Shown piece by piece: positions 1 through 64,000 of a stretch of DNA of 64,000 bases. The DNA comes from an archaeon (GTDB lineage Archaea > Undinarchaeota > CAZHTU01 > JBDRCC01): the NCBI GenBank assembly GCA_043822065.1, contig JBDRCC010000021.1, forward strand, positions 32,001 through 96,000, given 5' to 3'. Within the stretch, counting starts at the first letter, position 1, and every line of letters starts with the position of its first letter. The notes beneath the pieces were generated by a model that saw nothing but the letters and a program-made list of their open reading frames with translations, was not told where the DNA came from and ran no database searches. A program made the translations under genes and the position numbers.

Positions 1-2
1 AC

Positions 3-578
3 ATCTTCGGGCAGAGGGGGACGTATGCCGCAATACTCGCAAGGACTACCCCAGGCGCCGACCCAAAAAAAATCGCCGAGGTCATCGACAGGCGGCTTGA
101 GCGGTACAGAGACGCGGAGGACTTTGATGTCTTCACCATGGACCAGCTGGCAGAGCAGATTGCCGACGTGATGAAAACGCTCACCACAGTCCTTACGGGA
201 ATCGCCGCGATTTCCCTCATCGTCGGCGGCATAGGGATAATGAACACAATGCTCATGAACGTCGTGGAGCGGACGAAGGAAATCGGGATAATGAAGGCGG
301 TCGGCGCGACCGAGCGCCAGATAATATCAATATTCCTGGCGGAGGCTGTCGTCATCTCGCTAATCGGCGGGACAATAGGCATTGTTTTCGGCCACGTCCT
401 CACCAGGGCGATAGCATTTGGCGTCAAGATGGCCGGCGCGACAATCCAGACCCCGCTCGGGCTCTACACTATAATCCTAGCCTACGTCTTTTCGGCAGCC
501 GTTGGCATAACGTCAGGCATCTATCCCGCAATAAAGGCAGCAAAACTCGACCCTGTGGAATCCCTCAGGTACGAGTGA
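3..578 (+). CDS. ABC transporter permease, FtsX/MacB family (5' end outside window)
   Basis: Frame is open from position 3. Motifs ISLIVGGIGIMNTMLMNVVERTKEIGIMKAVGA and C-terminal YPAIKAAKLDPVESLRYE. Confidence 0.93.
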   Translation: MFGQRGTYAAILARTTPGADPKKIAEVIDRRLERYRDAEDFDVFTMDQLAEQIADVMKTLTTVLTGIAAISLIVGGIGIMNTMLMNVVERTKEIGIMKAVGATERQIISIFLAEAVVISLIGGTIGIVFGHVLTRAIAFGVKMAGATIQTPLGLYTIILAYVFSAAVGITSGIYPAIKAAKLDPVESLRYE

Positions 579-761
579 CTATCTCTTCTTCGCTTCAAGA
601 ATCTGCTCGATGTGGTACATGCTCAGTATTATCACGAGCAGCCCGATGAACATGACGGCGTTCATGTCCTTCACGGCGTACGCGACAAACATAGCAGCCA
701 GCCCGAAATAGACCTCGAGCTTCTTTTCGTTCATCTTAATATTGAACCTTTTCTCAGGCAT
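579..761 (-). CDS. small membrane protein (2 TM)
   Basis: 60-aa ORF with two hydrophobic stretches. It abuts the upstream convergent stop, and a TATA-like sequence lies at ~785-790. Confidence 0.6.
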   Translation of the reverse strand: MPEKRFNIKMNEKKLEVYFGLAAMFVAYAVKDMNAVMFIGLLVIILSMYHIEQILEAKKR

Positions 762-807
762 GATATGTCTAAATACCGCCCTGTTTTAAACCTTCCTATC
801 GCAGCGC

Positions 808-829
808 AAGGGGGGACGCCTCCCCCCTT
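808..829. repeat. perfect intergenic inverted repeat AAGGGGGGA-cgcc-TCCCCCCTT
   Basis: 9-bp stem between divergent genes. Confidence 0.6.
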
Positions 830-898
830 ACCGCACTATTCCCCCTCTTACTCAAAGCCATCGCAAGTTTAATCTACTAGGTGCTATTAATTACGGGC

Positions 899-1285
899 AT
901 GGACAAGCCGTTCACGACAATGGACCCGTACAAGCGGGACGAAATCGTCGCCTACCTCAATTCTGACGAGAGCAGGATACGCATAATCAAGGCGCTCGAG
1001 CGCAGGGCCGAGCCGCTGACCACGGAGTACCTCAAGGAGCTCCTCTGGGAGAAGGACATCGGCGAGACAATAGCTCTTCTTACCGACATGGAAGCGAACG
1101 GCATAGTCAAGTGCATGTCAAGGAAGGACGGCAAGCCGTCTTCCTGGGACCTGACAATCGAGGGCAAGGAAGTCTTATACGCGCTCGGCACCCCGCATCG
1201 GGCGTCCCAGTGGCACCTTGGAAATATACTCGGCACCATGGTCTCAAGGCTCAAAAAAATAAAAGAGGAAAAGGCAAAACCCTAA
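899..1285 (+). CDS. winged-helix domain protein
   Basis: SDESRIRIIKAL...LTDMEANGIV...WDLTIEGKEVL matches a wHTH pattern. ATG at 899 is preferred over the GTG at 881. Confidence 0.65.
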   Translation: MDKPFTTMDPYKRDEIVAYLNSDESRIRIIKALERRAEPLTTEYLKELLWEKDIGETIALLTDMEANGIVKCMSRKDGKPSSWDLTIEGKEVLYALGTPHRASQWHLGNILGTMVSRLKKIKEEKAKP

Positions 1286-1569
1286 GAAAGCCCGAGCTTA
1301 TCCTTCCACGTCGCGCCCTTCTGCAGAACCGCCTTTGACATTGACCTTCCTGATTCGGAAAGCTCTTCCCTCAGCCTGTGGTTCTCTGAAAAAAGCTCCT
1401 TTATCCTCTTCGTGAGCTCGTCAATCTCGAGCTTGTACTTCTTGTTCTCCAGCTCGAGCTGCTTCACCTTGTCCATCTCGTCGTAGCTCGGGAGCTTCTT
1501 TGAGCTGCTGCTCTTCAGCGGGAGATCCCTGAAAATGCTCTTTTTTATGTCCTCTACGCTCTCTTCCAT
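1282..1569 (-). CDS. coiled-coil hypothetical protein
   Basis: Heptad-like KVKQLELENKKYKLEIDELTKRIKEL; 4-bp convergent stop overlap. Confidence 0.65.
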   Translation of the reverse strand: MEESVEDIKKSIFRDLPLKSSSSKKLPSYDEMDKVKQLELENKKYKLEIDELTKRIKELFSENHRLREELSESGRSMSKAVLQKGATWKDKLGLS

Positions 1570-1612
1570 AACTACGATATGTATCTTATATTAATAAACC
1601 TATATACTACTC

Positions 1613-1939
1613 ATGACGACCCTTCTCGCCGTAAGGGCGCCCTACCCGGAGCTGAAGCGGCACATCCACCACCTCTCGGATGTTGTCTACATGTACTTCA
1701 TAGACATCTCTGACATCTCCGGATGGAGGTTCTACGACTTCCACGGGCGCCTCCTGCGCGCCCACCAGCACCTGCGCTCCCTCCGCGACCTCCGGGGCGG
1801 GAAAATGCGGATTGAGTTTGGCACTGACTTCCAGGAAAAGCTCACCAGCGTCGCCCTTGAGGAGCGCGCCGACAAAATCGTCCTTCCCGTCGCGGAGGCG
1901 CCTGCCGGCGACCTTGGGGTGGAGGTGATATACCTTTGA
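1613..1939 (+). CDS. universal stress protein (USP)-like protein
   Basis: Pattern RIEFGTDFQEKLTSVALEERADKIVL resembles the USP core. It is coupled to the next gene by a TTGA overlap. Confidence 0.5.
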   Translation: MTTLLAVRAPYPELKRHIHHLSDVVYMYFIDISDISGWRFYDFHGRLLRAHQHLRSLRDLRGGKMRIEFGTDFQEKLTSVALEERADKIVLPVAEAPAGDLGVEVIYL

Positions 1940-3048
1940 GGGCGCTTGTCCCCCTCTTCCCGTGCTCGTCGCGCGCGGAAAAAGCCGCTGAAAAGGCAAA
2001 GAGCAACGCCGACGAGGTCGTCCTTGCCTACCTTCTCCCTGCAAAATACGCCAAGGTGTTTTCGTTCACCAAGTTCCTCTTCTACGGCTTGTGCGGCAAC
2101 TACGCGCTCAACTACCTTGAGGAGAAGATGCCCCCTGCGAAGGTGAAGAAGATAATGCTCTACGGCGACCAGAAGGCTGAAATCCTCCGCGCCTTCAAGC
2201 GGGAGAAGTGCGACGTGGTGATTGCGGAGGCATGGCAGCAGAAGGAGTACAACATACTCCGCGAGGTCTCCACGGAGGTTCCGACAATAACCATATTCCG
2301 CAGGGGGAGCTTCAGCTACGCCCAGGGCAGCGCAACTCCAGCGGTCTCCCGCGAGGTCAAGGGCTTTGGCAAGGAGCCCCTCGACGAGATTCTCTGGAGC
2401 CTCTACTCAAAAGACAACCTAACCGCAAAAAAGCCCCAGCCCGAGCCGCCAGTCATGCCTGACGACTGGGTCCGCGCGTTCAAGACGGGCGAGTTCCTCT
2501 CGATATTCTTCCGCACCGGCCTCATATTCGAAAAGGACATGCTCGACTCGCTTCTTGAGAGGGAGCCAGAGCAAGACACGTATGACCTGCTGAAGAAGCT
2601 TGCCCACAGGATGTACGTCCTCCTGAAGTTCAAGAGCCCGCCGGAGCCTAATCTCCTGGAGTGGTGGGCAGAGACGTCCGCATTACCAGACGACCACGGC
2701 GCCTGCGCATCATCCCTCCTTGAAAAGATGGAGCGGATCGGCCACCTTTCGAACCACGAACGCGTTTTTTTAGCGTCCTACCTCGGCTGCCTGCGCGGGG
2801 TCAACTCCAAGTCCATTCTCCGCCTGTTCGAGCATAATTTGATTGACCACGAGCCGAAGATAAGCGCGTTCAACACCTACCAGATACTCGGGCTCTTCAG
2901 CGGAAAGCCTTACGTCGTCTCTGACAACTATGCCCGCGCCCACGGGATTTGCAAAGGCTGCGAGCGCGAAGGGCAGCCCTGCCGCATACAAATGCTCTAC
3001 CTCAAGTGGCTTGAGAAGGAAAGAAGGCACGCCAGGGAAAAAGCCTAG
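1936..3048 (+). CDS. USP-like N-terminal domain fused to a primase large subunit (PriL) C-terminal Fe-S-like domain
   Basis: N-terminal MRALVP...LYGDQKAEILRAFKREKCDVVI is USP-like. C-terminal GAC...GHLSNHERVFLASYL...ILRLF...DHEPKISAFNTYQI...Y...GICKGC resembles PriL-CTD. Confidence 0.6.
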   Translation: MRALVPLFPCSSRAEKAAEKAKSNADEVVLAYLLPAKYAKVFSFTKFLFYGLCGNYALNYLEEKMPPAKVKKIMLYGDQKAEILRAFKREKCDVVIAEAWQQKEYNILREVSTEVPTITIFRRGSFSYAQGSATPAVSREVKGFGKEPLDEILWSLYSKDNLTAKKPQPEPPVMPDDWVRAFKTGEFLSIFFRTGLIFEKDMLDSLLEREPEQDTYDLLKKLAHRMYVLLKFKSPPEPNLLEWWAETSALPDDHGACASSLLEKMERIGHLSNHERVFLASYLGCLRGVNSKSILRLFEHNLIDHEPKISAFNTYQILGLFSGKPYVVSDNYARAHGICKGCEREGQPCRIQMLYLKWLEKERRHAREKA

Positions 3049-4118
3049 TTCTTGTATTTTATGTACGTCTGCAGCGTAGCCTGCGCAAGCCCGAGCCCGA
3101 GCGGCCCGAGGACTAAGCCCTTAACGCCCCAGATGAGCGGCCCGCCTATGAAGCCGAGCAGGACTATGAGCGGGTGTATGCTTCCGGACTTTCCCGCCAG
3201 CGTCGGCCTTATGTAAAAGTCAGGCAGGAGCATCAGGAATACCACATCGAACGCTAGTATTATGATTGAGTTAACCACCGCCACTGCCGCGGGCTGCGTG
3301 CTCAGCAGCCAGAAGACAATCGGCACAAAGATGATTGGCGTCCCTATCAGCGGAAGGAGCATGCAGACCCCCACTAGTATGCCAAGGAAAACCGCATATG
3401 CCGTTGTCATGAAAGGCACAATCCCAAAGGCGCCCATGACCATGAACCCGGCCGTCGCAATAAACATGCCTATCAGGGAGGTGACAACGTGCCCTATGAA
3501 GAGCCCGTGCGCAATCCTCTCAACGTGCTTCATCAGCTCCACGAGGAACTCCTGGTTCTTCGGGATCCTCCGGTTTATGCTGTCGACTATCCTTGGGCCG
3601 TCCCGTATGAAATAATACGTCGTTATCAGGTAGACCGGGACCTGGATGAAAACCCTGCTTGAGAACGAGGCTATCGTGCCAGTCACGCTTACCCCGAAGT
3701 TAAGGAGCATCTCCCTGACCCGCAGGCCTATTACCTCCGAGAAGACCTCGAGGCCCATGCCGTTCAGCGCACTCTGTATCTTTGCCGCAATCGCCGGCGA
3801 GTAGTAGATTAAATCAATGAGAAGCCCTGAGCCCCTTGACGTGGTCAAGAAGGAAATCGTCTGGAAGAAAAGCAGAACGAGCGGGATAATCAGGATGAGC
3901 ATTGAAAGGAATGCCGATAGGGCGTACGAGCCAAGTATCCTGTTGCCGGTCCTTTTCCCTAGCTCATTCACCTTCTTTGTCAGCGGGTAGACTATGTACG
4001 CGGTTACGGCGCCCATAATCACTACCCCGGCAAAGAAGTCCAGCACCTTCCAGCTCAGGAAGGCTACAAACAGGGTTGACGCCAATACGACAATGCTCCA
4101 AAAGGTCCGCTCTTGCAT
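3045..4118 (-). CDS. AI-2E family transporter
   Basis: YYFIRDG and DFYIRPTLAGKSGSIHPLIVLLGFIGGPLIWGVKGLVLGP motifs. Confidence 0.92.
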   Translation of the reverse strand: MQERTFWSIVVLASTLFVAFLSWKVLDFFAGVVIMGAVTAYIVYPLTKKVNELGKRTGNRILGSYALSAFLSMLILIIPLVLLFFQTISFLTTSRGSGLLIDLIYYSPAIAAKIQSALNGMGLEVFSEVIGLRVREMLLNFGVSVTGTIASFSSRVFIQVPVYLITTYYFIRDGPRIVDSINRRIPKNQEFLVELMKHVERIAHGLFIGHVVTSLIGMFIATAGFMVMGAFGIVPFMTTAYAVFLGILVGVCMLLPLIGTPIIFVPIVFWLLSTQPAAVAVVNSIIILAFDVVFLMLLPDFYIRPTLAGKSGSIHPLIVLLGFIGGPLIWGVKGLVLGPLGLGLAQATLQTYIKYKN

Positions 4119-4156
4119 AGCCCTTAAATATAACTGTGTGATATATAACTTTACCT

Positions 4157-4693
4157 ATGGACAGCCTTAACGACCTATTCAAACAGGCAAAAAGCATGGA
4201 CATACGGAACATCAGGAAGTACCTGCACCCGTACATCAAGGAGTTCATACGCCAGGAAAAGACCCGCCCGAAGAACGTCGGGCTCCTCATCGACGGCCCG
4301 AACATCGTGCGGAAGGAGTTCTCTGTCGACTTCGACGAGATACGCAAAAAGGCGCAGAAGTACGGCGACCTGAAGATCGCAAAGGCGTTCCTCAACCAGT
4401 ACGCCAAGGAGAAGCTCATAGAGGCAATCGCAAACCAGGGTTTCGAGCCCGTCATGTCCATTTCGGAGGACGTCGACGTCGACGTCGCTGTCGAGGCGGT
4501 CGAGCTGATACACAACCCGCTGATAGACATCATAATCATCGCCTCAAGGGACTCGGACTACCTCCCGGTTTTCCGCCTTGCCAAGGAGAAGAACAAGACG
4601 ATAATCGTCTTCGGCGCAGAGCCAGGCTTCAGTCAGGCGCTGAAAAACGCAGCCGACAAGTACGAAGTCCTGGGCAAAAGGAAATTTATATGA
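4157..4693 (+). CDS. NYN (PIN-like) domain protein, TIGR00288-type
   Basis: LLIDGPN, DVDV and SRDSDYLP acidic motifs. Confidence 0.9.
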   Translation: MDSLNDLFKQAKSMDIRNIRKYLHPYIKEFIRQEKTRPKNVGLLIDGPNIVRKEFSVDFDEIRKKAQKYGDLKIAKAFLNQYAKEKLIEAIANQGFEPVMSISEDVDVDVAVEAVELIHNPLIDIIIIASRDSDYLPVFRLAKEKNKTIIVFGAEPGFSQALKNAADKYEVLGKRKFI

Positions 4694-4711
4694 CCTCGCC
4701 ATATAACAATC

Positions 4712-5005
4712 ATGCATCCGAAACTAAACCCTTCAATAAAGTTTGAGCTCAAGGGGCAGAGCTTTGCCTACCGGGACACTGCAAGCGACGACCACTCTGC
4801 CAAGCCAATCGACCCCCTTGCATTTTTTATCTGCTCTTTGTGCAACGGGGAGAACAACGAGGACGACATCACCAGCCAGCTTAGGAAGACGCTGACCGAC
4901 AGCGGCATGCAGATACCTCCTGGCGTCGAGCTGAAGGCAAACGTCGAAAAAGTAATCAACACCCTGGCGACTGCCGGAATCGTAATGATTGACCTGAAGG
5001 TTTAA
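4712..5005 (+). CDS. PqqD/RRE-like protein
   Basis: IDPLAFFICSLCNGENNEDDITSQL...VEKVINTLATAGIV matches the PqqD helical pattern. Confidence 0.6.
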   Translation: MHPKLNPSIKFELKGQSFAYRDTASDDHSAKPIDPLAFFICSLCNGENNEDDITSQLRKTLTDSGMQIPPGVELKANVEKVINTLATAGIVMIDLKV

Positions 5006-5101
5006 GCCTTCAGCTGCCGGTACAGCTCAGTCCCGACCTTTCTTTAGAAAAGAAAGCTCGACCAAAGAAATTACTGCTTCAGCTGCCGGTACAGCTCTGT
5101 C
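5002..5101. mobile_element. 38-bp three-arm repeat element (5033-5070) flanked by 31-bp direct repeats
   Basis: 5002-5032 and 5071-5101 are 27/31 identical. Insert is CCGACCTTTCTTTAGAAAAGAAAGCTCGACCAAAGAAA. Confidence 0.75.
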
Positions 5102-5820
5102 TTGAACCCGCCCAGCAGCACCCTGAAATACGCATAAATTACCCCGAACAGGGCAAACCCTACAACCATATTCGGCAGGTAGGGGTACGTAATCCAGACG
5201 CTCCCAAAAGCAAGCTCGTATACCACAACGCTTGGCACAAGGGCTATCGCAGGAATAGCCGCCGCAAAAATAGCGAGAAGCATCAGGACGTTATAGGCCA
5301 TCCAGTCCCAGAATATCTTCGCCTTCTGCCCTTTGAACTGCATGTAAGAGTCTATGACTATGTCGGCGTAGTCCTTCTTTATCAGCGCGCCGTGCTGGTA
5401 GGAGAAGAATAGCGGCACCCCCACAAACAGCCACAGCATTCCACCATACGTCGGAATGAATGTTATGAATACAAAATACCCAACCGCCAGGCTCAGCGTC
5501 ACAGCCGTGAACGTCGGGTAATGCGCCCTGAACCCGTCCCAGCTCTTTCGGAGGCTTTCCGCCCTCCCGCCGAAATACTGGTTCGCATTCCTGATTATGA
5601 CTCCCTCCAGTGCGATGTATGCCAGCACTGCCGCAGCCCCGCATGCCATAAAAACCAGCCCGGCCGCCACCGACGCTTCCATAGACGCCACTGCCCTCGA
5701 AATGAACAGGAGCCCTCCAAGCGCGAAAAAAGAAAGCGTGAACAATACGGCGTACGGCGCCATCCTCTCCCGGCTGTGGGCGTATGTCACCGCCCGCCTT
5801 ATCGCAGTCCTGTACCTCAT
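5071..5820 (-). CDS. multi-pass membrane protein
   Basis: About six hydrophobic segments. ATG at 5820 (MRYRTAIRR) has a TATA-like sequence about 25 nt upstream. Confidence 0.7.
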   Translation of the reverse strand: MRYRTAIRRAVTYAHSRERMAPYAVLFTLSFFALGGLLFISRAVASMEASVAAGLVFMACGAAAVLAYIALEGVIIRNANQYFGGRAESLRKSWDGFRAHYPTFTAVTLSLAVGYFVFITFIPTYGGMLWLFVGVPLFFSYQHGALIKKDYADIVIDSYMQFKGQKAKIFWDWMAYNVLMLLAIFAAAIPAIALVPSVVVYELAFGSVWITYPYLPNMVVGFALFGVIYAYFRVLLGGFKTELYRQLKQ

Positions 5821-5858
5821 TATGCTAATTGAATCTAAAAACTCATATTTAAAGCCAG

Positions 5859-6404
5859 CTAAGCTAGCACCAGCATGACGTACGGCGCAAACGAGCGGAA
5901 CATCACGAAATTCCAGACGATGTGCGTCAGCACGAACTTGGCGCAGCCTGCCGGGCTGTGCCCGGTGAAAACGTACACCCCGCATATCACCACATCATAA
6001 ATTACAGTCACCAGGACCCCGAGCGCAAGGATGCCCCCCACATTCAGCATCCCTGCCAGGAACCCTGCGAGCAGGAACCCGAAAACGCCTATCAGCACGT
6101 CGTCAGGCCTCTCCCTTGTGAAAAACCATGACAGCGCCATCGCAGCAGCGCCAACAAGGCCGCCAAGCATCGCGCCCTCCGACACAGCGGTGCAGACTGT
6201 AAAAAGCATTATCATTTCTATCCCGATGTCCCCGCCTGCGAACCTCTGCGGGACCCTGCTCAGCGCCCCGATCGCTACCATCAGCAGCAGCGCCCCCCCG
6301 AACTTCAGCTGGGCGCCGAACGTGTAGAACAGAAAGGCGATGAGCAAGGCTGCCGTCCCGGCTACCGCCCCAATGACCACCAGCGGCCGTTCTAGTATCC
6401 CCAT
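5859..6404 (-). CDS. membrane protein, ECF transporter S-component-like
   Basis: 181 aa, highly hydrophobic; IGIEMIMLFTVCTAVSEGAMLGGLVG pattern. Confidence 0.55.
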   Translation of the reverse strand: MGILERPLVVIGAVAGTAALLIAFLFYTFGAQLKFGGALLLMVAIGALSRVPQRFAGGDIGIEMIMLFTVCTAVSEGAMLGGLVGAAAMALSWFFTRERPDDVLIGVFGFLLAGFLAGMLNVGGILALGVLVTVIYDVVICGVYVFTGHSPAGCAKFVLTHIVWNFVMFRSFAPYVMLVLA

Positions 6405-6539
6405 TTTAGCCTTTATATATTTCAGAACTCACCGGATTTATATGGTTGGCGAAAAAGGCGTATTCCAGGATGGGATTTGCAGGGCTGGCAATCCTGCCAG
6501 CGAAAGCCTGCGCCGCTCCGCCACCCCTTTTGGAACAAA

Positions 6540-8219
6540 ATGATAGGTCTAAACGAGGCAGCCTGCGACTCATGCGGAATCTGCGCAATGGCGTGCCAGC
6601 GGCACGGCATCCAGCTTGCCGGATTCCCAAACCTCTGCCGCCACTGCGAGGACCCGCCCTGCCTCGGCTGCGGCGCCATGCGGCTGGAGGGCGCTGTGGT
6701 TGTCATCGACCAGAGCATGTGCGGCGGCTGCGGCGAGTGCGCCAAGCGCTGCCCCTACGGCGCAATAACCCTAACCAAAGGAAAGGCGTGGAAGTGCGAC
6801 CTCTGCTACCCGGAGCTCAAGCCGAAGTGCATCCCAGCCTGCCCAGAGAACGCCCTGTACGTCATTTCCGCCGAAAGGGAAAGCCCGCTCGGCTGGGGCT
6901 TCCAGCCGCTCTCGGATTCCTTCATAAGAAAAACCCTCGAGCGCACTGACAAAGACGCAGTCTTCATTGACACAAAGGGCGACATCCGCTATTTCTACAC
7001 TGGCTTGTCCGAGCTGACCCAGCAGGAGGAGGGGGTATTCCGGGCGGTCTCTTCGCTTTTCAAGGAGCTCGCAAGGCGCGAGATGCTCTCGCCCCCGCTG
7101 TCAGGCGAAAACCCACTCGCCGCCAGAAAGGAAATCCGCACCAAGGTCTCCACCCTCCTCGCAGACCACCTCGTGCGGCACTCCAAGCCATTCCCTCCTG
7201 AAAGGAGCGAGAACCTAGCCGAGATAATCACTTCCTCCGTCGGAGGCAACCTCGGCCCGCTGGACTTCCTACTGTACAACGACAGGTTTGAGGAAGTGAC
7301 ATTAAACGGCATCGGCGAGAAGCTCTTCGCCAAGCACAAGGAATACGGAAGAATCGAGACGAATTTTTTCTTCAGGAGCGCGGAATACGCAAAGGAGAAC
7401 ATCGTCAACCGGATAGCCGACTTCGTCGGGGAGCCAAACCTTTCTGAAAAGAACCCAATCCTCCCGGCGACCCTCCCTAACGGCGACAGGCTCCACGCCC
7501 TGCTGTACCCCGTCGTCGGCTCCATAGCATTTACAATCCGCCACTTCCCGAAGAAAAACCTCACCCTCGAAGACCTGATAGCCTCCGGCACAATCTCCAA
7601 AGGCGCAGCCGAATACCTAAAAAAAATCATGGAGTCTGGCAAGACAGTCTTCTTCGTCGGCGCCACCGGCACAGGAAAGACAACCCTGCTCAACGCCCTC
7701 CTGAAATACGTCCCGCCGGACAGGCGCATCCTCTCCCTGGAAGAGGTCAGGGAGATACACCCCCCGCACAAGGACTTCCTCCACCACCAGGCAAGGAAGT
7801 CGCAGGGAATCGGCATGCAGCAGCTGATTGAGTCGAGCCTCAGGGAGACGCCGGACCGCGTCGTCATCGGCGAGGTCAGGACAGAGGCGGAAATCCGCGC
7901 CTTCCTCTCCCTAGCCCAGGCTGGCCCGGGCGAGGCTTCGTATGCCACGTTTCACGGCGAGACGCTCGAGACCGCAATCCGGAGGCTGAAACACTACGGC
8001 ATCTCCGAAGTCGACCTGCCTGGTGCCATACACCTTCTAGTCCTCCTCACGCGCAGGCATGAGTACGACAGGAAGCTGAACAAAAGCCGGACTGCCCGCT
8101 ACGTCGCGGAAATCGCAGAGCTCAAAGACGACGCGTCCCTCAACAAAATCTTTGTTTTCAAGGCCAGGGCAAAACGGCTCGAGAGGACCAAGAGCAAATC
8201 AATTCTGCTCGACCAGTAA
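6540..8219 (+). CDS. 4x[4Fe-4S] ferredoxin domain fused to a CpaF/VirB11 (type II/IV secretion) ATPase
   Basis: Cys motifs CDSCGICAMAC, CRHCEDPPCLGC, CGGCGECAKRCP and KCDLC..PKCIPACP. Walker A GATGTGKTT, Asp box LSLEEVREI, Walker B PDRVVIGEVR, His box ATFHG. Confidence 0.88.
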   Translation: MIGLNEAACDSCGICAMACQRHGIQLAGFPNLCRHCEDPPCLGCGAMRLEGAVVVIDQSMCGGCGECAKRCPYGAITLTKGKAWKCDLCYPELKPKCIPACPENALYVISAERESPLGWGFQPLSDSFIRKTLERTDKDAVFIDTKGDIRYFYTGLSELTQQEEGVFRAVSSLFKELARREMLSPPLSGENPLAARKEIRTKVSTLLADHLVRHSKPFPPERSENLAEIITSSVGGNLGPLDFLLYNDRFEEVTLNGIGEKLFAKHKEYGRIETNFFFRSAEYAKENIVNRIADFVGEPNLSEKNPILPATLPNGDRLHALLYPVVGSIAFTIRHFPKKNLTLEDLIASGTISKGAAEYLKKIMESGKTVFFVGATGTGKTTLLNALLKYVPPDRRILSLEEVREIHPPHKDFLHHQARKSQGIGMQQLIESSLRETPDRVVIGEVRTEAEIRAFLSLAQAGPGEASYATFHGETLETAIRRLKHYGISEVDLPGAIHLLVLLTRRHEYDRKLNKSRTARYVAEIAELKDDASLNKIFVFKARAKRLERTKSKSILLDQ

Positions 8220-8258
8220 CAATAAAAAATCACCCCCCCTATACTTCTTGGGGGTAAA

Positions 8259-9590
8259 ATGGCAATTCATCCAATCGAGTTTAGGTATGGAAGGCCGGAG
8301 ATGAAAAACGTCTGGTCCGACGAGTCCCGCCTGAAAAAGGTCCTTGAGGTCGAGGTTGCGCTCGCATACGCGCACTCCAAGGCCGGAAACATCTCAAAAT
8401 CTGATTTTCTGAAAATCCAAGCCGGCGCAAAGAAGGTCAGGCTTGACCGCGTCAACAAGATCGAGGCGGAAATCAACCACGACATGATGGCGGTCGTCAG
8501 GGCGCTCTCCGAGCAGTGCGGCTCGGCTGGGAAGTACGTCCACCTCGGCGCGACATCAAACGACATATTCGACACTGCGACATCCCTCCAGTTCAAGGAG
8601 GCAGCCAGAATCCTCCGATCCGACCTTGTCTCGCTCAAAACGACCCTTGCCACCCTTGCCGGCAGGACGAAAAACCTCGTCTGCATCGGCAGGACGCACG
8701 GGCAGCACGCAGTCCCGACTACATATGGGCTCCGCTTCGCAATCTGGGCGCTTGAAGTCCACAGGCACCTCCAGCGACTCGACGAGCTGACACCAAGGCT
8801 TCTCGTCGGGCAGATGAACGGCGCAGTCGGCACTGGCGCGGCGTTCGGCTCAAAAGCCGCAAGGATACAGGACACCGCAGTCAGGCGCCTCGGCCTCAAG
8901 CCGGTCACGGCGTCAAACCAGGTCATCCAGCGCGACCGCCACGCAGAGTTCCTGCTCTTCATGTCCCTTGCCGCGGAGACGCTCAACAAGATAGGCGTCA
9001 ACATCCGCACCTGGCAGAGGACTGAAATCGGCGAGGTATTCGAGCAGTTCGACACCAAGAAGCAGGTCGGCAGCTCGACCATGCCGCACAAGCGGAACCC
9101 GATACACTTCGAGCGCATCTGCGGCCTCTCGAGAATCATAACCGCAAACGCATTCGCCCAGCTGAGGAACATCGCACTCTGGGACGAGCGCGACCTGACA
9201 AACTCCTCTCCCGAGAGGATAACATTCCTCGAGTCGACAATACTCCTTGACTACATCCTCGGGCTGTCCATCTGCGGGCTGTCCTCCCTTGGGTTCGACA
9301 GGAAGCGGATTGAGCAGAACCTCAACATGACGAATGGGCTTGTCATGGCAGAGCGCGTAATGATTGCCCTGGCTGAAAACGGCATGCCGCGCCAGGAGGC
9401 GCACGAGCTCGTCCGGAAGCTCTCGATGAAGTGCTACTCCTCAGGCGAGCCGCTTGCCAGCCTGCTGAAATCAGACAGAAAAATATCTTCAATCCTTTCC
9501 CCGAAGAAAATCGATTTGCTGATGGACCCGCACACCTACATCGGCAATGCAGTCCAGACCGTCGAGAAGGCGCTCAAAGAGGTGCGCTGA
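8259..9590 (+). CDS. purB: adenylosuccinate lyase
   Basis: HLGATSND, GRTHGQHA and GSSTMPHKRNP signature. Confidence 0.97.
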   Translation: MAIHPIEFRYGRPEMKNVWSDESRLKKVLEVEVALAYAHSKAGNISKSDFLKIQAGAKKVRLDRVNKIEAEINHDMMAVVRALSEQCGSAGKYVHLGATSNDIFDTATSLQFKEAARILRSDLVSLKTTLATLAGRTKNLVCIGRTHGQHAVPTTYGLRFAIWALEVHRHLQRLDELTPRLLVGQMNGAVGTGAAFGSKAARIQDTAVRRLGLKPVTASNQVIQRDRHAEFLLFMSLAAETLNKIGVNIRTWQRTEIGEVFEQFDTKKQVGSSTMPHKRNPIHFERICGLSRIITANAFAQLRNIALWDERDLTNSSPERITFLESTILLDYILGLSICGLSSLGFDRKRIEQNLNMTNGLVMAERVMIALAENGMPRQEAHELVRKLSMKCYSSGEPLASLLKSDRKISSILSPKKIDLLMDPHTYIGNAVQTVEKALKEVR

Positions 9591-10588
9591 TGGACTACCG
9601 CCAGGCAGGAGTAGACATCAAAAAGGAAAACGCCTCAATCTCTACGATGGTCTCGGCCCTGCAGAAGACCTTTGCAGAGCGCAAGGGAAAGCTCGGGGAG
9701 GTCATCGACCTCGGAGACTACTTCGCTAACCTAATTGACATCGGGAACGGCAAGGCGCTTGCAATGTCAACCGACGGAGCCGGCTCCAAGGTGATAATTG
9801 CCGAGCTGCTTGACGACTACACCACAGTCGGGATAGACATGGTCGCGATGAACGTCAACGACATCATCTGCACCGGCGCCGAACCGATTGCACTCGTCGA
9901 CTACTACGCAGTCGAGGAGATAAATGAAAGGCGCTCGCTTGAAATCGCCCAGGGCGTCGCCAGGGGCTCAATCGAGGCAGGCGTCGCCGTCATCGGCGGC
10001 GAGACTGCAAGCCTCCCGGACACAATCAAGGGCGCAAAGCCGAAGACGGGCTTCGACATCGCCGGGACCGCCATCGGAATCGTCGACAAGGACAAGATAA
10101 TCGACGGCAAGAAGGTCAAGCCAGGGGACGCAATCCTCGGGCTCGCGTCATCCGGCATACACTCAAACGGGCTGACACTTGCACGGAAGGTCCTCGACCT
10201 CTCGGACAAAAAAACCCTCCGGGAGCTCCTGACCCCGACGAGGATTTACGTCAAGCCAATACTCAAGCTCCTCAAGTCCTGCGAGGTCCACGGCCTTGCC
10301 CACATCACGGGTGGCGGGCTGAACAAGATACGCAGGCTCAACAAGAACTACGGCGTAGACATACCAAGCCCGCGCAAGCCGCAGAAGATATTCCAGGAAA
10401 TCCAGAAAAAGGCAGGCATCTCTGAAGCTGAGATGTACCGGACGTTCAACATGGGGACCGGCTTCGCAGTTGTGCTCCCTGAGTCAGAGGTCGCATCAGC
10501 GAAAAAGCTTCTCTCCGCCCTTGACCCGATGGTCATCGGCTCTGTAATCAGGGAAAAGGCAATCTACCTGCGGGGCGAGAAGGCATAA
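9590..10588 (+). CDS. purM: phosphoribosylformylglycinamidine cyclo-ligase (AIR synthetase)
   Basis: MDYRQAGVDI, STDGAGSK, GGETA, SSGIHSNG, HITGGG and TFNMGTG. ATG overlaps the purB stop. Confidence 0.96.
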   Translation: MDYRQAGVDIKKENASISTMVSALQKTFAERKGKLGEVIDLGDYFANLIDIGNGKALAMSTDGAGSKVIIAELLDDYTTVGIDMVAMNVNDIICTGAEPIALVDYYAVEEINERRSLEIAQGVARGSIEAGVAVIGGETASLPDTIKGAKPKTGFDIAGTAIGIVDKDKIIDGKKVKPGDAILGLASSGIHSNGLTLARKVLDLSDKKTLRELLTPTRIYVKPILKLLKSCEVHGLAHITGGGLNKIRRLNKNYGVDIPSPRKPQKIFQEIQKKAGISEAEMYRTFNMGTGFAVVLPESEVASAKKLLSALDPMVIGSVIREKAIYLRGEKA

Positions 10589-11682
10589 TGTACGCCGGCA
10601 GAGTCGTTGCAGTAGGCAAGACCTCCGCGCCATTTGTCTGCTACAGGGTTTCCTCCAACTCGTTCCCTGACCGCGCGGCAAAAATATCGCGCGGCAAGGT
10701 GAAAATCTCACTCAAGCCGGGAATCAAGACATCCAACCAATACGTCGAGTACAACTGCATAGCCAAAGTCGGCAAAGCCGTCATCGCCTCAAACGGGAAA
10801 CACACCGACCTCATAGCCAAAAATTTCAGCTCAGGCATGCCCATGAAGGAGGCAATTTATTCCGCACTCAGCAGGATGGGCTACGAAAAGGACGGGCACA
10901 ACACCCCGCGGATTGCGGGCGCGTTCCTCGGCAGCAAAGGCTATCTTGGCATCATCCGAAAGGGCGGAATTGAAATCCAGGAGTTCCCCCTGCGGGCAGG
11001 CTCGTGCAGGATTGTCTCGACAAATTCGTTTACCTCCCTCTCCGAAAACGAGTACGCATTCGAAGCCGCTGACGCAAAGGACTGCGCCCGCTTCATCTCC
11101 GAAGGGCACTTCTTCTGCAAGCTCAAGAGCTTTGTCTGCTCCGCGGCATACCTCGGCGGGTATTCAACCTACAACCCAAACGTGCCAACCCCAGCCCAGG
11201 CGCTCGCCCTCCTAAAGAAAGCAGGCTGCTCCCAGAAGGTCATCCTCCACTGCAAAACCGTCAGGCGCATCGCCCTAAAGCTCCTTGACAAATACCGGAT
11301 AAAGGCAGACCGCCAGCTCGTTGAAACCGGCTCGCTCCTGCACGACATCGGCAGGGCTAAGGACCACGGCATCCAGCACGGGCTCTACAGCTATCAAGCC
11401 CTCCGTGAGCTTGACCTCCCGCTTGAAATATGCCTCATCGCGCTCCACCACGTCGGCTCGGGAATCGACAGGCAGACCGCGGTCGAGCTCGGCCTACCTC
11501 CCGCGGACTACTCCCCCATCACGACTGAGGAAAAGCTTGTCTGTTTCGCCGACATCCTCGCCAGGGGCGACACGGAGCTTTCGTACGAGGAAGCCCTTGA
11601 GGCGGACTCCCTGAAGTTCGGCAAGAATTCCAAATACATCCGCAAAATGAAGGCTCTCCACTGCGAACTCACGGGCAAATAG
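10588..11682 (+). CDS. purO: archaeal IMP cyclohydrolase fused to an HD-domain hydrolase
   Basis: MYAGR, YRVSSNSFPDR, YNC and YEKDGHNTPRIAG are PurO motifs. C-terminal HCKTV...LLHDIGR...HG...HHVGSGI...EEKLVCFAD is an HD domain. Confidence 0.88.
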   Translation: MYAGRVVAVGKTSAPFVCYRVSSNSFPDRAAKISRGKVKISLKPGIKTSNQYVEYNCIAKVGKAVIASNGKHTDLIAKNFSSGMPMKEAIYSALSRMGYEKDGHNTPRIAGAFLGSKGYLGIIRKGGIEIQEFPLRAGSCRIVSTNSFTSLSENEYAFEAADAKDCARFISEGHFFCKLKSFVCSAAYLGGYSTYNPNVPTPAQALALLKKAGCSQKVILHCKTVRRIALKLLDKYRIKADRQLVETGSLLHDIGRAKDHGIQHGLYSYQALRELDLPLEICLIALHHVGSGIDRQTAVELGLPPADYSPITTEEKLVCFADILARGDTELSYEEALEADSLKFGKNSKYIRKMKALHCELTGK

Positions 11683-11712
11683 CTTTTTAAATACTAAAAT
11701 CAAAGTCCTATT

Positions 11713-12435
11713 ATGGTCAGCCAATTTCCGACCGTCAAGGCATACGAGGAGGCATGCGCGAGGGCAGCGAAGAAGGGCATCGAGCTCACGAAAAACCCTG
11801 ACCTAACGAACTTCTTCAATTCCACCTACTACTTCTTCATGGCAGGCGACCACGCCAGGCTTGAGCACACTGCCAAGCAGATTAAATTCCTCATTGAGAT
11901 GAAGGAGAAAAAGGGCATTCCCCTCAAAAAAGACGAAGCCCGCATCCCGTCATTCCTCCCGCTTTTTGAAATTCTGCTAAAGAAGGACAAGATGAAAATA
12001 TGCGAGGAGCTGAAGGGCCTGGTCTATTTCCTGCCCCCTGAACTCCAGGAGGACGAGCGGCACTATCGCCTCCTTTTCAGCAGGGAATACCTCATAAACA
12101 TAAAGAAGGACCTTGAAGTCTACCACAAGATTATCCCGAAGGCGCTGGAAAAAATGCCGCCCGAAGACCCGGACGCAGACGACAAGGCAAAGGATAAGCG
12201 GGAACGGGCAATCGAAGTAATTTCGAAGTTCCTGGAGAAGCAAAAGAACGCGCTTATCAAGGATTTGTACAAACGGACTGTCTTCGACTTCTCCTGGTCC
12301 AAGGATCCAGCTTCGGACGACGGAAAGCTTTACTTCCCGCTCGACAAGAAGTCCAATGCCCTGCTCCTCCTATATTTCTTTTACAAGCTGGACGCCTGCA
12401 TAGACGCAGTAAACACTTTCACAGGCAAGGAATAA
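11713..12435 (+). CDS. hypothetical protein
   Basis: 240-aa ORF with a TATA-like sequence at ~11685-11692 and host-like codon usage. Confidence 0.7.
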   Translation: MVSQFPTVKAYEEACARAAKKGIELTKNPDLTNFFNSTYYFFMAGDHARLEHTAKQIKFLIEMKEKKGIPLKKDEARIPSFLPLFEILLKKDKMKICEELKGLVYFLPPELQEDERHYRLLFSREYLINIKKDLEVYHKIIPKALEKMPPEDPDADDKAKDKRERAIEVISKFLEKQKNALIKDLYKRTVFDFSWSKDPASDDGKLYFPLDKKSNALLLLYFFYKLDACIDAVNTFTGKE

Positions 12436-12849
12436 TCACGGATAAATAGTTACTATGTCCCCGTCCTTCACGTCAAGGGCTGCCCTGAGGTTTATCGGCC
12501 CGAGTATCTCGATTACCTCGTCGTCCTCCCTCTGCCTGTCGGGGAATATGACTGCGCACCTGGTCGTCTGCGCCTCGCCGTGCTCCAGGGTGGATATCCG
12601 CACGCACTTCGCCCCGCCGTAGTCGTCCACCATGTCCTTCTTGCGGGTGTTAACCTTCATGAAGCCCTCGAGCCGCTCTCCTGTCAGCGTCCTAAGGTGC
12701 TCCCTTACCGTAGGGGTGACCTGGAGGCAAAGCGTCCCTGAAAAAGGGGTGTAGCCAAGGATGCGCTTGAACTGCTTGGTATACTCCGTCATGGAGACAA
12801 AAGCTGCGCCTTCCCCCGCCCCACTTCTAACTATGCCTGAGAAGCTCAT
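12436..12849 (-). CDS. ribK: CTP-dependent riboflavin kinase
   Basis: GIVRSGAGEGAAF, GYTPFSGTL and EILGPINLRAALDVKDGD. Confidence 0.9.
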   Translation of the reverse strand: MSFSGIVRSGAGEGAAFVSMTEYTKQFKRILGYTPFSGTLCLQVTPTVREHLRTLTGERLEGFMKVNTRKKDMVDDYGGAKCVRISTLEHGEAQTTRCAVIFPDRQREDDEVIEILGPINLRAALDVKDGDIVTIYP

Positions 12850-12856
12850 CTAAGCG

Positions 12857-13171
12857 CTAAATGTCTTCTGCAACCCGTTCATCTTCGCCTGTCGGGATTG
12901 ACAGCGGGGTCTCGTACTTCTTCGGCATTGAAATGATAACTATGTCGTCCGCCGCAACTATGTGCTTGTGCGGTATCAGTACTGCCCTCTTTGCGTCCCC
13001 GCTTTTTTCGAACATCTGGTAGAGGAAGCTCCCCCGGTCCATCTGGACGACGACGCCGTATACTGCGCCCCTTTCAGTGTCCAGCATGGTGTCCTCGACA
13101 ACGCCTATAAACTTGGCGTTCTTGGTGTAAACGCTTTTTCCGCCTATCTCGGTGAGATTGCTAACTGTCAT
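12857..13171 (-). CDS. PRC-barrel domain protein (CdpB-like cell division candidate)
   Basis: GKSVYTKNAKFIGVVEDTMLD...VLIPHKHIVAADDIVII. Confidence 0.85.
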   Translation of the reverse strand: MTVSNLTEIGGKSVYTKNAKFIGVVEDTMLDTERGAVYGVVVQMDRGSFLYQMFEKSGDAKRAVLIPHKHIVAADDIVIISMPKKYETPLSIPTGEDERVAEDI

Positions 13172-13214
13172 ATCAACCGCTACTCATTAAATCCAACTAG
13201 TATATAAATTATTC

Positions 13215-13859
13215 ATGGCGAGGACAGTCATACTCATCCCAACCGCGCACCTTTCGAAAAAGAGCGTTCAGCTCGTCAGGCGGACAATCGACGAAGTCAA
13301 GCCACAGGCCGTGGCGGTCGAGCTCTGCAGGAACCGCTACTACGCCCTCGCCTCGGGAAGGCGCGCCACCGCAAAGGAGCTCATCCGCAGGGGAAACCTC
13401 TTTCTAGCAATCGTAAGCATGCTCCAAAACCGCCTCTCCAAACAAATAGGGCTCCTCCCAGGGGCGGAAATGATTGAGGCGGTGAAGGTTGCCCGCGAGA
13501 GGAACCTCCCCGTCTTCCTCATCGACCAGGACATCTTCACCATCATGCGGAGCTTCAGGAAAATCCCCCTCCGCGAGAAGCTCAGGATGTTCTTCCTAAC
13601 AGGGGGCATCCCCAAGAAGGCCACCATTGACGAGCTCACCGAGGAGAAGACAGTCTCAGGAATCCTCGAGGCCATGCGCAGGAAGATGCCAGTGACCTAC
13701 AAAGCCCTTGTCGAAGACCGAAACCGTTTTATGGCTCGCCAGCTAAAGAGCCTACCGTTCGAGAGCGTGGTCGCCGTCGTCGGCGCAGGCCACGCCTCAG
13801 GCATAAAGAGGATACTCGAGGTGAAAAATGCTGACAGGCGACGTAAAAAAGCTGTTTGA
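13215..13859 (+). CDS. TraB/GumN family protein
   Basis: TAHLS, AVELC, PGAEM, LVEDRN and VAVVGAGH. Confidence 0.9.
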   Translation: MARTVILIPTAHLSKKSVQLVRRTIDEVKPQAVAVELCRNRYYALASGRRATAKELIRRGNLFLAIVSMLQNRLSKQIGLLPGAEMIEAVKVARERNLPVFLIDQDIFTIMRSFRKIPLREKLRMFFLTGGIPKKATIDELTEEKTVSGILEAMRRKMPVTYKALVEDRNRFMARQLKSLPFESVVAVVGAGHASGIKRILEVKNADRRRKKAV

Positions 13860-14262
13860 GTCCCAGGATCTTGTCGCGCTGGCTACTGCAGACAAAAGCA
13901 GCATGCCAAACGTGGTCCCGATATACTGGAAAAAGATAGTCGACAGCTCGACAATATGGCTGATAGACAACTACATGCTCCAGACCGCTGGAAACCTGAG
14001 GCAGAACAAAAAGGCATGCATCTCCTTTTGGAACCCCTCCACCGAAGACGCCTATAAGCTAAAAGGCGAGGCTACCTATTACTCGAGCGGCAAGGTCTTC
14101 GAGGCAGCCAAAAAGTGGATACAGTCAATAAGCCCATCTAAGAGCCCGAAAGGCGTTGTCGAATTCAAAGTCCTGGAAGTCTACACAATAAAGCCAGGCC
14201 CTGCCGCCGGCTCAATGCTGTACGACAGCGATACCAAAGCTAAAAAGACAAGCAAAAAATGA
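13828..14262 (+). CDS. pyridoxamine 5'-phosphate oxidase-like FMN-binding protein
   Basis: LATADKSSMPNVVP, DNYMLQTAGNL and YKLKG. Confidence 0.88.
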   Translation: MLTGDVKKLFESQDLVALATADKSSMPNVVPIYWKKIVDSSTIWLIDNYMLQTAGNLRQNKKACISFWNPSTEDAYKLKGEATYYSSGKVFEAAKKWIQSISPSKSPKGVVEFKVLEVYTIKPGPAAGSMLYDSDTKAKKTSKK

Positions 14263-14864
14263 AAAAAAACGTCTACCAGTTCGGCGAAACAGAGCTTAAG
14301 GACCTCATAGTGGCATGGGTCTTCCTTTCCCTTATCTTCTCCTACCGCGCAGGCTTTGCAGCATCCGGCGACTTCCTCTCCCGTTTCCTCTTCATCCTCC
14401 CAACCCTCGGGCTCGGCTTCATAGGCCACGAGCTCTCCCATAAGTTCGCAGCCCAGAGGTATGGGTTCTGGGCGGAGTTCAGGATAAGCTACAGCAACCT
14501 GTTCTTCGCGCTAATCCTCGCGATGGTTAGCCCGATAATCTTTGCTGCCCCCGGCGCGGTCGTCATCTTCCCAGTCAACAGGCATGGCAGGATGGCCGAC
14601 AGCGGCGCGAGCGGGAGGATTTCCCTTGCAGGCCCGATGGCAAACCTGCTGATAGTCCTGCTCTTCTCGGCGGCTTACCTCTTCCTCCCGCTGAGCCCTG
14701 CCCTCGTCTCCCTCTGCCAGATAGGCATCATGGTCAACGGCTTCCTTGCGTTCTTCAACCTCATACCGTTCAGCGTCCTCGACGGGAAGAAGGTCTTCCG
14801 CTGGAGCAAGCCGGTCTGGGCGCTCGCCTTTGCAATCTCCCTCCTTGCCCTGTATTCGGTATAG
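14259..14864 (+). CDS. site-2 protease (M50) family Zn metalloprotease
   Basis: HELSH, ISLAGPMAN and FNLIPFSVLDG. Confidence 0.93.
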   Translation: MKKNVYQFGETELKDLIVAWVFLSLIFSYRAGFAASGDFLSRFLFILPTLGLGFIGHELSHKFAAQRYGFWAEFRISYSNLFFALILAMVSPIIFAAPGAVVIFPVNRHGRMADSGASGRISLAGPMANLLIVLLFSAAYLFLPLSPALVSLCQIGIMVNGFLAFFNLIPFSVLDGKKVFRWSKPVWALAFAISLLALYSV

Positions 14865-14899
14865 AGAAAACTTAAAAACGCCAAAGTCGAAATAACCAT

Positions 14900-15010
14900 A
14901 TGAACTGCAAAGCTGTGCTCGTCAACTACCTGAACGGGATAATGGCGGTAATGTTTGTCCTATGGTTCTTCCTGCACGTATTCGGGGTCGCCAACCTGAT
15001 TCTGTCCTAA
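14900..15010 (+). CDS. 36-aa single-TM microprotein (not in ORF track)
   Basis: MNCKAVLVNYLNGIMAVMFVLWFFLHVFGVANLILS*. TATA-like CTTAAAAA at ~14870 and a 4-bp convergent stop overlap. Confidence 0.6.
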   Translation: MNCKAVLVNYLNGIMAVMFVLWFFLHVFGVANLILS

Positions 15011-15612
15011 TCCGACACAGCCTCGTCTATAACGCTGTCCCTCACCTTATCAAAGCCCTTTTTCGCAGCCTTTTCGTGGTACTTCTCAAAATACACCCGC
15101 ATAAGCCTGTTAAACGAGGCAGCCGCCTCTGCAAAATTAGTATCGCACCTGTCCCGCAGCACAGCCTCCAGCTTGCCCTCCTTCAGCCCGTCCCGCACGT
15201 GCTTCCACGCCGGGCATGCCTTGTAGAAATCCACGTGCTTCAGGACAACATGGAACGCAGGGTAGCACTTGCAGACGAACGGCTTGGCGCTGTGCACCTT
15301 GCAGAGCCCTGACTTCTTGTCATAAAATATGCAGCTCCCACCTTCAATCTTCAGATGCAGCTTGTAGGCAATCTGCGTCTCGTAAATCCACCTTTGTATG
15401 TCCCGCTCCACGTAGCTAATGCCCTTTAGCCACTCCGCAATTTCAAATACCTGCTCGATGGCGGCAAACTCATGCGGCCTCATCCCAGTCTTCCTGCTTA
15501 TCGCCTTGGCGTCCCTCATTGTGATGTCAGGGCCGCGGCCGCTAAACGTCCCGCAGCAGTGGCGGTCGCACTTCCTGCATATCTCGGTTGTGTCAATCCA
15601 GGGCTCTTTCAT
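15007..15612 (-). CDS. YkgJ family cysteine cluster (CxxCxxxCC) protein
   Basis: CRKCDRHCC, CIFYD..CKVH..KPFVCKCYP. Confidence 0.88.
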   Translation of the reverse strand: MKEPWIDTTEICRKCDRHCCGTFSGRGPDITMRDAKAISRKTGMRPHEFAAIEQVFEIAEWLKGISYVERDIQRWIYETQIAYKLHLKIEGGSCIFYDKKSGLCKVHSAKPFVCKCYPAFHVVLKHVDFYKACPAWKHVRDGLKEGKLEAVLRDRCDTNFAEAAASFNRLMRVYFEKYHEKAAKKGFDKVRDSVIDEAVSD

Positions 15613-15731
15613 GGGAAATATATCCGTTGGAAATATATTTAAGCTCTTTCCTTATAACTAATACGGGGTTACTCTTTTAGGCTTATATCTATGGGAACGG
15701 CCAACCCCCTACTGAACTGGAGAACACACAA

Positions 15732-17051
15732 ATGAAAGTCCTAGTCGTCGGAAGCGGTGCAAGGGAGCATGTCATAGCGGAAAGCATAGCGAAGTCCGGG
15801 GAGAAGCTCTACTCCATCCTTTCAACCAGGAACCCAGGCATAATCCGCTTATCCGAGGACTACAAGGTCTGCGACATCACCGACAACGACTCAATCCGCA
15901 AGTTCGCGGAGAAGAGCGACATCACGCTCGCAATAATCGGCCCCGAAGTGCCGCTCGCAAACGGCATCGTCGACGAGCTCGTCATGGAGGGCATCGACTG
16001 CGTAGGTCCGAGGAAAGTCCTTGCAAGGCTCGAGTCCGACAAGGCCTTCGCCAGGAACCTCATGCAGACGAACAAAATCGGCGGCTGCCCAGAATTCCAC
16101 ATACTCACAGACCCTGCAAAGGCAGAGGAAGTAATCCGCAACTCCGGCAAGGCGTGGGCAATAAAGCCCGCAGGGCTGACCGGGGGCAAGGGCGTCCAGA
16201 TGATGGGCGAGCACCTCGACATCGAGGGTGCGGTAGCCTACTCAAAGAAGATTCTCGAAGACAAGGTCGGCGGGATGGCAAAGCTGGTTCTTGAGGAAAA
16301 GCTCATCGGTGAGGAGATAACCATCCAGGCTTTCGCCGACGGAAAGACACTTATTCCGATGCCAGTCGTGCAGGACCACAAGCGCGCCTTTGACGGCGAC
16401 CAGGGCCCGAACACCGGCGGCATGGGTTCGTACTCCGACTCAAACCATCTTCTCCCATTCCTCGACAGGAAGACCTACGACCAGTGCATCGGGATAATGG
16501 AGCAGACAATCTCCGCAGCGGTGCGCGCCACAGGCTTCCCGTACAAGGGAATCCTCTACGGCCAGTTCATGCTTACCAAAGGCGGGCCGAAGGTCATAGA
16601 ATTCAACACCCGCTTCGGCGACCCGGAGGCAATGAACGTCCTGAGCCTGCTCGAGACCGACCCGCTCCAGATATACGTCAACATCGCGCACGGCGACCTG
16701 AAGAAGTCTGACGTCAGCTTCCAGAACAAGGCCACGGTCTGCAAGTACGTCGCTCCGGCGGGCTACCCGACCCTATCTAAGCCAGTCCCAATCACAGTCG
16801 ACGAGTCCGCCATATCCGGCCTCGGCGCGAAAGTCTACTACGCCTCAGTCTCTGAGAAGAACAAGAAGCTCATCACGGGCACATCAAGGACGGCCGCGAC
16901 AGTCGGAATCGCGGACACAATCGAGGAGGCTGAGAAAATCGCAGAGGCTGCACTCGGCCACATCAAGGGCGACCTCTTCCACCGGAAGGATATCGGCACA
17001 AGCGCGCTCATCCAGAAACGGCTCGACAACATGAAGACAATAATGGGCTAG
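15732..17051 (+). CDS. purD: phosphoribosylamine-glycine ligase
   Basis: VGSGAREH, GLTGGKGV, QDHKRAFDGDQGPNTGGMGSY and EFNTRFGDPE. Confidence 0.97.
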   Translation: MKVLVVGSGAREHVIAESIAKSGEKLYSILSTRNPGIIRLSEDYKVCDITDNDSIRKFAEKSDITLAIIGPEVPLANGIVDELVMEGIDCVGPRKVLARLESDKAFARNLMQTNKIGGCPEFHILTDPAKAEEVIRNSGKAWAIKPAGLTGGKGVQMMGEHLDIEGAVAYSKKILEDKVGGMAKLVLEEKLIGEEITIQAFADGKTLIPMPVVQDHKRAFDGDQGPNTGGMGSYSDSNHLLPFLDRKTYDQCIGIMEQTISAAVRATGFPYKGILYGQFMLTKGGPKVIEFNTRFGDPEAMNVLSLLETDPLQIYVNIAHGDLKKSDVSFQNKATVCKYVAPAGYPTLSKPVPITVDESAISGLGAKVYYASVSEKNKKLITGTSRTAATVGIADTIEEAEKIAEAALGHIKGDLFHRKDIGTSALIQKRLDNMKTIMG

Positions 17052-17944
17052 CCTTTCGCCAGCTCTTCTATTATCCCGCAAACGCATTCTCCAAGCGCCT
17101 TTGAACTATACCCGCCTTCCAGTGCTATCACCAGAGGGTATTTTTTTATCCGCCTGAACGTCTCTACGAAGCAGTCTGTTGTCAACCCGAACCCGCCTAT
17201 CGGGTCGTCCTTGTGCCCGTCGAACCCGGCTGAGACAAACAAGATTTCAGGCTTCTCCCTATCTATCCTCTCGACCGCCTTGTCGACAGCCTCCAAAAAC
17301 GCATCATCCTCCGTTCCGGCAGGCATTGGGAGGTTAAATGTGTAACCCTTGCCAGCGCCCTGCCCGGTCTCGCTTACGCTCCCGCTCCCGGGGTAGAACG
17401 GGTACTCGTGTATTGATGTATACAGCACAGGCTCGGAATAGAATATGTCCTGCGTCCCATTCCCGTGGTGGATGTCGATGTCGAATATTGCCTTTCTCCC
17501 CCCGAAAGCCCTCACCCCGAACGCAATGTTGTTGAAATAGCAGAAGCCCATCGGCGTTGTCCTTGTCGCGTGGTGCCCCGGCGGCCTTACCAGGCAGAAG
17601 ACGTGCCTGCTCCCTCTCTTTATCCGCTCAACCGCCTTTACAAGGCCGCCGACCGCGAGCTTCGCAACCTCGAACGTCGCGGCGCAGGGAACTGTATCGG
17701 CGTCTATCATTTCCTCCGCCCTGCTCCTGGACCTCACGAGGTCAACCATCTCCTTCGTATGGACCCTCAGCAAATAATCATCGTCAACCGGCTCAGGCTC
17801 GACAATGTTTATCTTTTTCCCCAGCCCCCGCCTGCCTATCTCATCCCATATCGCCTTGAGCCTGTTTGGCGCCTCAGGGTGCCATCCCCCTGATACGTGC
17901 CTCAGGTACTCGGGCGAGTAGACAACGTCGATTTTCCCTGCCAT
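17048..17944 (-). CDS. histone deacetylase / acetylpolyamine amidohydrolase family
   Basis: HPEAPNRL, RPPGHHA, GFCYFNN, DIDIHHGNGTQ, SAGFD and LEGGY. Start reassigned to 17944. Confidence 0.93.
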   Translation of the reverse strand: MAGKIDVVYSPEYLRHVSGGWHPEAPNRLKAIWDEIGRRGLGKKINIVEPEPVDDDYLLRVHTKEMVDLVRSRSRAEEMIDADTVPCAATFEVAKLAVGGLVKAVERIKRGSRHVFCLVRPPGHHATRTTPMGFCYFNNIAFGVRAFGGRKAIFDIDIHHGNGTQDIFYSEPVLYTSIHEYPFYPGSGSVSETGQGAGKGYTFNLPMPAGTEDDAFLEAVDKAVERIDREKPEILFVSAGFDGHKDDPIGGFGLTTDCFVETFRRIKKYPLVIALEGGYSSKALGECVCGIIEELAKG

Positions 17945-17981
17945 TGGAAATTTATAAAAGACCTCCGGCAATAAGTACCTT

Positions 17982-18413
17982 ATGATAACCATAATAATCG
18001 GCTCCGAGTCAGACAGGCCAGTTGCCGAGAAAGCTGAAAAAATACTCTCCGAATTCGGCGTCCCATTCCAGACCCACGTCGCATCCGCCCACCGGACCCC
18101 GGACAGGCTCAAGGAAATCGTCACATCATCCAAATCCGACGTCTTCATAGCAATTGCCGGCTTATCCGCAGCCCTGCCTGGTGCGGTCGCCTCAATGACA
18201 GTAAAGCCTGTCATCGGCGTCCCGGTTAACGTCAAGCTTGGCGGGCTTGACGCCCTTCTCGCGATAATGCAGATGCCGCCAAAGGTCCCGGTCGCCGCCG
18301 TCGGGGTGGACAGGGCGGACAATGCAGCCTACCTGGCGGTTCAGATTCTATCGCTCAAGGACAAGGCCCTTGCAAAAAAGTTTGCAGACTTCAGGCAGTC
18401 GCTTTCTAAATAA
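17982..18413 (+). CDS. purE: N5-CAIR mutase / AIR carboxylase
   Basis: [21 protein letters not shown] and PVIGVP. Confidence 0.96.
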
Positions 18414-18508
18414 TAAACTTAAGCAGCAGCTTCCCAAGCGACCTTTCTTGAAAGAAAGCTCGACCAAAGAACGCCTAAATAATAAACTTAAACAGCAGCT
18501 TCCCAAGC
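18406..18508. mobile_element. 35-bp three-arm repeat element (18440-18474) flanked by 34-bp direct repeats
   Basis: 18406-18439 and 18475-18508 are 33/34 identical. Insert GACCTTTCTTGAAAGAAAGCTCGACCAAAGAACGC is nearly identical to the 5033 element. Confidence 0.78.
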
Positions 18509-19665
18509 TTCGGGCTCTTCTTTATCAGCGTCTTAACCGCCGCGGTCTTTCCATCCATCATGTCCAGCACCGTCTTTGTGTCAAAGACAGTAGCCAATTG
18601 GTCAATCTCCGCGTCGTTCAGCGAGGCGGCTATCTTCTGGAGCCTTAAGTGCCTCTTGAATGTCTTTCCATATGCGCTGTCCCATAACGCCTTGTACTCG
18701 TCAAGCCGCGTCTTCGAAACGTCCCCCTTTTCGAGCGCTTTGGCTCCGACTTCAGCCGCTATGCTCCCAGCGCCCATTGCAAACGCTATCCCGCCGCCGT
18801 GTATCGGGCTTACCTGCCTTGCCGCGTCACCGACAACCACTAGGCCATCGGTCGCAAACTCCTTTGACACGCCTCCGACCGGTATCCCCCCTCCATTTAC
18901 CTCCACTATCGAGCCATCTCCGTACCCGTGCTGCTTTACCCACCTGTCAAGGTAGTACTTTGCATTTTTTTCAGAGGCAGCGTTTATCCCTATGCCCACG
19001 TTGGCGACGTCCTTTCCCTTTGGGAAGACCCAGATGTACCCGCTCGGCGCGATGCTGTTCCCAATGTAGAACTCAAGGACCTCGTGGTCCTGGATATCTA
19101 TCCCTGCCATCTCGTACTGGAACCCGGAATCAAAAGTTTCAAGCTTTTCAGCTGTGTCTATCCCTGCCCACCTTGCGACCTTGGAGTCCACGCCGTCTGC
19201 CGCGACAGTCAGCCTCGCCCTGACTTCAAATTCCTCGCCGAAGCGGTCGCAGTTTATGCCCTCGATGCCGTTCTTTCCCTTCAGGACCCCGGTGCACCTG
19301 ACCTTTGCCTGGACTTCAGCGCCAGCCCTCGCAGCCTCTATGGCAAGGTACTTGTCAAACATCTTCCGCTCAAGCAGGTAGCCGCACAGCGCGTCGTCGG
19401 TCTTGTCCTTTAGCGTGAGCCTTGTCCCGTTCGGGCTGATGAGCGACATGCCGTATATGTTGTTCGCGATGTGGTTCCCCTTCTCTGGTATGCCGAACCT
19501 CTTGAAGTGGGCCTTCGCAAGGCCTTCGCCGCACCTCACCGGCGCACCTATCTCCTCGCGCTTGTCAATGCATAATACCGATAGCCCCTTCTCTGCAAGC
19601 TTCTTCGCGGCGTATGTGCCGCCTGGGCCTGCGCCAACGACTGCAACATCGTACTCATCCTTCAT
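18475..19665 (-). CDS. digeranylgeranylglycerophospholipid (geranylgeranyl) reductase
   Basis: VVGAGPGG, PVRCGEG, ADGVDS, GYIWVFPKG and GDAARQVSPIHGGGI. Confidence 0.93.
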   Translation of the reverse strand: MKDEYDVAVVGAGPGGTYAAKKLAEKGLSVLCIDKREEIGAPVRCGEGLAKAHFKRFGIPEKGNHIANNIYGMSLISPNGTRLTLKDKTDDALCGYLLERKMFDKYLAIEAARAGAEVQAKVRCTGVLKGKNGIEGINCDRFGEEFEVRARLTVAADGVDSKVARWAGIDTAEKLETFDSGFQYEMAGIDIQDHEVLEFYIGNSIAPSGYIWVFPKGKDVANVGIGINAASEKNAKYYLDRWVKQHGYGDGSIVEVNGGGIPVGGVSKEFATDGLVVVGDAARQVSPIHGGGIAFAMGAGSIAAEVGAKALEKGDVSKTRLDEYKALWDSAYGKTFKRHLRLQKIAASLNDAEIDQLATVFDTKTVLDMMDGKTAAVKTLIKKSPKLGKLLFKFII

Positions 19666-19834
19666 ACTTTATCGCCCCCACCGGGCAGAACTTCTCGCAA
19701 ACCCTGCAGTTGATGCAGTAATCATAGAAAACTATCCCCTCTTCAAGCAGCTCGTTCGCGTTCTTCGGGCAGACCGAGACGCAGCCCCCGCACTTCAGGC
19801 ATTTCCGCCTGTCAACCCGCATCTTGCTCTTCAT
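19655..19834 (-). CDS. 2x[4Fe-4S] ferredoxin
   Basis: CLKCGGCVSVCP and CINCRVCEKFCP; immediately upstream of the GGR gene. Confidence 0.9.
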   Translation of the reverse strand: MKSKMRVDRRKCLKCGGCVSVCPKNANELLEEGIVFYDYCINCRVCEKFCPVGAIKYEG

Positions 19835-21138
19835 TACGGCGTCAGCCTCTTCATGTCGCGCGGGAATGCTATGCACTCCCTCACGTTTGAAACCCCAGTA
19901 AGCACCATGACAAGCCTGTCCCCGCCAAGCCCCCATCCGGCGTGCGGCGGCATCCCCCAGTCGAACGCCTTGAGGTGGTGCTCGAAGTCTGCAGGGTCGT
20001 TCCCATGCTTTTTCAGGCTCTCAAGCAGCATTTCCCTTTCGTGTATCCTCATCCCGCCTGAGGCAAGCTCTATCCCCCCGAAGTCGAAGTCAAACGACCT
20101 CGAAAGCTTCGGCTTGTCTGCCGGCATTATGTAGAACGGCTTTATGTCCGCAGGATAATTTGTTATGAAGAACGGCCCCTTTACATTCTCCCCGAGCGCC
20201 TTCTCGGACTCGGTGTCTATGTCGTCCCCGAACTTCAGCTTCTTGCCGGACTTGTCCAGGATTTCGAGCGCCTCCTCATAGGTCACGCGCCTGTACGGCG
20301 GCTTTGGTATGTCAAGCTCCCTGCCGAGCATCTTCAGCTCCTCGGCGCAGCCCTCCCTCACCTTCGTGACTATGTGGTAGAACATGTTTTCGAGCGCCTT
20401 CATCGCATCCTCGTCGTCCCCGAAGGCGAGCTCAATATCAATCCCAGTGAACTCAGAGATGTGCCTGACTGTGTCAGACGGCTCAGCCCTGAAGAAGGGC
20501 GCAATCTCGTAAACCCTGTCGAAGCAGCTGGTGAGTATCTCCTTGTAAAGCCGCGGCGACTGGCTAAGGTAAGCCTGCTGGTCGAAGTATGAAATCGGGA
20601 AGAGCGTAGCCCCGCCCTCCGCCCCTGCCTTTATTATCTTCGGGGTGTGGACCTCTATGAACCCTTCGCCGGACAGGTACTCCCGTGCTGCGTCGAACAC
20701 CTTGTCCCGTATCTTGAATATCGCAAGTATCTCCGGGCGCCGCAGGTCGACTGCCCTGGCGTTCAGCCGCGTGTCCAAGTCCGCCGGCGTTATCCCGGTG
20801 ACGTCAAGCGGCAGCTGGCGCTGGGCAGTGTTTATTATCCTTATTTCCTGCGGTATTATCTCAATCCCGCGCTTGGCAATCTTGCTCGCCTGCGCCTTCC
20901 CCTTGACCGCGACGACGAACTCCCGCCCAAGCTGCTTTATCTTTTCGGTTATCTCCTGCGGGACTTCCTCCCTCTTGGCGGTTATCTGCGCAATCCCCGA
21001 CCTGTCCCTGAGCAGGAAGAAGTTTATCTTTCCGAGGAGCCTGACCTCGTGGACCCATCCCATGAGGATGACGTCCTGGCCTGCCCTGACGTCGGCAACA
21101 AAGCATGTCCTCCGCCAGTCCCCCATATTGTCAACCAT
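19834..21138 (-). CDS. aspS: aspartyl-tRNA synthetase, archaeal type
   Basis: GWVHEVR, LRDRSG, EGGATLF, FRAE and GMPPHAGWGLGGDRL. Confidence 0.96.
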   Translation of the reverse strand: MVDNMGDWRRTCFVADVRAGQDVILMGWVHEVRLLGKINFFLLRDRSGIAQITAKREEVPQEITEKIKQLGREFVVAVKGKAQASKIAKRGIEIIPQEIRIINTAQRQLPLDVTGITPADLDTRLNARAVDLRRPEILAIFKIRDKVFDAAREYLSGEGFIEVHTPKIIKAGAEGGATLFPISYFDQQAYLSQSPRLYKEILTSCFDRVYEIAPFFRAEPSDTVRHISEFTGIDIELAFGDDEDAMKALENMFYHIVTKVREGCAEELKMLGRELDIPKPPYRRVTYEEALEILDKSGKKLKFGDDIDTESEKALGENVKGPFFITNYPADIKPFYIMPADKPKLSRSFDFDFGGIELASGGMRIHEREMLLESLKKHGNDPADFEHHLKAFDWGMPPHAGWGLGGDRLVMVLTGVSNVRECIAFPRDMKRLTP

Positions 21139-21139
21139 A

Positions 21140-21409
21140 TCAAGTCGCCTTTGCGTAGTAAACCAAAGCCCAGACGAAAAGCCAGAATATCATGTACGGC
21201 CACACTCCTACCCCGAACCACCACTTGTTTCCGTGCGTCTTCGGGTCAAGCTTGAATGCCCGCTGGAATGCATACCATATCATAAACAGCAGCCCAAGCG
21301 CCAAGAAGCCGATGTATACTTCGGTGCCTATGTACCCGCTGGCAGCCCCCATCAGCGCCCCAGCGGACGCATGGATTGCCAGACTCTTCTCTTCCAGGGT
21401 AAGTTCCAT
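21140..21409 (-). CDS. EMC6-like archaeal membrane protein
   Basis: Three TM segments and a KWWFGVGVWPYMIFWLFVWAL C-terminus. Confidence 0.6.
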   Translation of the reverse strand: MELTLEEKSLAIHASAGALMGAASGYIGTEVYIGFLALGLLFMIWYAFQRAFKLDPKTHGNKWWFGVGVWPYMIFWLFVWALVYYAKAT

Positions 21410-21450
21410 GCTTAACATACGGATTAGGGGTTAAAATAATTTGCCCACAG

Positions 21451-21570
21451 CCTTTTTCTTTTAGAAAAAGAACCGCAAGGAACAAAGTTCCTTGGAGCCC
21501 CGAAAAGCCTTGCTTTTCGAGGAAACGCTGGCGAAAAAGAAAACTACCTCAGGGTTCGCTCCGCTCACGC
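21451..21570. repeat. three-arm repeat element with nested 50-bp double-hairpin insert and TCGCTCCGCTC tail
   Basis: Closely matches the 26513 copy once 21473-21522 is removed. Confidence 0.75.
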
Positions 21571-21583
21571 ACTTTATCCTGCC

Positions 21584-22234
21584 TTAGAACCACTCGCCAA
21601 GCCTGCTCTGGCACTTCTCCTCGTTCAGCCGCCAGGCAGTGTACCAGGACTTCCTCACTATCTCCGGGTACTCCTTATTTTTCCTTATCCAGTCCTGGAG
21701 GAACTTTATCGTAACCTCGTCCGAGGGGTATCCGCTCCCGATTTCCCCGTACTTCTTCTTCAGCTTCTCAATCTCCCTGTCCCTCTCGACCTTTGCCAGA
21801 ATCGACGCCGCCGCGACAACCGGGAACCTTTCCCCCCTGTTGTGCGAGTGTATTATCATCGGGTCCTTGAGGTACTTCCGTATCCTATTTGCAAAAACGA
21901 TCGGCGGCCGGTCCGGGGAGTCGACGTAAACCTTGTCCGGCCCGAGCTTCCTTATCAGCCCGCCTATGAACTCCGCCTCCATCTCGTTAAGCGAGGCGTC
22001 GTCGCGGTACCTGTCGATGTACTTTGGCTGTATCCTCTCCACCCTGTAGGTGTGCGCAATCTTTTTTATCTCCTTCCGGAGGGAAGCCCTTTTTTCCGGC
22101 GTGAGCAGCTTCGAGTCCTTGACCCCTATCTCCTTCAGCCGCTTCTCCCCTGCCTCGTCAACCACAAGGCAGCAAATCGTCATAGGCCCGATGACTGGCC
22201 CGCGGCCGGCTTCATCCACTCCTGCAATGAGCAT
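21584..22234 (-). CDS. rnhB: ribonuclease HII
   Basis: GVDEAGRGPVIGP, VKDSK, VAAASILAK, GSGYPSD and C-terminal PIP box QSRLGEWF. Confidence 0.96.
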   Translation of the reverse strand: MLIAGVDEAGRGPVIGPMTICCLVVDEAGEKRLKEIGVKDSKLLTPEKRASLRKEIKKIAHTYRVERIQPKYIDRYRDDASLNEMEAEFIGGLIRKLGPDKVYVDSPDRPPIVFANRIRKYLKDPMIIHSHNRGERFPVVAAASILAKVERDREIEKLKKKYGEIGSGYPSDEVTIKFLQDWIRKNKEYPEIVRKSWYTAWRLNEEKCQSRLGEWF

Positions 22235-22327
22235 ACTCCTTCTTTGTTGCCCTGGATTTAAACTATTTGCGCAACCAAAACCTTTTATAAGCTGAACCAA
22301 GTACTATGATTACTGTGCATTTCCGAT

Positions 22328-22406
22328 AGCGGGGTGGAGTAGTCTGGCCTATCTCGACGGGCTCATAACCCGTAGATCAGTCGTTCGAATCGACTCCCCG
22401 CTACCA
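22328..22406 (+). tRNA. initiator tRNA-Met (CAT)
   Basis: Acceptor AGCGGGG/CCCCGCT with A1:U72, anticodon arm ACGGG-CTCATAA-CCCGT with three G-C pairs, TTCGAAT loop and encoded CCA. Confidence 0.96.
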
Positions 22407-22459
22407 TTTATTTAATCTTTATACTAAAAACTTATAAATCCGGGGAGCTAAAATAGCCT

Positions 22460-22831
22460 ATGGTTCACAAGACCGCAGTAATCGTCGCGGCCACCACGGT
22501 CATCGCCGCGCAGTACCTTCCTTACAAATATGCACTCCTAGTCGGGGCTTTCCTAGTCATGCTGCCGCTCAGGCTTACCATAATGCCCGGCAACCTGATT
22601 TCCCAGACCGCGATAGGCACCTCCCTTCTCACCCTCCTCGGGCTCCACCTCGGCTTCGGCCCATTTTACGCATTCGCATTCGGCGTCACGGCAAGGTTCG
22701 CAATATTCCTCCTTATAGTCACTTTCATCCTAAAGAGCATGAGCTCCAAGCCAAGGCTGCCGAAATTCCTCCAGTCCAACAAGGTCCAGCCGACGGTTAT
22801 GAAACAGTATCCTGGCAACAAATCCAATTAA
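22460..22831 (+). CDS. membrane protein
   Basis: Hydrophobic 123-aa ORF with TATA CTTATAAA about 20 nt upstream. Confidence 0.65.
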   Translation: MVHKTAVIVAATTVIAAQYLPYKYALLVGAFLVMLPLRLTIMPGNLISQTAIGTSLLTLLGLHLGFGPFYAFAFGVTARFAIFLLIVTFILKSMSSKPRLPKFLQSNKVQPTVMKQYPGNKSN

Positions 22832-22888
22832 ACCCCCTTTTCCCATCCTGAGCCAGAATATTTATATCCCCTCAGCCACCTGCAAACC

Positions 22889-23500
22889 ATGATTGAGCGC
22901 AAGGCCGCGTTTTTGGCGCTAATCCTCGCATCGGCAGGCACCGCCATGCTCTATGCAATACCCCAGGGCTACGGCGTCCCGCACACACCCATCCAAAAAA
23001 TCACACCATCCTACGAGGGCGTGCCCGTGGTCGTCTCCGGCTCAGTCAGCCAGATAAAATCCACGGAGAAAGTTACACTCCTTACACTATCCGACGGCGA
23101 AGCCTCAATCCTCGTCCCTGTCTTCGACAAGGCGGAAGAATTCTCCATCGGAGAGGCGCTTGATGTCTCCGGCAAGGTCCAGCTCTACAACGGCGCGCTT
23201 GAGGTCATCCCGTCGGCAATATTGCGGGCGCCCCCCGCCCAAGAAAAAAACTTCGTCTCCGTTTCCGAGATAGGCGCTTCCTGGGAGAGCCGGAGCGTCC
23301 GCATCCTCGGCAAGGTCGTCTCCTCCAAGGAATACAAAGACAGCCAGCTCATAAGCGTCGAGGACCACACTGGAAAAATAGATGTCTACACCGCACGGAA
23401 ATACGAGCTTTGGAACGGCGACTACGTCTCGGTTGACGGAACCGTTTCAATGTACAAGGGCATGCCTGAGGTCAAAGCCACATCAATAGAAAGGCTTTAG
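22889..23500 (+). CDS. membrane-anchored tandem OB-fold protein
   Basis: N-terminal TM segment and two OB folds (LSDGEASI...VSGKVQLYNGALEV; VEDHTGKI...VDGTVSMYKGMPEV). Confidence 0.82.
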   Translation: MIERKAAFLALILASAGTAMLYAIPQGYGVPHTPIQKITPSYEGVPVVVSGSVSQIKSTEKVTLLTLSDGEASILVPVFDKAEEFSIGEALDVSGKVQLYNGALEVIPSAILRAPPAQEKNFVSVSEIGASWESRSVRILGKVVSSKEYKDSQLISVEDHTGKIDVYTARKYELWNGDYVSVDGTVSMYKGMPEVKATSIERL

Positions 23501-23503
23501 CCG

Positions 23504-23980
23504 CTACCTTGGCGGCATCATGTCCTTTATGGACCTTGAGCTTACCACTGTCACGTTCCCGAGCGGGTCGACGTTCGGAAGTATCTTAGTCCTCAGGTGC
23601 CCGAGCAGGAGCCTTGCAACGTCTGCGTGCTCCTCTTCACCCTCGACTATTATCGTGTCCCGCGGCGCGGCGCCCTTGCCTGCGACGACCGTGAAGAGCA
23701 GGTCAGCTTCGATTTTTGACTTCTTAAGCGGGAACTTCTTTTTTGAGCCGATGACCTTTGCCCCGAACCGCCTCGTCGGCATTGGCTTGCCGTTCTCGTC
23801 AGTCTCCTGCCGCCCCGTTGGGACGTCGTGCTCCTGCACCCTGATGTTTGCAAGGAACGTCCCCTTTTCGGTTATCTGCTCGTTTACTTCCTTGACGAGC
23901 TCTATGTCCGTCAGGATATCTCCTATTATCTCAAATGACTTCGCATGCGAGGGAATGAAGGTTATCTCGAAAAACTTCAT
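23504..23980 (-). CDS. hypothetical protein
   Basis: Start reassigned to MKFFEITF at 23980, with a TATA-like sequence upstream. Confidence 0.6.
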   Translation of the reverse strand: MKFFEITFIPSHAKSFEIIGDILTDIELVKEVNEQITEKGTFLANIRVQEHDVPTGRQETDENGKPMPTRRFGAKVIGSKKKFPLKKSKIEADLLFTVVAGKGAAPRDTIIVEGEEEHADVARLLLGHLRTKILPNVDPLGNVTVVSSRSIKDMMPPR

Positions 23981-24059
23981 GCATATACTAAGCATTTTGT
24001 TATTTAAATCTGTAGTGATTTGAAAAAACATTAAATACTCTACAAACAAAATACATCCT

Positions 24060-24580
24060 ATGTCAAAAACTCCCCCTGCCAATTGGCGATCCCGTCTCGT
24101 TAAACTTGATGCAGATGAAATAGTAGACTATTTAATAGCAGAACAAGAACAACAACTTAAGGAGAAAAGCCATCTGATGAGACTGAAGTTGTTTTTAAAG
24201 AAATTAAAAAACTCCTTAAAATATGCGAGAGTTTTGGAGTGGAAGGAGATACAGCTGAGCACGCGATACAGGACTTTTTAACTGTCTGTGGAAAAGACTA
24301 TCTCTCTCCAGAGAATAGGGCTGAAATGCAAAAAATTGAGGATGAGGTGACTATTATCGGAAGGCTCAGAACGAAGAAAGACACGTATATCTATGTACTA
24401 AAATTCATCAAGAAATTTGATGAACCTGTTAGTTTTAAGATGCTAAATCTTGCGCCAAAATCTTATCTGAAAGATAAATATAAACCTTTTATACTAGACC
24501 TTGAAAGATTTAATATAATCCAAATAGATAGAAGCAAAGGCGAACGCAATTACCTCTATTCATTAAATACGCTTGGCTAA
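24060..24580 (+). pseudogene. AT-rich winged-helix-like gene split by a single-base frameshift near 24165-24168
   Basis: The second frame is open and protein-like from 24161 (KPSDETEVVFKEIKKLLKICESFGVEGD...). Adding one A to GAGAAAAGCC joins both ORFs. Confidence 0.6.
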
Positions 24581-24612
24581 TCTATTTAATTGGAAAGAAT
24601 TATCAATCTCTC

Positions 24613-25122
24613 ATGATAACCATTCTTAGGCTTTCCCACCGCATTTCGAGGGACAAGCGGCTCTCGACCCACCTCGGGCTTGTAGCCCGCGCCTTCGGCG
24701 CCGACAAGGTCATCTACACCGGCGAAAAGGACGAGCACCTGTTTGAGTCCCTCCGCAAGGTCGCAGGCGACTGGGGCGGAAAGTTCGAGGCGGAGCACGC
24801 AAAGAGCTACCGCAAGGTCATCAAGGAGTTCAACGGAACTGTCGTCCACCTGACGATGTACGGCATGCCAGTCCAGGACAAGGCCGCCGAGCTCCGCGGC
24901 AAGGACCTTTTGATAATCGTCGGCGCCGGGAAAGTCCCGGGCGACGTCTACGAGCTGGCTGACTATAATATTTCAGTCACACTCCAGCCGCACTCCGAGG
25001 TCGCAGCCCTCGCAATCCTCCTGGACAGGCTCCAGAACGGCGCAGAGCTTTCCAAAACGCACTCCGGCGCGAAGAAAAAGGTTATACCAAATGCCAAAGG
25101 CAAAACACTCATTCAGGATTGA
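24613..25122 (+). CDS. trm56: tRNA (cytidine56-2'-O)-methyltransferase
   Basis: LRLSHRISRDKRLSTH, VHLTMYG, VGAGKVP and QPHSEVAALA. Confidence 0.95.
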   Translation: MITILRLSHRISRDKRLSTHLGLVARAFGADKVIYTGEKDEHLFESLRKVAGDWGGKFEAEHAKSYRKVIKEFNGTVVHLTMYGMPVQDKAAELRGKDLLIIVGAGKVPGDVYELADYNISVTLQPHSEVAALAILLDRLQNGAELSKTHSGAKKKVIPNAKGKTLIQD

Positions 25123-25306
25123 GATAGACGGCGAAAAAAGGCAGCTAAGCCTAAGGCCAGGCGCGAATGTCGATGGCCTCCTAACCGAACTCGGCTACAC
25201 CTCCGAGGACTACCTCGCAACAATCGATGGCAGGCTTTCCCACCCCTCCACAAAAATCTCCCCCTCCATGAAGATAAAACTCCACCGGGTGGCTTCCAGT
25301 GGCTAA
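25091..25306 (+). CDS. MoaD/ThiS/SAMP ubiquitin-like sulfur carrier
   Basis: 71-aa beta-grasp pattern ending VASSG, directly upstream of ncsA. Confidence 0.75.
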   Translation: MPKAKHSFRIEIDGEKRQLSLRPGANVDGLLTELGYTSEDYLATIDGRLSHPSTKISPSMKIKLHRVASSG

Positions 25307-26216
25307 GTGCTTCTTATGCAAAAAGCCCGCGGTGATAGACTGCAGGTACGGGGCGAAGTCCTACTGCGCAGGCTGCTTCACCAAGACAATCGACCAGCGG
25401 ATAAGCAAGACAATCCGCATACACGAAATGATAAAAACGCACGACCACGTCGCAGTCGGGTACTCCGGCGGGAAGGACTCCGGCCTCGCCCTCTACAAGA
25501 TTGCCCAGCTTTCGAAGAAGCTCCCCATGGAAATCACGGCAATCACGGTCGATGAGGGCACGAAGGGCTACCGCGACAAGTGCATTGAGCTCACGAAAAA
25601 GTACTGCAAGGAGCTCGGTGTGAGGCAGGAAGTAGTCTCCTTCAAGCAGATGTTTGGCATCACCATGGACCAGGTCGCAGGAAAAAAGCTCCGGAAGGGC
25701 ACCTGCTCCTACTGCGCGGTATACCGGCGGAAGGCGCTGAACAATGCCGCCCGTGAAATCGGCGCGGACAGGCTTGTCATCGCCCACAACCTCGACGACG
25801 AGGTCCAGTCCATAGTCATGAACTACTTCCGCGGCGACCTTGAGCGGTCAGCCCGCCTCGGCGCCAAGTCCTACCCAGTCTACCCGGGCTTCGTCCAGAG
25901 GATTAAGCCCATCCGGAATGTCCCTGAGCGCGAGACGCTCGCCTACTGCCTGATAAAGGGAATACCGTTCTACGAAAAGCGCTGCCCCTACTCGCACGAC
26001 GCTAGCAGGAACGACGTGAAGCGCATGCTCAACCAGTACGAGTCAATCCACCCGGGGACGAAGCAGTCCCTCCTGAACTCCTTCGACGACCTCCTTCCGC
26101 TCCTGAAGGCGAAATACAGGCTCGAGAGGCTAAACCCCTGCGCGGAATGCGGCGAGCCTGCGTCCGGCGCAGTCTGCAGGCCATGCTCCTACCTGAAGGA
26201 AATTCAAAAACGTTAA
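25299..26216 (+). CDS. ncsA: tRNA 2-thiolation protein NcsA/TtuA (TIGR00269-like)
   Basis: N- and C-terminal CxxC Zn ribbons, PP-loop YSGGKDS, CSYC, AHNLDD and CPY. Confidence 0.9.
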   Translation: MAKCFLCKKPAVIDCRYGAKSYCAGCFTKTIDQRISKTIRIHEMIKTHDHVAVGYSGGKDSGLALYKIAQLSKKLPMEITAITVDEGTKGYRDKCIELTKKYCKELGVRQEVVSFKQMFGITMDQVAGKKLRKGTCSYCAVYRRKALNNAAREIGADRLVIAHNLDDEVQSIVMNYFRGDLERSARLGAKSYPVYPGFVQRIKPIRNVPERETLAYCLIKGIPFYEKRCPYSHDASRNDVKRMLNQYESIHPGTKQSLLNSFDDLLPLLKAKYRLERLNPCAECGEPASGAVCRPCSYLKEIQKR

Positions 26217-26241
26217 ATACTTCCCAGCCCAAATTACCCTT

Positions 26242-26508
26242 GGTGGCTAGGCGGGGAGATAGTCGTACCCTTTACGCGAAATCGACTTCAGCGCGGCCGA
26301 ATGCCCTTTTGAGGCGGATAGGCTTTCTAATCTAGCCGTTTCCAAGCGTCGAAGCCCTGCCCTCAGGGGTGGTGCATCTGGACGAACCGGGCCAGGCGGG
26401 GAACCGTGCAACCCTAATCCTTATGTATTACGCTCTGCGGATCACGGGGTGGAGTTTGGATCGGTATTGGATTAGTTTGCACTAGCGTCGATTAAGGGTG
26501 CCACCACC
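26242..26508 (+). ncRNA. archaeal signal recognition particle RNA
   Basis: Terminal helix GGTGG/CCACC, Alu-like 5' end GGCTAGGCGGGG...CGAAA and helix 8 GGGCCAGGCGGGGAACCGTGCAACCC. Confidence 0.88.
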
Positions 26509-26512
26509 TCAA

Positions 26513-26557
26513 CCTTTTTCTTTTTAAAAAAGAAAAACGTTGGCGAAAAAGAAAACT
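26513..26557. repeat. three-arm repeat element
   Basis: CCTTTTTCTTTTT-AAAAAAGAAAAA-CGTTGGCG-AAAAAGAAAACT directly after the SRP RNA. Confidence 0.7.
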
Positions 26558-26563
26558 GGACAA

Positions 26564-27553
26564 ATGACCAATTCCACTGACAACACACAATTAAAGACTT
26601 GGGTACCCCTGCTAATATTCTCCATTATGCTTACCTGCGGCTGCACTAGCTATTCAGAGCCAACCAAACCTGGCCAATTCGCAGACCAGGGCGGCGCTGG
26701 CGCATTCAACCTCAGTGGCACTCCTGCAGCATCTTACTGCTATTCTGACGCCGAAGTGGCTGAGCTGAATAACGAGATGCTGGATGTCTTTAGGGACCTT
26801 GTCGAACCGAGACGCTATTATCATGGAATACGGCGGGATGTCGAATACTCACCGGCCCATGGCATAACAATGAACAACGTCCTTGAGATCCCAGAGGAAG
26901 TTTACCTTGAGTACACCTACCTGTACAAGGATTACGCTGTAGTAGATACTCACTACGCACCCGACGGCGTTGAGCGGATGGTCAGCCTAAAATTCCTGGT
27001 GCCAGCGGATGCCGAGACGGAATTCAGCCCGTCCGAAGTGCAGGGCTTTGTCAAGGGGTACATGGAAAAGCGCGCAAGATACTTCAACACAGATTTTAGC
27101 GAAATAGAATTCGGGAAGCCGGTATACCATGACTGGGACTCCTCCTGGGAAATGGGGATAGCGCGCAAGAAGGACGGCGCCGTCTCAATTCCAGGCGGCG
27201 CCCAATTCACAATATCCAACTATGGCGTAGTCTACCACTTTCTCGCCTCCGAGGATGCCGTAGGGACTATAGTCGCTGTTCCAGACCTTGAGCTCCCCGC
27301 AACCCCCAAAATATCAAAATCCGACGCGGAGCGAATCGCAAAGCTCCAGGACGGCATACCTCAGACACCCATAATCGAACGCGCCGAGATGTCATTCAAG
27401 ACTGTATGGAGCAATGAAACCTGCATAGACTACTGGCTGTTGTGGACCATCGACTTTTCCTGTACAGGCTCTGACGCAAAATACGATAAAATAATAATCG
27501 ACGCGCTTGATGGCTCAGTCGTTGCCAAGACGTTCAAATGCTACGCAACATAG
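26564..27553 (+). CDS. secreted lipoprotein with C-terminal PepSY-like segment
   Basis: Hydrophobic signal with LTCGC lipobox; PKISKSDAERIA...IIIDALDGSVV. The TTG at 26540 lies inside the repeat, so ATG 26564 is preferred. Confidence 0.7.
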   Translation: MTNSTDNTQLKTWVPLLIFSIMLTCGCTSYSEPTKPGQFADQGGAGAFNLSGTPAASYCYSDAEVAELNNEMLDVFRDLVEPRRYYHGIRRDVEYSPAHGITMNNVLEIPEEVYLEYTYLYKDYAVVDTHYAPDGVERMVSLKFLVPADAETEFSPSEVQGFVKGYMEKRARYFNTDFSEIEFGKPVYHDWDSSWEMGIARKKDGAVSIPGGAQFTISNYGVVYHFLASEDAVGTIVAVPDLELPATPKISKSDAERIAKLQDGIPQTPIIERAEMSFKTVWSNETCIDYWLLWTIDFSCTGSDAKYDKIIIDALDGSVVAKTFKCYAT

Positions 27554-27607
27554 TCTCCATAGCCCAAAGAAAAAACATATAGATACAATCAGTCTAATCA
27601 ATGTCAT

Positions 27608-27693
27608 GCGGAGGTGGCAGAACCTGGTTAACGCGCAAGCCTGCTAAGCTTGTGGGCCTTTGGCCCGTTCGAGTTCAAATCTCGACCTCCGCG
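27608..27693 (+). tRNA. tRNA-Ser (GCT)
   Basis: Acceptor GCGGAGG/CCTCCGC plus G73, anticodon arm CAAGC-CTGCTAA-GCTTG, long variable arm GGGCC-TTT-GGCCC; CCA is not encoded. Confidence 0.95.
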
Positions 27694-27716
27694 CTCAACC
27701 TTTTCTTTTAGAACTA

Positions 27717-28091
27717 CTACTCTAACTTATTTCCAACCAGCGTGTCCACCATCCACCAGAAGATGAACACAAACAGCACCGGGTACAGCTTCGTGCCCTG
27801 GAATTCAAAGACCGGTATCTTGTCAATCTGCGTCAGGAACATGGTCGCAGACATCGACATCATCCATACCGCATGGAAAGCAAAGTGCTCCATCGTCTTC
27901 CTGTAGACGTACATCATCCCAAGCCCCACGAGAGTCACGGACAGGGCGATGTAAATCATGAACGGCACGGATGGCTTGATGTTGTTGTACAGGTTGTAGG
28001 CCTCAGTAAACAGGAATAGGGACCCTACCAGCAGGAAGACATACCCGAATCCCCGCCCAAAGTCCTTGCCTACGCCGTCTTCAGTCACCAT
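27717..28091 (-). CDS. 4-TM membrane protein
   Basis: Four hydrophobic segments and a TATA upstream. Confidence 0.7.
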   Translation of the reverse strand: MVTEDGVGKDFGRGFGYVFLLVGSLFLFTEAYNLYNNIKPSVPFMIYIALSVTLVGLGMMYVYRKTMEHFAFHAVWMMSMSATMFLTQIDKIPVFEFQGTKLYPVLFVFIFWWMVDTLVGNKLE

Positions 28092-28137
28092 ACAATAATA
28101 TTCTCCCTTCGCCTATATAAACCTACCAAGCGCCGCC

Positions 28138-28785
28138 CTACTTTAGAGAAAGCTCCTCGATAACCCTTTCCGAGTCAACTTCCGTGTTGACGCACCCTGC
28201 CCGCGTGAGCTGCACGCCGTGGAGGCAAAGCCTCTTCTCGTGCGTCCTTAACCCGGCGAGCTGCATCTCCTTCAGGCAGGCAACGCCGAAAATCCCCATT
28301 GGCTTCAGCCTTTTCACTATCCTGTCCACGAAGCTCCCGCCCGGAACGACAAAAACCCTGTACCCGAGCTTCTCCGCGCTCTTTTTTATCTTGCCAATGG
28401 AGCACGCCCCGCAAGCCCTGCACTGGATTCCGTCCTTGTTCAGCGGCGCAGGGCAGGACTCAGCCCGGAGGCACTGCGGCAGGAAAAGAATCCTATCCTT
28501 GTACGCGGTCTTCCTGAACCCCGGCAGGTCAGCCCTGTTCCTTATGTCGAGGCAGAGCTTGTCGATGGTGTCCTTTTCGACGCCGAAATAGTGCCCAATC
28601 TTTATTATCGGGAAATAAAGCGTGTAAAACACCCACAGGACGGCTGTCGGCAGGAAGAGCTTCTCTTTCCGGTACATCCAGAACCCCGCAGCAAATGCAA
28701 ACATCACCAGGACAAAAAACGCGCCGAGCGCGAGGACTGCCACCCTACCTATATTATAATACGAAACCAGTGCAAGAACGCCCAT
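28138..28785 (-). CDS. DUF116 family protein
   Basis: FLPQCLR..CPA, CRACGAC, VVPGGS and GVAC. Start reassigned to 28785. Confidence 0.88.
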   Translation of the reverse strand: MGVLALVSYYNIGRVAVLALGAFFVLVMFAFAAGFWMYRKEKLFLPTAVLWVFYTLYFPIIKIGHYFGVEKDTIDKLCLDIRNRADLPGFRKTAYKDRILFLPQCLRAESCPAPLNKDGIQCRACGACSIGKIKKSAEKLGYRVFVVPGGSFVDRIVKRLKPMGIFGVACLKEMQLAGLRTHEKRLCLHGVQLTRAGCVNTEVDSERVIEELSLK

Positions 28786-28934
28786 GATAGTAATCTGAAG
28801 CGCGGAGTATTTAACCCTTCCGCGGCAGAGAAAAATTCTACCCGATGCACGCTGCACTGGGCAAAATCGACGACAAAAAGCTTGATTAGCCGGAACTCAA
28901 AAACTTTTTAAATGAGATGCCCATCCTATGCGCA

Positions 28935-29045
28935 ATGGGGCCGTATTCAGTTCCTTGGTCAACGTTTCTTGCCTGGGTGGTAGCCCTGGGAAGCGTAGCC
29001 CTTGCAATAGTCTGGGCTAGATGGTACACCCCAGAGGAGATTTAG
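28935..29045 (+). CDS. small symporter accessory membrane peptide (36 aa, not in ORF track)
   Basis: MGPYSVPWSTFLAWVVALGSVALAIVWARWYTPEEI*. Its stop abuts the symporter ATG, and it contains the GAGGAG SD for that gene. Confidence 0.75.
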   Translation: MGPYSVPWSTFLAWVVALGSVALAIVWARWYTPEEI

Positions 29046-30479
29046 ATGGAAGAGACCATGATTTATGGCTCAGTCATCTCCGTCTACCTTCTTTCCCTCA
29101 TACTCATCGGCTACGTCGCCTCAAAGAGGCACAAGACCTCGGCCGGCTTCTTCCTTGCCGGGAGGAGCATCGGGCCCTGGGTAACCTCATTCTCATTCAT
29201 CGCCGCGTACTTCAGCTCGGTGATTGTCGTCGGCGGGGGCGGCTTCGGGTACAAGTACGGCATGGCGACCCTGTGGATAAGCGCCATGAACGTGCTCGTC
29301 GGCTGCACCCTTGCCTGGATACTGCTCGGGCCGAGGCTTAGGAAATTCACAACGCGGCTTGACACGATAACCGTCCCTGACTTCATCTCAAAGAGGTTCG
29401 GCGCCCCGTTCGCAAAGAGCTATTCCGCGGTCATCCTGTCCATGTTCCTTATAATCTACTGCATCAGCGTCCTCAAGGGGATGGGGAACATCTTCGAGGG
29501 GCTGATGGGCATGGACTACAAGACGGGAGTCATAATCTCCGGCCTGATAATCGCGGTCTACGTCGCAATCGGCGGGTACCTTGCAGTCGTCTGGACCTCC
29601 TTCATCCAGGCGTGGATAAAGATAATCGGCTTAATCCTCCTGACACTCGCAACCCTGAAGGCGGTCGGCGGCTTCGAGGCGGCGCACGTGCAGCTTGCGG
29701 CGGTGAACCCGGGCTACGTCTCAACCCCAGGGGTATGGGGATGGGCAGGCCTGATATCATACGCATTCATATTCAGCTTCGGCGCCTGGGGCATGCCCCA
29801 GCTGCTGGTGAGGTTCTACTCGATAAAGGACCTGAAGACCCTGAAGCTCGGCACAGTCCTGGTGAGCGTTGGCGCCCTGATGGCTTTCCTCCCGTTCTTC
29901 AACGGCGCAGTTTCACGGTTACTGCTTCCAGACCTCGCAAACCCGGACCTGGCAATCCCGATGCTTTCCAAGATGGTCCTTTCCCCGTGGCTGGCGGCAA
30001 TATTCCTCGCCGCGGTGGTCGCGGCAGGCATGTCCGCGTTCTCCTCAATCCTCATAGTCATCAGCAGCTCCATAGTCAAGGACATCTACCAGACGAGCAT
30101 CAACAAGAACCTTGACGAGAAGATTTACCTCCGGTACAGCCGGGTCGTAAGCCTCATAGTTGGAATCATAGCAATCATGGTCGCGCTCAACCCGCCGGCG
30201 ATGATATTGGTCCTCGCTGCGTTCTCCTGGGCTGTCGTCGCCTCAACCTGCCTGTGGCCGATAGTCCTCGGCGCGTGGTGGAAGGGCGCAACCCGCTGGG
30301 GCGTCACTTCCTCAATGGTCGTAGGCTCGCTGTTCGCGATGTCATGGATGCTTGCAGGGAACCCGTACGGGGTGCACGGCTTCATACCGGGCGTTGCAGT
30401 CGCCCTAATAGTCCTGATAGTCGTCAGCCTGTTCACTGAGAAGCCTTCTGAAAAGATAATAAAGAAGCTCTGGTCCTAA
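29046..30479 (+). CDS. sodium:solute symporter (SSS) family
   Basis: FFLAGRSIGPW, TVPDFISKRF, GMPQLLVRFY and AAGMS; about 13 TM segments. Confidence 0.94.
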   Translation: MEETMIYGSVISVYLLSLILIGYVASKRHKTSAGFFLAGRSIGPWVTSFSFIAAYFSSVIVVGGGGFGYKYGMATLWISAMNVLVGCTLAWILLGPRLRKFTTRLDTITVPDFISKRFGAPFAKSYSAVILSMFLIIYCISVLKGMGNIFEGLMGMDYKTGVIISGLIIAVYVAIGGYLAVVWTSFIQAWIKIIGLILLTLATLKAVGGFEAAHVQLAAVNPGYVSTPGVWGWAGLISYAFIFSFGAWGMPQLLVRFYSIKDLKTLKLGTVLVSVGALMAFLPFFNGAVSRLLLPDLANPDLAIPMLSKMVLSPWLAAIFLAAVVAAGMSAFSSILIVISSSIVKDIYQTSINKNLDEKIYLRYSRVVSLIVGIIAIMVALNPPAMILVLAAFSWAVVASTCLWPIVLGAWWKGATRWGVTSSMVVGSLFAMSWMLAGNPYGVHGFIPGVAVALIVLIVVSLFTEKPSEKIIKKLWS

Positions 30480-31765
30480 GCCTTTTCTTTTCTCAGGTCT
30501 ATTACCCTCTTTGCCTTGCCCTCGCTCCTCGGCAGGCTGTTGAACCCGCCAAGCTCGACGCTCGCCTTTATCCCGAGTATGGACTGTATGCCGTCCTGGA
30601 GCGCCCTCTGGAGCTCAGGCGTCGGCTTCGTCCTCTCGTCAGTCTCAATCTTGATGGTCAGCTTGTCGAGGAGGTCCCTGTCAATCACTATCTGGTAGTT
30701 CGGGCTTGCCCCCGGCACCTGGGTTATCACGTGCTCAATCTGGCTCGGGAAGACGTTCACCCCGCCCACAATGAGCATGTCATCGCTCCTGCCGCCAATC
30801 CTCATTATCCTAGGGTGGCTCCTGCCGCAGGCGCACTTGTCCTCGTTGAGTATTGTTATGTCCCTCGTCCTGTACCTTATCAGCGGCATGGACTCGCGTA
30901 TCAGCGTCGTCACGACGAGTTCGCCCTTCTCACCAGGCCCAAGGACCTCCTGGGTCTCTGGGTCGATTACCTCGGCATAAAAGTAGTCGCTCCACAGGTG
31001 CAGGCCGTCCTGCTCCTCGCACTCTATCGCGACGCCCGGCCCGTACAGCTCTGACATGCCGTACATGTCGTACGCTTTCATCCCGAAGGCCTTCTGTATC
31101 TCCCGCCTCATGCCGTCCGACCACGGCTCAGCGCCGAATATCCCGCGCTTTATCGCCAGGTCCTTTTTCGGGTCTATGCCGTCCGCCTTTGCGGCTTCCG
31201 CAAGGTAGAGCGCATACGACGGGGTGCAGCACAGGACAGTCGACTGCATGTCTTTCATTATCATGAGCTGCCTCTTGGTATTCCCGGTCGCGACCGGTAT
31301 GACCGCGCAGCCGAGCCTCTCTGCCCCGCCGTGGAACCCGAGCCCGCCCGTGAACAGCCCATACCCGTACGAGTTCTGGACTATGTCCTTTGAGGTGGCG
31401 CCAGTGCAGGCATAGCACCTTGCCATAAGCTCGTACCAGTCGTCAAGGTCCTTTCTCGTGTAGGACACGACTGTCGGCTTGCCTGTCGTCCCGGAGGACG
31501 CGTGGAACCTGTTTATCCTGTCAGTCGGGACTGCGAGTATTCCGTAGGGGTAGTGGTCCCGGAGGTCTGTCTTGACGGTGAATGGGAGCTTTGAAACGTC
31601 CTCAAGCTTCTTGATGCCGGAAGGCATAATCCCTGCCTCCTTGAGCCGCCTCTTGTATAGCGGCACATTGTCATAGCAGTGCTTCACGCTCTTCTTTATC
31701 CTCTGGAGCTGAAGCTTCTTTATCTCCGAAAGTTTCATTTTTTCCATCTTTTCGTGGTACATCAT
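30476..31765 (-). CDS. paaK: phenylacetate-CoA ligase
   Basis: HASSGTTGKP, YGYGLFTGGLG, GAEPWS, YGMSE and GRSDDMLIVGGVNVFPSQIE. Confidence 0.95.
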   Translation of the reverse strand: MMYHEKMEKMKLSEIKKLQLQRIKKSVKHCYDNVPLYKRRLKEAGIMPSGIKKLEDVSKLPFTVKTDLRDHYPYGILAVPTDRINRFHASSGTTGKPTVVSYTRKDLDDWYELMARCYACTGATSKDIVQNSYGYGLFTGGLGFHGGAERLGCAVIPVATGNTKRQLMIMKDMQSTVLCCTPSYALYLAEAAKADGIDPKKDLAIKRGIFGAEPWSDGMRREIQKAFGMKAYDMYGMSELYGPGVAIECEEQDGLHLWSDYFYAEVIDPETQEVLGPGEKGELVVTTLIRESMPLIRYRTRDITILNEDKCACGRSHPRIMRIGGRSDDMLIVGGVNVFPSQIEHVITQVPGASPNYQIVIDRDLLDKLTIKIETDERTKPTPELQRALQDGIQSILGIKASVELGGFNSLPRSEGKAKRVIDLRKEKA

Positions 31766-31811
31766 TCACTCCCCCGATTTCTTAATAAACATAAAATTTA
31801 TATCCTTAGCC

Positions 31812-32972
31812 ATGGGAGAATTTCTTCCTTCTGACAGGATGGCACGCATACGCCCATCCCGCATACGCGAGCTGTTCGACCTTGCGCAGGGAGTCGAGGG
31901 CATAATAAGCTTCGGCATAGGCGAGCCCGACTTCAACACCCCTGAGCACATAAAGGAAGCCTGCAAAAAGTCGCTCGACAGCAACCAGACGCACTACTCC
32001 CCGACCGCCGGGATTTTCGAGCTCAGAAAGGCGCTTGCGGAGAAATACCAGACCCAGTACAACACCACTTACGACCCGAAGTCCGAGATACTCATAACCG
32101 TCGGCGGTTGCCAGGCGCTGTTTGTCATACCGCTCTGCTTCCTCAACAAAGGCGACGAGCTGATAATCCCCGACCCGGGGTTCCTCACCTACGAAGCGCA
32201 GGCGCACATCGCCGACGCCAAGCCGGTCTTCCTCTCAATGAAGGAGACGGACGGGTTCAAGGTGGACATTGACGCCCTCGAGAACACAATAACGGAAAAG
32301 ACCCGCATGCTCATCCTCAACTTCCCATCAAACCCTACGGGCGCGATGATGTCCAAAAAGGAGTTTGAGCAGGTAGCCGAAATCGTCGAGGGCAAGGATA
32401 TCATCGTCGTTTCGGACGAGTGCTACGAGCCCATAGTCTACGACGGCTACAAGCCGGTCCACTTCGGGGAAATCCTCCGCGAGCAGACAATCGCAATCAA
32501 CAGCTTCTCAAAGACCTACGCAATGGCTGGCTGGAGGGTCGGCTTCGTCACCGCCCCCGCGGGAATGATGAAGCAGCTCTACAAGATACAGCAGTATTCA
32601 GCAGCCGCGGTGAGCACCCCGATGCAGGAGGCATGCGTTGCGGCGCTGAAGGGCCCCCAGGACGCTACAAGAAAGATGGTTGAAGCGTACGACAAGCGGA
32701 GGAAGTTCCTCGTCCGCGCCCTCAACGATGTCGACGGAATCACCTGCCCGAACCCCGGCGGAGCCTTCTACGTCTTCCCAAACATAAAGGAAACAGGCAA
32801 GACATCCGACGAGGTCGCCAAGCACCTGCTCACCGACGCAAAGGTCGTCACCGTCCCCGGAAACTCGTTCGGCGCGCACGGTGAGGGCTACCTGCGGCTG
32901 ACTTATGCCACCTCAATGGCGCAGATAAAAGAGGGGGCGGAAAGGATAAAAGAATCAATCGCTAAATTGTAA
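31812..32972 (+). CDS. class I/II PLP aminotransferase (aspartate/aromatic)
   Basis: IGEPDF, NFPSNPTG, SDECY and SFSKTYAMAGWRVG. Confidence 0.95.
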   Translation: MGEFLPSDRMARIRPSRIRELFDLAQGVEGIISFGIGEPDFNTPEHIKEACKKSLDSNQTHYSPTAGIFELRKALAEKYQTQYNTTYDPKSEILITVGGCQALFVIPLCFLNKGDELIIPDPGFLTYEAQAHIADAKPVFLSMKETDGFKVDIDALENTITEKTRMLILNFPSNPTGAMMSKKEFEQVAEIVEGKDIIVVSDECYEPIVYDGYKPVHFGEILREQTIAINSFSKTYAMAGWRVGFVTAPAGMMKQLYKIQQYSAAAVSTPMQEACVAALKGPQDATRKMVEAYDKRRKFLVRALNDVDGITCPNPGGAFYVFPNIKETGKTSDEVAKHLLTDAKVVTVPGNSFGAHGEGYLRLTYATSMAQIKEGAERIKESIAKL

Positions 32973-32973
32973 G

Positions 32974-34836
32974 ATGGCAGATATTCTCGTTTCCGCAAAG
33001 CCAGGCACCCAGCTCCTTCTTCTAGGAAATGAAGCCATAGTGCGCGGGGCGCTCGAGGCTGGCGTGTCATTCGTCTCGGCATACCCTGGCACGCCATCGT
33101 CAGAAATCTGCGACACATTCTCCAGGATTGCCAGGGACGCCGGGATTTACATGGAATACTCTACCAACGAGCTGGTCGCCCTTGAGGCGGCAGCCGGCGC
33201 GGCACTCTGCGGCGTGAAATCCATGACGAGCATGAAGCATGTCGGGCTCAACGTCGCTGCAGACGCGCTGATGTCCCTCGCATACGGGAAAATCAAGGGC
33301 GGCTTAGTCATCGTTTCAGCCGACGACCCCGGCTGCCACAGCTCCCAGAACGAGCAGGACAACAGGCTCTACGGGCAGCTTTCCTACCTTCCAATCCTCA
33401 GCCCCTCCGACCCGCAGGAGGCAGGGCAAATGGCAAAGGAGGCGTTCCTGGTTTCCGAGAGTCACCAGTGCCCGGTCATACTCCACACCACCACCCGCGT
33501 AAGCCATGCGGCGAGCCAGATAAAAATCCAGCCGAAGCCCCAGCCAAAGCTAAAGGGCGAGTTCACAAAGGACATGCAGCACCACGTCATGCTCCCGCTC
33601 AACGCAAGGAAGAACCGCAAGGAAATCATCCAGCGCCTTGAAACGCTCCGCTCCGAGCACGAGAAATCCTGGTTCAACAGCCTTTCCGGGAATTCCGATT
33701 TCGGGATACTCACCTCGGGAGTCTCCTACAACTACGTCCTTGAGGCCCTCTCCTCCCTGAAGCTCAAGGCGAAGGTGCTCAAGATAGGCACAATACACCC
33801 GCTCCCAGAAAAGCTCATTTCCAAGTTCCTCACGGGGCTCAAGACCGCCCTCGTCGTTGAGGAGCTTGAGCCGTACCTCGAGCTGAACCTCCGCGCAATT
33901 GCGAAGGACGCGAACCCCAAGGTGAAACTACTCGGCAAGGCATCCAAGCACATCCCGCTCGACGGCGAGCTCAACACAAGGATAGTTACTGAAGCGCTCG
34001 CTGCAATACGGAAAAAGAAGCCGCCAGTCGACTACTCCAGGCGCGACGCCCTCGTCCGCAAGATAACCCTCCTCCTCCCCACCCGCCCGCCAGTCATGTG
34101 CCCCGGCTGCTCCCACAGGTCGGCATACTACGCAATCCAGAAAGCCACGAAGAAGTCCGCAGTCTACCCGGGCGACATCGGCTGCTACACCCTTTCCGCC
34201 CTCCCCCCGCAGCGGGCGATGGACACCTGCATCTGCATGGGCGCGAGCACGGGGATATCCTGCGGCGCCTCAAAGGTTTGCGGCAAGCCGGTAATCGCCT
34301 CGGTCGGCGACTCGACGTTCATGCACGGCGCGATACCCGGCCTGATAAACGCGGTCTACAACAATGCAAAGTTCACCTTAGTCCTCCTTGACAACACTAC
34401 AACCGCAATGACCGGCCACCAGCCGCACCCCGGGACAGGCGTAGCCGGCGGCGGGAGAAAGACCACGATGGTAATGCCGGAGGACGTTGCGCGCGGATGC
34501 GGCGTCAAATTCGTAGAGGTCGTTGACGCTTTTGACACTAAAAAAGTCCAGGATGTCATCAGCCGCTCGCTCCACCACGACGGCGTCTCCGTCGTCATAT
34601 GCAGGCAGGAGTGCGCATACCTCCTCAACAGGCGCAGGGTCAAGACACGCGAGAAGATAATACCCTACAAGGTCAACGCGGACAAGTGCATCGGGTGCAA
34701 GCACTGCATAAACGACTTCGGCTGCCCCGCAATCCTCCTGCGCGGGGACAAGGTTTACGTAGACGCCATGCTGTGCAACGGCTGCGGGGTCTGCGAGCAG
34801 GTCTGCCCTGTTAAGGCGATAGGGAGGGAGCAATGA
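32974..34836 (+). CDS. iorA: indolepyruvate:ferredoxin oxidoreductase alpha subunit
   Basis: GNEAIVRG, YPGTPSSE, MKHVGLNVAAD, RPPVMCPGC, GDIGCY, GDSTF and a C-terminal ferredoxin. Confidence 0.96.
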   Translation: MADILVSAKPGTQLLLLGNEAIVRGALEAGVSFVSAYPGTPSSEICDTFSRIARDAGIYMEYSTNELVALEAAAGAALCGVKSMTSMKHVGLNVAADALMSLAYGKIKGGLVIVSADDPGCHSSQNEQDNRLYGQLSYLPILSPSDPQEAGQMAKEAFLVSESHQCPVILHTTTRVSHAASQIKIQPKPQPKLKGEFTKDMQHHVMLPLNARKNRKEIIQRLETLRSEHEKSWFNSLSGNSDFGILTSGVSYNYVLEALSSLKLKAKVLKIGTIHPLPEKLISKFLTGLKTALVVEELEPYLELNLRAIAKDANPKVKLLGKASKHIPLDGELNTRIVTEALAAIRKKKPPVDYSRRDALVRKITLLLPTRPPVMCPGCSHRSAYYAIQKATKKSAVYPGDIGCYTLSALPPQRAMDTCICMGASTGISCGASKVCGKPVIASVGDSTFMHGAIPGLINAVYNNAKFTLVLLDNTTTAMTGHQPHPGTGVAGGGRKTTMVMPEDVARGCGVKFVEVVDAFDTKKVQDVISRSLHHDGVSVVICRQECAYLLNRRRVKTREKIIPYKVNADKCIGCKHCINDFGCPAILLRGDKVYVDAMLCNGCGVCEQVCPVKAIGREQ

Positions 34837-35426
34837 AAACCCTCAACATAGTTGTCGGCAGCGTCGGCGGCCAGGGCGCAATCCTCCTCTCAAGGCTCCT
34901 TGCCAACACTGCGATGAAGGCCGGCATCAACATCAGGGTTGGCGAGACCCACGGGATGGCCCAGCGGGGCGGGGTCGTCGAGACGCACATCCGGTTCGGT
35001 CCAGGCGCGAAGGGGCCGCTCGTCCCGGAGGGAGAATGCGACGTCCTTATAGGGATGGAGCCAGCAGAGGCGCTCAGGTTTGCGCACTTCATGTCCTCGA
35101 AAGGCACAATCCTGTGCAACACACACCGGATAGTCCCGGTCCCAGTTTCGCTCGGCTTTGCAAAATACGCTGAAAATAGTGAACTCATCTCCTCACTTGG
35201 GAAATTCTGCAAGGACGTCCGCGCGTTTGACGCGACAGCGCTTTCTGCCCAGGCCGGGAACAATATCGCAACCAACGTCGTGATGGTCGGCGCCATTGCC
35301 GCCCTTGGCGTCCTGCCTTTCAAGACCGAGGACCTGAGGGAGGAGATTGCCACCCTTCTGCCGAAATACAAGGAAGTGAACCTGAAGGCGTTTGACCTCG
35401 GGTACGGCCAAATCAAAGGGAAATGA
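34833..35426 (+). CDS. iorB: indolepyruvate:ferredoxin oxidoreductase beta subunit
   Basis: VGGQG and ETHGMAQRGG. Confidence 0.95.
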   Translation: MKTLNIVVGSVGGQGAILLSRLLANTAMKAGINIRVGETHGMAQRGGVVETHIRFGPGAKGPLVPEGECDVLIGMEPAEALRFAHFMSSKGTILCNTHRIVPVPVSLGFAKYAENSELISSLGKFCKDVRAFDATALSAQAGNNIATNVVMVGAIAALGVLPFKTEDLREEIATLLPKYKEVNLKAFDLGYGQIKGK

Positions 35427-36276
35427 AAATACCGCTCAAACGGTTTGGGGTGAGCTTTTCTTCCATGGTAGCGCTTGACATGGATTCTCACTGGTGTGGC
35501 GGCTTTGGCGGGGCTGCAGCCGCAGTCATAAACGGGCTTGCGGCCATATCGCATGAGATTGGGCTCGGATACGTGGAGCTCGGGATGGTTTCGCCTATAC
35601 TCCCTCCATCATTCTACGCAGAAAATGCCAGCCTGATCCGCGAAACGCTTTCCGGGCTCTCCCTCACCGTCCACACTGACTGCTGGCAGGGCACATCCCT
35701 CATAAGCCCAAGCGATGCCGTGCGCAGCGCAGCAGTATCCGAGCTCTCAAATCAAATCCAAATTGCGGCGACAGTCGGAGGAACAATAGCAGTCGTCCAC
35801 CCAAACATAATTGATTCGCCTGCTAAGGTAGTCCAGACGCATACTGACCGCACTCTTGCAGAGTCGCTTAGGAAGCTTGCCTCAGTCGCGTCAGACAATG
35901 GGTTACTGCTCGGGCTCGAGAATATGTCCCCGAAGTGCGGCTACTGTGTCACGCTCTCAGAAATAGAGCGCATCCTGTCAATGGGCGGTTGGAGGATGTC
36001 GGCGTCGTGCTCGATACAGGCCACAGCATATGGGGCGGGGAGGATGCTACATCCTTTTTCGAAAGGCTCGGCGCCAGGGTGATACATGTCCACCTCCACG
36101 ACAGTCCAATCGACAAGGAGGGGGCGCACATAGCCCTCGGCGAGGGGAAACTTGACGTAATGAGATTCCTAAAATCCGCGAAGGATTACAAGGGTGCATT
36201 CATCCTCGAGATGAAATCTGAAGCGGACATCAGAAAGAGCGTAGCCTACCTTAAACAGGCAGGCATCATCAATTAG
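35423..36276 (+). pseudogene. sugar phosphate isomerase/AP endonuclease 2 TIM-barrel gene with a single-base frameshift near 35989
   Basis: The first frame has VVHP and GLENM; the second has LDTGH, HVHLHD, HIALGEG and ILE. One extra T in ATGGGCGGTTGGAG restores MGGLEDVG. Confidence 0.8.
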
Positions 36277-36691
36277 TGCCGCGTTTTCTGAACCGCAGCT
36301 CCAAAACATAACTCCGCAGCCTCTTCCAGAGGCGGCCAGTGTACGCAAGCTTTACCGCCATCTCCAAAGTGAAGCCCAGTCTCGCAGGGTAAATCAAGTT
36401 GCCTTTTTGCGGACAGAACCCTTTTGGAAGCGCACCAGCAATCCACCCTGGAAGCGCAAGTTCGTTAGCCGGTCCGCTCTTCTTAATCTTATACCCAAGC
36501 TCATACAAAGATGCCATATCGCCCGCAGTTATCGACACGGTGAGTTTTCCGCCAAGCCTGCTTTTCACCCATCTCTTGTCAAGCCACATCTCCTTGGCGC
36601 TTTCTTTCCCAACGATTACTATGTCATCCCCACTGAAGTCTATCCTCGACAGCGGCTCGGAGTCCTTTAGGCTGATAGTCTTTTCCGGCAT
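36269..36691 (-). CDS. hypothetical protein
   Basis: 140-aa ORF with a TATA upstream. Confidence 0.55.
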   Translation of the reverse strand: MPEKTISLKDSEPLSRIDFSGDDIVIVGKESAKEMWLDKRWVKSRLGGKLTVSITAGDMASLYELGYKIKKSGPANELALPGWIAGALPKGFCPQKGNLIYPARLGFTLEMAVKLAYTGRLWKRLRSYVLELRFRKRGTN

Positions 36692-36765
36692 GACATAAAT
36701 ATTGCTGCTACTAGTTTATAACCCTAGCTCGAAATGTATAAATCCGCCTTGCGTATCCCTATCCC

Positions 36766-37137
36766 ATGTTTTGGGACTTTGTCGGAGTAACCGCCGCGGC
36801 TCTGGTTTCTGCCAGCTTCCTCGCCCAGATACACAAGGGATGGAAAACGAAAAAGATGGATGACGTTTCCGGCTGGATGTTCCTGATAATCCTCGCCGGC
36901 ATGCTCCTATGGCTCCTGTACGGCATCCACATACAAGATAACATAATCATCGGTGCGAACGCCGTCGGATGCAGTTTGCAGGCGGTAATCCTCCTTATGA
37001 AACGCCAGCTCCAGACCCGAAACCCAGCCTTTTCTTTTGGAAGAAAGGCTCTGGATCACCCAAAAGAAACCAATAGTCTTTGCCTCTACCGAAATATAAA
37101 AACTCAAGGCCTTCGAGCCAGGCTACAAGCAGATTAA
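36766..37137 (+). CDS. SemiSWEET/PQ-loop family transporter with C-terminal extension through a repeat element
   Basis: FLAQIHKGWKTKKMDDVS, LWLLYG and IIGAN. Confidence 0.8.
   Translation: MFWDFVGVTAAALVSASFLAQIHKGWKTKKMDDVSGWMFLIILAGMLLWLLYGIHIQDNIIIGANAVGCSLQAVILLMKRQLQTRNPAFSFGRKALDHPKETNSLCLYRNIKTQGLRARLQAD
37026..37071. repeat. three-arm repeat element (degenerate)
   Basis: AGCCTTTTCTTTT-GG-AAGAAAGGCT...CCCAAAAGAAAC. Confidence 0.6.
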
Positions 37138-37154
37138 AGAAATATGATATTTAC

Positions 37155-37871
37155 TTATTTTCTCAAACTTTTTAGAATGACCAGTTCGTCATCTGCCAAA
37201 ACATTCTCCAATGCCTTTTCAATCTCTATATCCAATAACCCTCTCTGCTCAAAGCCGAACTTCTCTTTTAGCACTTCTCTCATCTCATCCTCTGGCGCAT
37301 GAACCGACATAACCTTTTTCCTTTGGACATAGGCGGCAGCCAAAGCAAAATCATTCATAGCAACAAAGATGCCCCTTACCCCTTTGGAGCTTCTGTATCG
37401 TGGGGCGATATAAATGCTAAAGCCAATTATCCTATCCTTCAAAAAGGCAGTTTCCATAACTCCTACCGGCCTGCCACCGATAAATGCAACTATTACCGTG
37501 TACGGCTGCCGCCTATTGAGGGAGCTCTTGTAGTACTCTAGGGCAGCTTCTATCTCGTTCGGGGATGCCTCAGCAACATGTTTAGGGAGCCGGTATCCCC
37601 TACAGTAAAATCCTATTTCTCCTTTCACATCCTCAAAATGAAGGGAATACCAGCCCAAATAAAGCGACTCGGAATCGCTCTCGTTAAACTTCTTTACCAA
37701 TGGACCCATGTTAACAATTTTCCTCTCCCCCTTTGTTCCATAGACTTCTTTTAGCACCCGTTCCTTGTTTTGCGCATTCAAGCCCTCAATATAAAATCCA
37801 TCTGGGAGGTCTTCTAAATTATTGAACATGGACAGAAAGTCAGCCTTCTCAAGCCTTAAATCAAGTCGCAT
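37155..37871 (-). CDS. GNAT-like acetyltransferase (AT-rich)
   Basis: VIVAFIGGRPVG...IYIAPRYR...KFGFEQ. Confidence 0.65.
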   Translation of the reverse strand: MRLDLRLEKADFLSMFNNLEDLPDGFYIEGLNAQNKERVLKEVYGTKGERKIVNMGPLVKKFNESDSESLYLGWYSLHFEDVKGEIGFYCRGYRLPKHVAEASPNEIEAALEYYKSSLNRRQPYTVIVAFIGGRPVGVMETAFLKDRIIGFSIYIAPRYRSSKGVRGIFVAMNDFALAAAYVQRKKVMSVHAPEDEMREVLKEKFGFEQRGLLDIEIEKALENVLADDELVILKSLRK

Positions 37872-37967
37872 GACTATGCTTACTACCTTACAGATATTTA
37901 ATAATTAGTCCTTATTATTTCAAGACCAGAAATATAAAAACTAAAACAGCATAATCTTGATAATAAC

Positions 37968-38369
37968 ATGAAAATAGAGTTTGGTCTTTTCACAATAACT
38001 GCCATGCAAGGAACCTGCCCGATGGGCTTCTTTATAGATGTGGAGGGGAAATGGGTTGAGAGAATCTTTAAACGAGAATTTGATGGCATCAAAACAGAGG
38101 ACATACTCAAGACCGTTAAAAAAATTACTGATGACCGAGCTGACGTTTATGGAAGCGAGGATCTCCGATGGCAATTCGTAATATCAAAAAATAGTAGTAT
38201 GCTAAAGTTGATCAGCATCCAAGGAGTCGATGCATGCATACTCCCAGATCTAAAGAACCCTCAGCAAATTGATTGGTTGATAAATTTTCACAATTATCTC
38301 TGCGATCTTCTAAAACAAGACAACCTTAAAGTCGAGGAGAAACAAATCTCCAAACAGCTGGAAAAATGA
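37968..38369 (+). CDS. hypothetical protein (AT-rich)
   Basis: 133-aa ORF coupled to alaX by an ATGA overlap. Confidence 0.6.
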   Translation: MKIEFGLFTITAMQGTCPMGFFIDVEGKWVERIFKREFDGIKTEDILKTVKKITDDRADVYGSEDLRWQFVISKNSSMLKLISIQGVDACILPDLKNPQQIDWLINFHNYLCDLLKQDNLKVEEKQISKQLEK

Positions 38370-39076
38370 CTGAAATGCTCTACATGACTGACAACTACGT
38401 AAAAGAGTTCGACGCCCAAGTCCAGGAAGCAGGAGACGGCTACGTCATCCTCGACAGGACAGCCTTCTACCCCCTCGGCGGCGGGCAGGAGACCGACCAG
38501 GGCTGGTTGGAACTCGAAGGCAAAAAAATATTCGTTAAGGAAGTAACAAAAAAGGACGGCGTCAAGCACTTCCTCGACGGGGAGGTTCCCCCGAAAGGCG
38601 CCAAAGTCCATGGCATCATAGACTGGGACCGGCGGTACGCGCACATGCGGATGCACACCGCCCAGCATTTGATATCTGCTGTTGGCGCGCGCATGTACAA
38701 TCTTGATACCCGCGGCAACCAGATACATGCCGACAGGTCGCGAGTTGACTTCTACCCAGCACATTTTGACGATGCCGGGCTGAAAAAGCTAGAGGACGAG
38801 TGCAACCGGGTAATCGCAGAAAACCATCCAATAAAAATATTCGAAGTCCCGAGAGAGGAAGCAAAGCAGAAGATTGCCAGGGTGTGGCGGGGGTACATCG
38901 ACCGGGTGCCGCCATCAGTGAAAATCCTCCGCATGGTGGAAATAGACGGCGTAGACTGCTGCATGTGCGCCGGCACGCACATTTCAAACACCTCCGAAAT
39001 CGGCAGGATTAAAATCCTCGGCAAGGACAACAAGGGCTCTGACATCGAGCGCGTAACTTACACCCTTGAGATGTAG
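38366..39076 (+). CDS. alaX: alanyl-tRNA editing protein AlaX-M
   Basis: LDRTAFYPLGGGQ, HTAQH and CAGTH. Confidence 0.93.
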   Translation: MTEMLYMTDNYVKEFDAQVQEAGDGYVILDRTAFYPLGGGQETDQGWLELEGKKIFVKEVTKKDGVKHFLDGEVPPKGAKVHGIIDWDRRYAHMRMHTAQHLISAVGARMYNLDTRGNQIHADRSRVDFYPAHFDDAGLKKLEDECNRVIAENHPIKIFEVPREEAKQKIARVWRGYIDRVPPSVKILRMVEIDGVDCCMCAGTHISNTSEIGRIKILGKDNKGSDIERVTYTLEM

Positions 39077-39159
39077 CCAATAACCTTTTAATTCTGGCGA
39101 CCAATATCCCTCCAAACTCTCTTAAACCCATTAAAACTTCCTTAATCCCCCGGGTTTAT

Positions 39160-42100
39160 ATGGCAAGCCAAAAATTCGACCCAATAAAAATCGAGGAGGA
39201 AGTCCTCACGTACTGGAAGGAGAAGGACCTATCCGCCCTCCTAAAGAAGAAATACGAGGGCAAGAAGAAGTACTATTTCCTCGACGGCCCGCCCTACATG
39301 AACATGCCCCCGCACGTCGGGCACGCAAGGACGAGGGCAATCCGCGACCTGATTCTCAAATACAAGCGAATGAACGGCTACGACGTCCGCCTCCAGGCGG
39401 GGCACGACTGCCACGGCCTGCCCATAGAGGTCAAGGTTGAGGAGGAGATAGGCTCAAGGACGAAGGACGACATTGAGGCGTACGGCATTGACAAGTTCCT
39501 GGCTAAGTGCAGGGAGCGCGCAGAGCGCTTCGTCTCGGTTTGGTCTGACTTCTACGAGAGGTTTGGCCTCCACCTGTGGTTCGACAACCCGTACATGACC
39601 ATGGACAACAAGTTCATCGAGTCCTCCTGGCACTTCTTCAAGCAGGCGGAGAAGAAGAAGCTCCTCTACAAGGGCTCAAGGATAGTCGAGTGGTGCCCGC
39701 GGTGCGAGACCCCGCTCTCGAACTACGAGGCTGCTGACAACTACAAGGACGTCAGCGACATTTCGGTATACGTCCGCTTCCCAGTCTCCGGAAAAAAGAA
39801 CGAGCACCTTTTGATTTGGACAACCACCCCCTGGACCCTTCCCGCAAACATGTGCGTTGCGGTCAACCCGAAATTCACCTACGCCCGCGTCAAGCACGGT
39901 GGCGAGATACTCATAATGGCGAAGGAGCTCGCCCCGGCGGTCATGAAAGCCTGTGGCATTGAGCAGTACGCCATCCTCGACGAGTTCAAGGGCGAGAAGC
40001 TCCTTGGAACGAAATACGTCCACCCCCTCCGTGATGAGGTCCCAATCCAGAAGGACTTCAGGGACAAGAACATCCACTCGGTCGTCTTCGCAGACTACGT
40101 CACCCTCGAGGACGGAACCGGCTGCGTCCACACCGCACCAGGGCACGGGACTGACGACTACAACACTGGCGTTAAGTACAAGATATCCCTCTTCAGCCCG
40201 GTCGACGAGAAGGGCAGGATGACTAAAGAGGGCGGGAAATATGCAGGTGAGTACGTCAAGGACGCAAACCGGCTGGTAATACACGACCTCAACCAGAAAA
40301 AGCTCCTGCTGAAGGAAAGCGCTATCGAGCACCGCTACGCCCACTGCTGGAGGTGCGGGACGCCGATAGTCACAAGGGCTTCTGCCCAGTGGTTCATCGC
40401 AGTCGAGAAAATCAGGGACAAGCTCATCAGGGAGAACAAGAAGGTCCAGTGGGTCCCTGCATGGGCTGGGGAAAAGAGGTTCCACAACTGGCTTGAGGGC
40501 GCGCGCGACTGGTGCATCTCAAGGCAGAGGTACTGGGGCATACCCCTTCCGATATGGCAGTGCGGGTGCGGGAAATACGAGGTGCTCGGCTCCCTGGAAG
40601 AGATACGGAAGAAGGCAAAATTCGAAGGCAGCCCTGACCTGCACAAGCCCTTCATGGACTCGCTCAAATGGAAATGCTCATGCGGCAAGGAGATGAGGCG
40701 CGTCCCGGACATCGCCGACGTCTGGTTTGACTCCGGCTCCACCACCTGGACAACCCTGAACTACCCGCAAAACCCGAAGGAGTTCGAGCGCTGGTTCCCA
40801 GTGGACTTCATCACCGAGGGGCTCGACCAGACGCGCGGCTGGTTCTACACACTCATGGTCGAAAGCGTCGTCTGCTTCGACAAGGCGCCCTACAAGACGG
40901 TCCTGATGAACGACTTCGTCCAGGACAAGGACGGGAACAAGATGTCCAAGTCGGTCGGCAACGTCGTCGACCCCTACGACGTCATGAAGAAGCACGGTGC
41001 CGACATCCTTCGCTTCTACCTGATAAGCGAGACCCAGCCCTGGGACCAGCTCAAGTTCAACTGGGACAACGTCCTGATAACATACAAGATGGCTAACATC
41101 CTCTGGAACTCCTACCGCTTCTCCAAGACCTACATGGACCTCGCCTCCTTCGACCCGATGCAGAAGCCGGGAGCGTCAGCCGAGGACAAATGGCTCGTCT
41201 CAAGGACGAACAGCCTCGTGCAGGAAGTCACGGAGTGCTTCGAGAACTTCGACCTATTTACGGCGTCACGCAAGCTTTCCACTTTCATATCTGACGACCT
41301 CAGCCGGTGGTACATTAAGCTCATACGCAACAGGACAGACGACCCGGCGGCGCTGGCTACCCTGTACTACGCAATAACGCGCCTTACCCGCATGCTCGCC
41401 CCGTTCATGCCATTCATCTCCGAGGCAATCTACCGCGACCTTGAGGGCGGCGCCTCAGTCCACGCCGAGCCCTGGCCCGCCACGGACAAGAAGGCGATAA
41501 ACAGGAAGCTCGAGGACTCGATGGAAAGCGCAAAGCAGGTCTTTGAGGCGGTCTCAAGGGCGCGCCAGCGCGCCGGGATAAAGCTGAAGTACCCGCTCAG
41601 GACGCTCTACGCCCCGAAGGCGCTCGAGCCTGTTGCCTCAGTCCTCAAGAGCCAGTGCAACGTCAAGGAAGTCGCATTCAAGACCCCCGATGTTTCAATC
41701 CGGTGCAAGCCGCTGTTTGCGAAACTGGGCCCCAAGTTCGGGCTTAATGCAAAGGACGCAGTTGACAGGATATCCAAAGCTGACCCGGTTGCCCTCCGGA
41801 AGCAGCTGAAGAAGGGCGCCGTCAAGCTCGGCAAGTACGAGATACTCCCTGAATACGTCGAGTTCGAGGATGCCATGCCCAAGGGCATTGTCGCTGAGGA
41901 GACTGCCGCCGGCAGGGTCTACCTTGACATAGCCCAGGACAAGGAGCTCCTCGAGGAGAGCCTGGTCAGAGAGGTTATCAGAAACATTCAAGAACTAAGG
42001 AAGCTTAACAATTACATGGTTGGGGAGCGCATACTTCTCGAGGTCGAGACCGACAAGGATGCCGAGGAAATTCTGAAAAAATACGACACCCAGCTCACGG

Positions 42101-42204
42101 ACGGCGTTTCTGCAAGCCAGGTGAAGTTCGTGAAGCTGGCAAGGACGCTTGGCGAAATAGGGTATGGCGAAACGAAGGTGCGCATAAACTTCAGGAGGCA
42201 ATAA
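39160..42204 (+). CDS. ileS: isoleucyl-tRNA synthetase
   Basis: DGPPY, HVGH, WTTTPWT, GTGCVHTAPGHG, DWCISRQRYWG, DQTRGWF and KMSKS. Confidence 0.97.
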   Translation: MASQKFDPIKIEEEVLTYWKEKDLSALLKKKYEGKKKYYFLDGPPYMNMPPHVGHARTRAIRDLILKYKRMNGYDVRLQAGHDCHGLPIEVKVEEEIGSRTKDDIEAYGIDKFLAKCRERAERFVSVWSDFYERFGLHLWFDNPYMTMDNKFIESSWHFFKQAEKKKLLYKGSRIVEWCPRCETPLSNYEAADNYKDVSDISVYVRFPVSGKKNEHLLIWTTTPWTLPANMCVAVNPKFTYARVKHGGEILIMAKELAPAVMKACGIEQYAILDEFKGEKLLGTKYVHPLRDEVPIQKDFRDKNIHSVVFADYVTLEDGTGCVHTAPGHGTDDYNTGVKYKISLFSPVDEKGRMTKEGGKYAGEYVKDANRLVIHDLNQKKLLLKESAIEHRYAHCWRCGTPIVTRASAQWFIAVEKIRDKLIRENKKVQWVPAWAGEKRFHNWLEGARDWCISRQRYWGIPLPIWQCGCGKYEVLGSLEEIRKKAKFEGSPDLHKPFMDSLKWKCSCGKEMRRVPDIADVWFDSGSTTWTTLNYPQNPKEFERWFPVDFITEGLDQTRGWFYTLMVESVVCFDKAPYKTVLMNDFVQDKDGNKMSKSVGNVVDPYDVMKKHGADILRFYLISETQPWDQLKFNWDNVLITYKMANILWNSYRFSKTYMDLASFDPMQKPGASAEDKWLVSRTNSLVQEVTECFENFDLFTASRKLSTFISDDLSRWYIKLIRNRTDDPAALATLYYAITRLTRMLAPFMPFISEAIYRDLEGGASVHAEPWPATDKKAINRKLEDSMESAKQVFEAVSRARQRAGIKLKYPLRTLYAPKALEPVASVLKSQCNVKEVAFKTPDVSIRCKPLFAKLGPKFGLNAKDAVDRISKADPVALRKQLKKGAVKLGKYEILPEYVEFEDAMPKGIVAEETAAGRVYLDIAQDKELLEESLVREVIRNIQELRKLNNYMVGERILLEVETDKDAEEILKKYDTQLTDGVSASQVKFVKLARTLGEIGYGETKVRINFRRQ

Positions 42205-43655
42205 TGTACTCAAAAAAGCTGGACAATGCTGAACACGGCTTCTCTTTCTCTGACGCACTCCTTCTGCCGGAGGAATCCTCCATAGAGCCTACGCAGGTCA
42301 ACGTCTCGTCAGTTTTCTCCAAGGGCATACCGCTGAACCTCCCGGTCATCGCGGCTGCGATGGACACGGTCTCAGAGAAGCAGATGGCGGTGACAATGTC
42401 CCGCCTCGGCGGCTTAGCCGTAATACACCGCAACATGGGCCGCGAGGAGCAGGCAAGGCAGGTGCAGGAGGTCAAGGACGCCAGCTTCATCAAGTTCTCA
42501 GTGCTCTCATGCTCACCAGACTCAACAGTCCAGCAGACCAGAAAGACCATGGAGGATAACAATGTCTCCGGCCTCCCAGTGCTTGAGGGCGACAAGGTCG
42601 CAGGGATAATCACCTACACCGACATACGATTCGCCGACAGCGAGAAGGGCAAGGTGCGGGACTACATGACAAAGGACCTCATCACCGTCCCGCTCGACAT
42701 CCAGATGGACGAGGCGCTCAAGATAATGATGAAGAACAAGATTTCGCGCCTCCCGGTGCTCAAGGACAACAAGCTCATTGGAATAATCACGGAGGGGGAC
42801 ATCCGCAGGGAGCAGGGGCATAAAAACGCCCTGCGCGACAAGACCGGAAGCCTGCGAGCGGTTGCCGCGGTCGGGCCGTTTGACATAGAGCGCGCCAGGA
42901 TGCTCGACAAGGCAGGCGCGGACGCGATAGTCATCGACACGGCGCACGGGCACAACATGAACGTCGTCAACGGCGCAAAGAAGATAATCAAGGAAGTCAG
43001 CTGCGACGTCGTGGTCGGGAACATAGCCACTTCCAAGGCGGCGGAGGCGCTAATCTCAGCAGGCGCTGACGCAGTCAAAGTCGGCATAGGCCCTGGAAGC
43101 ATCTGCACCACGAGGATAATCGCAGGCGTCGGGGTCCCGCAGCTGTCTGCCATCGCAGCAGTCGCAGACGTCGCCCACGAGCACAAAGTCCCGGTAATCG
43201 CGGACGGCGGGATAGTCTACTCCGGCGACATAGCCAAGGCGATAGCCGCAGGCGCGGACTGCGTCATGATAGGAAACCTCCTCGCCGGCACGGACGAGGC
43301 GCCGGGAAGGCTCACAATCGTAGAGGGGCGGAAATACAAGCAGTACCGCGGGATGGGCTCGCTCGGCGCGATGGCAACCTCCGCAGACAGGTACTTCCAG
43401 GACGGGGTCGCGAAGGCAAAGACGGTCCCGGAAGGAATAGAGGGGCTTGTCCCGTACAAGGGCCCGGTAGCGGATGTACTCCACCAGCTTGTCGGCGGGC
43501 TCAGGGCGGCGATGGGATATGTCGGCGCAAAGAGCGTGCCGGAGCTTAAGAAAAAGGCAAGGTTCATCCGCATGACTCCGGCCGGGGTGCAGGAGTCCCA
43601 CCCCCACGATGTCCTTATAACCGACGAGGCGCCCAACTACTACAAAATAAGATAA
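42204..43655 (+). CDS. guaB: IMP dehydrogenase
   Basis: AMDTV, a CBS pair, GIGPGSICTTR, ADGG and YRGMGS. Confidence 0.97.
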   Translation: MYSKKLDNAEHGFSFSDALLLPEESSIEPTQVNVSSVFSKGIPLNLPVIAAAMDTVSEKQMAVTMSRLGGLAVIHRNMGREEQARQVQEVKDASFIKFSVLSCSPDSTVQQTRKTMEDNNVSGLPVLEGDKVAGIITYTDIRFADSEKGKVRDYMTKDLITVPLDIQMDEALKIMMKNKISRLPVLKDNKLIGIITEGDIRREQGHKNALRDKTGSLRAVAAVGPFDIERARMLDKAGADAIVIDTAHGHNMNVVNGAKKIIKEVSCDVVVGNIATSKAAEALISAGADAVKVGIGPGSICTTRIIAGVGVPQLSAIAAVADVAHEHKVPVIADGGIVYSGDIAKAIAAGADCVMIGNLLAGTDEAPGRLTIVEGRKYKQYRGMGSLGAMATSADRYFQDGVAKAKTVPEGIEGLVPYKGPVADVLHQLVGGLRAAMGYVGAKSVPELKKKARFIRMTPAGVQESHPHDVLITDEAPNYYKIR

Positions 43656-43686
43656 TTTTTTATAGCCCCGGCGATTATGGTAAACC

Positions 43687-44337
43687 ATGTACATTATACT
43701 TGCCGGAGGGGGCAAGCTCGGCGAGTCCCTGGCAGCAATCCTTGTAAAGAAGAAGCACGACGTAGTTGTCATTGAGATGCTGAAGCCCAGAGCCGAAGGC
43801 CTTGCCGAGCGGCTTGACGCACTTGTGCTCGAAGGCGACGCGACCAACCTTGAACTCCTTATGCACGCCGGGATAGAAAAGGCGGATGCCGTAATCGCCA
43901 TGATGGGCGCCGACACGAAAAACCTCATGGTCTGCGAGCTTGCAAAAAAGAAGAAGGTAAAGAAGATACTCACCCGGCTGAACGAGTCGTCCAACATGCA
44001 GGTCTTCGTCGGGGTTGCCGACACCATAATCGACCTGTCAAGCGTCACGGTCTCAGCATTCCTGAACGCAATCACAGTCACGAGCGAATACGTCATGGAC
44101 ACCCTCTGCGAGGGGAAGGTCCAGCTCGTCCAGGTGCCGATAGCCGCCGGCTCAAAGATGATTGGCAAGACGCCCTCAAAAATCGAAATCCCTGAAATAC
44201 ACATGAGCATCCTCATTGAGCGCGGGGGCGAGACGATATTCAACCCGTCCGAGACGGAGCTCCGGGAGGGCGACATGCTGTACGTGCTTGCGAAGTCGGA
44301 GGCTGTCGAGAACTTTGTCAAGAAGATAAAGAAGTAA
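43687..44337 (+). CDS. trkA: Trk potassium uptake NAD-binding subunit
   Basis: GGGKLG and GDAT; RCK-N plus RCK-C. Confidence 0.92.
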   Translation: MYIILAGGGKLGESLAAILVKKKHDVVVIEMLKPRAEGLAERLDALVLEGDATNLELLMHAGIEKADAVIAMMGADTKNLMVCELAKKKKVKKILTRLNESSNMQVFVGVADTIIDLSSVTVSAFLNAITVTSEYVMDTLCEGKVQLVQVPIAAGSKMIGKTPSKIEIPEIHMSILIERGGETIFNPSETELREGDMLYVLAKSEAVENFVKKIKK

Positions 44338-44338
44338 C

Positions 44339-45763
44339 ATGCGCAGCGTACTATACTATACCGGGCTGTCCCTTTCCATTCTCGGTCTTCTCCTTTTCGT
44401 CCCGGCTGCGGCGGCTTATTTACTATCCGAGCCGGTGGCGCCATTCCTCATAGCCTCTGCCGCAAGCATCATCCCCGGGCTGATCCTCCTTAAACTCGGC
44501 CGCAGGTCTGACCTCTCCCTAGGGCGGGCGTTCATCTTTGCGACTGCCATCTTCCTGCTTATGGCCCTTGTCGGCTCAATCCCCTTCCTCCTTTCAGAGG
44601 GATTCACAGGCGGGCTGCTCGACGCATACTTTGAGTCAATGTCCGGTTTCACCACAACCGGGCTGAGCCTGATAACAAACGTTGAAGCCCTGCCGGGAAG
44701 CCTTCTCATCTGGCGGAGCTTCACCCAGTGGATTGGCGGGATAGGCATCGTCGTCCTCTTCCTTTCCCTCCTTGTCCAGCCTGGAATCTCCTCCTACTAC
44801 CTTTCCAAGGTCGAGGGAAAAGACCAGCGCATCTGGCCTTCAATCGTCAAGACAAGCAGGGAGCAGTTCGGGATATACCTCCTCTATACCGCCCTTGGCG
44901 CAGGCGCCTTCATGCTCATAGGCCTCTCCGCTAAGGACTCCATAATCCATGTCTTTTCCTCCGTCAGCACGGGCGGCTTCTCCTCATACAACTTCAGCGT
45001 CGAGGCGCTTGAGGCGCTCGGCAACCCATACCTCGTCGACATGGTAGTCATAATACTCATGGTCGCGGGCTCGACCTCTTTCCTCCTCCATTCCAAGCTC
45101 CTCCGCGGCGATTACAAGAGGTTCATCAAGAACAGCGAGGTCAGGCTGTTCTACATCATAATCCTCCTGGCATCCGCCATCCTCGCATACGACCAGTACC
45201 TTGCGGGGCAGAGCCACTTCATCAAGAACGCGGTCTTCCAGTCGTTCTCAGCCCTTACCACAACCGGCTTCGTGAACATAGACATTGCATCCATGTCAAC
45301 CCTCGGGCAGTACATACTGGTGGTTCTCATGGTCCTCGGAGGCTCTTCCGGCTCGACATCAGGCGGAATAAAGATGATTCGGCTCCTGATATTCATCAAG
45401 TCGCTCTCCTACGCCCTGAAAAAGGCGATACTCCCGCCCGAGTCGGTCATCCCGTTCAAGATAGGCGACAACTCATTCGAGCAGCCGGCGGTCCTCGTCC
45501 TCGTCGGCTATTCTCTCCTCTACCTAATCCTCCTGGGGCTTGGCACGCTTGTGATAGTCGCGGACGGGTTCACATTCATGGAGTCCCTGTTCGAGTCGAC
45601 ATCCGCCCTCGGCACGGTCGGCCTGACGCTTGGAATCACAGCAAAGCTCGGCACTGCGAGCAAGATAGTGGTCATCCTTGAGATGCTCCTTGGCAGGCTT
45701 GAAATCCTCCCAGTGTTCGGCACCCTGCTCATGCTCACAAAATACGGAAGATTCTCCGAATAG
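44339..45763 (+). CDS. trkH: Trk potassium uptake membrane subunit
   Basis: FESMSGFTTTG, STGGFS, TTTGF, GSTSGGIK and LGTVG. Confidence 0.95.
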   Translation: MRSVLYYTGLSLSILGLLLFVPAAAAYLLSEPVAPFLIASAASIIPGLILLKLGRRSDLSLGRAFIFATAIFLLMALVGSIPFLLSEGFTGGLLDAYFESMSGFTTTGLSLITNVEALPGSLLIWRSFTQWIGGIGIVVLFLSLLVQPGISSYYLSKVEGKDQRIWPSIVKTSREQFGIYLLYTALGAGAFMLIGLSAKDSIIHVFSSVSTGGFSSYNFSVEALEALGNPYLVDMVVIILMVAGSTSFLLHSKLLRGDYKRFIKNSEVRLFYIIILLASAILAYDQYLAGQSHFIKNAVFQSFSALTTTGFVNIDIASMSTLGQYILVVLMVLGGSSGSTSGGIKMIRLLIFIKSLSYALKKAILPPESVIPFKIGDNSFEQPAVLVLVGYSLLYLILLGLGTLVIVADGFTFMESLFESTSALGTVGLTLGITAKLGTASKIVVILEMLLGRLEILPVFGTLLMLTKYGRFSE

Positions 45764-45764
45764 T

Positions 45765-45842
45765 CCGACCCTTTCTTTTTAGAAAAAAGAAATGGTACGC
45801 TATCCAAAGAAAAACTATCTTAGTCCTCGCTCCGCTCGGAGT
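45765..45842. repeat. three-arm repeat element with TCGCTCCGCTC tail
   Basis: CCGACCCTTTCTTTTT-AG-AAAAAAGAAA...CCAAAGAAAAACT...TCC-TCGCTCCGCTC-GGA. Confidence 0.72.
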
Positions 45843-45844
45843 TA

Positions 45845-45884
45845 TAAAAAAAGAAAAAAGGAGGCAGGAAGAGATATCCTGCCT
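45845..45884 (-). terminator. hairpin plus T-tract after the lipoprotein gene
   Basis: AGGCAGGA/TCCTGCCT stem followed on the minus strand by CTTTTTTCTTTTTTT. Confidence 0.55.
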
Positions 45885-45895
45885 TTTGCCTCCGC

Positions 45896-47365
45896 CTATG
45901 TGCTTGCGCTCGACAGGTAGAGGTTTGTTATGGTCCCGCTTGCCGACTTGCCCTGGTAGGTGAACCCTATCGTCAGGGTCGCTGGGTCAGTCGTCGAATA
46001 AATCGATGACGTGCTCGCCGGCCAGCCCTCTCCCTGCGGGAAGTCGAGGTATATCAGGAACGGGCCGAGATTATCGGCGTTTATATCTGGCGATGCTGTA
46101 CTCAATACATCATCAGCCTCAAGAACTTTGTGCACCGTAAGCGGGTAGCTCTTGGTGTTCTCGTTCCTTATGCTTGCAGACCAGATGCCCGTGTTGCTGA
46201 ATGTCTCATTGCTCGTTATGCCGTTGAAGCTGGCGTGCGCAACGACTACGAGGTATTCGTCCGTGTCCTGTATCTGCCAGGCGGTCGTGCTTGTGCCGTC
46301 AACGTTTATGGGCGCAGCGCCGTCCATCCTCTTCGCCATGAAGTTAAAATTGTACGGCGTTCCGGCAACCTTTATGCTCTTGACATACCCGGTGCCGCCT
46401 GCGTACAGGTCCACAGCGTCGTCCTTCCCGAGGTTGAGCTCGGTGTAGGTGGAGATTGCCTCAACCATCACGGTTGCTTCGCTCTCCTGGAAGTACCTGT
46501 ACCTGACGTTTGCGACCATCGGGAACCTTGTCTCCCTTATCGGCGCGTCAACCAGGCTGAACTTGCAGCTGAGCGTCTTCTGCCCGTTGATGAGCTTCAG
46601 GTCCTCTGCGAGGAGAACCCTGCTCGCGTCATCATAGTCGAAGTCGCAGTCCGCGGTCGGCTCGAAGTCGCTTGACAAGTCGCTGATGTCTACCCTTATG
46701 GAGTCTATGACATCAAGGTCGCCGTCAATGCTCTTTATTATCCCGTCGCCGTCGTTCCTTATGGTGAACCTGACGCTTGTCGCGCCGTCGCCCTCAGGGT
46801 CTGCCCTGAGCGGGTTCTGCGCTATCACCGACACGGAAATCGGGGCGTTCGAGCACTGGACGCCGGCGTCTATTGCCGTATCGCCGCTCTTCTGCCTCTG
46901 CCTCCATTCGTCATTCGGTATGAAGACTACGTCGGCCTGGCCGGATGAAACATAATCATAGCTGAGCCTTGCCTTGACATTTATAGTCTGGGACTCAAGC
47001 GTGCCAAGGTCTGCTGGGGCCTTAAGCTCCCACTCAGTCACCGCTGGCGCCTCTATTCCCTCGACATGCTCCTCAAGGTCTCCAAGGCTCTGGACTAGGC
47101 TTTCGCCCGCCTTTTTAGTGAGACCTCCAAGGCTTGTTATCTCAGCCTCTGTGCCTGTTGCTTGGGCGTCGCCCATGTTCTCAACTTTCATCAAAAATAC
47201 AATGTCTTCCCCAACGAGGATGCTTGGTACATCCGGCTGGAAAAGCTGTATCACTACCCCGCTGACATCGTCGGGCGTGCAGGTGCCCATGGCGTCTCCG
47301 CCACCGCCTCCGCTTATGCACCCGAGTGCGAGAAGGGGCAATAACAGTACTAGATATCTCTTCAT
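45896..47365 (-). CDS. secreted acidic lipoprotein with Ig/CARDB-like domains
   Basis: MKRYLVLLLPLLALGC lipobox, KVENMGD and FTIRNDGDG; GGAGG SD. Confidence 0.75.
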   Translation of the reverse strand: MKRYLVLLLPLLALGCISGGGGGDAMGTCTPDDVSGVVIQLFQPDVPSILVGEDIVFLMKVENMGDAQATGTEAEITSLGGLTKKAGESLVQSLGDLEEHVEGIEAPAVTEWELKAPADLGTLESQTINVKARLSYDYVSSGQADVVFIPNDEWRQRQKSGDTAIDAGVQCSNAPISVSVIAQNPLRADPEGDGATSVRFTIRNDGDGIIKSIDGDLDVIDSIRVDISDLSSDFEPTADCDFDYDDASRVLLAEDLKLINGQKTLSCKFSLVDAPIRETRFPMVANVRYRYFQESEATVMVEAISTYTELNLGKDDAVDLYAGGTGYVKSIKVAGTPYNFNFMAKRMDGAAPINVDGTSTTAWQIQDTDEYLVVVAHASFNGITSNETFSNTGIWSASIRNENTKSYPLTVHKVLEADDVLSTASPDINADNLGPFLIYLDFPQGEGWPASTSSIYSTTDPATLTIGFTYQGKSASGTITNLYLSSAST

Positions 47366-47451
47366 TTATATGCCTCCTTTAAAGGATAGTAGCAGTTTTC
47401 GCGCTTCCTCTATTTAAAGGTTTTTATATTAGGAAACCCTTTCTCTTGGGC

Positions 47452-47829
47452 ATGGAACCTGAGGAAATGCCAGAGGGGATACCTGGCGGGGACGAAGAGC
47501 CAATAGTCCCCTCATTAGATACCGCGAAAAAGTCACTTATTAAGTCAGGCCTCGGCTGGAAGCTCGGGGTGGTCGTGGTCGCAGTAATCCTAGCAGTTAT
47601 TATGATTCGGTTCTTCCCGAAAGCGGAGGATACCACCAGCTTTGTCGACAGCCAGACCGAGGGCGTGGTTGACACTGAAACCCGGTTTGTCTCCTCATGC
47701 CAGGGCTCAGCCTGGTTCACAAGCGGCTGCAAGGGCCCTCCGTCGGATGACGTAATCGCATCTGCAGAGGGGAACATAGGAACGACAGACGAAGCGACAA
47801 TCAGGCGCCTTTGCCAGTGCTGGAGTTAA
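47452..47829 (+). CDS. single-TM protein with extracellular Cys domain
   Basis: TM LGVVVVAVILAVIMIRFF and C-terminal C..C...CQC. Confidence 0.6.
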   Translation: MEPEEMPEGIPGGDEEPIVPSLDTAKKSLIKSGLGWKLGVVVVAVILAVIMIRFFPKAEDTTSFVDSQTEGVVDTETRFVSSCQGSAWFTSGCKGPPSDDVIASAEGNIGTTDEATIRRLCQCWS

Positions 47830-48062
47830 ACCTTCTTCAGAAACCTAACGATTTCTTCCCTTTTCTTAATGGTCCAGTATACCGGCTTGCCGACTCCGAG
47901 CTTGTTCATTACAACAAAGCCCTCGTCGAGCAGCTTCCTAAGGTACTTGTTGGCCGTAGTCGTAGCCATGTGCGCATGCCTTGCAATCTGGGCAGTGTGC
48001 GCAATTCCCTCCTTCATGAGGTATTCTAGTATTTTTACCATCCAAGGGTCGTGCTCTATCAT
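47826..48062 (-). CDS. winged helix-turn-helix regulator
   Basis: TAQIARHAHMATTTANKYLRKLLDEGFV; GAGGTGA SD. Confidence 0.85.
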   Translation of the reverse strand: MIEHDPWMVKILEYLMKEGIAHTAQIARHAHMATTTANKYLRKLLDEGFVVMNKLGVGKPVYWTIKKREEIVRFLKKV

Positions 48063-48188
48063 CTTTCACCTCAACAAACCAATGCTCCCTCTGCGTGGAA
48101 ACCCAATCCATCAGAAGGGAGGTATTTTTATGTGCCGAGCCATTTATAAATCTTTCTATTTCCGCCCAACCTTTATTTCCAGTCGAGA

Positions 48189-48494
48189 CTATTCAGCTAA
48201 ATATGCCTGGGCGTGCGGCACTCCGCATATCCTGAAAACACCCTCCGGCTTGACCAAGCCGAGCTCAATCCCTATCGCGACAGCCTTCTCGCCGACGAGG
48301 TTAATCGAATCCGCGTCCCGGAGCCTCACCCTGACCTGCTCGGGGGTAGCCCTCTCGCCGCGGTAGAACGAAGCATGCGCCTTGAGGTCAAGAATCCGTC
48401 CTGTCTCATCGTCCTCGAACACCTTGTCTATGCAGTCGCAGTCGCATACCGCGACGATGACCTTCCTGTCCGCGCGCATGACCTTCATGTACAT
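48189..48494 (-). CDS. DUF424 family protein
   Basis: VAVCD, FYRGE, INLVGE and GVPHAQ. Confidence 0.9.
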   Translation of the reverse strand: MYMKVMRADRKVIVAVCDCDCIDKVFEDDETGRILDLKAHASFYRGERATPEQVRVRLRDADSINLVGEKAVAIGIELGLVKPEGVFRICGVPHAQAYLAE

Positions 48495-48524
48495 AACCAG
48501 AATTTCTCCGCGCGCTTAATATAA

Positions 48525-49409
48525 TTATCCGATTAGGTATACCCCGCCCAGTATCAGCAGGGTTGCCACGAGCTTTATCCAGAATGACCCTCCGCTCGAA
48601 TCCTCTTTGACGATCTGCGGCATCACCTTACCCAACACAGTCGTATAAAACAGGACAAACAGCGGCTGCACTGAGACCAGCCCCACGACAAGTGACACAA
48701 GGCCGCCTGTCAGCGCACGGATATACATCAGCCAACCCACAAATGCTATTGAAAACGAGGAAAAGACAAGAAGGACCGGCTTTGGGCCAGACACATCCCC
48801 CCTAAAATCATCCCTATAACTCTTCTTAGCCCAGAGCGACAGCCCTGCCAAGCCAGCCCCCAAGTAAACTGCACTTATTATCAGGACGTAGTCCGCCAGC
48901 CCGGTCGCCCACTTTGTCCAGACATCTATAATCGCCCATATGAACCCTGCGAGCACCATCATCAACGCAGCGTCGCTTCTCTTCAAAATCCCTGAAACCT
49001 TTCTGAAGCTTATCAGGACGGCGCCTGCAATCACCATAATGACGCCAGCATAGCCCTGCGCCCCCGCCCGCTCCCCGAGCAAAAGCGCGGCAAGTATGAG
49101 CACAAAAATCGGAGCGACGTATATCATGGGCACAACCCGCGACGCCTCCTCGACTTTCAGCCCCTTGAAGTACAGCATTACTGCAAAGAAGTTCAGCGCC
49201 CCGATAATTAAGCCCCCGTAAAGGATATTCCTCGGCAGGCTGCCTCCCTGAAACGCCCACACTGCGGCGCCGAATATCAGGTTTAGGGGCGCACCAAGCA
49301 TGATGACCGACAGCGGGTTCCTTATGTGCCTGTCTATGATATTCTTGTCAATAACATTCCCTACCGCCCATACGGCGCCCGCAGCTATCGCAAGCCAGTA
49401 CCATAACAT
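48525..49409 (-). CDS. EamA/DMT family transporter
   Basis: Two EamA repeats; EASRVVP...LLGER. Confidence 0.92.
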   Translation of the reverse strand: MLWYWLAIAAGAVWAVGNVIDKNIIDRHIRNPLSVIMLGAPLNLIFGAAVWAFQGGSLPRNILYGGLIIGALNFFAVMLYFKGLKVEEASRVVPMIYVAPIFVLILAALLLGERAGAQGYAGVIMVIAGAVLISFRKVSGILKRSDAALMMVLAGFIWAIIDVWTKWATGLADYVLIISAVYLGAGLAGLSLWAKKSYRDDFRGDVSGPKPVLLVFSSFSIAFVGWLMYIRALTGGLVSLVVGLVSVQPLFVLFYTTVLGKVMPQIVKEDSSGGSFWIKLVATLLILGGVYLIG

Positions 49410-49443
49410 AACCCTTTTAATTCTCAGCCCGGTTTATATCAGT

Positions 49444-50391
49444 ATGCGAACCCTCTGGCTCGAAGACAGCAAACTGAAGATGGTCGACCAGACGCTTCTC
49501 CCGCACGAGAAGAAAATCATCGAATTGTCAACCGTCGAGCAGGTCGCAGCATCCATCAAGACCATGCAGGTCCGCGGCGCCCCGGCAATCGGCGTCGCAG
49601 GCGCGTACGGCATGGCAATTGCAAAGCTCACAGGCTGCGACCTGAAAAAAGCCGCAGCCCTCCTCACGTCCACCCGCCCCACCGCATACAATCTCTTTTA
49701 CGCTGTCGACCGCTGCCTCAAGTCCAAGGATCCTGTCAAGGAAGCGGCCCAGATAAACACGGAAGAGCTCGGCCGGTGCAAGAAAATCGGCGAAGTCGGC
49801 TCAAAGCTAATCAACGACGGCTGTAAAATCCTCACCCACTGCAACGCAGGCGCGCTTGCCTGCCCGGACTACGGCACCGCACTCGCTCCGGTCTACCACG
49901 CCCACGCTTCCGGCAAGAAAGTCCATGTCTACGCGGACGAGACCCGCCCCCGCCTTCAAGGGGCGAAGCTCACCTGCTTTGAACTAAAGGAGCATGGAGT
50001 CCCGTTCACCCTGATAACTGACAATATGGCCGCTTATCTCATGAAGACACAAAAAATTGACCTCGCCATCGTCGGTGCCGACAGGATAACTGCCAACGGC
50101 GACTTTGCAAACAAAATAGGCACGTACTCGCTAGCGATAAACGCCAGCTACCACAAGGTGCCGTTCTACGTCGCGGCGCCGTTCTCCACAATCGACTTCT
50201 CCCTGACGTCCGGCGACCAGATAAAAATAGAGGAGCGCCCGCCAGATGAAGTGAGAATCATCAACGGAAAGCCAATTTCGGTCGAGTGCAATGCCTGGAA
50301 CCCGTCATTCGACGTCACACCAGCCAAGCTCGCCGCCGGGATAATAACTGAAAAAGGGATTTTCAAGCCGTCCGGGCTACCGCAGGAATAG
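49444..50391 (+). CDS. mtnA: S-methyl-5-thioribose-1-phosphate isomerase
   Basis: DQTLLP, VRGAPAIG, RPTA, THCNAG, ETRPRLQG, GADRI and NKIGTY. Confidence 0.93.
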   Translation: MRTLWLEDSKLKMVDQTLLPHEKKIIELSTVEQVAASIKTMQVRGAPAIGVAGAYGMAIAKLTGCDLKKAAALLTSTRPTAYNLFYAVDRCLKSKDPVKEAAQINTEELGRCKKIGEVGSKLINDGCKILTHCNAGALACPDYGTALAPVYHAHASGKKVHVYADETRPRLQGAKLTCFELKEHGVPFTLITDNMAAYLMKTQKIDLAIVGADRITANGDFANKIGTYSLAINASYHKVPFYVAAPFSTIDFSLTSGDQIKIEERPPDEVRIINGKPISVECNAWNPSFDVTPAKLAAGIITEKGIFKPSGLPQE

Positions 50392-50919
50392 CAGGACCAG
50401 AGTCAGGGCAAAATAAATCACGAACAGGGTCTCGTCCCCGTACATCTTCTTCATTGAATGGGCAAGCACGTACAGGTAGCCGATAAAGCCGAGTATTATG
50501 CTCCCAAAGAATATCACGAAGTTGGCAAGGTTGTAGCCCATAAGGTACACAAAAGATGCAACCACCGTCGTTGCAACACTCACAAAGAGCATCGGCCCGA
50601 AAGAATACCCAACTATCTTGAATATCTGCCGCGGCTCCTCCTTGTATCCGGCGACCTTCGCTGCAACCACCAACACAGCCCAGGAGTACACCCAGAACCC
50701 GCCGAGGGAAATAAAGCCCATGAATATGACGCTAGGGAGGATGAGCGTCCAGTTGGGCATGTAGATTACCGGGATGATAAAAGCGCTCGGGAGAAGCAGG
50801 AATATGCTGGCGAGTATCCATATCAGCAAAGGGACGTGCACACTTTCCTTGGAGTACTTGACCGCCTTCTCTGGCTCCCGTATCAGCTCCATAATCAGCC
50901 CATATGTCTTTCTTAGCAT
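50377..50919 (-). CDS. YIP1-like membrane protein
   Basis: ELIREPEKA...FKIVGYSFGP; five TM segments. Confidence 0.7.
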   Translation of the reverse strand: MLRKTYGLIMELIREPEKAVKYSKESVHVPLLIWILASIFLLLPSAFIIPVIYMPNWTLILPSVIFMGFISLGGFWVYSWAVLVVAAKVAGYKEEPRQIFKIVGYSFGPMLFVSVATTVVASFVYLMGYNLANFVIFFGSIILGFIGYLYVLAHSMKKMYGDETLFVIYFALTLVLLFLR

Positions 50920-50998
50920 AATACAGGTAAATCTGCCGTCCTATATAAAACTTGACAATACAGTAAAGCTTATACATTAGGCAGACTAGATTAATCTG

Positions 50999-52210
50999 AT
51001 GCTTGAGCTCTTCGAATACATAACGAGGACAACTGCCGCGGCAGGCTTCTCCATCCTGTTCGGCGCGGTCGTCTGGCGGCTGAAGATGACCTACCACGAC
51101 CCGGACGAAGATCTCCACGAAAACGCGCTCAAGCTGTTCAAGGGAGTCTCCTACGGTGGGTTCAAGCTTTTCCTCCTCTACTTTCTCATCATGCCGCTGG
51201 TCCCAGAGCTGCCCCTCTCGGCAAAGATGCAGGACTTCCTCCACATCCTCTTCATAGGGCTCGTCTTCATACTCGGCGTCGAGCTTTTCGCCTATGCGTT
51301 CACCCACTTTGCGAAATACGAGAAGGAGATTTACGCTCTCGGCATAATCGGCGGGATAACCCGCTCTGAGGCCGTCACGGCGCAGTTCATGGACGAGGTC
51401 AAGGCAAACCCGTCCGTAATCCCGGAGGCGGTTGACGTTGTCCTAATCGCCTCGACTGTCATGTTCTACAGGAACGCCCTCCTAATCCTCGCAGCAAGCA
51501 TCCCACTTTTCTATAAGACTGCAATTCCCCTCTTCGCTATGGCGATCGTCTCAACAATCCTCGTCAAGCGGAGCGTCAGCAGCTCGGAAAAGCAGGACAT
51601 CAAGCTGAAAGCCGTCTCGCTTAGGACAGCCTTCAAGATTGTCGTCTTCTTCGCAATAGTCACAGCCGCAATAGACTTCGCTGCAAAATACGGCAGCCTC
51701 GGCCTCTACGCGATAGCCGCAGTCGGCGCCCTCGGGGGTGCCCTCCCTGTGGTCTTCTCGACCCTGACCATGCTCCGCGTCGAAACTATTTCCCTCGACA
51801 CCGCCGCCCTGATGATTTTAATAGCCACAATAGTCGCATACGTGAATGACATTCCGATGCTTTACATCTTCAAGCAGAAGGAGTTCGCGAAAAGCCTCCT
51901 GAAGGAGCAGTGGCTCCCGCCCCTCGTGGGCATCTTCACGATATACCTGATGATGCAGGGGCTGTCCATTGATTTGGGGTTTTTGGACATACTTTTCCTC
52001 ATCCCGCCGCTTTACACCGGGGTTGCCGCAGCCGCCCTGGCGGCAGCCTTCGTGACCGTCCTCTACTACCGCAGGCGAAGAACTATCCTACGGCAGCCCC
52101 TCCCACCGCCGAAGCCGTATCGTATTCCCCCAAAGCCGGCGAAGAAGCCGCCGGAGCCAGACGAGAAGCCGAAGGGGCCGGACTTCAAGCCGAAGATAGA
52201 TTCTGACTAA
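50999..52210 (+). CDS. DUF4010-like membrane protein with Pro/Lys-rich C-terminal tail
   Basis: LGIIGGITRSEAVT and ASTVMFYRN; tail PLPPPKPYRIPPKPAKKPPEP. Confidence 0.6.
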   Translation: MLELFEYITRTTAAAGFSILFGAVVWRLKMTYHDPDEDLHENALKLFKGVSYGGFKLFLLYFLIMPLVPELPLSAKMQDFLHILFIGLVFILGVELFAYAFTHFAKYEKEIYALGIIGGITRSEAVTAQFMDEVKANPSVIPEAVDVVLIASTVMFYRNALLILAASIPLFYKTAIPLFAMAIVSTILVKRSVSSSEKQDIKLKAVSLRTAFKIVVFFAIVTAAIDFAAKYGSLGLYAIAAVGALGGALPVVFSTLTMLRVETISLDTAALMILIATIVAYVNDIPMLYIFKQKEFAKSLLKEQWLPPLVGIFTIYLMMQGLSIDLGFLDILFLIPPLYTGVAAAALAAAFVTVLYYRRRRTILRQPLPPPKPYRIPPKPAKKPPEPDEKPKGPDFKPKIDSD

Positions 52211-52236
52211 TACCGGCATGCCACTGTCAAGCAAAC

Positions 52237-52244
52237 TTTATAAA
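52237..52244 (+). promoter_or_regulatory. TATA box (TTTATAAA) of rpa, leaderless geometry
   Basis: Preceded by GCAAAC (BRE-like), with the ATG 24 nt downstream. Confidence 0.65.
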
Positions 52245-52267
52245 TCTGCAAGATAACCCTTTATCTA

Positions 52268-53611
52268 ATGGACGACCTAAGCGCAATCCTAGAACAGCTA
52301 TCGAAGGAGGCAGGCAAGAGCGAAGCCGAAATCAAGAAGCTCATTTCCAAAAAGCAGAAGGAGCTGTCCGGCCTGGTCTCAGACGTCGGCGCCGCGCACA
52401 TAGTCGCGAGCGAGCTCGGAATCCTGCTTGAGTCCAAGCCCTCCGAGCAGTCCCGCTTCAAAATCCACGACCTCATCCAGGGCATGTCCTGCGTCGACAT
52501 TTTCGCCCGCGTCAGCGCCGTCTTCGAGCCAAGGGAGTTCAAGAAAAAGAGCGGCGAACAGAGCAAGGTCGCAAGCGTCGAGCTAACCGATGAAACCGGC
52601 AAAACCCGGCTCGTCCTATGGGGCGAGAACGCAGACCTCGTCAAAAAGCTCCACAAGAACGACGCAGTCCACGTCCACTCAGCATACGTCCGCACAAACC
52701 GCGGCGCCGTTGAAATCCACCTGGGCAGCCGGGGTTACCTCGACATCAACCCCGAGGACGCGCCAGAACTGCCCGAGGCCAAGGAGGCACTCCTCAAAAT
52801 CTCTCACTTAACTCCGGGCGCCAGCTCGGTTGACATGCTCGCAAGGGTAATCCAGGTCTTCGGGACCAGGGGCTTTACCCGCCAGGACGGCGCCGAGGGC
52901 AAAGTGGCCACCATCATGCTCGGCGACGAGACAGGGACCATTCGCTGCTCTTGCTGGGACGACGCAGCAGACCGGGCGCAGAAGCTGACCCCGGGCGACC
53001 TCATCAAGCTAGAGAATGCCTACACCCGCGCCGGGCTCCAGGGCGTCGAGCTCCAGGTCGGGTGGAGGGGCAGGTTTTCGAAGGCGCCGAAGGCTTCAGC
53101 TCTCCCCCCTCTCAACAAGTTCCGCGAGACCTCAGAGCGCGCACGCATCAGCGCCCTCTCCCAGGGAGACCAGTACAAGGAGGTAAAGGCGGCAATCGTC
53201 GAAATATTCCCCGGCGAGGTAGTCTTTTCCTTCTGCCCTAACTGCAACAAGAAAGCCGACTCCAAATGCCCGGACTGCGGGGCGCAGCCGGAGCCGATAC
53301 TCATACTAAACGCGCTTCTTGACGACGGGACAGCCCAAATCCGCGGCGTCTTCTACCGCACCCAGGCTGAAAAGCTTCTCGGCTTCACTGCCAAGGAAGC
53401 GCTCAAGCTCAAGGCCAGCGGAAAGGATTTAGTATCAGAAGCTAGAAGGATACTCGGCACGGAGCTCCTCGTCTCCGGCAACGTAAAGCACAACGAGTAC
53501 TTCAGCTGCCTCGAGCTGGTCGCAAGGGAGGTAAGCCAGCCGAACCCGATAAAGGAGGCAGACATCATAATCACAAGGATTGAAAACCCAATCCCAGTGA
53601 TAATCAAATAG
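52268..53611 (+). CDS. rpa: replication protein A (multi-OB fold with Zn finger)
   Basis: LTDETGKTRLVLW, GDETGTIRCSCW, CPNC..CPDC and LDDGT. Confidence 0.92.
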   Translation: MDDLSAILEQLSKEAGKSEAEIKKLISKKQKELSGLVSDVGAAHIVASELGILLESKPSEQSRFKIHDLIQGMSCVDIFARVSAVFEPREFKKKSGEQSKVASVELTDETGKTRLVLWGENADLVKKLHKNDAVHVHSAYVRTNRGAVEIHLGSRGYLDINPEDAPELPEAKEALLKISHLTPGASSVDMLARVIQVFGTRGFTRQDGAEGKVATIMLGDETGTIRCSCWDDAADRAQKLTPGDLIKLENAYTRAGLQGVELQVGWRGRFSKAPKASALPPLNKFRETSERARISALSQGDQYKEVKAAIVEIFPGEVVFSFCPNCNKKADSKCPDCGAQPEPILILNALLDDGTAQIRGVFYRTQAEKLLGFTAKEALKLKASGKDLVSEARRILGTELLVSGNVKHNEYFSCLELVAREVSQPNPIKEADIIITRIENPIPVIIK

Positions 53612-53705
53612 CCGCCGCCCGGGGTACAGCCCCGGATACGGTCGGACGCGGCCCAGCCGCGCCCGCTGCGCGTGAACAGTAACTCACGCAAAAAGGAGGA
53701 AAAAA

Positions 53706-54641
53706 ATGTTAGACGACATAACCAGCCTCCCCGGCGTAGGGGAGCAGACAGCTGAAAAGCTTCGCGAACTCGGCTATGCAACAATTGACGTCATAGCCAC
53801 AGCCAACCCGGACGACTTTGTCGAAAACATCGGCATATCAGCCGAGAAGGCCAACAAGATGATAGCTGCCGCAAGGCAGATGTACGACGTCACCTTCGAG
53901 ACCGCAGACCTGCTTCTTGAGAAACGGAAGAGCGTCACCAAGCTCACCACCGGCTCAAAGAAGCTCGACGAGCTGCTCGCCGGCGGGGTTGAGACCAAGT
54001 CAATAACCGAGTCCTACGGCGCCTACGGCTCAGGCAAGTCCCAGATTTCAATGCAGCTTGCAGTCAACGTCCAGCTCCCGGTCGAGCAGGGCGGGCTTGA
54101 CGGCAAGGCAGTGATAATAGACTCAGAGGGCTCTTTCAGGCCTGAACGGGTGAAGCAGATGGCAGAATCCCTCGGCTTAGACTCGGACACAGTTCTGAAA
54201 AACATTTCCATAGCACGTGCATACACCTCGGACGAGCAGATGATGATTGCCGAGAAAGTCTATAACATGGCAAAGGACGGGGGCATAAAGCTCCTGGTCG
54301 TCGACTCGCTGACGGCTTTGTTCCGCTCGGAGTATACTGGCAGGGGAATGCTCGCCGAAAGGCAGCAGAAGCTGAACAGGCACCTCTCAATACTCCACAA
54401 GATTGCCGACGACTTCAACGTGGTCGTCTACGTCACGAACCAGGTCCATTCAAAGCCTGACATGTTCTTCGGAGACCCGACCGCCCCAGTCGGAGGGCAC
54501 ATCTTGGGCCATGCAGCGACCTTCAGGCTCTACCTCCGCAAGTCTAAGGGAAGCAAGAGGATTGCAAGGCTTGTCGACGCCCCGCACCTGCCTGACGGCG
54601 AGACAGTCTTCAGCGTCTCAGAAAAAGGCGTGCACGATTAG
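53706..54641 (+). CDS. radA: DNA repair and recombination protein RadA
   Basis: N-terminal HhH, GAYGSGKSQ, LVVDS, GRGMLAERQQKL and GGHILGH. Confidence 0.97.
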   Translation: MLDDITSLPGVGEQTAEKLRELGYATIDVIATANPDDFVENIGISAEKANKMIAAARQMYDVTFETADLLLEKRKSVTKLTTGSKKLDELLAGGVETKSITESYGAYGSGKSQISMQLAVNVQLPVEQGGLDGKAVIIDSEGSFRPERVKQMAESLGLDSDTVLKNISIARAYTSDEQMMIAEKVYNMAKDGGIKLLVVDSLTALFRSEYTGRGMLAERQQKLNRHLSILHKIADDFNVVVYVTNQVHSKPDMFFGDPTAPVGGHILGHAATFRLYLRKSKGSKRIARLVDAPHLPDGETVFSVSEKGVHD

Positions 54642-54645
54642 GGAT

Positions 54646-54690
54646 TAAGCCCCTCCTGCAGGGGCTTACTTCTTATTTTTTCTTTTTCCT
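54646..54690 (+). terminator. hairpin plus T-tract terminator after radA
   Basis: TAAGCCCCT-cctgc-AGGGGCTTA followed by CTTCTTATTTTTTCTTTTT. Confidence 0.65.
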
Positions 54691-54978
54691 CAGCCTCAGG
54701 TCTTCCCTTATCGCCTTGGGCATCTTCAGGTCCTTTTCCTCTTCAAGGAGGGTCTCCTCTTCCCTTTCCAGCCTCTCCTCCTCTCTCTCGAGCTTTTCCT
54801 CCTCTTTCTCAAGAACCTTTACGTCGTGCTCGAACTCCTTTACCTCTCTGAGCTCTGTCATGAGGTACAGCCTCAGGCGCCGGAGGTGGATGGTAAAAGC
54901 TATCAGGAAGACTACAATCAGCGACATGTACAGCGCCGCCAGCTCTACAAGTGGTATGTTTACTCCGAATACGTGCAT
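54673..54978 (-). CDS. N-terminal TM plus acidic coiled-coil protein
   Basis: Paralog of 57142-57441; LEREEE repeats and a basic tail. Confidence 0.7.
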   Translation of the reverse strand: MHVFGVNIPLVELAALYMSLIVVFLIAFTIHLRRLRLYLMTELREVKEFEHDVKVLEKEEEKLEREEERLEREEETLLEEEKDLKMPKAIREDLRLRKKKK

Positions 54979-54982
54979 GCTC

Positions 54983-57070
54983 TCACTTCTTTCTGCTTTT
55001 GGCAGCCGCCTTCCTGTACCTGAACATTACAAGCCCGAGTATTACCAGGGCCGCTGTCGGCAGTACTACCATGAACACCAGGAGCGCAGTCCCGACCGAG
55101 GTCGAAACGCTCACCGGCTCACGCTCGGTTATGTCCACTATCTCCACCGAGTTATCTAACTCAATGCCGTTCCTGCTTAGGGTCGCGAATACTGTGTACT
55201 TGGCCTGCTTCATGGTTGAGGGCAGGTTATAGTCCTTGTACGTGACGTAAACCCCAGAATCAACTGTCGGCTCGAAGACATCAGCTATTACAGTCCCCTG
55301 TTCGTCATTAAGGTTGACCTCTACTGTAACTGTCTGCCCAAGGAGCTCCGCCCTGTTTATTATCGTGTAAATCCTAAGGGAGTCCTTCCTCTCGTTCAGC
55401 AGTGTCGGCTCCGGTGCAACGAGGAAATCCGGCACCTCTATGTTTATCCTGACGTCCTCGACTGCGAGCACATCCCCCTCAGACCTGACCAAAATGCTTA
55501 TGTCCTCTTGCGCAGGAATCTCGTACATCGGCGTAGCAACCTGGAAGTTGACAGTCAGCGTGTCCATAGGCTTCAGGCTCCCCCACCTCTGCGGCTCAGT
55601 GACCACCCAGTAGTCGGGAGTCCCCACAAGGACTTCAACATCGCCGTATGCCTTGGTGTCCGTGTTGGTTATCTTCACCGTTACCGGGAAGATGTCAAGC
55701 GTCCTGACCTGCTGCGGCACTGAAACATAGTCTATAGAAACGACCGGTTTGAAATCTTCGGCAATCTCGATTACTTCCCTCTCAAGCTCGACTGCGTTCG
55801 CCCCTATGGCGAAAACCGAAAGCCCTGGCACCTCAGTCTCAAAGTAAAGGAAGTCGTCGTCCTGGTCTCCAGTTTCCGTGTCGGCAAGGCTCCAATCCTT
55901 TTCAAGCCTGTAGAAGTCCACCTGGGACTCATCGATGTTGTTTTTCACTATCCAGTCCTTCGTGACCTTGTACTTTACCCTTACTGCGTCTATGTCCTCT
56001 TCTTCTATGTTCTTCTTGTCGACGGTTATGTACTGTGTCTTGTCCTTCGGGACGGTTGGCGCCTCAGGAGTCCCGATAAGCGCCTTGAACTTCAGTTCCA
56101 CATTCGCCAGGTCCTTATTCGGCTTTATGTAGACCTCCTCTATTCCAATCCTGCTCTTGCCAACTTCCACTTTCGTGAACTCTCCGGCTGGCAGGCTGCC
56201 GACATCTATAGTCTTCCTCCTGCCTATCCCGACAAACTCAAACTGCTGGGCAGCGCCCCTGCCGGAGGGCTCCATGCCGGTGTCAACCTCTACATTGCGG
56301 TCGTCCACAGCGTCGCACGTGTCCCCTATCCCATCAGAGTCCTTGTCAGCCTGCGCCGGGTTCGGGTCGTTCAGGCAGTTGTCGCAGGCGTCCCCAACGC
56401 CGTCAGCGTCGCCGCCGTCCTCCTGTCCAGGGTTCGCCGTAAACGGGCAGTTATCCGGTGGGCTTGTAATCCCATCCCCATCCCCGTCAAGCACTCCAAA
56501 CTCCGGGTCGCACGGGTTTCCATCCCCATCATCATCATGGTCCTCCTGCCCAGGGTTGTACAGCGTCGGGCAGTTGTCGCAGGCGTCCCCAACTTCGTCT
56601 ACCATATCCTCGTCAGTGTCAGCCTGGTCACTGTTGGCGTCCATCAGGCAGTTGTCGCAGGCGTCCCCAACGCCGTCAGCGTCGCCGCCGTCCTCCTGTC
56701 CAGGGTTCGCCGTAAACGGGCAGTTATCCGCCGTATTTATTATCCCATCTGAGTCCGAGTCCAGCGGCGGCAAGATTATGTTGCAATCTCTGCATATCAG
56801 GTAGTATTGGTTATAAAGTGCAATGTAGTCGTCATAGAGCTGGCTCGCTTCATACTCGATTAAGGTATCCATAACGACAAGGCACGTTGCTTCGGTACCT
56901 GGCAGGCAAAGGATGAGCGTGGTATTAATCGGCGGCCTGATTATCGGCTTAGGCTTTATAATATTAATAACCGGAACTCCACCCTTCGCAGCCTCTGCAA
57001 AGTGCGGCATAACTAAAATCACTAAAAGCAAAACTAAGCACAGTTTGGGGATGAAATTCTTTGACGTCAT
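54983..57070 (-). CDS. cell-surface protein with thrombospondin type-3 repeats, PGF-pre-PGF-like domain and C-terminal TM
   Basis: Signal peptide, DNCP..ANP.QED.D.DGVGDACD repeats, and VKYKVTKDWI...EVPGLSVFAI. Confidence 0.85.
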   Translation of the reverse strand: MTSKNFIPKLCLVLLLVILVMPHFAEAAKGGVPVINIIKPKPIIRPPINTTLILCLPGTEATCLVVMDTLIEYEASQLYDDYIALYNQYYLICRDCNIILPPLDSDSDGIINTADNCPFTANPGQEDGGDADGVGDACDNCLMDANSDQADTDEDMVDEVGDACDNCPTLYNPGQEDHDDDGDGNPCDPEFGVLDGDGDGITSPPDNCPFTANPGQEDGGDADGVGDACDNCLNDPNPAQADKDSDGIGDTCDAVDDRNVEVDTGMEPSGRGAAQQFEFVGIGRRKTIDVGSLPAGEFTKVEVGKSRIGIEEVYIKPNKDLANVELKFKALIGTPEAPTVPKDKTQYITVDKKNIEEEDIDAVRVKYKVTKDWIVKNNIDESQVDFYRLEKDWSLADTETGDQDDDFLYFETEVPGLSVFAIGANAVELEREVIEIAEDFKPVVSIDYVSVPQQVRTLDIFPVTVKITNTDTKAYGDVEVLVGTPDYWVVTEPQRWGSLKPMDTLTVNFQVATPMYEIPAQEDISILVRSEGDVLAVEDVRINIEVPDFLVAPEPTLLNERKDSLRIYTIINRAELLGQTVTVEVNLNDEQGTVIADVFEPTVDSGVYVTYKDYNLPSTMKQAKYTVFATLSRNGIELDNSVEIVDITEREPVSVSTSVGTALLVFMVVLPTAALVILGLVMFRYRKAAAKSRKK
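56371..56730. repeat. identical 87-bp intragenic direct repeat (56371-56457 and 56644-56730)
   Basis: Exact nucleotide identity across two TSP3 units. Confidence 0.9.
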
Positions 57071-57141
57071 GCCCTTTTTATATACTACCTTGTATAAAAA
57101 CGTCCGCCATTATTAAATATATATAAACCATCTAAACTCCC

Positions 57142-57441
57142 ATGATAGTCTTCGGATTTGAGGTCTCAATACTGCAGCTGATACTTGGCTACGCCGTACT
57201 CAGCGGCGCCTGCCTGATATTCCTGGCTGTCGAGCTCTACAAGCTGAGCTCGCTCCTTCTCCTTGAAAAGGGCGCCCTAAGCTCCTTCTCCAGCGGTCTC
57301 AAAGAATTCGAGGCGGAAGAAAAAAAGATAGCGCTCGAGGAAAAACGGATATCGAAAGACGAGCGCGAGATAGCCGAAGAGGAAGGCAAGCTCAAGGGCA
57401 TAATCTCCCGCGCCGGCAAGCGCATCAGGCGCAAAAAATAG
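57142..57441 (+). CDS. N-terminal TM plus coiled-coil protein
   Basis: MIVFGFEVSILQL..., paralog of 54673-54978. Confidence 0.7.
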   Translation: MIVFGFEVSILQLILGYAVLSGACLIFLAVELYKLSSLLLLEKGALSSFSSGLKEFEAEEKKIALEEKRISKDEREIAEEEGKLKGIISRAGKRIRRKK

Positions 57442-57492
57442 CCCTATGAAAGGGTATTTAAACAGCACTTTAGAAAATATATTCGAGGAAAT

Positions 57493-60400
57493 GTGGTTGG
57501 AAAATTAGAGCTGTCATCCATCTTAGGCATTGTGATATTTATCCTAGGGGCACTTATCTGGACCACCACCCCCGCTGGGTTCCTAATGCGCGACCACCTG
57601 ACCGGCTTCGCAACCTTGAACGCCGGCGATGCGTGCACCATCGACAGCGACTGCATATCCGGCTACTGCAGGAACGACTACGACGGCGGGAGCTTCTGCG
57701 CGGAAAACTCGACAGCCTGCGTGCATGATACCAGCCAGTACCCCTCAGAAGATAATCCGTTCTCGACAAACATTTCGGACTACAATGGTAGTGATTATCA
57801 TTGCAAGGATGGTCACTGGTCTGAGGACCCGTTCCAGAACTCAAGGACGTATTCCAGTCTGGACTTCTCGGCCGCAGGCATGAACGCATCAACCGCGGTT
57901 ACCGTCTTGGAAGGCGCAATCCTGCAGTCTGCGACGCTCTCAGCAAAGTTCAACGGCACCCAGGCATACTGGATGACTTACAGCGCCTCACCCGATGACA
58001 CCCGCCTCACTTACGACTCAGCAGCGTCGTCCGAGCCTTCTGTCCTCCTCCATCCCAATGGGGACGCCTCAATAGTCTGGACTGACGCAAGGGAAGGGGG
58101 AGAGGAGGTTTACTACAAGAAAATAAATGCAACAGGCAGTATGCTGGTCAACGACACACGCCTCAGCGCGGGCGGGCTGACGTCTAGGTACGTCTCCGCA
58201 GCCATTGACACCGCAGAAAATATCTATCTCGTTTGGGAGGACGCGCAGGATGTATACTTCAAGAAAGCCAATTCTACGGGCGGGGAGCTCGTTTCACCGA
58301 CACAGCTCACCAATAGCACTGATGCCTACCGCCCTTACGTAGCCCTTGACAGCTCAGGCAGCATCCATATAGTCTGGTACGACCGCAGGGACTGGGTGAA
58401 GGGCGCTGACATCTACTACACTAAAATAGACGGCAGTGGGGCTACAGTCGTCGATGACATGCGGCTGACTACAAGCGGCACCGGAAGCTCCCCAATTGCG
58501 GTCGTAGACGCATCAAACAGCGTCCACGTCCTCTGGGTGTCGTCCTCTGAGGTCTATTACACAAAACTCGACAACAGTGGGAACACTATAATAGACGACA
58601 CCCAAGTCACCTCAACAGGGGCGAAATCAAATTTTCCGCATGCCACGGTCGATTCCTCAGGTAACATCTCCTTTGTTTGGACGTATGAACTCGTTTTACA
58701 TTCGGTTTCTGAAATATACTACAAGCAGTTAAACCTGACCGGCTCAGAGCTGATAGGAGACACTCAGCTGACATATACTTCTGCTTTCGCACAGAAGCCG
58801 AAGATTGTAAACCAGTCTTGCGCGCTTTTTGTTGCCTGGTACGATTCCCGCACAGGTAACAATGAGGTATACTACAAGAAGCTTAACGCAACTGGCGGCA
58901 CGCTGATTAACGATACGCAGGTGACCAACGATGGCGGCGCCTCCACATACCCCACTGTTGCGGTCGATCCAGACCTAAGCGTCTATATAGCATGGCAGGA
59001 CGACAGAGCCGGGAACAGCGAGATATACTTCGAGAGGCAGAGCTACGGCTCAAACCAGATTACCGCAACCCTGGAAGTCCCGGCAGCACCGCCGGCGGTT
59101 ACCCTCAGTAACTCAGGCACCTACTACTCCCTGAATATGACCTCCCAGCTCCAGCAGTACATGAACTCCTACTGCACATCGGGCAACTGTACAATGCCGA
59201 TAACTGTCTCGGTCAACTCCCAAGCATTGGTAGTCCTAGACAACCTCGCAGTAGTCTACGCGACGATGCCAGTCCTTGACGCGCTGTCAAACCAGACCAT
59301 TGTGACAAACCAGCCGTTTGTGTATGACATAAACGCCTCTGATTTGGACGGCGGGCCACTTACCTTCTCTGACAATACTGCCCTCTTCGACATTGACCCG
59401 GCAAGCGGCGTAATATCTTTCACCCCAACAGAATTTGGCAGCCACTTGGTGAACATCTCAGTATCAGACGGGACCTACTCTGACTCCCAGGTAGTTCTCT
59501 TTACCATAAACTCGCTGTCGGAATGCACCTACGATGCCGAATGCCCGTCGGGCTACTGCAGGAACGACTACGACGGCGGCAAATTCTGTGCTGTCAACAC
59601 GACAGCCTGCGTCCACAATGGAGATCAATACCCGTCAGAAGCTGCCTACTCCTCAAACAAGATAACACTCGCACCAAGCACTTACAGGTGCAGAGGCGGG
59701 CACTGGTCTGAGGACCCGTTTGGCAACAACAACACATTCTCTGACGTGTCGTTCATCGAGGCAAAAACGGATAGCTCATCCTTCATCGCCCCCCCTATAC
59801 GGATGATATTCGATTCCGCGTATATGGACGTCAGCGGCAAACCAATTACGCTTGCCCCCGGCGCTTACATGGGGCCATACACTGACTCTCTCAACGATGT
59901 CGCCTTCATAGACAAAGAGACGGTCAACGGAGATACGAAATTCTTTGTTTCAGGCGGCTACTACCAACCAAGTTTGTTCAAATCCGCGGTTGCAGTCTAC
60001 AATTACTCAAACGGCGCATTCAATCTTGAGAACATGACACTCCTTTATATCAATGAGAAAGCATGTGGCCTCGACGCAACCACTGTAAACGGCGAAACGA
60101 AAGTCTTTGTGTCAGCAACGGGCTCTAGCGGAGTTGTGCTGGCGGTCTTAAACTACACAAACGGGAAGCTTTACGTAGAAAACTATACCGCCACTCCAAT
60201 TGGAACTATTACTGAACAAGAGGTGGCAGTCGCCTTCGATGCCGGAGGGCAGAAAAAGATATTGACCACGCTTAAGCCGAGCCTCAACACAAATGCGCTC
60301 ATGGTGTTTAACTACACTAACGGCAAGCTATACGCGGAAAACTACACGCTTGTGAACAGCTCAATAGAGCTCATATTTGACGCTGCTGCTGGCGCAATAG

Positions 60401-62580
60401 ACGGCCAGCCAAAGATTTTCATCAGCGGATATTTTATTAAAATGCCGGAGTTTGTGTTTGAGGCGGTATTGGCGGTATACAACTACACCGACGGAAAGCT
60501 CTACGAGGAGGACATACTCCGCGACCCAGCCAATACTTATGCATACGGCGTTGCAGTCGCAAACATAAGCTCTCAGCCAAAGATACTGGTTACTGGATAC
60601 AGTTCTAACTCCAACATCTACACCAGCATCTACAACTACACTGGCGGGAAGCTTTACCAGGAGAACTTCACCACTCTCCGATTGGCGCCGTCTTCCGGTC
60701 AGGCGGTAGCACTTGCCGAGTTTGGCGGGCAGGAAAAAATACTCTCTGCCGGATCTGTGACGGACGGGGTTTCCCCTTCCAGCAATACCGATTTCCTGTT
60801 CGTTGTATACAACTATACTGAAGGCAAGCTGCTCGTCGAGAACTACACGATCCAGGATAACAACGCAAACTACGATTCCGTTGCCTCCGTTACTGTCGCC
60901 AACATAAGCGGAAGGCAAACCGCAGTATTCGTGGGGGACAGCGGCGCGGGAGGCAGCAATATAGGAAGAATTATGGCATACGATTACTTCCTGGAAAACG
61001 TTACAGAAACCCCGTACGACGTTTCCGTTGACGTTGGCACCGATAACTCTGTTGAATGGCAGTACACCAGCTATCTAAACCAATCAGTTGCGCCGCACAC
61101 AATCGACCTAAAGAGCACGCTCGAATCCCTTACACAGACTTGTGAGGATGCCGACCATGACCTTTTCTGCGACTCTATACTGATAGACGTCTCCGTTAGC
61201 GGGAGGGGAGTAATAACCCTAGATAACCTCCGCATAGCGTACAGTTACTACCCAGACACCGGCCAGGCTTGCCAGGAGAATCTTAACTGCTCGCTGCGCT
61301 ACTGCAGGAATGATTACACGGCTCAGAAATACTGCGCGTACAATGCCTCCACCTGCGTCCACGACGGCGATTGGTACCTCTCACAAGGCTTGTTCTCAAG
61401 CTTGATGGACGCGTATGGCACGAATAGACGGTGCAACCTCGGCCACTGGTCGCAGGACCCATTCGCCGATGGCAACACTTACGCCTATGCGATCTTCAAC
61501 AGCAGCTTCGGCGAAATGAGCTCAAACGCCTCCATAATCATAAGGCCTTACAAAGGCGGGAACGTCACCGAAGCCCACTTCTTCGTAACCTCCGAAACCA
61601 ATGTCACAAACAACACCCTCAACAACGTCACAATAGACGTAGGCAATGACGGCACATACGAGTGGAATTACACGGGTAACTTCACACAAACCCAGTCACC
61701 GGTTAACCTTTCGTTCGCATCAACCCTCACAGAGCTTGCAGCAGGCTGCACCAACACAAACGATGCCTATTGCGACGGCATATACATCAACATCTCCGCC
61801 AACGGAGCTGGAACAGTAACCCTTGACAACCTCCTTATAGACTACAGGCTGCACGACGGCACCGGCTGTGATGCAGACTACAAATGCAATTCGCTCCACT
61901 GCGTCCATGGGACTTGCAGACCGACATACCCCTACCCTAATGACGGGTACTGCGACCCAGGGGAGTACTGCGAAAATGAAAATGCCTGCTGCAATGAAAT
62001 CACTGTCCTGCCTGCATATCCGCGGCTTCCCCGGCCCGGTCAGATGCCTTCAAGACCGCCTTCAAGCGCGCCGCAGGTAGAGATTGACGGAACCACAGGG
62101 GGAGGCGGCGAAAAAGGGTCGATAGAAGGGACTGGAACCAAAGCAGCAATAGCTGAAGACACGGAAGTAATGGCGGAGCGTGAGAGCTGGTGCACCCCGA
62201 TAGTAATAATAAAGAACGTGGTGCCCGTAGTGAGCATCGTGCACACCGAGGACGGGCCGATACTAATTGAGCTTACCGACTCGCAGGGCGTATCGCTCAA
62301 GTGTGTCCACATAACGGTTGTATTCACATCAGGTCAAGTCTTTACCCTGAGGACGAACGAGCTCGGCTTTGCAGAAATAAAGACCTACGAAGGCGATCCG
62401 CTCGAAGTAAGGATTGAGGAGGGTGGAATAGCGCTTGCAACACTCAACAAGGATGAGCTGGCAGCCGCGACCACAATGATCTCGCCGGAGGCAGCCCGTC
62501 AATTCAGCACGTGGATGGTAATTGCCCTTGTAGTGATGATACTACCCCTTATCTTCTTCTACCTTATGATGCGGCGCTGA
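57493..62580 (+). CDS. large modular surface glycoprotein (Cys-rich repeats, propeller-like repeats, cadherin-like domain, C-terminal TM)
   Basis: Three YCRNDY...CVH...GHWS.DPF modules, W.D.R.G..E.YY repeats, YNYT.GKL..EN repeats, INASDLDG...IDPASGVISFTP and many N-x-S/T sequons. Confidence 0.8.
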   Translation: MVGKLELSSILGIVIFILGALIWTTTPAGFLMRDHLTGFATLNAGDACTIDSDCISGYCRNDYDGGSFCAENSTACVHDTSQYPSEDNPFSTNISDYNGSDYHCKDGHWSEDPFQNSRTYSSLDFSAAGMNASTAVTVLEGAILQSATLSAKFNGTQAYWMTYSASPDDTRLTYDSAASSEPSVLLHPNGDASIVWTDAREGGEEVYYKKINATGSMLVNDTRLSAGGLTSRYVSAAIDTAENIYLVWEDAQDVYFKKANSTGGELVSPTQLTNSTDAYRPYVALDSSGSIHIVWYDRRDWVKGADIYYTKIDGSGATVVDDMRLTTSGTGSSPIAVVDASNSVHVLWVSSSEVYYTKLDNSGNTIIDDTQVTSTGAKSNFPHATVDSSGNISFVWTYELVLHSVSEIYYKQLNLTGSELIGDTQLTYTSAFAQKPKIVNQSCALFVAWYDSRTGNNEVYYKKLNATGGTLINDTQVTNDGGASTYPTVAVDPDLSVYIAWQDDRAGNSEIYFERQSYGSNQITATLEVPAAPPAVTLSNSGTYYSLNMTSQLQQYMNSYCTSGNCTMPITVSVNSQALVVLDNLAVVYATMPVLDALSNQTIVTNQPFVYDINASDLDGGPLTFSDNTALFDIDPASGVISFTPTEFGSHLVNISVSDGTYSDSQVVLFTINSLSECTYDAECPSGYCRNDYDGGKFCAVNTTACVHNGDQYPSEAAYSSNKITLAPSTYRCRGGHWSEDPFGNNNTFSDVSFIEAKTDSSSFIAPPIRMIFDSAYMDVSGKPITLAPGAYMGPYTDSLNDVAFIDKETVNGDTKFFVSGGYYQPSLFKSAVAVYNYSNGAFNLENMTLLYINEKACGLDATTVNGETKVFVSATGSSGVVLAVLNYTNGKLYVENYTATPIGTITEQEVAVAFDAGGQKKILTTLKPSLNTNALMVFNYTNGKLYAENYTLVNSSIELIFDAAAGAIDGQPKIFISGYFIKMPEFVFEAVLAVYNYTDGKLYEEDILRDPANTYAYGVAVANISSQPKILVTGYSSNSNIYTSIYNYTGGKLYQENFTTLRLAPSSGQAVALAEFGGQEKILSAGSVTDGVSPSSNTDFLFVVYNYTEGKLLVENYTIQDNNANYDSVASVTVANISGRQTAVFVGDSGAGGSNIGRIMAYDYFLENVTETPYDVSVDVGTDNSVEWQYTSYLNQSVAPHTIDLKSTLESLTQTCEDADHDLFCDSILIDVSVSGRGVITLDNLRIAYSYYPDTGQACQENLNCSLRYCRNDYTAQKYCAYNASTCVHDGDWYLSQGLFSSLMDAYGTNRRCNLGHWSQDPFADGNTYAYAIFNSSFGEMSSNASIIIRPYKGGNVTEAHFFVTSETNVTNNTLNNVTIDVGNDGTYEWNYTGNFTQTQSPVNLSFASTLTELAAGCTNTNDAYCDGIYINISANGAGTVTLDNLLIDYRLHDGTGCDADYKCNSLHCVHGTCRPTYPYPNDGYCDPGEYCENENACCNEITVLPAYPRLPRPGQMPSRPPSSAPQVEIDGTTGGGGEKGSIEGTGTKAAIAEDTEVMAERESWCTPIVIIKNVVPVVSIVHTEDGPILIELTDSQGVSLKCVHITVVFTSGQVFTLRTNELGFAEIKTYEGDPLEVRIEEGGIALATLNKDELAAATTMISPEAARQFSTWMVIALVVMILPLIFFYLMMRR

Positions 62581-64000
62581 CCTTCCCGTTTCGCAGAATG
62601 AGCTTCCGGTCTATTCCCCTCAGCCCGCTGGTGTGGTGGGTTATTATTATGGTCGTCTTGCCCTTCGTCACCTTCTCGAGCGCACTATAGACTGCTTTCT
62701 CAGACGCCTTGTCAAGGCTTGAGGTCGCTTCATCCAACACTATTATGTCGGGATTCTTCAGCACAGTCCTTGCTATGGATATCCTCTGCTTCTGCCCGCC
62801 AGAAAGGTTTGAGCCGCGCTGGCCAACACAGGTGTCATAGCCGTGGGGCAGGGACTTTATGAAGTCGTGTATGTTTGCGACCTTTGCTGCCTCCTCTACC
62901 TCTTGGTGGGTCGCGTTCAGCTTTCCGAAAAGTATGTTTTGCCTTATCGTTGTGTTGAACAGTACCGACTCCTGGCTTATCACTCCAATCTCCTTTCTGA
63001 GGGATGCAAGCTTAAGGTCCCTCAGGTCCTTCCCGTCCAGCTTAATGCTGCCCTTGACTGGGTCGTAAAACCGCATGAGCAGGTCAACAATGGTCGACTT
63101 GCCCTCTCCGCTCGGGCCGCTGATAAGCACCTTCTCCCCTGGGTTTATCTCAAAATCAACCCCCCTCAGAACCGGCTTCTTTTGGTCGTAGGCAAAATGC
63201 ACCCCGCTGAACTCAATCCAGCCCCGCACTCTTCCCAACCTCTTTGCCATCTTCCGTTCCTTCACCTCTGGCGCCGTGTCCAGGAAGCTGAAAACCCGGT
63301 CCACCGAGACCATCGTGCTCTGTATGGCTATGTTCACAGTCCCTAACGTAGACACCGGCCCGAAAAGCATTTCTATGTACGCCATCAGTGCGACAAGCGT
63401 CCCGAGGGTCATGATACCGACTATCACATAATACCCGCCAAGGGAGAATATGACAAACATCGGCATGAAGGTGACAAAACCTATCATGACGCCAGCCATA
63501 GCTGATATCACCGAGATCTTCACGCTCATGTTTATCAGCGACTTAGACTTCTTCTTGTAAAGCTCGAGCTCGTACTTCTCCCTGATGAATGTCTGCACGA
63601 GCTTAATCAGGGCGAGCTTCTCCTGCAGGAAGCCGAGGATGTCCGCGCTTCTCACGCGCAGTTTCCTCTTCTCAACCTTAATTTTTTTCCCGTAATGCAG
63701 CTGGAGCTTTACGTACAGCGGGAATACCAGCAGGGACGCAAGCGTCACCTTCCAGTTAAGGTAAAGGCAGACGACCAGTATTGCAGTGCCTGTGAATATG
63801 TTCAAAAGGACGTTCGTCAGCAGGATTTCTATAAGGTCGTTTATCCCCGCTACGTCAACAACAAGCCGGGTAAGTATGTCCCCAAGCTTCTTCTTGTTGA
63901 AAAAGCTCATGCCGAGGCGCTCAATGTGGGAAAACAGCTCCACCCTTACGTCATACGTTATCCGCTCTGTTAGGAGAGTTGACGCGTACGCCATCACAAC
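62564..64000 (-). CDS. ABC exporter, fused permease/ATPase (5' end outside window)
   Basis: GPSGEGKST, LSGGQKQRISIAR and LDEATSSLD. Confidence 0.94.
   Translation of the reverse strand, partial: VVMAYASTLLTERITYDVRVELFSHIERLGMSFFNKKKLGDILTRLVVDVAGINDLIEILLTNVLLNIFTGTAILVVCLYLNWKVTLASLLVFPLYVKLQLHYGKKIKVEKRKLRVRSADILGFLQEKLALIKLVQTFIREKYELELYKKKSKSLINMSVKISVISAMAGVMIGFVTFMPMFVIFSLGGYYVIVGIMTLGTLVALMAYIEMLFGPVSTLGTVNIAIQSTMVSVDRVFSFLDTAPEVKERKMAKRLGRVRGWIEFSGVHFAYDQKKPVLRGVDFEINPGEKVLISGPSGEGKSTIVDLLMRFYDPVKGSIKLDGKDLRDLKLASLRKEIGVISQESVLFNTTIRQNILFGKLNATHQEVEEAAKVANIHDFIKSLPHGYDTCVGQRGSNLSGGQKQRISIARTVLKNPDIIVLDEATSSLDKASEKAVYSALEKVTKGKTTIIITHHTSGLRGIDRKLILRNGKVSAAS

Follow-up and report, generated by a model that had tools for sequence, protein, structure and literature searches.

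What does a small archaeal operon encode when one of its two products resembles a USP at its N-terminus and the C-terminal domain of the primase large subunit (PriL-CTD) at its other end? The original prediction described an upstream USP-like gene and a downstream USP-like/PriL-CTD fusion, recognised no known architecture, and proposed a primase modulator. Here, we report a follow-up analysis of both genes, ORF1 and ORF2. We hold, with slightly more belief than doubt, that they form a translationally coupled heterodimer, in which ORF2 is a repair-inactive, cryptochrome-like Fe-S member of the photolyase/cryptochrome superfamily. "The window" denotes the whole 64-kb stretch of DNA that was analysed, and positions are counted from its first base.

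The gene pair and its relatives

Both predicted genes were confirmed (Table 1). ORF1 (108 amino acids [aa]) starts with ATG, and ORF2 (370 aa) starts with a TTG that overlaps the ORF1 stop as TTGA (1936 to 1939). Together with the Shine-Dalgarno-like string GGAGGTGAT, this stop/start overlap indicates translational coupling. All full-length ORF2 relatives begin in column 1 of the alignment, as the TTG-started protein does. Upstream of ORF1, the A/T-rich string CTTATATTAATAA may be an archaeal promoter, from which the operon would be transcribed with a short leader or none.

Table 1. Coordinates of the operon and its features in the window
Feature	Position	Strand	Description
TATA-box-like A/T-rich string CTTATATTAATAA	1585..1597	+	About 16 to 28 bases 5' of the ORF1 ATG; read from sequence
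ORF1	1613..1939	+	Small alpha/beta protein (beta-alpha-beta-alpha-beta-alpha-beta-beta); probably USP-like; lacks the ATP motif; predicted to be a subunit that partners ORF2
Shine-Dalgarno-like GGAGGTGAT	1921..1929	+	6 bases ahead of the ORF2 TTG; read from sequence
ORF2	1936..3048	+	Miniaturised photolyase/cryptochrome-superfamily protein
ORF2 residues 1-122	1936..2301	+	USP-type (HUP) alpha/beta domain, in place of the photolyase N-terminal domain
ORF2 residues 123-148	2302..2379	+	Interdomain linker; low model confidence (pLDDT <50 for 123-142)
ORF2 residues 149-370	2380..3045	+	All-helical and compact; homology to the FAD-binding domain of photolyases supported by profile comparison; ends in the predicted Fe-S "roof"
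Cys257 codon	2704..2706	+	First predicted [4Fe-4S] ligand
Asn273-Arg276 codons (N-H-E-R)	2752..2763	+	Site table: N in 7/7, R in 5/7
Cys339, Cys342 and Cys349 codons (C-x2-C-x6-C)	2950..2982	+	Other three predicted cluster ligands

The fusion is not unique to this assembly. A search of 1.84 billion representatives returned four more full-length or near full-length relatives of ORF2, copies of ORF2 were present in two other genomes, and the operon was found in 3 of the phylum's 17 genomes; these three belong to a single order. ORF1 has three relatives (P0013, P0014, and L005:228-557; 41 to 56% identity, 30 invariant columns). Locus L005, from a second genus, is the sole other locus with upstream DNA, and its two genes again overlap at the same junction, as ATGA. 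Given the relatives of both genes and the recurrent overlap, the pair is neither chance nor an assembly artefact. A frameshifted single gene was ruled out, since the split with its 4-base overlap recurs in L005 and the ORF1 relatives are separate proteins of 105 to 109 aa. The family alignments are shallow (five sequences for ORF2, four for ORF1). Pattern searches for related loci in metagenome and genome contigs gave 203 and 91 matches, none of which was confirmed by tblastn, and the genomic neighbours gave no functional hint for the operon.

Fold and homology of ORF2

The AF2 model of ORF2 is of medium confidence (pLDDT, 73; pTM, 0.69), with pLDDT below 50 for residues 123 to 142 and 172 to 208 of the monomer. 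Superposed end to end with VIA-align, it matched photolyases and cryptochromes at Z 15 to 18.3, with 304 to 342 of 370 residues aligned; the best matches were 1iqr (Z 18.3, 304 aa) and PhrB 4dja (Z 17.6, 342 aa), in Foldseek-seeded and unbiased searches alike. Foldseek itself placed photolyases/cryptochromes at an E value of 1.4e-8 and weaker. The modelled architecture, which the original prediction had failed to recognise, is thus the two-lobed one of this superfamily, an N-terminal alpha/beta domain on an all-helical FAD-binding-type domain. The ESM Atlas model of ORF2 was poor (pTM, 0.38) and returned mostly USP rows for the N-terminus and one photolyase cluster (TM, 0.36). Among the 50 matches listed per VIA-align output there was no PriL-CTD structure, the query being whole-length and the lists filled by photolyases and USPs.

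The N-terminal domain of the model superposed on USPs at Z 14 to 15.6 and rmsd 1.9 to 2.8 Å, led in the unbiased VIA-align search by 4wny (Z 15.6; rmsd, 1.9 Å; 113 residues) and MJ0577 (Z 14.8), with the next at Z 14.4, so that the USP fold proposed for this half holds. Sequence signals for it were weak, consisting of profile matches to MJ0577 and PH0823 and of Pfam Usp matches in 2/5 family members (best E, 5.8e-4). Pfam Usp (PF00582) matched neither ORF1 nor ORF2 of the window, single-sequence searches of both proteins against PDB sequences gave nothing meaningful, and NCBIfam gave no match. USPs bind ATP through the motif G-x2-G-x9-G-[ST]; as predicted, this glycine-rich motif is missing, being absent in 9/9 sequences scanned.

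For the helical domain, homology was assessed by profile comparison. With hhalign, the ORF2 family matched an alignment of four-Cys SPL-like proteins with 98.3% probability (E, 1.6e-14; 211 columns, residues 151 to 361) and a four-Cys short photolyase-like protein of Deinococcus (P0019) with 97.4% (E, 1.1e-11); the family profile also matched an archaeal (haloarchaeal) FeS-BCP (E, 2.9e-5) and the FeS-BCP 8ijy (E, 0.0012). ORF2 as a single sequence reached a Deinococcus FAD-binding-domain protein by tblastn (E, 4e-9), and BLASTP with a photolyase-like relative gave 26% identity over 176 aa. A PDB search with a mixed alignment (A4) reached photolyases at E values down to 2.3e-16, which was not counted as evidence because 4 of its 11 rows were photolyase-like.

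The photolyase-like relatives of ORF2 pass Pfam FAD_binding_7 (PF03441), for which the three genomic copies scored 12.2, 19.6, and 25.9 bits, all below the cut-off of 27. Pfam DPRP (PF04244) matched in none of the 17 genomes, the operon's own included, nor in five family members at E values up to 10. ORF2 lies below the cut-offs of PF03441, PF04244, and PF00875, families that have served to map the superfamily, and was probably missed by published surveys for that reason; the network of PMC7736829, for instance, is described there as built from PF00875, PF04244, and IPR005101.

The PriL/p58C pattern seen at the C-terminus in the original prediction has a real counterpart, although one that fits less well. 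PF04104 matched residues 257 to 314 of ORF2 (E, 0.056; 13.2 bits, cut-off 22.4) and all five family members (best E, 1.8e-4), far below the level of true PriL proteins (40.9 bits for the PriL-CTD of the same genome), and hhalign against the phylum's PriL-CTD alignment gave a probability of 32% (E, 4.8e-4), against 98.3% for the photolyase-like proteins. In that alignment C257 pairs with the Cys of FPPC and C342 with that of PNC, where it stops, leaving the last two Cys of the phylum's proteins unmatched; their placement (FPPC ... PNC ... GVC ... FC) is not that of the ORF2 family (C-x81-C-x2-C-x6-C). The strings quoted in the original prediction are all present (C257, HLSNHERVFLASYL at 270 to 283, VVSD at 327 to 330, GICKGC at 337 to 342, and QPC at 347 to 349), but VVSD and QPC are not an altered PriL cysteine set, because the candidate ligands C257, C339, C342, and C349 form the photolyase-type pattern C...CxxC...C. 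The two domain types are remotely homologous in the helix bundle that surrounds the first Cys; both have a [4Fe-4S] cluster (bound in PriL-CTD, predicted in ORF2), and in neither is flavin-dependent catalysis expected. The likeness of ORF2 to PriL arises because PriL-CTD and the photolyase FAD-binding domain are remotely akin, a kinship already cited in PMC8476157 and PMC7736829.

Could ORF2 nevertheless be a fusion of USP domains with a paralogue of PriL-CTD, acting as a primase modulator or a sensor of primer-template ends? Beyond the PF04104 and hhalign signals, this reading can draw on the helix that follows the first Cys (H-x2-N-x2-R), which we take to resemble the triphosphate-binding helix of PriL-CTD, and on the phylum's primase, which has no PriL N-terminal domain. 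That primase is a PriS-PriL-CTD fusion with an Fe-S domain of its own, found in 15/17 genomes against 3/17 for the operon, and in the operon's own genome it lies unlinked on another contig. A separate PriL elsewhere in the genome was among the checks that the original prediction had set, and the lack of any PriS or PriL N-terminal domain in the operon had been noted there. With the whole-length fold being that of a photolyase and the Cys pattern not that of PriL, nothing supports a primase modulator, and we consider this explanation highly improbable.

Cysteines, cofactor pocket, and repair residues

C257, C339, C342, and C349 are invariant in the five-sequence family alignment, and C257 is present in 11/11 sequences; one family member has no other cysteines than these four. 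All four align with the cluster cysteines of 8ijy and of the haloarchaeal FeS-BCP. Their spacing (x81-x2-x6) may be set beside x83-x2-x5 in RfSPL and x87-x2-x12 in PhrB, as given in PMC8476157. From this pattern, we infer that ORF2 carries a [4Fe-4S] cluster on these residues.

Two groups of known proteins are among the closest comparisons. The helical domain has its best sequence relatives in SPL/NewPHL proteins (e.g., RfSPL of Rhodococcus fascians); like them, it is compact and of FAD-binding type, with C...CxxC...C, a short last spacer (x6 in ORF2, x5 in RfSPL), and Asn at the position of N341 of Escherichia coli photolyase. Xu et al. 2021 (PMC8476157) and Emmerich et al. 2020 (PMC7736829) describe SPLs as coming only from bacteria, lacking an N-terminal alpha/beta domain, and mostly bearing a C-terminal extension, whereas ORF2 has a 122-residue USP-type N-terminal domain, no C-terminal extension, and a separate partner gene. 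SPLs are also reported to retain the CPD active site along with two residues of the Trp triad (PMC8476157), strictly so according to PMC7736829; in ORF2 that active site is conserved in 0/7 sequences. FeS-BCP/CryPro proteins (PhrB 4dja, CryB 3zxs, 8ijy, and Caulobacter 9hnk), the prokaryotic (6-4) photolyases, have two lobes, with a [4Fe-4S] cluster held in the C-terminal roof, as predicted for ORF2, which further shares with them the spacing of an R/D/N flavin triad, a K-P-Y...S..Y..R...C motif with equivalents of Y424 and Y430, and C-x5-Y after the last Cys. It differs from them in length (370 aa against about 510), in having no DPRP match, in an N-terminal domain that is USP-like and not a lumazine-binding antenna, in Asn for the catalytic His366, in the loss of the W390 equivalent, and in a last Cys spacer of 6, not 12. 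A plain residue count that does not allow for gaps puts an Ala of ORF2 at the spacing of PhrB W342.

Functional positions were scored in a table of seven ORF2-family sequences. N273 and E306 are kept in 7/7, R276 and D304 each in 5/7 (lost together in one lineage), and Y326 in 6/7; N313 is invariant in the five-sequence alignment and is Asn in two further copies. Y326, Y332, and Y355 occupy the positions of PhrB Y424, Y430, and Y460, and P-x-D-W and E-W-W-A motifs are conserved in the family. Asn273 and Arg276 correspond to N341 and R344 of E. coli photolyase and to H366 and R368/369 of FeS-BCPs, with roles as described in PMC8476157, PMC12082625, and PMC4619345. The spacing from R to D to N in ORF2 (+28, +9) is the same as that of Caulobacter R368/D396/N405, residues that contact the isoalloxazine according to PMC12082625. 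Part of the flavin-pocket core (N273, R276-D304, and N313) thus appears to survive, together with the putative DNA-contact tyrosine Y326. Because two of the seven sequences are without the Arg-Asp pair, flavin may be non-universal or wholly absent in the family. The net charge of the family proteins shows no DNA-binding signature. Invariant D177 was considered as the Mg-binding Asp254 of PhrB and rejected: when the hhalign register against the haloarchaeal FeS-BCP is compared with the motif positions of that protein and with the PhrB sequence context derived from primers, Asp254 falls slightly upstream in ORF2, at P171-P172.

The residues of repair are gone. Equivalents of E274, W277, M345, W359, N378, W382, and W384 are conserved in 0/7 sequences, as is that of PhrB W390, and where (6-4) enzymes have their catalytic His (PhrB His366), the residue is Asn in 7/7. 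PMC4619345 reports 0% repair for PhrB H366N, of which N273 would be the natural form. With these losses, ORF2 is most likely repair-inactive and probably a sensor or DNA-binding protein, not part of a primase.

A working minimal flavin and Fe-S photolyase with an unconventional active site, the only photolyase of these archaea, is very unlikely on this evidence: the CPD-pocket residues (E274, W277, M345, and W384) and both electron-transfer routes (W382/W359 and PhrB W390) are missing throughout, NewPHL/SPL proteins keep such residues strictly (PMC7736829), the His-to-Asn exchange corresponds to the inactive PhrB mutant, and no such gene occurs in 14 of the phylum's 17 genomes. It gains some credit from the closest sequence relatives, a class in which CPD repair has been shown (RfSPL; PMC8476157), from the flavin-contact triad (5/7) and Y326 (6/7; PhrB Y424 is needed for lesion binding), and from genome content, in that profile searches found no other photolyase in the operon's own genome or elsewhere among the phylum's 17 genomes, and the window encodes a CTP-dependent riboflavin kinase, a possible flavin supply.

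A flavin-free structural relic deserves more weight, though we still judge it unlikely. The heterodimer would then be a mere scaffold, or an Fe-S switch labile to oxygen or redox change, and would bind no nucleic acid, in keeping with the four cysteines being the most strictly conserved functional feature, with the loss of the Arg-Asp pair in one lineage, with the missing DNA-binding charge signature, and with the role of the cluster in FeS-BCPs, itself unknown according to PMC12082625. Conservation extends beyond the needs of a cluster, however, to N273, E306, N313, Y326, Y355, P-x-D-W, and E-W-W-A, most of them in or near the ancestral cofactor/DNA site.

In the preferred reading, ORF2 would be a deep-branching, miniaturised photolyase/cryptochrome, with a USP-type domain docked on a shortened, [4Fe-4S]-bearing helical domain. 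It would retain the cofactor-pocket core (Asn273, the Arg276-Asp304 salt bridge, and Asn313) and Tyr326, the equivalent of the tyrosine (PhrB Y424) with which FeS-BCPs hold damaged DNA; every residue needed for pyrimidine-dimer binding and splitting and for flavin photoreduction has been lost. Most likely, it would bind DNA and/or a ligand of nucleotide type (flavin or the end of a nucleic acid), and report or transmit redox state. The riboflavin kinase encoded in the window counts for this reading too, as a possible flavin supply.

ORF1, the predicted complex, and the origin of the family

For ORF1, the proposed USP fold is moderately supported. The ESM Atlas structure search returned Usp clusters (TM, 0.72 to 0.82), whereas the AF2 model (pLDDT, 63) matched USPs only at Z 4.5 to 5.0, below RNase-H-like folds at Z 7.3; Foldseek with this model gave no match at E values of 0.001 or below, and the model had no clear PDB match. 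ORF1 is probably USP-like. It was also considered as a duplicate of the ORF2 N-terminal domain and as kin of the Deinococcus photolyase-N-domain-like protein P0020, neither of which was supported (hhalign probabilities, 0.6% and 0.3%).

Complex prediction for ORF1 and ORF2 gave an ipSAE of 0.88, against 0.00 for the best control. Of 157 solved complexes, 116 score this high, as do 2 of 215 mismatched pairs; these counts hold only roughly here, as our own alignments were supplied. The runs agreed in at least 97% of contacts, with a partner pLDDT of at least 85, and placed ORF1 on the helical domain of ORF2, at helix residues 213 to 231. From these models, we infer a heterodimer. ORF1 would clamp the ORF2 helix that in photolyases lines the lesion pocket. 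The N-terminal domain of ORF2 and, by Atlas, ORF1 resemble USPs (PF00582; MJ0577, 4wny) without their glycine motif, and in contrast to free USP dimers they would serve as lobe and subunit of a photolyase-like protein.

The operon would add an archaeal class of 370 aa to the superfamily, with a predicted cluster and part of the cofactor pocket kept, no repair machinery, a plain USP-like N-terminal domain, and a second, small subunit recruited. The role of [4Fe-4S] in prokaryotic (6-4) enzymes is called "yet unknown" in PMC12082625; if the protein can be made, it would be a small system for the role of the cluster without photorepair, and a test case for the joining of the two photolyase lobes. 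The case is limited by rarity, with few sequences, which come from a single order of an archaeal phylum with small genomes.

The origin of photolyases and cryptochromes is debated, with PMC8476157 and PMC7736829 proposing different ancestors. The family might be a surviving deep lineage near the origin of photolyases from a PriL-like Fe-S nucleic-acid-binding domain, and not a decayed photolyase: a helical Fe-S module with one generic USP-type domain docked in cis and another in trans, working without light-driven catalysis. We regard this as distinctly unlikely; if true, the family would reveal how the photolyase with its two lobes came together and which purpose the [4Fe-4S] cluster of FeS-BCPs first served. 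In a 16-row tree, the ORF2 family adjoined a single long-branched FeS-BCP (92/97, not starred), whereas the profiles favour the SPL-like proteins.

Gene pair, relatives and genomic setting

ORF1 and ORF2, confirmed as two same-strand genes, would encode a heterodimer of a small protein resembling universal stress proteins (USPs) and a miniaturised photolyase/cryptochrome superfamily protein that would bind a [4Fe-4S] cluster and be inactive in repair. The source genome (Undinarchaeota) was 1.03 Mb long and 82% complete; the nearest ORF2 relative with a name carries the label Candidatus Undinarchaeota. The TTG start of ORF2 shares bases with the ORF1 stop (TTGA), and the TTG-started N-terminus forms column 1 of the alignment, with all full-length relatives in register. 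Judged from sequence, the TATA-like string may be the promoter of the pair.

A phmmer search with ORF2 against 1.84 billion cluster representatives (E ≤ 0.001) returned 11 proteins, ORF2 included: a partial relative (P0002, 58% identity), three full-length relatives (P0003 to P0005; 41 to 35% identity, 374 to 383 aa), two N-terminal fragments and four distant matches (P0008 to P0011; E, 3.9e-5 to 1.5e-4). The gene was present in 3/17 species genomes of the phylum, own genome counted, from one order and three different families, so it is not peculiar to this assembly; the remaining 14 (75 to 98% complete) had no match, and scanning contig collections (metagenome and genome) yielded no further loci. 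ORF1 had three relatives (P0013, P0014 and L005:228-557; 41 to 56% identity, 30 invariant columns). Locus L005, from genome G002, was the only other one with DNA upstream of the ORF2 homologue; there the two homologues again share four bases (ATGA), ruling out a frameshift artefact as the origin of the split. An ORF at L005:1-231, whose product has a hydrophobic, probably membrane-spanning C-terminus, overlaps the start of the ORF1 homologue by its stop (ATGA), so the G002 operon may include a third gene, whereas the upstream gene in the window is divergent. In all three loci (window, L004 and L005), an AI-2E-family transporter lies downstream, convergent to the ORF2 homologue; in the window, the two stop codons overlap in the palindrome CTAG (3045-3048).

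Among papers judged by titles and abstract openings, none concerned such a family; supplements, such as the short photolyase-like (SPL, or NewPHL) protein tables of PMC8476157, could hold relatives. The family is rare, and its role is proposed from sequence and models; it is relevant to how photolyases arose, which is debated, and to the as yet unexplained Fe-S cluster that prokaryotic (6-4) enzymes carry.

Features of the ORF1-ORF2 region and of a Deinococcus plasmid locus (L025)
Feature	Coordinates	Strand	Remarks
134-aa protein adjoining the 95-aa ORF	881-1285	+	weak HTH_20 match, E 0.051
95-aa coiled-coil ORF	1282-1569	-	divergent from ORF1; bZIP-like matches, bZIP_1 E 1.1e-5, below cut-off
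A/T-rich TATA-like string	1585-1597		5' of ORF1 ATG; read from sequence
ORF1	1613-1939	+	108 aa, ATG start
GGAGGTGAT string	1921-1929	+	6 bases upstream of ORF2 TTG start
ORF2	1936-3048	+	370 aa, TTG start
AI-2E-family transporter	3045-4118	-	convergent to ORF2
TIGR00288-family NYN-domain protein	4157-4693	+	E 1.9e-58
97-aa ORF	4712-5005	+	no Pfam match at E ≤ 0.001
304-aa ORF	5071-5985	-	no Pfam match at E ≤ 0.001; looks like a membrane protein
181-aa ORF	5859-6404	-	no Pfam match at E ≤ 0.001; looks like a membrane protein
580-aa type II/IV secretion (T2SSE/PilB-like) ATPase	6477-8219	+	N-terminal 4Fe-4S dicluster ferredoxin domain; an unusual fusion
CTP-dependent riboflavin kinase	12445-12831	-	PF01982, E 1.2e-25
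Four-Cys, FAD-binding-domain-only photolyase-like gene	L025:2306-3079		Deinococcus sp. QL22 plasmid NZ_CP097153.1
Downstream 173-aa gene	L025:3076-3597		weak photolyase N-terminal domain match, PF00875 E 2.3e-4, below cut-off

Fold and kinship of ORF2

Pfam matches to ORF2 (residues 257 to 316) were all sub-threshold (DMAP1_like, E 0.019; DNA_primase_lrg, E 0.056; FAD_binding_7, E 0.17). Scanned singly, five family members matched DNA_primase_lrg in 5/5 cases (best E, 1.8e-4), photolyase FAD_binding_7 in 4/5 (1.5e-6) and Usp in 2/5 (5.8e-4). The best solved relative of a five-sequence profile was a Synechococcus (6-4) photolyase (8ijy; E, 0.0012), with ORF2 residues 255 to 367 aligned to 344 to 468 and all four cysteines paired; no PriL was among the solved-structure matches of that profile. 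Residues 65 to 105 gave weak USP profile matches (MJ0577, E 0.059; PH0823, E 0.017), and a Pfam search of the own genome for Usp was negative at E ≤ 0.1.

For the AlphaFold2 model of ORF2 (shallow alignment; pLDDT 73; pTM 0.69; residues 123 to 142 and 172 to 208 below 50), the top Foldseek matches were cryptochromes and photolyases (probability, 1.00; E, 1.4e-8 and weaker). VIA-align matched it to 1iqr (Z 18.3; 304 residues; rmsd, 5.0 Å), to the prokaryotic (6-4) photolyase (FeS-BCP) PhrB (4dja; Z 17.6; 342 residues) and to many others listed (Z 16 to 17), all spanning residues 1 to about 365 to 370. Whole-length photolyase/cryptochrome matches recurred in an unbiased search of 48,161 chains, in which residues 1 to 122 by themselves also matched USPs very closely (4wny, Z 15.6, rmsd 1.9 Å, 113 residues; MJ0577, Z 14.8). 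ORF2 is thus predicted to share the two-lobed architecture of photolyases, its N-terminal lobe resembling an ordinary USP; the USP-like fold of this lobe had been recognised by the original prediction. It had also described USP domains lacking the Gly-rich ATP motif; that motif, G-x2-G-x9-G-[ST], occurred in 0/9 sequences of the ORF1 and ORF2 families.

The original prediction read the C-terminus as that of the primase large subunit (PriL-CTD) and the operon as a possible primase modulator. The own genome encodes its primase as a single 412-aa PriS-PriL-CTD fusion without the PriL N-terminal domain (L001:712-1950, contig C19), which is where the canonical PriL-CTD resides; such fusions (412 to 452 aa) were found in 15/17 phylum genomes (own genome and loci L007 to L020) and served as the comparison set. 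Profile comparison of the family with these PriL-CTDs gave a probability of 32% (E, 4.8e-4; 100 columns), against 98.3% for five SPL-like proteins (E, 1.6e-14; 211 columns, residues 151 to 361), 97.4% for a four-Cys SPL-type Deinococcus plasmid protein (E, 1.1e-11) and 73.8% for a haloarchaeal FeS-BCP (E, 2.9e-5). By tblastn against a plasmid collection, ORF2 alone retrieved the Deinococcus SPL-type protein (E, 4e-9; 26% identity over 176 residues). The distant matches P0008 to P0011 were photolyase-like proteins with the FAD-binding domain only; P0008, P0009 and P0018 passed FAD_binding_7 and had no N-terminal photolyase domain. Two such relatives are annotated deoxyribodipyrimidine photo-lyase in source databases, and their four cysteines are arranged as in the SPL class described in PMC8476157.

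The family formed a single long-stemmed clade (99/98) in a maximum-likelihood tree of 16 helical domains (253 columns; rows cut at author-chosen positions; no PriL-CTDs and neither of the fragments P0010 and P0011 included). The split of the family plus a single long-branched FeS-BCP from the SPL and class I group (92/97) was below the starred level and may reflect long-branch attraction. We are confident that the family belongs to the photolyase/cryptochrome superfamily. PriL-CTD is a known remote relative of the photolyase FAD-binding domain (PMC8476157 and PMC7736829), and the PriL resemblance of ORF2 is that kinship. The USP-PriL fusion reading is supported in part: its USP fold stands, and its PriL likeness is real but remote. 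A primase link of the operon is highly improbable.

The gene after the own-genome primase (L001:1947-2432) encodes a Gins51 C-terminal domain. In genus g11 (L016, L018 and L019), the primase Fe-S domain has three cysteines where the other 12 genomes have four, a shorter single-Cys stretch replacing G-V-C-x-P-D-x-F-C (two Cys); altered cluster ligation is possible there.

Predicted cluster site, cofactor pocket and lost residues

Four of the eight ORF2 cysteines (C257, C339, C342 and C349) are invariant in the family, and their equivalents are the only cysteines of the L005 member; in other members, His takes the place of the GCLRG cysteine. The spacing, C-x81-C-x2-C-x6-C (x80 in one member), compares with that of retrieved SPL-like proteins (C-x84-C-x2-C-x3 to x6-C), RfSPL (C155/C239/C242/C248) and PhrB (C350/C438/C441/C454). 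No cysteine is therefore missing, and the reported replacement of the second Cys by Asp, with an extra QPC, was a misregistration against the PriL pattern. ORF2 very probably binds a [4Fe-4S] cluster.

Functional positions (E. coli photolyase numbering; roles from section 6 of PMC8476157) were mapped on the alignment of the family and SPL-like proteins. N341 (Asn273) and, by conservative change, D374 (Glu306) were kept in 7/7 sequences, and R344 (Arg276), D372 (Asp304), R278 (Arg225) and S238 (Ser189) in 5/7; E274, W277, M345, W359, N378, W382, W384 and PhrB W390 had no conserved equivalent (0/7 each). Arg276 and Asp304 were jointly replaced by Phe and Gly in the tree sisters P0004 and L004. 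In PMC12082625, isoalloxazine contacts of a Caulobacter FeS-BCP are N405, R368 and D396, with N5 facing water rather than Asn; ORF2 R276/D304/N313 share this spacing (R+28=D, D+9=N), and N313 is invariant in the five-sequence alignment and Asn in two further copies. Sixteen residues after the first Cys, PhrB has His366, whose change to Asn leaves 0% repair (PMC4619345), whereas ORF2 has Asn273. PhrB Y424, required for lesion binding, corresponds to Y326 (6/7), Y430 to Y332 (Tyr or Phe in the family) and Y460 to Y355 (invariant), as placed by the K-P-Y...S..Y..R...C motif and C-x5-Y spacing; these FeS-BCP equivalences are based on alignment and spacing, not on an inspected superposition.

We read this pattern as selection that would act on the cluster site and on portions of the cofactor pocket and the DNA-contact surface, with photorepair and photoreduction chemistry apparently not under selection. 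Flavin nucleotides are plausibly available, since the genome encodes a riboflavin kinase. No further photolyase domain was found in the own genome, and 0/17 phylum genomes had FAD_binding_7 above cut-off or a DPRP match of any kind. Flavin binding is possible but slightly doubtful, DNA binding is a similarly tentative assignment, and photorepair is very unlikely.

ORF1 and the predicted complex

ORF1 had no match in Pfam or NCBIfam. Its AlphaFold2 model was weak (pLDDT 63; beta-alpha-beta-alpha-beta-alpha-beta-beta), with no Foldseek match at E ≤ 0.001; a wide VIA-align search placed RNase-H-like integrase cores best (Z 7.3) and USPs at Z 4.5 to 5.0. An ESM Atlas model (pTM 0.60) matched Usp clusters (TM, 0.72 to 0.82; 100 to 108 residues), one row reaching the tool's bar for naming Usp. 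ORF1 is probably USP-like, as first proposed. Profile comparison detected no sequence relation between ORF1 and the ORF2 N-domain.

Complex prediction scored ORF1-ORF2 at 0.88 (best of three controls, 0.00), a mark reached by 116/157 solved complexes and 2/215 mismatched pairs, as a rough guide only with own alignments used. At least 97% of contacts agreed between runs, and partner pLDDT was at least 85. A heterodimer is likely on this modelling, whose score expresses model confidence. Predicted contacts join ORF1 residues 32 to 55, 64 to 70, 79 and 83 to ORF2 residues 123 to 124 and 203 to 231, a stretch holding the helix with the former E274/W277/R278 positions (221, 224 and 225; residue 224 in the interface), so ORF1 may cover the rim of the former lesion pocket.

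The Deinococcus plasmid genes at L025, which likewise overlap by four bases, are loosely parallel to ORF1/ORF2 and look like a split, order-swapped photolyase.

Follow-up and report, generated by a model that had tools for sequence, protein, structure and literature searches.

A family of small, non-coding DNA elements of about 32-125 nt is dispersed in the genome of an archaeon, and in these elements a hairpin is followed by a third arm that repeats the pyrimidine run of the first arm, base for base and in parallel register (T to A, C to G). No Watson-Crick pairing accounts for this covariation, and its geometry is that of an intrastrand triplex; the covariation supports such a triplex, whose formation as such is predicted from the sequences. 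We conclude that the element is real, and that it represents an A/T-rich archaeal counterpart of the bacterial intrastrand-triplex repeats. It is apparently undescribed: as an earlier note on this DNA had suspected, a literature search turned up no published description of it, and no copy in the window (the whole stretch of 64,000 nt that was analyzed) matched Rfam at the gathering score, nor did six copy-bearing loci at E ≤ 1.

The earlier note had reported six copies and their run lengths. All six sites and lengths were reproduced by parsing, each where it had been placed (Table 1), and a regular-expression search revealed no further copy in the window. Genome-wide the count of six does not stand. 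The source genome (1.03 Mb, 82% complete) carries at least 22 copies, i.e., 21 curated ones and one on contig C18, and the family reaches well past it, into other archaeal genomes, including complete ones from another genus (g34), and into metagenomes. Viral contigs gave only 2 matches. A strict pattern with a CC...GG foot found nothing outside the source genome, and a second-hairpin pattern run over genome contigs, a scan in which the records of the source genome were possibly not included, gave 16 matches, all bacterial and not above chance level.

Table 1. Positions in the window of the six copies, the flanking gene-end repeats and the SRP RNA gene.
Feature	Position	Strand	Parts and remarks
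Displaced 3′-end copy, ORF 5071-5985 (-)	5008-5032		25 nt; stops 1 nt short of the copy 1 stem
Copy 1, short form	5034-5070	+	stem extension 5034-5038; arm 1 T3CT3 5039-5045, then loop; arm 2 5048-5055; linker 5056-5063; arm 3 A3GA3 5064-5070
Functional copy of the 25-nt repeat	5077-5101		last codons of ORF 5071-5985 (-); one synonymous difference
Displaced 3′-end copy, geranylgeranyl-reductase-like ORF 18475-19665 (-)	18406-18439		34 nt, stop codon included
Copy 2, short form	18440-18471	+	arm 1 T3CT2 18444-18449; arm 2 18451-18457; linker 18458-18465; arm 3 A3GA2 18466-18471
Functional copy of the 34-nt repeat	18475-18508		actual 3′ terminus of ORF 18475-19665 (-); differs from the displaced copy by one non-synonymous change
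Copy 3, long form	21448-21570	+	arm 1 T5CT4 21453-21462; nested two-hairpin module 21473-21522 splits arm 2; linker 21526-21533; arm 3 A5GA4 21534-21543; second hairpin 21544-21570, loop TCGCTCCGCTC; downstream of RNase HII ORF 21584-22300 (-)
SRP RNA gene	26240-26507	+	3′ end leads directly into arm 1 of copy 4
Copy 4	26510-26555	+	stem extension 26510-26514; arm 1 T5CT5 from 26515; arm 3 A5GA4 to 26555
Copy 5	37025-37069	+	arm 1 T4CT4 from 37030; 15-nt linker; arm 3 A4GA3 to 37069; hairpin degraded
Copy 6	45767-45841	+	arm 1 T3CT5 from 45772; 13-nt linker; arm 3 A3GA5 to 45814; second hairpin 45815-45841, loop TCGCTCCGCTC; between convergent TrkH-like ORF 44339-45763 (+) and ORF 45896-47365 (-)

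The core of the element reads N1N2-ACC-[pyrimidine run]-short loop-[purine run]-GCT-N2′N1′. These bases make up a hairpin in which a CxC mismatch is conserved, and ACC and the second purine run come after it; in the widespread form, ACC thus stands before arm 1 as well as before arm 3. The stems measure 6-11 nt, loop 1 0-4 nt and the second connector 8-61 nt. The ACC/GCT foot with its CxC mismatch is conserved across phyla, and it co-varies, N1N2 pairing with N2′N1′ in 97/109 metagenome copies. Arm 2 is the inverted complement of arm 1 approximately and not exactly, as its first A run is continuous with the loop. A MAFFT alignment of 15 copies misplaced the runs, and the censuses were made with regular expressions instead of a covariance model. 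In minimum-free-energy folds (ViennaRNA) arms 1 and 2 pair to give the hairpin and arm 3 finds no Watson-Crick partner; in the short copies it is left unpaired. There, the 5-bp stem extension uses part of the 8-nt linker, which leaves only ACC to span five base pairs. Arms of 6-7 triads (T2CT3, T3CT3) would give a marginally stable triplex as DNA at neutral pH. A reading of the element as a tRNA minihelix (a hairpin, then ACCA) was discarded, as it leaves the matching of the arms unexplained.

The parallel correlation between arm 1 and arm 3, written TnCTm and AnGAm, was confirmed in a genome-wide pattern search with shuffled controls, with 17 of the 21 curated copies matching exactly. The first run, n, is equal between the two arms in 21/21 copies, and the inverted register (m,n) fits just one of them. 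When arm 3 was shuffled among the copies 100,000 times, the mean was 2.8 exact matches and the maximum 11, and none of the shuffles reached 17. Collapsed to 10 distinct arm-1 types, seven are exact, a result equalled by 62 of the 3,628,800 permutations. The genome itself holds 23 sites with the three-arm layout (18 of them exact); dinucleotide-shuffled versions of it (n = 10) hold 0-3 each (0 exact).

Outside the source genome the search patterns fixed only the first two A of arm 3 (genomes) or left arm 3 fully free (metagenomes). Among 60 element-like matches in 29 other archaeal genomes, arm 3 begins with the full T-to-A/C-to-G image of the arm-1 pyrimidine tract in 57. The T run equals the A run in 25/39 genome/type combinations (shuffle mean 10.6; 0/20,000 shuffles reach 25). 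With n of arm 1 fixed at 3, arm 3 starts with AAAG in 90/109 metagenome copies. The second run, m, is less strictly matched than the first (59/90 metagenome copies, shuffle mean 51), and an m of 2 in arm 3 accompanies an m of 2 in arm 1 in 5/12 arms vs 0/78 of the others. Matching is confined to the pyrimidines of arm 1 and breaks off at the arm-1 purine, as seen with TTTGC and TTTTTGC stems; in genus g17 (TTTGC stems), arm 3 is a plain A3-A5.

The block order has a bacterial precedent. According to Holder et al. (2015, PMC4666352), PIT/BoxC/TM(ECO) repeats are dispersed, intergenic, present in many copies per genome and without an assigned protein partner; they are built of a pyrimidine block, a loop, a purine block, a loop and a mirror purine block, and an intrastrand triplex in single-stranded DNA has been proposed for them. 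The archaeal element has the same three-block order, and it is likewise intergenic and multi-copy. In the definition of an intrastrand triplex (ITxF) given in that paper, block 2 is the inverted complement of block 1 and block 3 the mirror of block 2, the stems being 6-15 nt long and either loop 1-6 nt. The archaeal copies have these blocks, with arm 3 exact in 17/21 copies and beginning with the full image of the arm-1 tract in 57/60 elsewhere; their stems and loop 1 also fit, but the second connector is too long by the limits given there. TM(ECO) is described there as G/C-rich (of the CCCTCNCCC type), with 3 nt in its second loop, and as occurring in Proteobacteria and Cyanobacteria; its consensus is CCCTCNCCC...GGGNGAGGG. 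The archaeal arms, by contrast, are A/T-rich with one C/G, and their second loop contains the conserved GCT-NN-ACC foot. Finally, the archaeal copies show target duplications of 17-51 bp and a strand bias; the word "duplication" is absent from PMC4666352.

A second precedent is found among RNAs. MALAT1 and the PAN ENE are 3′-end stabilisers of eukaryotic and viral transcripts, in which U-rich, U-rich and A-rich tracts follow each other (Y-Y-R) and C+.G-C interrupts the U.A-U stacks. The minus strand of all six copies in the window has this order and the parallel register, as the earlier note had recognized. A minus-strand RNA with two U runs and an A run might then form a U.A-U, C+.G-C helix that protects or defines the RNA 3′ end of the upstream gene, and both order and register would suit a pyrimidine-motif RNA triplex. 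Besides, 9/9 assignable duplicated 3′ gene ends (seven protein genes and two tRNAs) read in from the arm-3 side, so that these genes would transcribe Y1-Y2-R. As a general role, however, RNA 3′-end protection is not supported. Of the 21 copies, 14 are entered by genes on the arm-3 side and 14 on the arm-1 side, which shows no transcription bias. Judged by gene orientation alone, no gene is placed to transcribe the Y-Y-R strand of the other seven copies, the one behind the SRP RNA among them, and three copies are located upstream of tRNA genes. An archaeal polymerase would be expected to halt at T runs, probably at the first of these, before reaching the A-rich arm. Orientation agrees instead with the sign of the GC skew in 20/22 copies (p = 1.2e-4), the leading strand being assigned, provisionally for this lineage, by the usual GC-skew rule. 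That it follows GC skew and not transcription points to single-stranded DNA at replication rather than to an RNA 3′-end helix. The element thus differs from ENE/MALAT1 structures in its lack of transcription bias, its replication-type strand bias and its insertion as DNA, and we regard the RNA explanation as distinctly unlikely.

The position of the copies next to genes also invites a simpler view, namely that they are ordinary bidirectional oligo-T terminator hairpins, alike by descent or by convergence, with arm 3 serving as the T run of the opposite strand. At 20/21 copies the sense strand carries a T run right past the gene end, as in oligo-T terminators; these copies lie at a gene 3′ end, many of them between convergent genes and one right behind the SRP RNA, so that T runs confront polymerases arriving from either side. 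Termination, however, needs neither a run-for-run match of arm 3 to arm 1, nor an ACC/GCT foot with CxC kept across phyla, nor duplicated gene ends and empty sites in sister species, and it would not account for the three copies ahead of tRNA genes or for one between divergent genes. We consider it very improbable that the family is of this kind.

The earlier note had proposed that the structure could be the recognition signal for its own mobilisation, and this proposal has been strengthened by flanking target duplications and by empty sites. Repeats of a gene end, 17-41 nt long, flank 14 of the 22 copies (48-51 nt in g34). The functional gene end is on the arm-3 side in 12/12 assignable cases, and the displaced copy abuts the hairpin foot; at copy 1, the new stop codon of ORF 5071-5985 (-) falls in the 6 nt that separate the functional repeat from arm 3. 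In metagenomes, flanking repeats accompany only 9/101 copies, and the left target junction is exact in 6 of these 9, where the repeat ends at N1N2ACC. The source genome is alone in its family, within a phylum of 17 genomes, and no close relatives exist in which empty sites of the window's own copies could be sought. In genus g34, two loci are filled in one species, and six and four sister species, respectively, have a single copy of the target and no element, which shows that the element inserts and duplicates its target.

Displaced and functional gene ends in the source genome differ by 13 synonymous vs 2 non-synonymous changes, and the outer edge of the duplication lies at the stop codon; neither observation fits a plain staggered-cut insertion. 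The duplications may have arisen by allelic recombination, which is favoured by the synonymous differences, but not by g34 locus L083, where the repeat copies differ by 3 synonymous and 4 non-synonymous changes. The resemblance of the displaced ends to alternative functional alleles, and the order of functional end, insert and displaced end, an order shared with elements that integrate into tRNA or protein genes, could also indicate att-like scars of larger integrative elements that had brought along a surrogate gene end before being deleted. Such an explanation is barely plausible. The same interior of 32-125 nt recurs at 22 sites and in many genomes, has a defined foot and lacks integrase remnants; the sole tyrosine recombinase gene (PF00589, on contig C10) is unlinked to any copy; and the filled and empty g34 sites differ solely by the 60-70-nt element plus the duplication.

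Neither do known small mobile elements account for the family. IS200/IS605-derived elements and REP/REPIN with RAYT leave the target unduplicated and depend on a Y1 (HUH) transposase, and single-strand transposition in the IS200/IS605 and REP families shows an orientation bias relative to replication. The archaeal element resembles them as a small, non-coding, multi-copy hairpin element with such a bias, but its duplications are long and variable, and the 82%-complete genome lacks PF01797 and PF07282. In MITEs, terminal inverted repeats bound both sides, the target duplication is short and constant in length, and there is a related parent that carries a transposase. Like them, the archaeal element is short, non-autonomous, intergenic and flanked by direct target repeats; unlike them, it has one internal hairpin, its 17-51-bp duplications are anchored at gene ends, and neither a DDE/rve transposase nor a parent was found. 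More generally, the 82%-complete genome revealed no Y1, TnpB, RT, DDE, rve, Cas1, IS110 or DUF559 gene (the Pfam families searched were PF01797, PF07282, PF00078, PF01609, PF00665, PF01867, PF04480 and PF01548), and full-length elements bounded by element sequences were not seen in related genomes.

The mirror relation of the arms may be real and yet be read by something other than a triplex: a tract-measuring protein or nuclease, a parallel-stranded duplex, or a guide-and-cleavage-site relation as in single-strand transposases. ACC ahead of both arms and the conserved CxC foot mismatch look like recognition features, and the exact left junction at N1N2ACC would suit this possibility. The matching, however, stops at the arm-1 purine, as the triplex code predicts and unlike a general copying or pairing rule, and the genome searches found no candidate protein; a reader of this kind is unlikely.

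We therefore lean towards a small insertion element whose third-strand hairpin fold, formed in single-stranded DNA at the replication fork, guides its copying, and whose T runs favour its retention. The three arms would fold as a hairpin plus a third strand, the plus strand giving a purine-motif triplex and the minus strand a T.A-T / C+.G-C one, and a copying or insertion machinery would recognize this fold. Because no transposase was seen, a host enzyme might do this, or a template switch. At gene 3′ ends, the T runs on both strands may serve as a spacer and a terminator where genes are tightly packed, a role that would account for the retention of copies. A bolder proposal, which we find rather unlikely, is a transposase-free, structure-driven mobile DNA, in which the single strand folded at the fork, its hairpin clasped by the third strand, is copied by the replisome or a host nuclease. 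Its targets would be loops of other folded single strands, such as tRNA D- and T-loops and gene-end hairpins, and the neighbouring gene end would be re-copied during insertion, so that essential genes survive.

Bacterial intrastrand-triplex repeats have been known for decades, and we know of no function for them. Strong covariation is the type of evidence normally accepted as proof of a fold's importance; here it is found for the three-block logic, in archaea, and it is tied to observable events, namely insertion, target duplication and strand bias. Since complete g34 genomes offer filled and empty sites, whether such triplexes form and act in cells is directly testable. For the annotation of small archaeal genomes, duplicated tRNA or gene ends beside the element could be mistaken for att sites or pseudogenes. 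If the transposase-free proposal were true, the element would represent a new mode of DNA movement in minimal archaeal genomes, and the first intrastrand triplex with a defined biological role.

The element consists of a T-C pyrimidine run (arm 1), its inverted complement (arm 2), a linker and a mirror purine run (arm 3). The arm run lengths that the earlier note had claimed for six sites were recovered as stated at all six by a regex parse of the sequences. The host genome (G000) is 1.03 Mb in 22 contigs, with ~53% G+C, and the window covers 32001-96000 of its contig C21. A genome-wide regex census, together with one long variant on contig C15, gave 21 copies; one more, on C18, emerged from a subsequent pattern search, for a total of 22. 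Both runs of arm 3 equalled those of arm 1 in 17 of the 21 copies and the first run did so in all 21; in each of the four non-exact copies the second run differed by a single A. An inverted register, expected of a direct or inverted repeat, fitted only the symmetric T3CT3 copy. Shuffling of arm 3 among copies (100,000 trials) produced a mean of 2.8 and a maximum of 11 exact matches, so the parallel-register match that the earlier note had proposed held genome-wide. To allow for shared descent, the copies were collapsed to ten arm-1 types, seven of which were exact, a result equalled by 62 of 3.6 million permutations. The real genome carried 23 three-arm sites, 18 of them exact, and ten dinucleotide shuffles carried 0-3 sites each, none exact. 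On the basis of the census, shuffles and permutations, we conclude that the arms truly co-vary, in a relation other than Watson-Crick. Minimum-free-energy folding of either strand gave the arm1/arm2 hairpin and left arm 3 unpaired in short copies.

Arms and accessory hairpins of the element (positions are those of the window unless a contig or locus is named)
Feature	Location	Arm 1	Arm 3	Basis
Element arms	5039	T3CT3	A3GA3	regex parse
Element arms	18444	T3CT2	A3GA2	regex parse
Element arms	21453	T5CT4	A5GA4	regex parse
Element arms	26515	T5CT5	A5GA4	regex parse
Element arms	37030	T4CT4	A4GA3	regex parse
Element arms	45772	T3CT5	A3GA5	regex parse
Second hairpin, loop TCGCTCCGCTC	21544-21570 and 45815-45841			
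Nested two-hairpin module	21473-21522; G000:C15 (host genome) ~9150-9230 (-); L037 (genome G001)			

In the short form, the hairpin runs 5 bp past the arms into a foot, N1N2-A-C-C ... G-C-T-N2'N1', and is followed by ACC and then arm 3. Among the host-genome copies the two outer foot pairs co-vary (CG/CG, CC/GG, GC/GC) and a CxC mismatch is constant. A second form, read from the sequences, has an extra hairpin past arm 3 with a constant loop and a co-varying stem. Three copies in another archaeal genus, g34 (loci L082, L084 and L085), have a similar second-hairpin loop, TCGCTTACGCTC, and the two-hairpin element is thus common to distant archaea. Long forms (the window copy at 21453, the C15 copy and one copy of G001) hold a ~50-nt two-hairpin module within arm 2 or the linker. 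The modules of the C15 and window copies are homologous, and that of G001 differs and occupies the same place. The nested module may be an optional component, or a separate element that inserted into this one.

No close relative of the host genome was present in the genome collection; the element, with the same arms, was found in G001, a genome of the same order. Of 401 archaeal genomes, 42 matched a scan pattern fixing only ACCTT...AAGCT-NN-ACCAA, with ~90 matches in all (reversed control, ~25). Seventy were fetched, and 60 of these, from 29 genomes, were element-like (a paired foot and a stem of at least 3 bp). In 57 of the 60 the start of arm 3 reproduced the whole arm-1 pyrimidine tract under the T-to-A / C-to-G rule, and T and A runs were of equal length for 25 of 39 genome/type combinations (shuffle mean 10.6; none of 20,000 shuffles as good). 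Arm types in other genomes include T4/A4, T5/A5, T6/A6, T4CT2/A4GA2, T4CT3/A4GA3 and T3C/A3G. Where purines follow in arm 1 (TTTGC, TTTTTGC), arm 3 ceases to match once the pyrimidine tract ends, as a triplex code predicts. A partial exception is the genus g17, whose A run is just 3-5 nt. A metagenome scan with arm 1 fixed at T3C and arm 3 free returned at least 117 loci, reduced to 109 distinct cores. Among the matches listed, 97 of the 109 had a paired foot and 90 had an arm 3 starting AAAG; the second run matched in 59 of these 90 (shuffle mean 51.2; 52 of 20,000 shuffles as good), and m3=2 accompanied arms with m=2 in 5 of 12 cases vs 0 of the 78 others (m and m3, second-run lengths of arms 1 and 3). 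Only two viral contigs carried the pattern.

No Rfam family matched the element in the window or in six loci with copies. Among known elements it most resembles the PIT/BoxC/TM(ECO) intrastrand-triplex repeat of bacteria, whose blocks come in the same order but which, unlike the archaeal element, is G/C-rich and short-looped; the part of PMC4666352 drawn on here reports no target duplication for it. A search of the main text of published papers turned up none that describes an archaeal counterpart.

Direct repeats of 17-41 nt flank 14 of the 22 host-genome copies. The left repeat ends 4-7 nt ahead of arm 1, at the hairpin foot, and the right one begins 2-37 nt past arm 3, or past the second hairpin. 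In all 12 assignable cases the right repeat, on the arm-3 side, is the working gene end and the left one a displaced copy. Seven of these cases concern the 3' ends of protein genes; in two the 3' end of a tRNA is cut in its T-loop, and in three the 5' end of a tRNA is cut in its D-loop. Six of the seven protein cases, and both g34 cases, have the duplication's outer edge 0-4 nt beyond the stop codon, and at tRNAs this edge is the mature tRNA end. At the first window copy, the displaced copy shows the overlapping stop codons formerly common to the two convergent genes. Among the metagenome matches listed, 9 of 101 copies had flanking repeats (reversed-flank control, 0), and in 6 of the 9 the left repeat ended exactly at N1N2ACC. 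In g34, locus L081 (genome G278) holds a ~62-66-nt element and a ~48-nt second copy of a gene 3' end, and the site in six sister species has one target copy and no element; L083 (genome G297) shows the same filled arrangement, with four sister species empty. These filled and empty sites are direct proof of insertion.

Some arrangements were observed individually. On C2 (~24000-24062) the element parts two tandem genes that once overlapped; the 24-nt repeat begins with the downstream gene's ATG, and the upstream gene now stops at a TGA in the element loop. In three g34 species (L082, L084 and L085) the element is found at one and the same DNA cytosine-methyltransferase-like gene, whose last ~20 codons are also present as a displaced, still open-reading copy. 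A T6/A6 copy at L095 (G388:C1 ~152317) lies intron-like within a tRNA gene, with the anticodon region on one side and the T-arm on the other. Two host tRNA genes of 107 and 125 nt, each adjoining an element copy (L047 16-122, on C1; L052 56-180, on C7), were found by Rfam and missed by ARAGORN; presumably they hold long introns.

In six protein-gene-end repeats of the host genome, four junction codons being left out, 13 differing codon pairs were synonymous (three stop-codon swaps) and 2 were not. The L081 repeat had 6 synonymous vs 1 non-synonymous differences plus one in-frame codon indel (read by eye), and the L083 repeat 3 vs 4. Neutral decay of a fill-in duplication would leave fewer synonymous differences; the pattern could stem from recombination with element-free alleles, or from capture of a foreign allele. 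No gene for a Y1, DDE, rve or IS110 transposase, TnpB, reverse transcriptase, Cas1 or DUF559 was found in the host genome, whose 82% completeness stops short of proving absence. There is one tyrosine recombinase gene, on C10.

The genes next to the element belong to the ordinary core set (geranylgeranyl reductase, RNase HII, TrkH, a deacetylase). A gene 3' end adjoins 20 of 21 copies, including one directly behind the archaeal SRP RNA present in this genome, which makes a secondary role for the T runs plausible, as a putative bidirectional terminator or spacer. Just past the sixth window copy (45845-45895) lie a distinct A-rich stretch and a G+C-rich hairpin that leads into T's; this resembles a terminator of the convergent ORF.

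Among other roles, the earlier note had envisaged an RNA 3'-end triple helix. Copies entered by a gene from the arm-3 side number 14, and those entered from the arm-1 side also number 14; tandem arrangements divide 6 vs 6. The element is thus without bias relative to transcription, and one third of copies would never be transcribed in the order pyrimidine-pyrimidine-purine (Y-Y-R). The copies on any one contig are all oriented alike (8/8 on C21, 3/3 on C7). Orientation agrees in sign with the local GC skew for 20 of 22 copies (p=1.2e-4), and both exceptions are tRNA-5' cases on C8. With a magnitude of ~0.05-0.15, about 0.1 on most contigs, the skew is strong, and it is one-signed along four of five profiled contigs (C1, C7, C8, C20, C21), with C7 hovering near zero. 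It does not track coding-strand bias: plus-strand genes predominate on both C1 and C21, which have opposite skews. Such strand asymmetry is unusually clear for a small archaeal genome. The leading strand is usually G-rich, and by this rule the Y-Y-R strand would be the lagging-strand template, exposed as single-stranded DNA. Because orientation follows GC skew and not transcription, the evidence favours a DNA-level, replication-linked process over an RNA 3'-end helix.

Follow-up and report, generated by a model that had tools for sequence, protein, structure and literature searches.

A small hairpin element, very probably mobile, within a target duplication at the purE/GGR junction of an archaeal genome

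The purE/GGR junction and the element copies of the window

In the window, by which we mean the whole 64-kb stretch of DNA that was analyzed, purE and the geranylgeranyl reductase (GGR) gene converge on a pair of 34-nt direct repeats that enclose a 35-nt insert (Table 1). The repeats are identical at 33 of 34 positions, the single mismatch being G at 18423 and A at 18492, and their period is 69 bp. Read on the minus strand, the proximal copy encodes LGKLLFKFII*, the true C terminus of the 396-aa GGR open reading frame, and the distal copy overlaps the last 8 nt of purE. Deletion of one 69-bp unit in silico leaves purE and GGR converging with an 8-nt overlap. An earlier sequence-only reading of this DNA had reported the two repeats around the insert, their 69-bp period, their translation as LGKLL(F/L)KFII*, and the overlap with purE, and all of these facts were verified.

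The insert, W1, consists of an 11-bp hairpin with a C.C mismatch, an ACC linker, a mirror purine tract (AAAGAA), and a 3-nt tail (CGC). It is one of four element copies in the window (W1 to W4), two of which have flanking repeats. The repeat around W2 is 25 nt long and identical at 24 of 25 positions, or 31 nt long if a degenerate TTAAGC/TTACTG extension (5002/5071) is included; it is unrelated to the purE/GGR repeat, and its period is again 69. The W2 tail, ATTACTG, now provides the final codon and the stop of a minus-strand gene (5071-5985). The cores of W1 and W2 have in common a 20-mer that occurs exactly twice in the window, compared with 0 expected from 100 shuffles, which confirms that a nearly identical core lies between unrelated repeats at a second locus. 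The two had been read as independent insertions at convergent gene ends, and this is true of both, each with its own target duplication, but targets elsewhere are not only convergent.

W3 follows an archaeal SRP RNA gene (26240-26507; Rfam score, 105.7 bits), and W4 is a long form that follows the TrkH gene. A significant flanking repeat was looked for around both copies, and none was detected. A 337-aa open reading frame called from 26540 would have its start inside W3. Rfam places a tRNA at 27608-27693 (52.1 bits), and ARAGORN gave none there on the contig. A 1,695-aa open reading frame (57493-62577) has no Pfam match at E ≤ 1e-5, and its neighbor is a 695-aa protein with thrombospondin type 3 repeats. 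By Pfam, the gene content of the window consists of housekeeping genes only.

Table 1. Coordinates of genes, repeats, and element copies in the window and of one repeated region elsewhere in the source genome (G000)
Feature	Position	Strand	Remarks
DR1 of W2	5008..5032		25 nt; degenerate extension from 5002
Element copy W2	5033..5076	+	Model match 5034-5069; 7-nt tail
DR2 of W2	5077..5101		Contiguous with 304-aa minus-strand ORF
purE (AIR carboxylase; AIRC domain)	17982..18413	+	Stop inside DR1
DR1, distal target-duplication copy	18406..18439		Pseudo-copy of GGR C terminus; first 8 nt hold purE stop
Element copy W1, short form	18440..18474	+	Covariance-model match 18439-18471
DR2, proximal target-duplication copy	18475..18508		Contiguous with GGR; last 10 codons and stop (18475-18477)
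Geranylgeranyl reductase (GGR), 396 aa	18475..19665	-	GGR_cat and FAD_binding_3
Element copy W3	26510..26555	+	Begins 3 nt past SRP RNA gene
Element copy W4, long form with TCGCTCCGCTCGG tail module	45762..45850	+	Begins 1-3 nt past TrkH stop (45758-45760)
Repeated 100-103-aa ORF region	C1:63429-63867, C3:16841-17565, C6:74746-75453, C6:78244-78574		G000 contig coordinates

The element family and its two ends

A scan of the source genome (1.03 Mb in 22 contigs, 82% complete) for short-range direct repeats gave 102 pairs, 18 of which, read by eye, bracket a hairpin of the element design. We then used a covariance model built from eight element copies, which gave 28 matches in G000 at E ≤ 1 (13 of them at E ≤ 0.003) and two further repeat-flanked copies, for a total of about 20. 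Model matches were obtained in 10 of 17 genomes of the phylum and in 25 of 151 relatives, and Rfam held no family matching the element. A 14-mer scan of viral contigs produced mostly chance matches; two of 80 loci fit the model, one of them apparently a genuine copy, with no repeat beside it. An IMG/VR contig of 8.9 kb that is classed as viral (L286) carries an element-like copy with a model E value of 4e-5 and without a flanking repeat. In the G000 assembly itself, the contig ends C5/C9, C3/C19, C4/C22, C10/C11, and C18/C22 overlap by 350 to 850 bp at 91 to 98% identity, which suggests strain mixtures or unjoined assembly ends.

The elements are 33 to 113 nt long, have no protein-coding capacity, and follow a single order: a 5-nt foot, a pyrimidine arm, a 2- to 5-nt loop, a purine arm, the foot complement (usually with one C.C mismatch), a 3-nt linker, and a second purine tract. 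In an alignment of 100 copies from G000 and relatives, changes on both sides occur in 12 of the 13 hairpin pairs, and 183 cells covary compared with 39 ± 5 in shuffled versions (0 of 500 shuffles as high), the alignment having been fitted to the model, which favors the structure by construction. The third tract was compared with the purine arm in 55 copies. Once five copies with a palindromic arm had been set aside, the reversed arm fit better in 31 of the 50 informative copies, worse in 3, and equally well in 16; perfect mirrors of 12 to 13 nt are present in one relative (G030). A mirror relation of this kind is what an intrastrand triple helix requires, and, judged from the sequences, either strand could form one, of the purine motif in one case and of the pyrimidine motif in the other. 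Copies at unrelated loci have foot, linker, and tail sequence in common beyond the needs of the fold. The copies thus constitute a family with common descent, and the repeat is derived from a different target at every locus.

The two ends of the element behave differently across a pool of 47 repeat-flanked events, composed of 19 events from G000, where one more fell below the score cut, and 28 from relatives. In 46 of the 47 events, 0 to 9 nt separate the left repeat from the hairpin, whereas the distance from the end of the model to the right repeat is anywhere from 0 to 131 nt; the hairpin-side junction is fixed and the tail-side junction is variable. Long copies have tail modules in common that are missing from short copies. 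The long-copy tail of G000 reads TAC..TAG..TCGCTCCGCTC(A/G)G followed by an A/T-rich end, and those of G116 and G030 contain a covarying second hairpin and a third hairpin. Short copies, W1 and W2 included, end 3 to 7 nt beyond the mirror tract. The variable tail may have arisen by truncation; alternatively, it may consist of filler or of DNA that was captured.

Of 20 events upstream of genes that were counted manually, 19 have the element and the gene in the same direction, a bias that could come from selection against the T-rich complementary strand as a terminator. At tRNA 3' ends, both orientations were read (8 versus 4, manually), so polarity is not tied to the target. Tandem arrays of repeat, element, and tail with at least two identical units were observed at L045 (G007), L065 (G012), L053 (G005), and L058 (G011), with periods of 84, 106, 91, and 151, respectively, as expected of unequal exchange between duplications. 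At a tRNA-Val 3' end of G116 (L182; C14:24791-24897), two opposed copies with their hairpin ends outward lie within one 14-nt repeat pair, which looks like a composite with inverted ends. In G087, elements lie in the loops of other element hairpins beside tRNA 3' ends, with one 8- to 11-nt arm duplicated (L195 to L202).

Targets at gene ends

Among the targets are tRNA 5' and 3' ends, the SRP RNA 3' end, and the starts and stops of protein genes; besides convergent junctions, copies occupy junctions between tandem genes and, in one case, the space between divergent genes. Each repeat duplicates the local target, nearly always a gene end, and thereby restores the end that was interrupted. At tRNA 5' ends, the repeat begins 0 to 9 nt ahead of position 1, or 18 nt in one case, and runs as far as the D-loop, and at tRNA 3' ends it extends from the T-loop to 0 to 8 nt past the discriminator, with one event reaching +23. 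In protein-gene events, the repeat spans the first or last 13 to 54 nt. For the six events of G000 at protein 3' ends, the outer edge of the repeat is 0, 1, 2, 4, 6, and 7 nt inside the stop codon, and in five of these events the stop codon comes partly or wholly from the insert (window 5071-5076; C18, C19, C20); in three of the five, the last 4 to 7 nt of the insert resemble the former terminal codons with synonymous changes. In seven protein 5'-end events, the edge of the repeat is within 3 nt of the start codon, the starts having been judged by eye. Since insertions whose duplication fails to restore the gene are lost, survivorship must explain part of the gene-end pattern; the tight outer edge of the repeats suggests that gene or transcript ends are also mechanistically favored. 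A tRNA intron, other element copies, and the regions upstream of genes harbor copies as well.

No motif was found at the target breakpoints of the 47 events. A T follows the hairpin-side breakpoint in 24 of them, partly owing to conserved tRNA loops. Microhomology beyond the repeats is in weak excess on both the tail side (p = 0.03) and the hairpin side (p = 0.0006), the latter excess being due to tandem or nested copies. In the tRNA D- and T-arm events and in the element-in-element events of G087, the duplication equals one arm of a target hairpin. This relation was rejected for 23 non-tRNA events, in which the energy of the repeat-flank duplex is as in shuffles (z about 0), and MFE folds computed for the rebuilt empty sites spoke neither for nor against it.

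In both tRNA-Arg 3' events of G000, the rebuilt gene end gains a CCA that the old trailer is without; this gain is absent from five further tRNA 3' events of relatives, and CCA is encoded by 12 of the 34 tRNA genes in G000. Mature tRNA acting as a primer through its CCA end was considered and, with the five events of relatives lacking the gain, left as weak. The predicted intron of a G000 tRNA that is probably Phe (GAA; C12:1066-1175) is an element-like hairpin whose A-rich mirror tract runs into the anticodon loop. There are hints that element insertions may turn into tRNA introns. The archaeal bulge-helix-bulge intron, defined by two 3-nt bulges flanking a 4-bp helix, was rejected as a description of repeat plus element; the one copy inspected by hand, at tRNA-Arg(UCG), lacks this feature and has a 6-bp helix with 5 nt and 10 nt unpaired.

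Movement of the element and its relation to known systems

W1 is very probably a copy of a small, protein-less, non-autonomous mobile element that was inserted with target duplication. The element would have landed in the last 34 bp of GGR, at a time when this gene and purE had an 8-bp overlap. Breaks in the two target strands, or the points at which a polymerase left and rejoined them, would have been 34 bp apart, and repair would have duplicated those 34 bp so that both genes kept an intact end. An empty purE/GGR site was found neither among 41 related genomes nor among 80 metagenome loci, the closest GGR in genomes and metagenomes being 49 to 50% identical, and insertion is therefore inferred from the paralogous copies. 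A counterpoint is that a repeat was detected around only two of the four copies in the window.

The period of 69 bp common to W1 and W2 had led the sequence-only reading to propose a ruler-type integrase that works at a fixed period. When duplication length and period were tabulated over the genomic copies, both were found to vary, an outcome that the sequence-only reading had named as refuting its proposal: the 47 events have repeats of 13 to 67 bp and periods of 55 to 196 bp. The 20 G000 copies have periods of 55, 67, 68, 69, 69, 69, 70, 71, 73, 75, 77, 82, 89, 92, 100, 104, 106, 107, 121, and 154. Period 69 is found in three events, all from G000 (two in the window and one at a tRNA-Tyr gene), and in 0 of 28 events in relatives. 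The cluster of periods between 67 and 77 is the sum of a 33- to 36-nt core, a short tail, and a 17- to 35-nt repeat, and the two window periods are made up as 34 + 35 and 25 + 44, a coincidence. By a rough, post hoc estimate, 3 of 13 short-form periods would coincide within a 35-value range with p ~ 0.2, a value that is not negligible. We consider it probable that both parts of this account hold jointly, that is, that the element is mobile and inserted with target duplication and that the common 69-bp period is coincidental. Cas1-like ruler integration of a fixed 69-bp unit with about 34 bp duplicated, in effect a CRISPR repeat turned inside out, would draw on the period of the two window copies and the tRNA-Tyr copy and on duplication sizes that overlap those of CRISPR repeats. 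It is barely credible in view of the spread of periods and repeats, the lack of any event at 69 in relatives, and an element without terminal inverted repeats; moreover, none of 11 element-bearing genomes, of which four are at least 92% complete, gave a Cas1 (PF01867) match in a search whose control was positive in 7 of 14 known genomes. The hairpin might instead be an immobile terminator-like or triplex motif of gene ends at which polymerase stalling produces local slippage duplications. Bacterial triplex repeats stall polymerases and raise local variability, according to the main text of PMC4666352, and arrays of tandem repeat and element do occur in relatives. Slippage would, however, produce repeat-element-repeat-element and not an element bracketed by one duplicated target; the sequence common to foot, linker, and tail at unrelated loci exceeds what the fold requires, and the positions upstream of genes, in a tRNA intron, and in other copies also speak against this explanation, which we regard as very improbable.

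No polymerase or nuclease was linked to the element among the families searched. All of the genomes searched are incomplete to some degree, so that absence of an enzyme here means that it was not found. RVT_1, Cas1, Y1_Tnp (PF01797), GIY-YIG, and the TnpB nuclease domain were not found in G000, which means that the search for Cas1, reverse transcriptase, HUH/RAYT, and GIY-YIG genes advocated on the basis of the sequence came back empty in this genome; a single tyrosine recombinase gene is present. A region of G000 with a 100- to 103-aa open reading frame and a GTGTAGG-rich noncoding stretch is repeated three to four times at 75 to 89% identity. This family, which has a conserved region upstream of the reading frame and was considered as an autonomous partner element, has no Pfam match.

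The RNA-templated mechanism that the sequence-only reading had offered beside the ruler may still hold, although RVT_1 was not found in 23 of the 25 element-bearing genomes. In its SINE-like form, a complementary-strand RNA with a 3' end capped by a U.A-U triple helix would be reverse transcribed at a nicked target, which would yield 5'-truncated copies and variable duplications. The duplications are indeed variable and the length variation is one-sided, many junctions lie where RNAs end, both G000 tRNA-Arg 3' events gain CCA, and the topology of the element matches that of 3'-end RNA triple helices, which, as described in the pertinent part of PMC12501189, stabilize transcripts that include one of a plant retrotransposon. 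We nevertheless judge this route unlikely. RVT_1 was detected in 10 of 151 relatives, namely, in 2 of 25 with the element and 8 of 126 without an element match, and in 0 of the 11 element-richest genomes, which counts heavily against it; the five tRNA 3' events of relatives show no CCA gain, and, relative to transcription, copies lie in either direction. We rate as quite unlikely a MITE that is mobilized by a DDE transposase cutting with a long and variable stagger, as reported for IS1634 and IS1549. Precedent for long variable repeats exists in IS1549 and IS1634, whose direct repeats measure 8 to 514 bp, with no mechanistic model given in the part of PMC2266710 that deals with them and the family said there to be diverse in archaea. 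The left end of the element, on inspection of full-length and short copies, is unlike the reverse complement of the full-length right ends, and self-BLAST of G000 gave no multicopy IS-sized repeat. DDE_Tnp_1, the only DDE family covered by the search, does not follow element matches: of the 17 genomes of the phylum, four carry it, two of these without an element match, and it was not found in the element-rich genomes G000, G011, G012, and G005.

The mode of movement that we favor, tentatively, is copy-and-paste through polar, target-primed synthesis at a broken target. A target 3'-OH would prime synthesis with a single-stranded DNA or RNA copy of the element as template, starting at its structured end; synthesis would halt within the tail, at a position that differs between events, and the break in the second strand would come 13 to 67 nt away. 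Polar copy-in of this kind would explain why one end is fixed and the other variable, why the duplications differ in length, and why inverted repeats are missing; both orientations at tRNA 3' ends, and a tail that may be filler, count against it. Candidate movers are an unrecognized protein dedicated to the element, a host polymerase that serves replication or repair, and a factor acting in trans. A more radical version, which we think doubtful, is that a housekeeping polymerase, on reaching the physical end of a gene or transcript, switches to the triplex-capped end of the element and then returns, with no dedicated reverse transcriptase, transposase, or Cas1. The ends from which it would switch are transcription starts, tRNA and SRP RNA 3' ends, and ends close to stop codons. 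If true, the element would be the first prokaryotic retroposon-like repeat without an enzyme, and the mechanism would generate leaders, trailers, and perhaps introns of archaeal tRNAs.

A targeted literature search, with supplements outside its scope, found no description of such an element. In architecture, its nearest relatives are the bacterial intrastrand triplex repeats, and in behavior they are the SINEs. The PIT, BoxC, and TMECO elements (Holder et al. 2015, PMC4666352) are likewise dispersed, intergenic, and protein-less, with a mirror-related third tract; in each, three stems (A, B, and C) are separated by two loops. The present element differs from them in being archaeal, apparently in its sequence, and in being bracketed by 13- to 67-bp target duplications at gene ends; the words "duplication," "direct repeat," and "tRNA" never occur in the main text of Holder et al. 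Like the element, SINEs and other non-LTR retroposons are short noncoding copies with variable target duplications and with one fixed and one variable end. They, too, land beside tRNA genes in compact genomes. The element differs in having no reverse transcriptase partner in 23 of 25 genomes and no A-tail and in being prokaryotic.

MITEs and REP/REPIN sequences are comparably tiny, hairpin forming, multicopy, and located at gene ends, but the element has no terminal inverted repeats, no short fixed duplication, and, in G000, no Y1 gene. REP/REPIN sequences are moved by RAYT Y1 transposases, and, to our knowledge, REPs leave no duplication; 10 to 12 of the 13 best model matches in G000 have long duplications, unlike such duplication-free insertion. 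Casposons and CRISPR spacer integration also use tRNA or gene 3'-end sites and make duplications that exceed those of most transposons. Casposon duplications are fixed at about 14 to 15 bp and come with inverted repeats and a Cas1 gene, whereas the duplications of the element vary in length and Cas1 was not found. IS1634 and IS1549, which also produce long variable direct repeats on insertion (8 to 514 bp, from the part of PMC2266710 on these elements), are 1.5 to 2 kb long with their own DDE transposase, in contrast to an element of 33 to 113 nt that no such gene tracks.

W1 is an ordinary member of an unusual and apparently undescribed family. The 1-Mb genomes of small archaea are thought to be nearly free of mobile DNA, and G000 holds about 20 to 30 element copies that land in the first or last few dozen bases of genes and leave the gene intact. 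For annotation these copies are a hazard, as they create false "att sites," false tRNA fragments, and altered protein C termini. If movement needs no dedicated enzyme, the family would represent an unknown way of inserting DNA, and new leaders, trailers, and terminators, possibly also tRNA introns, would originate from it.
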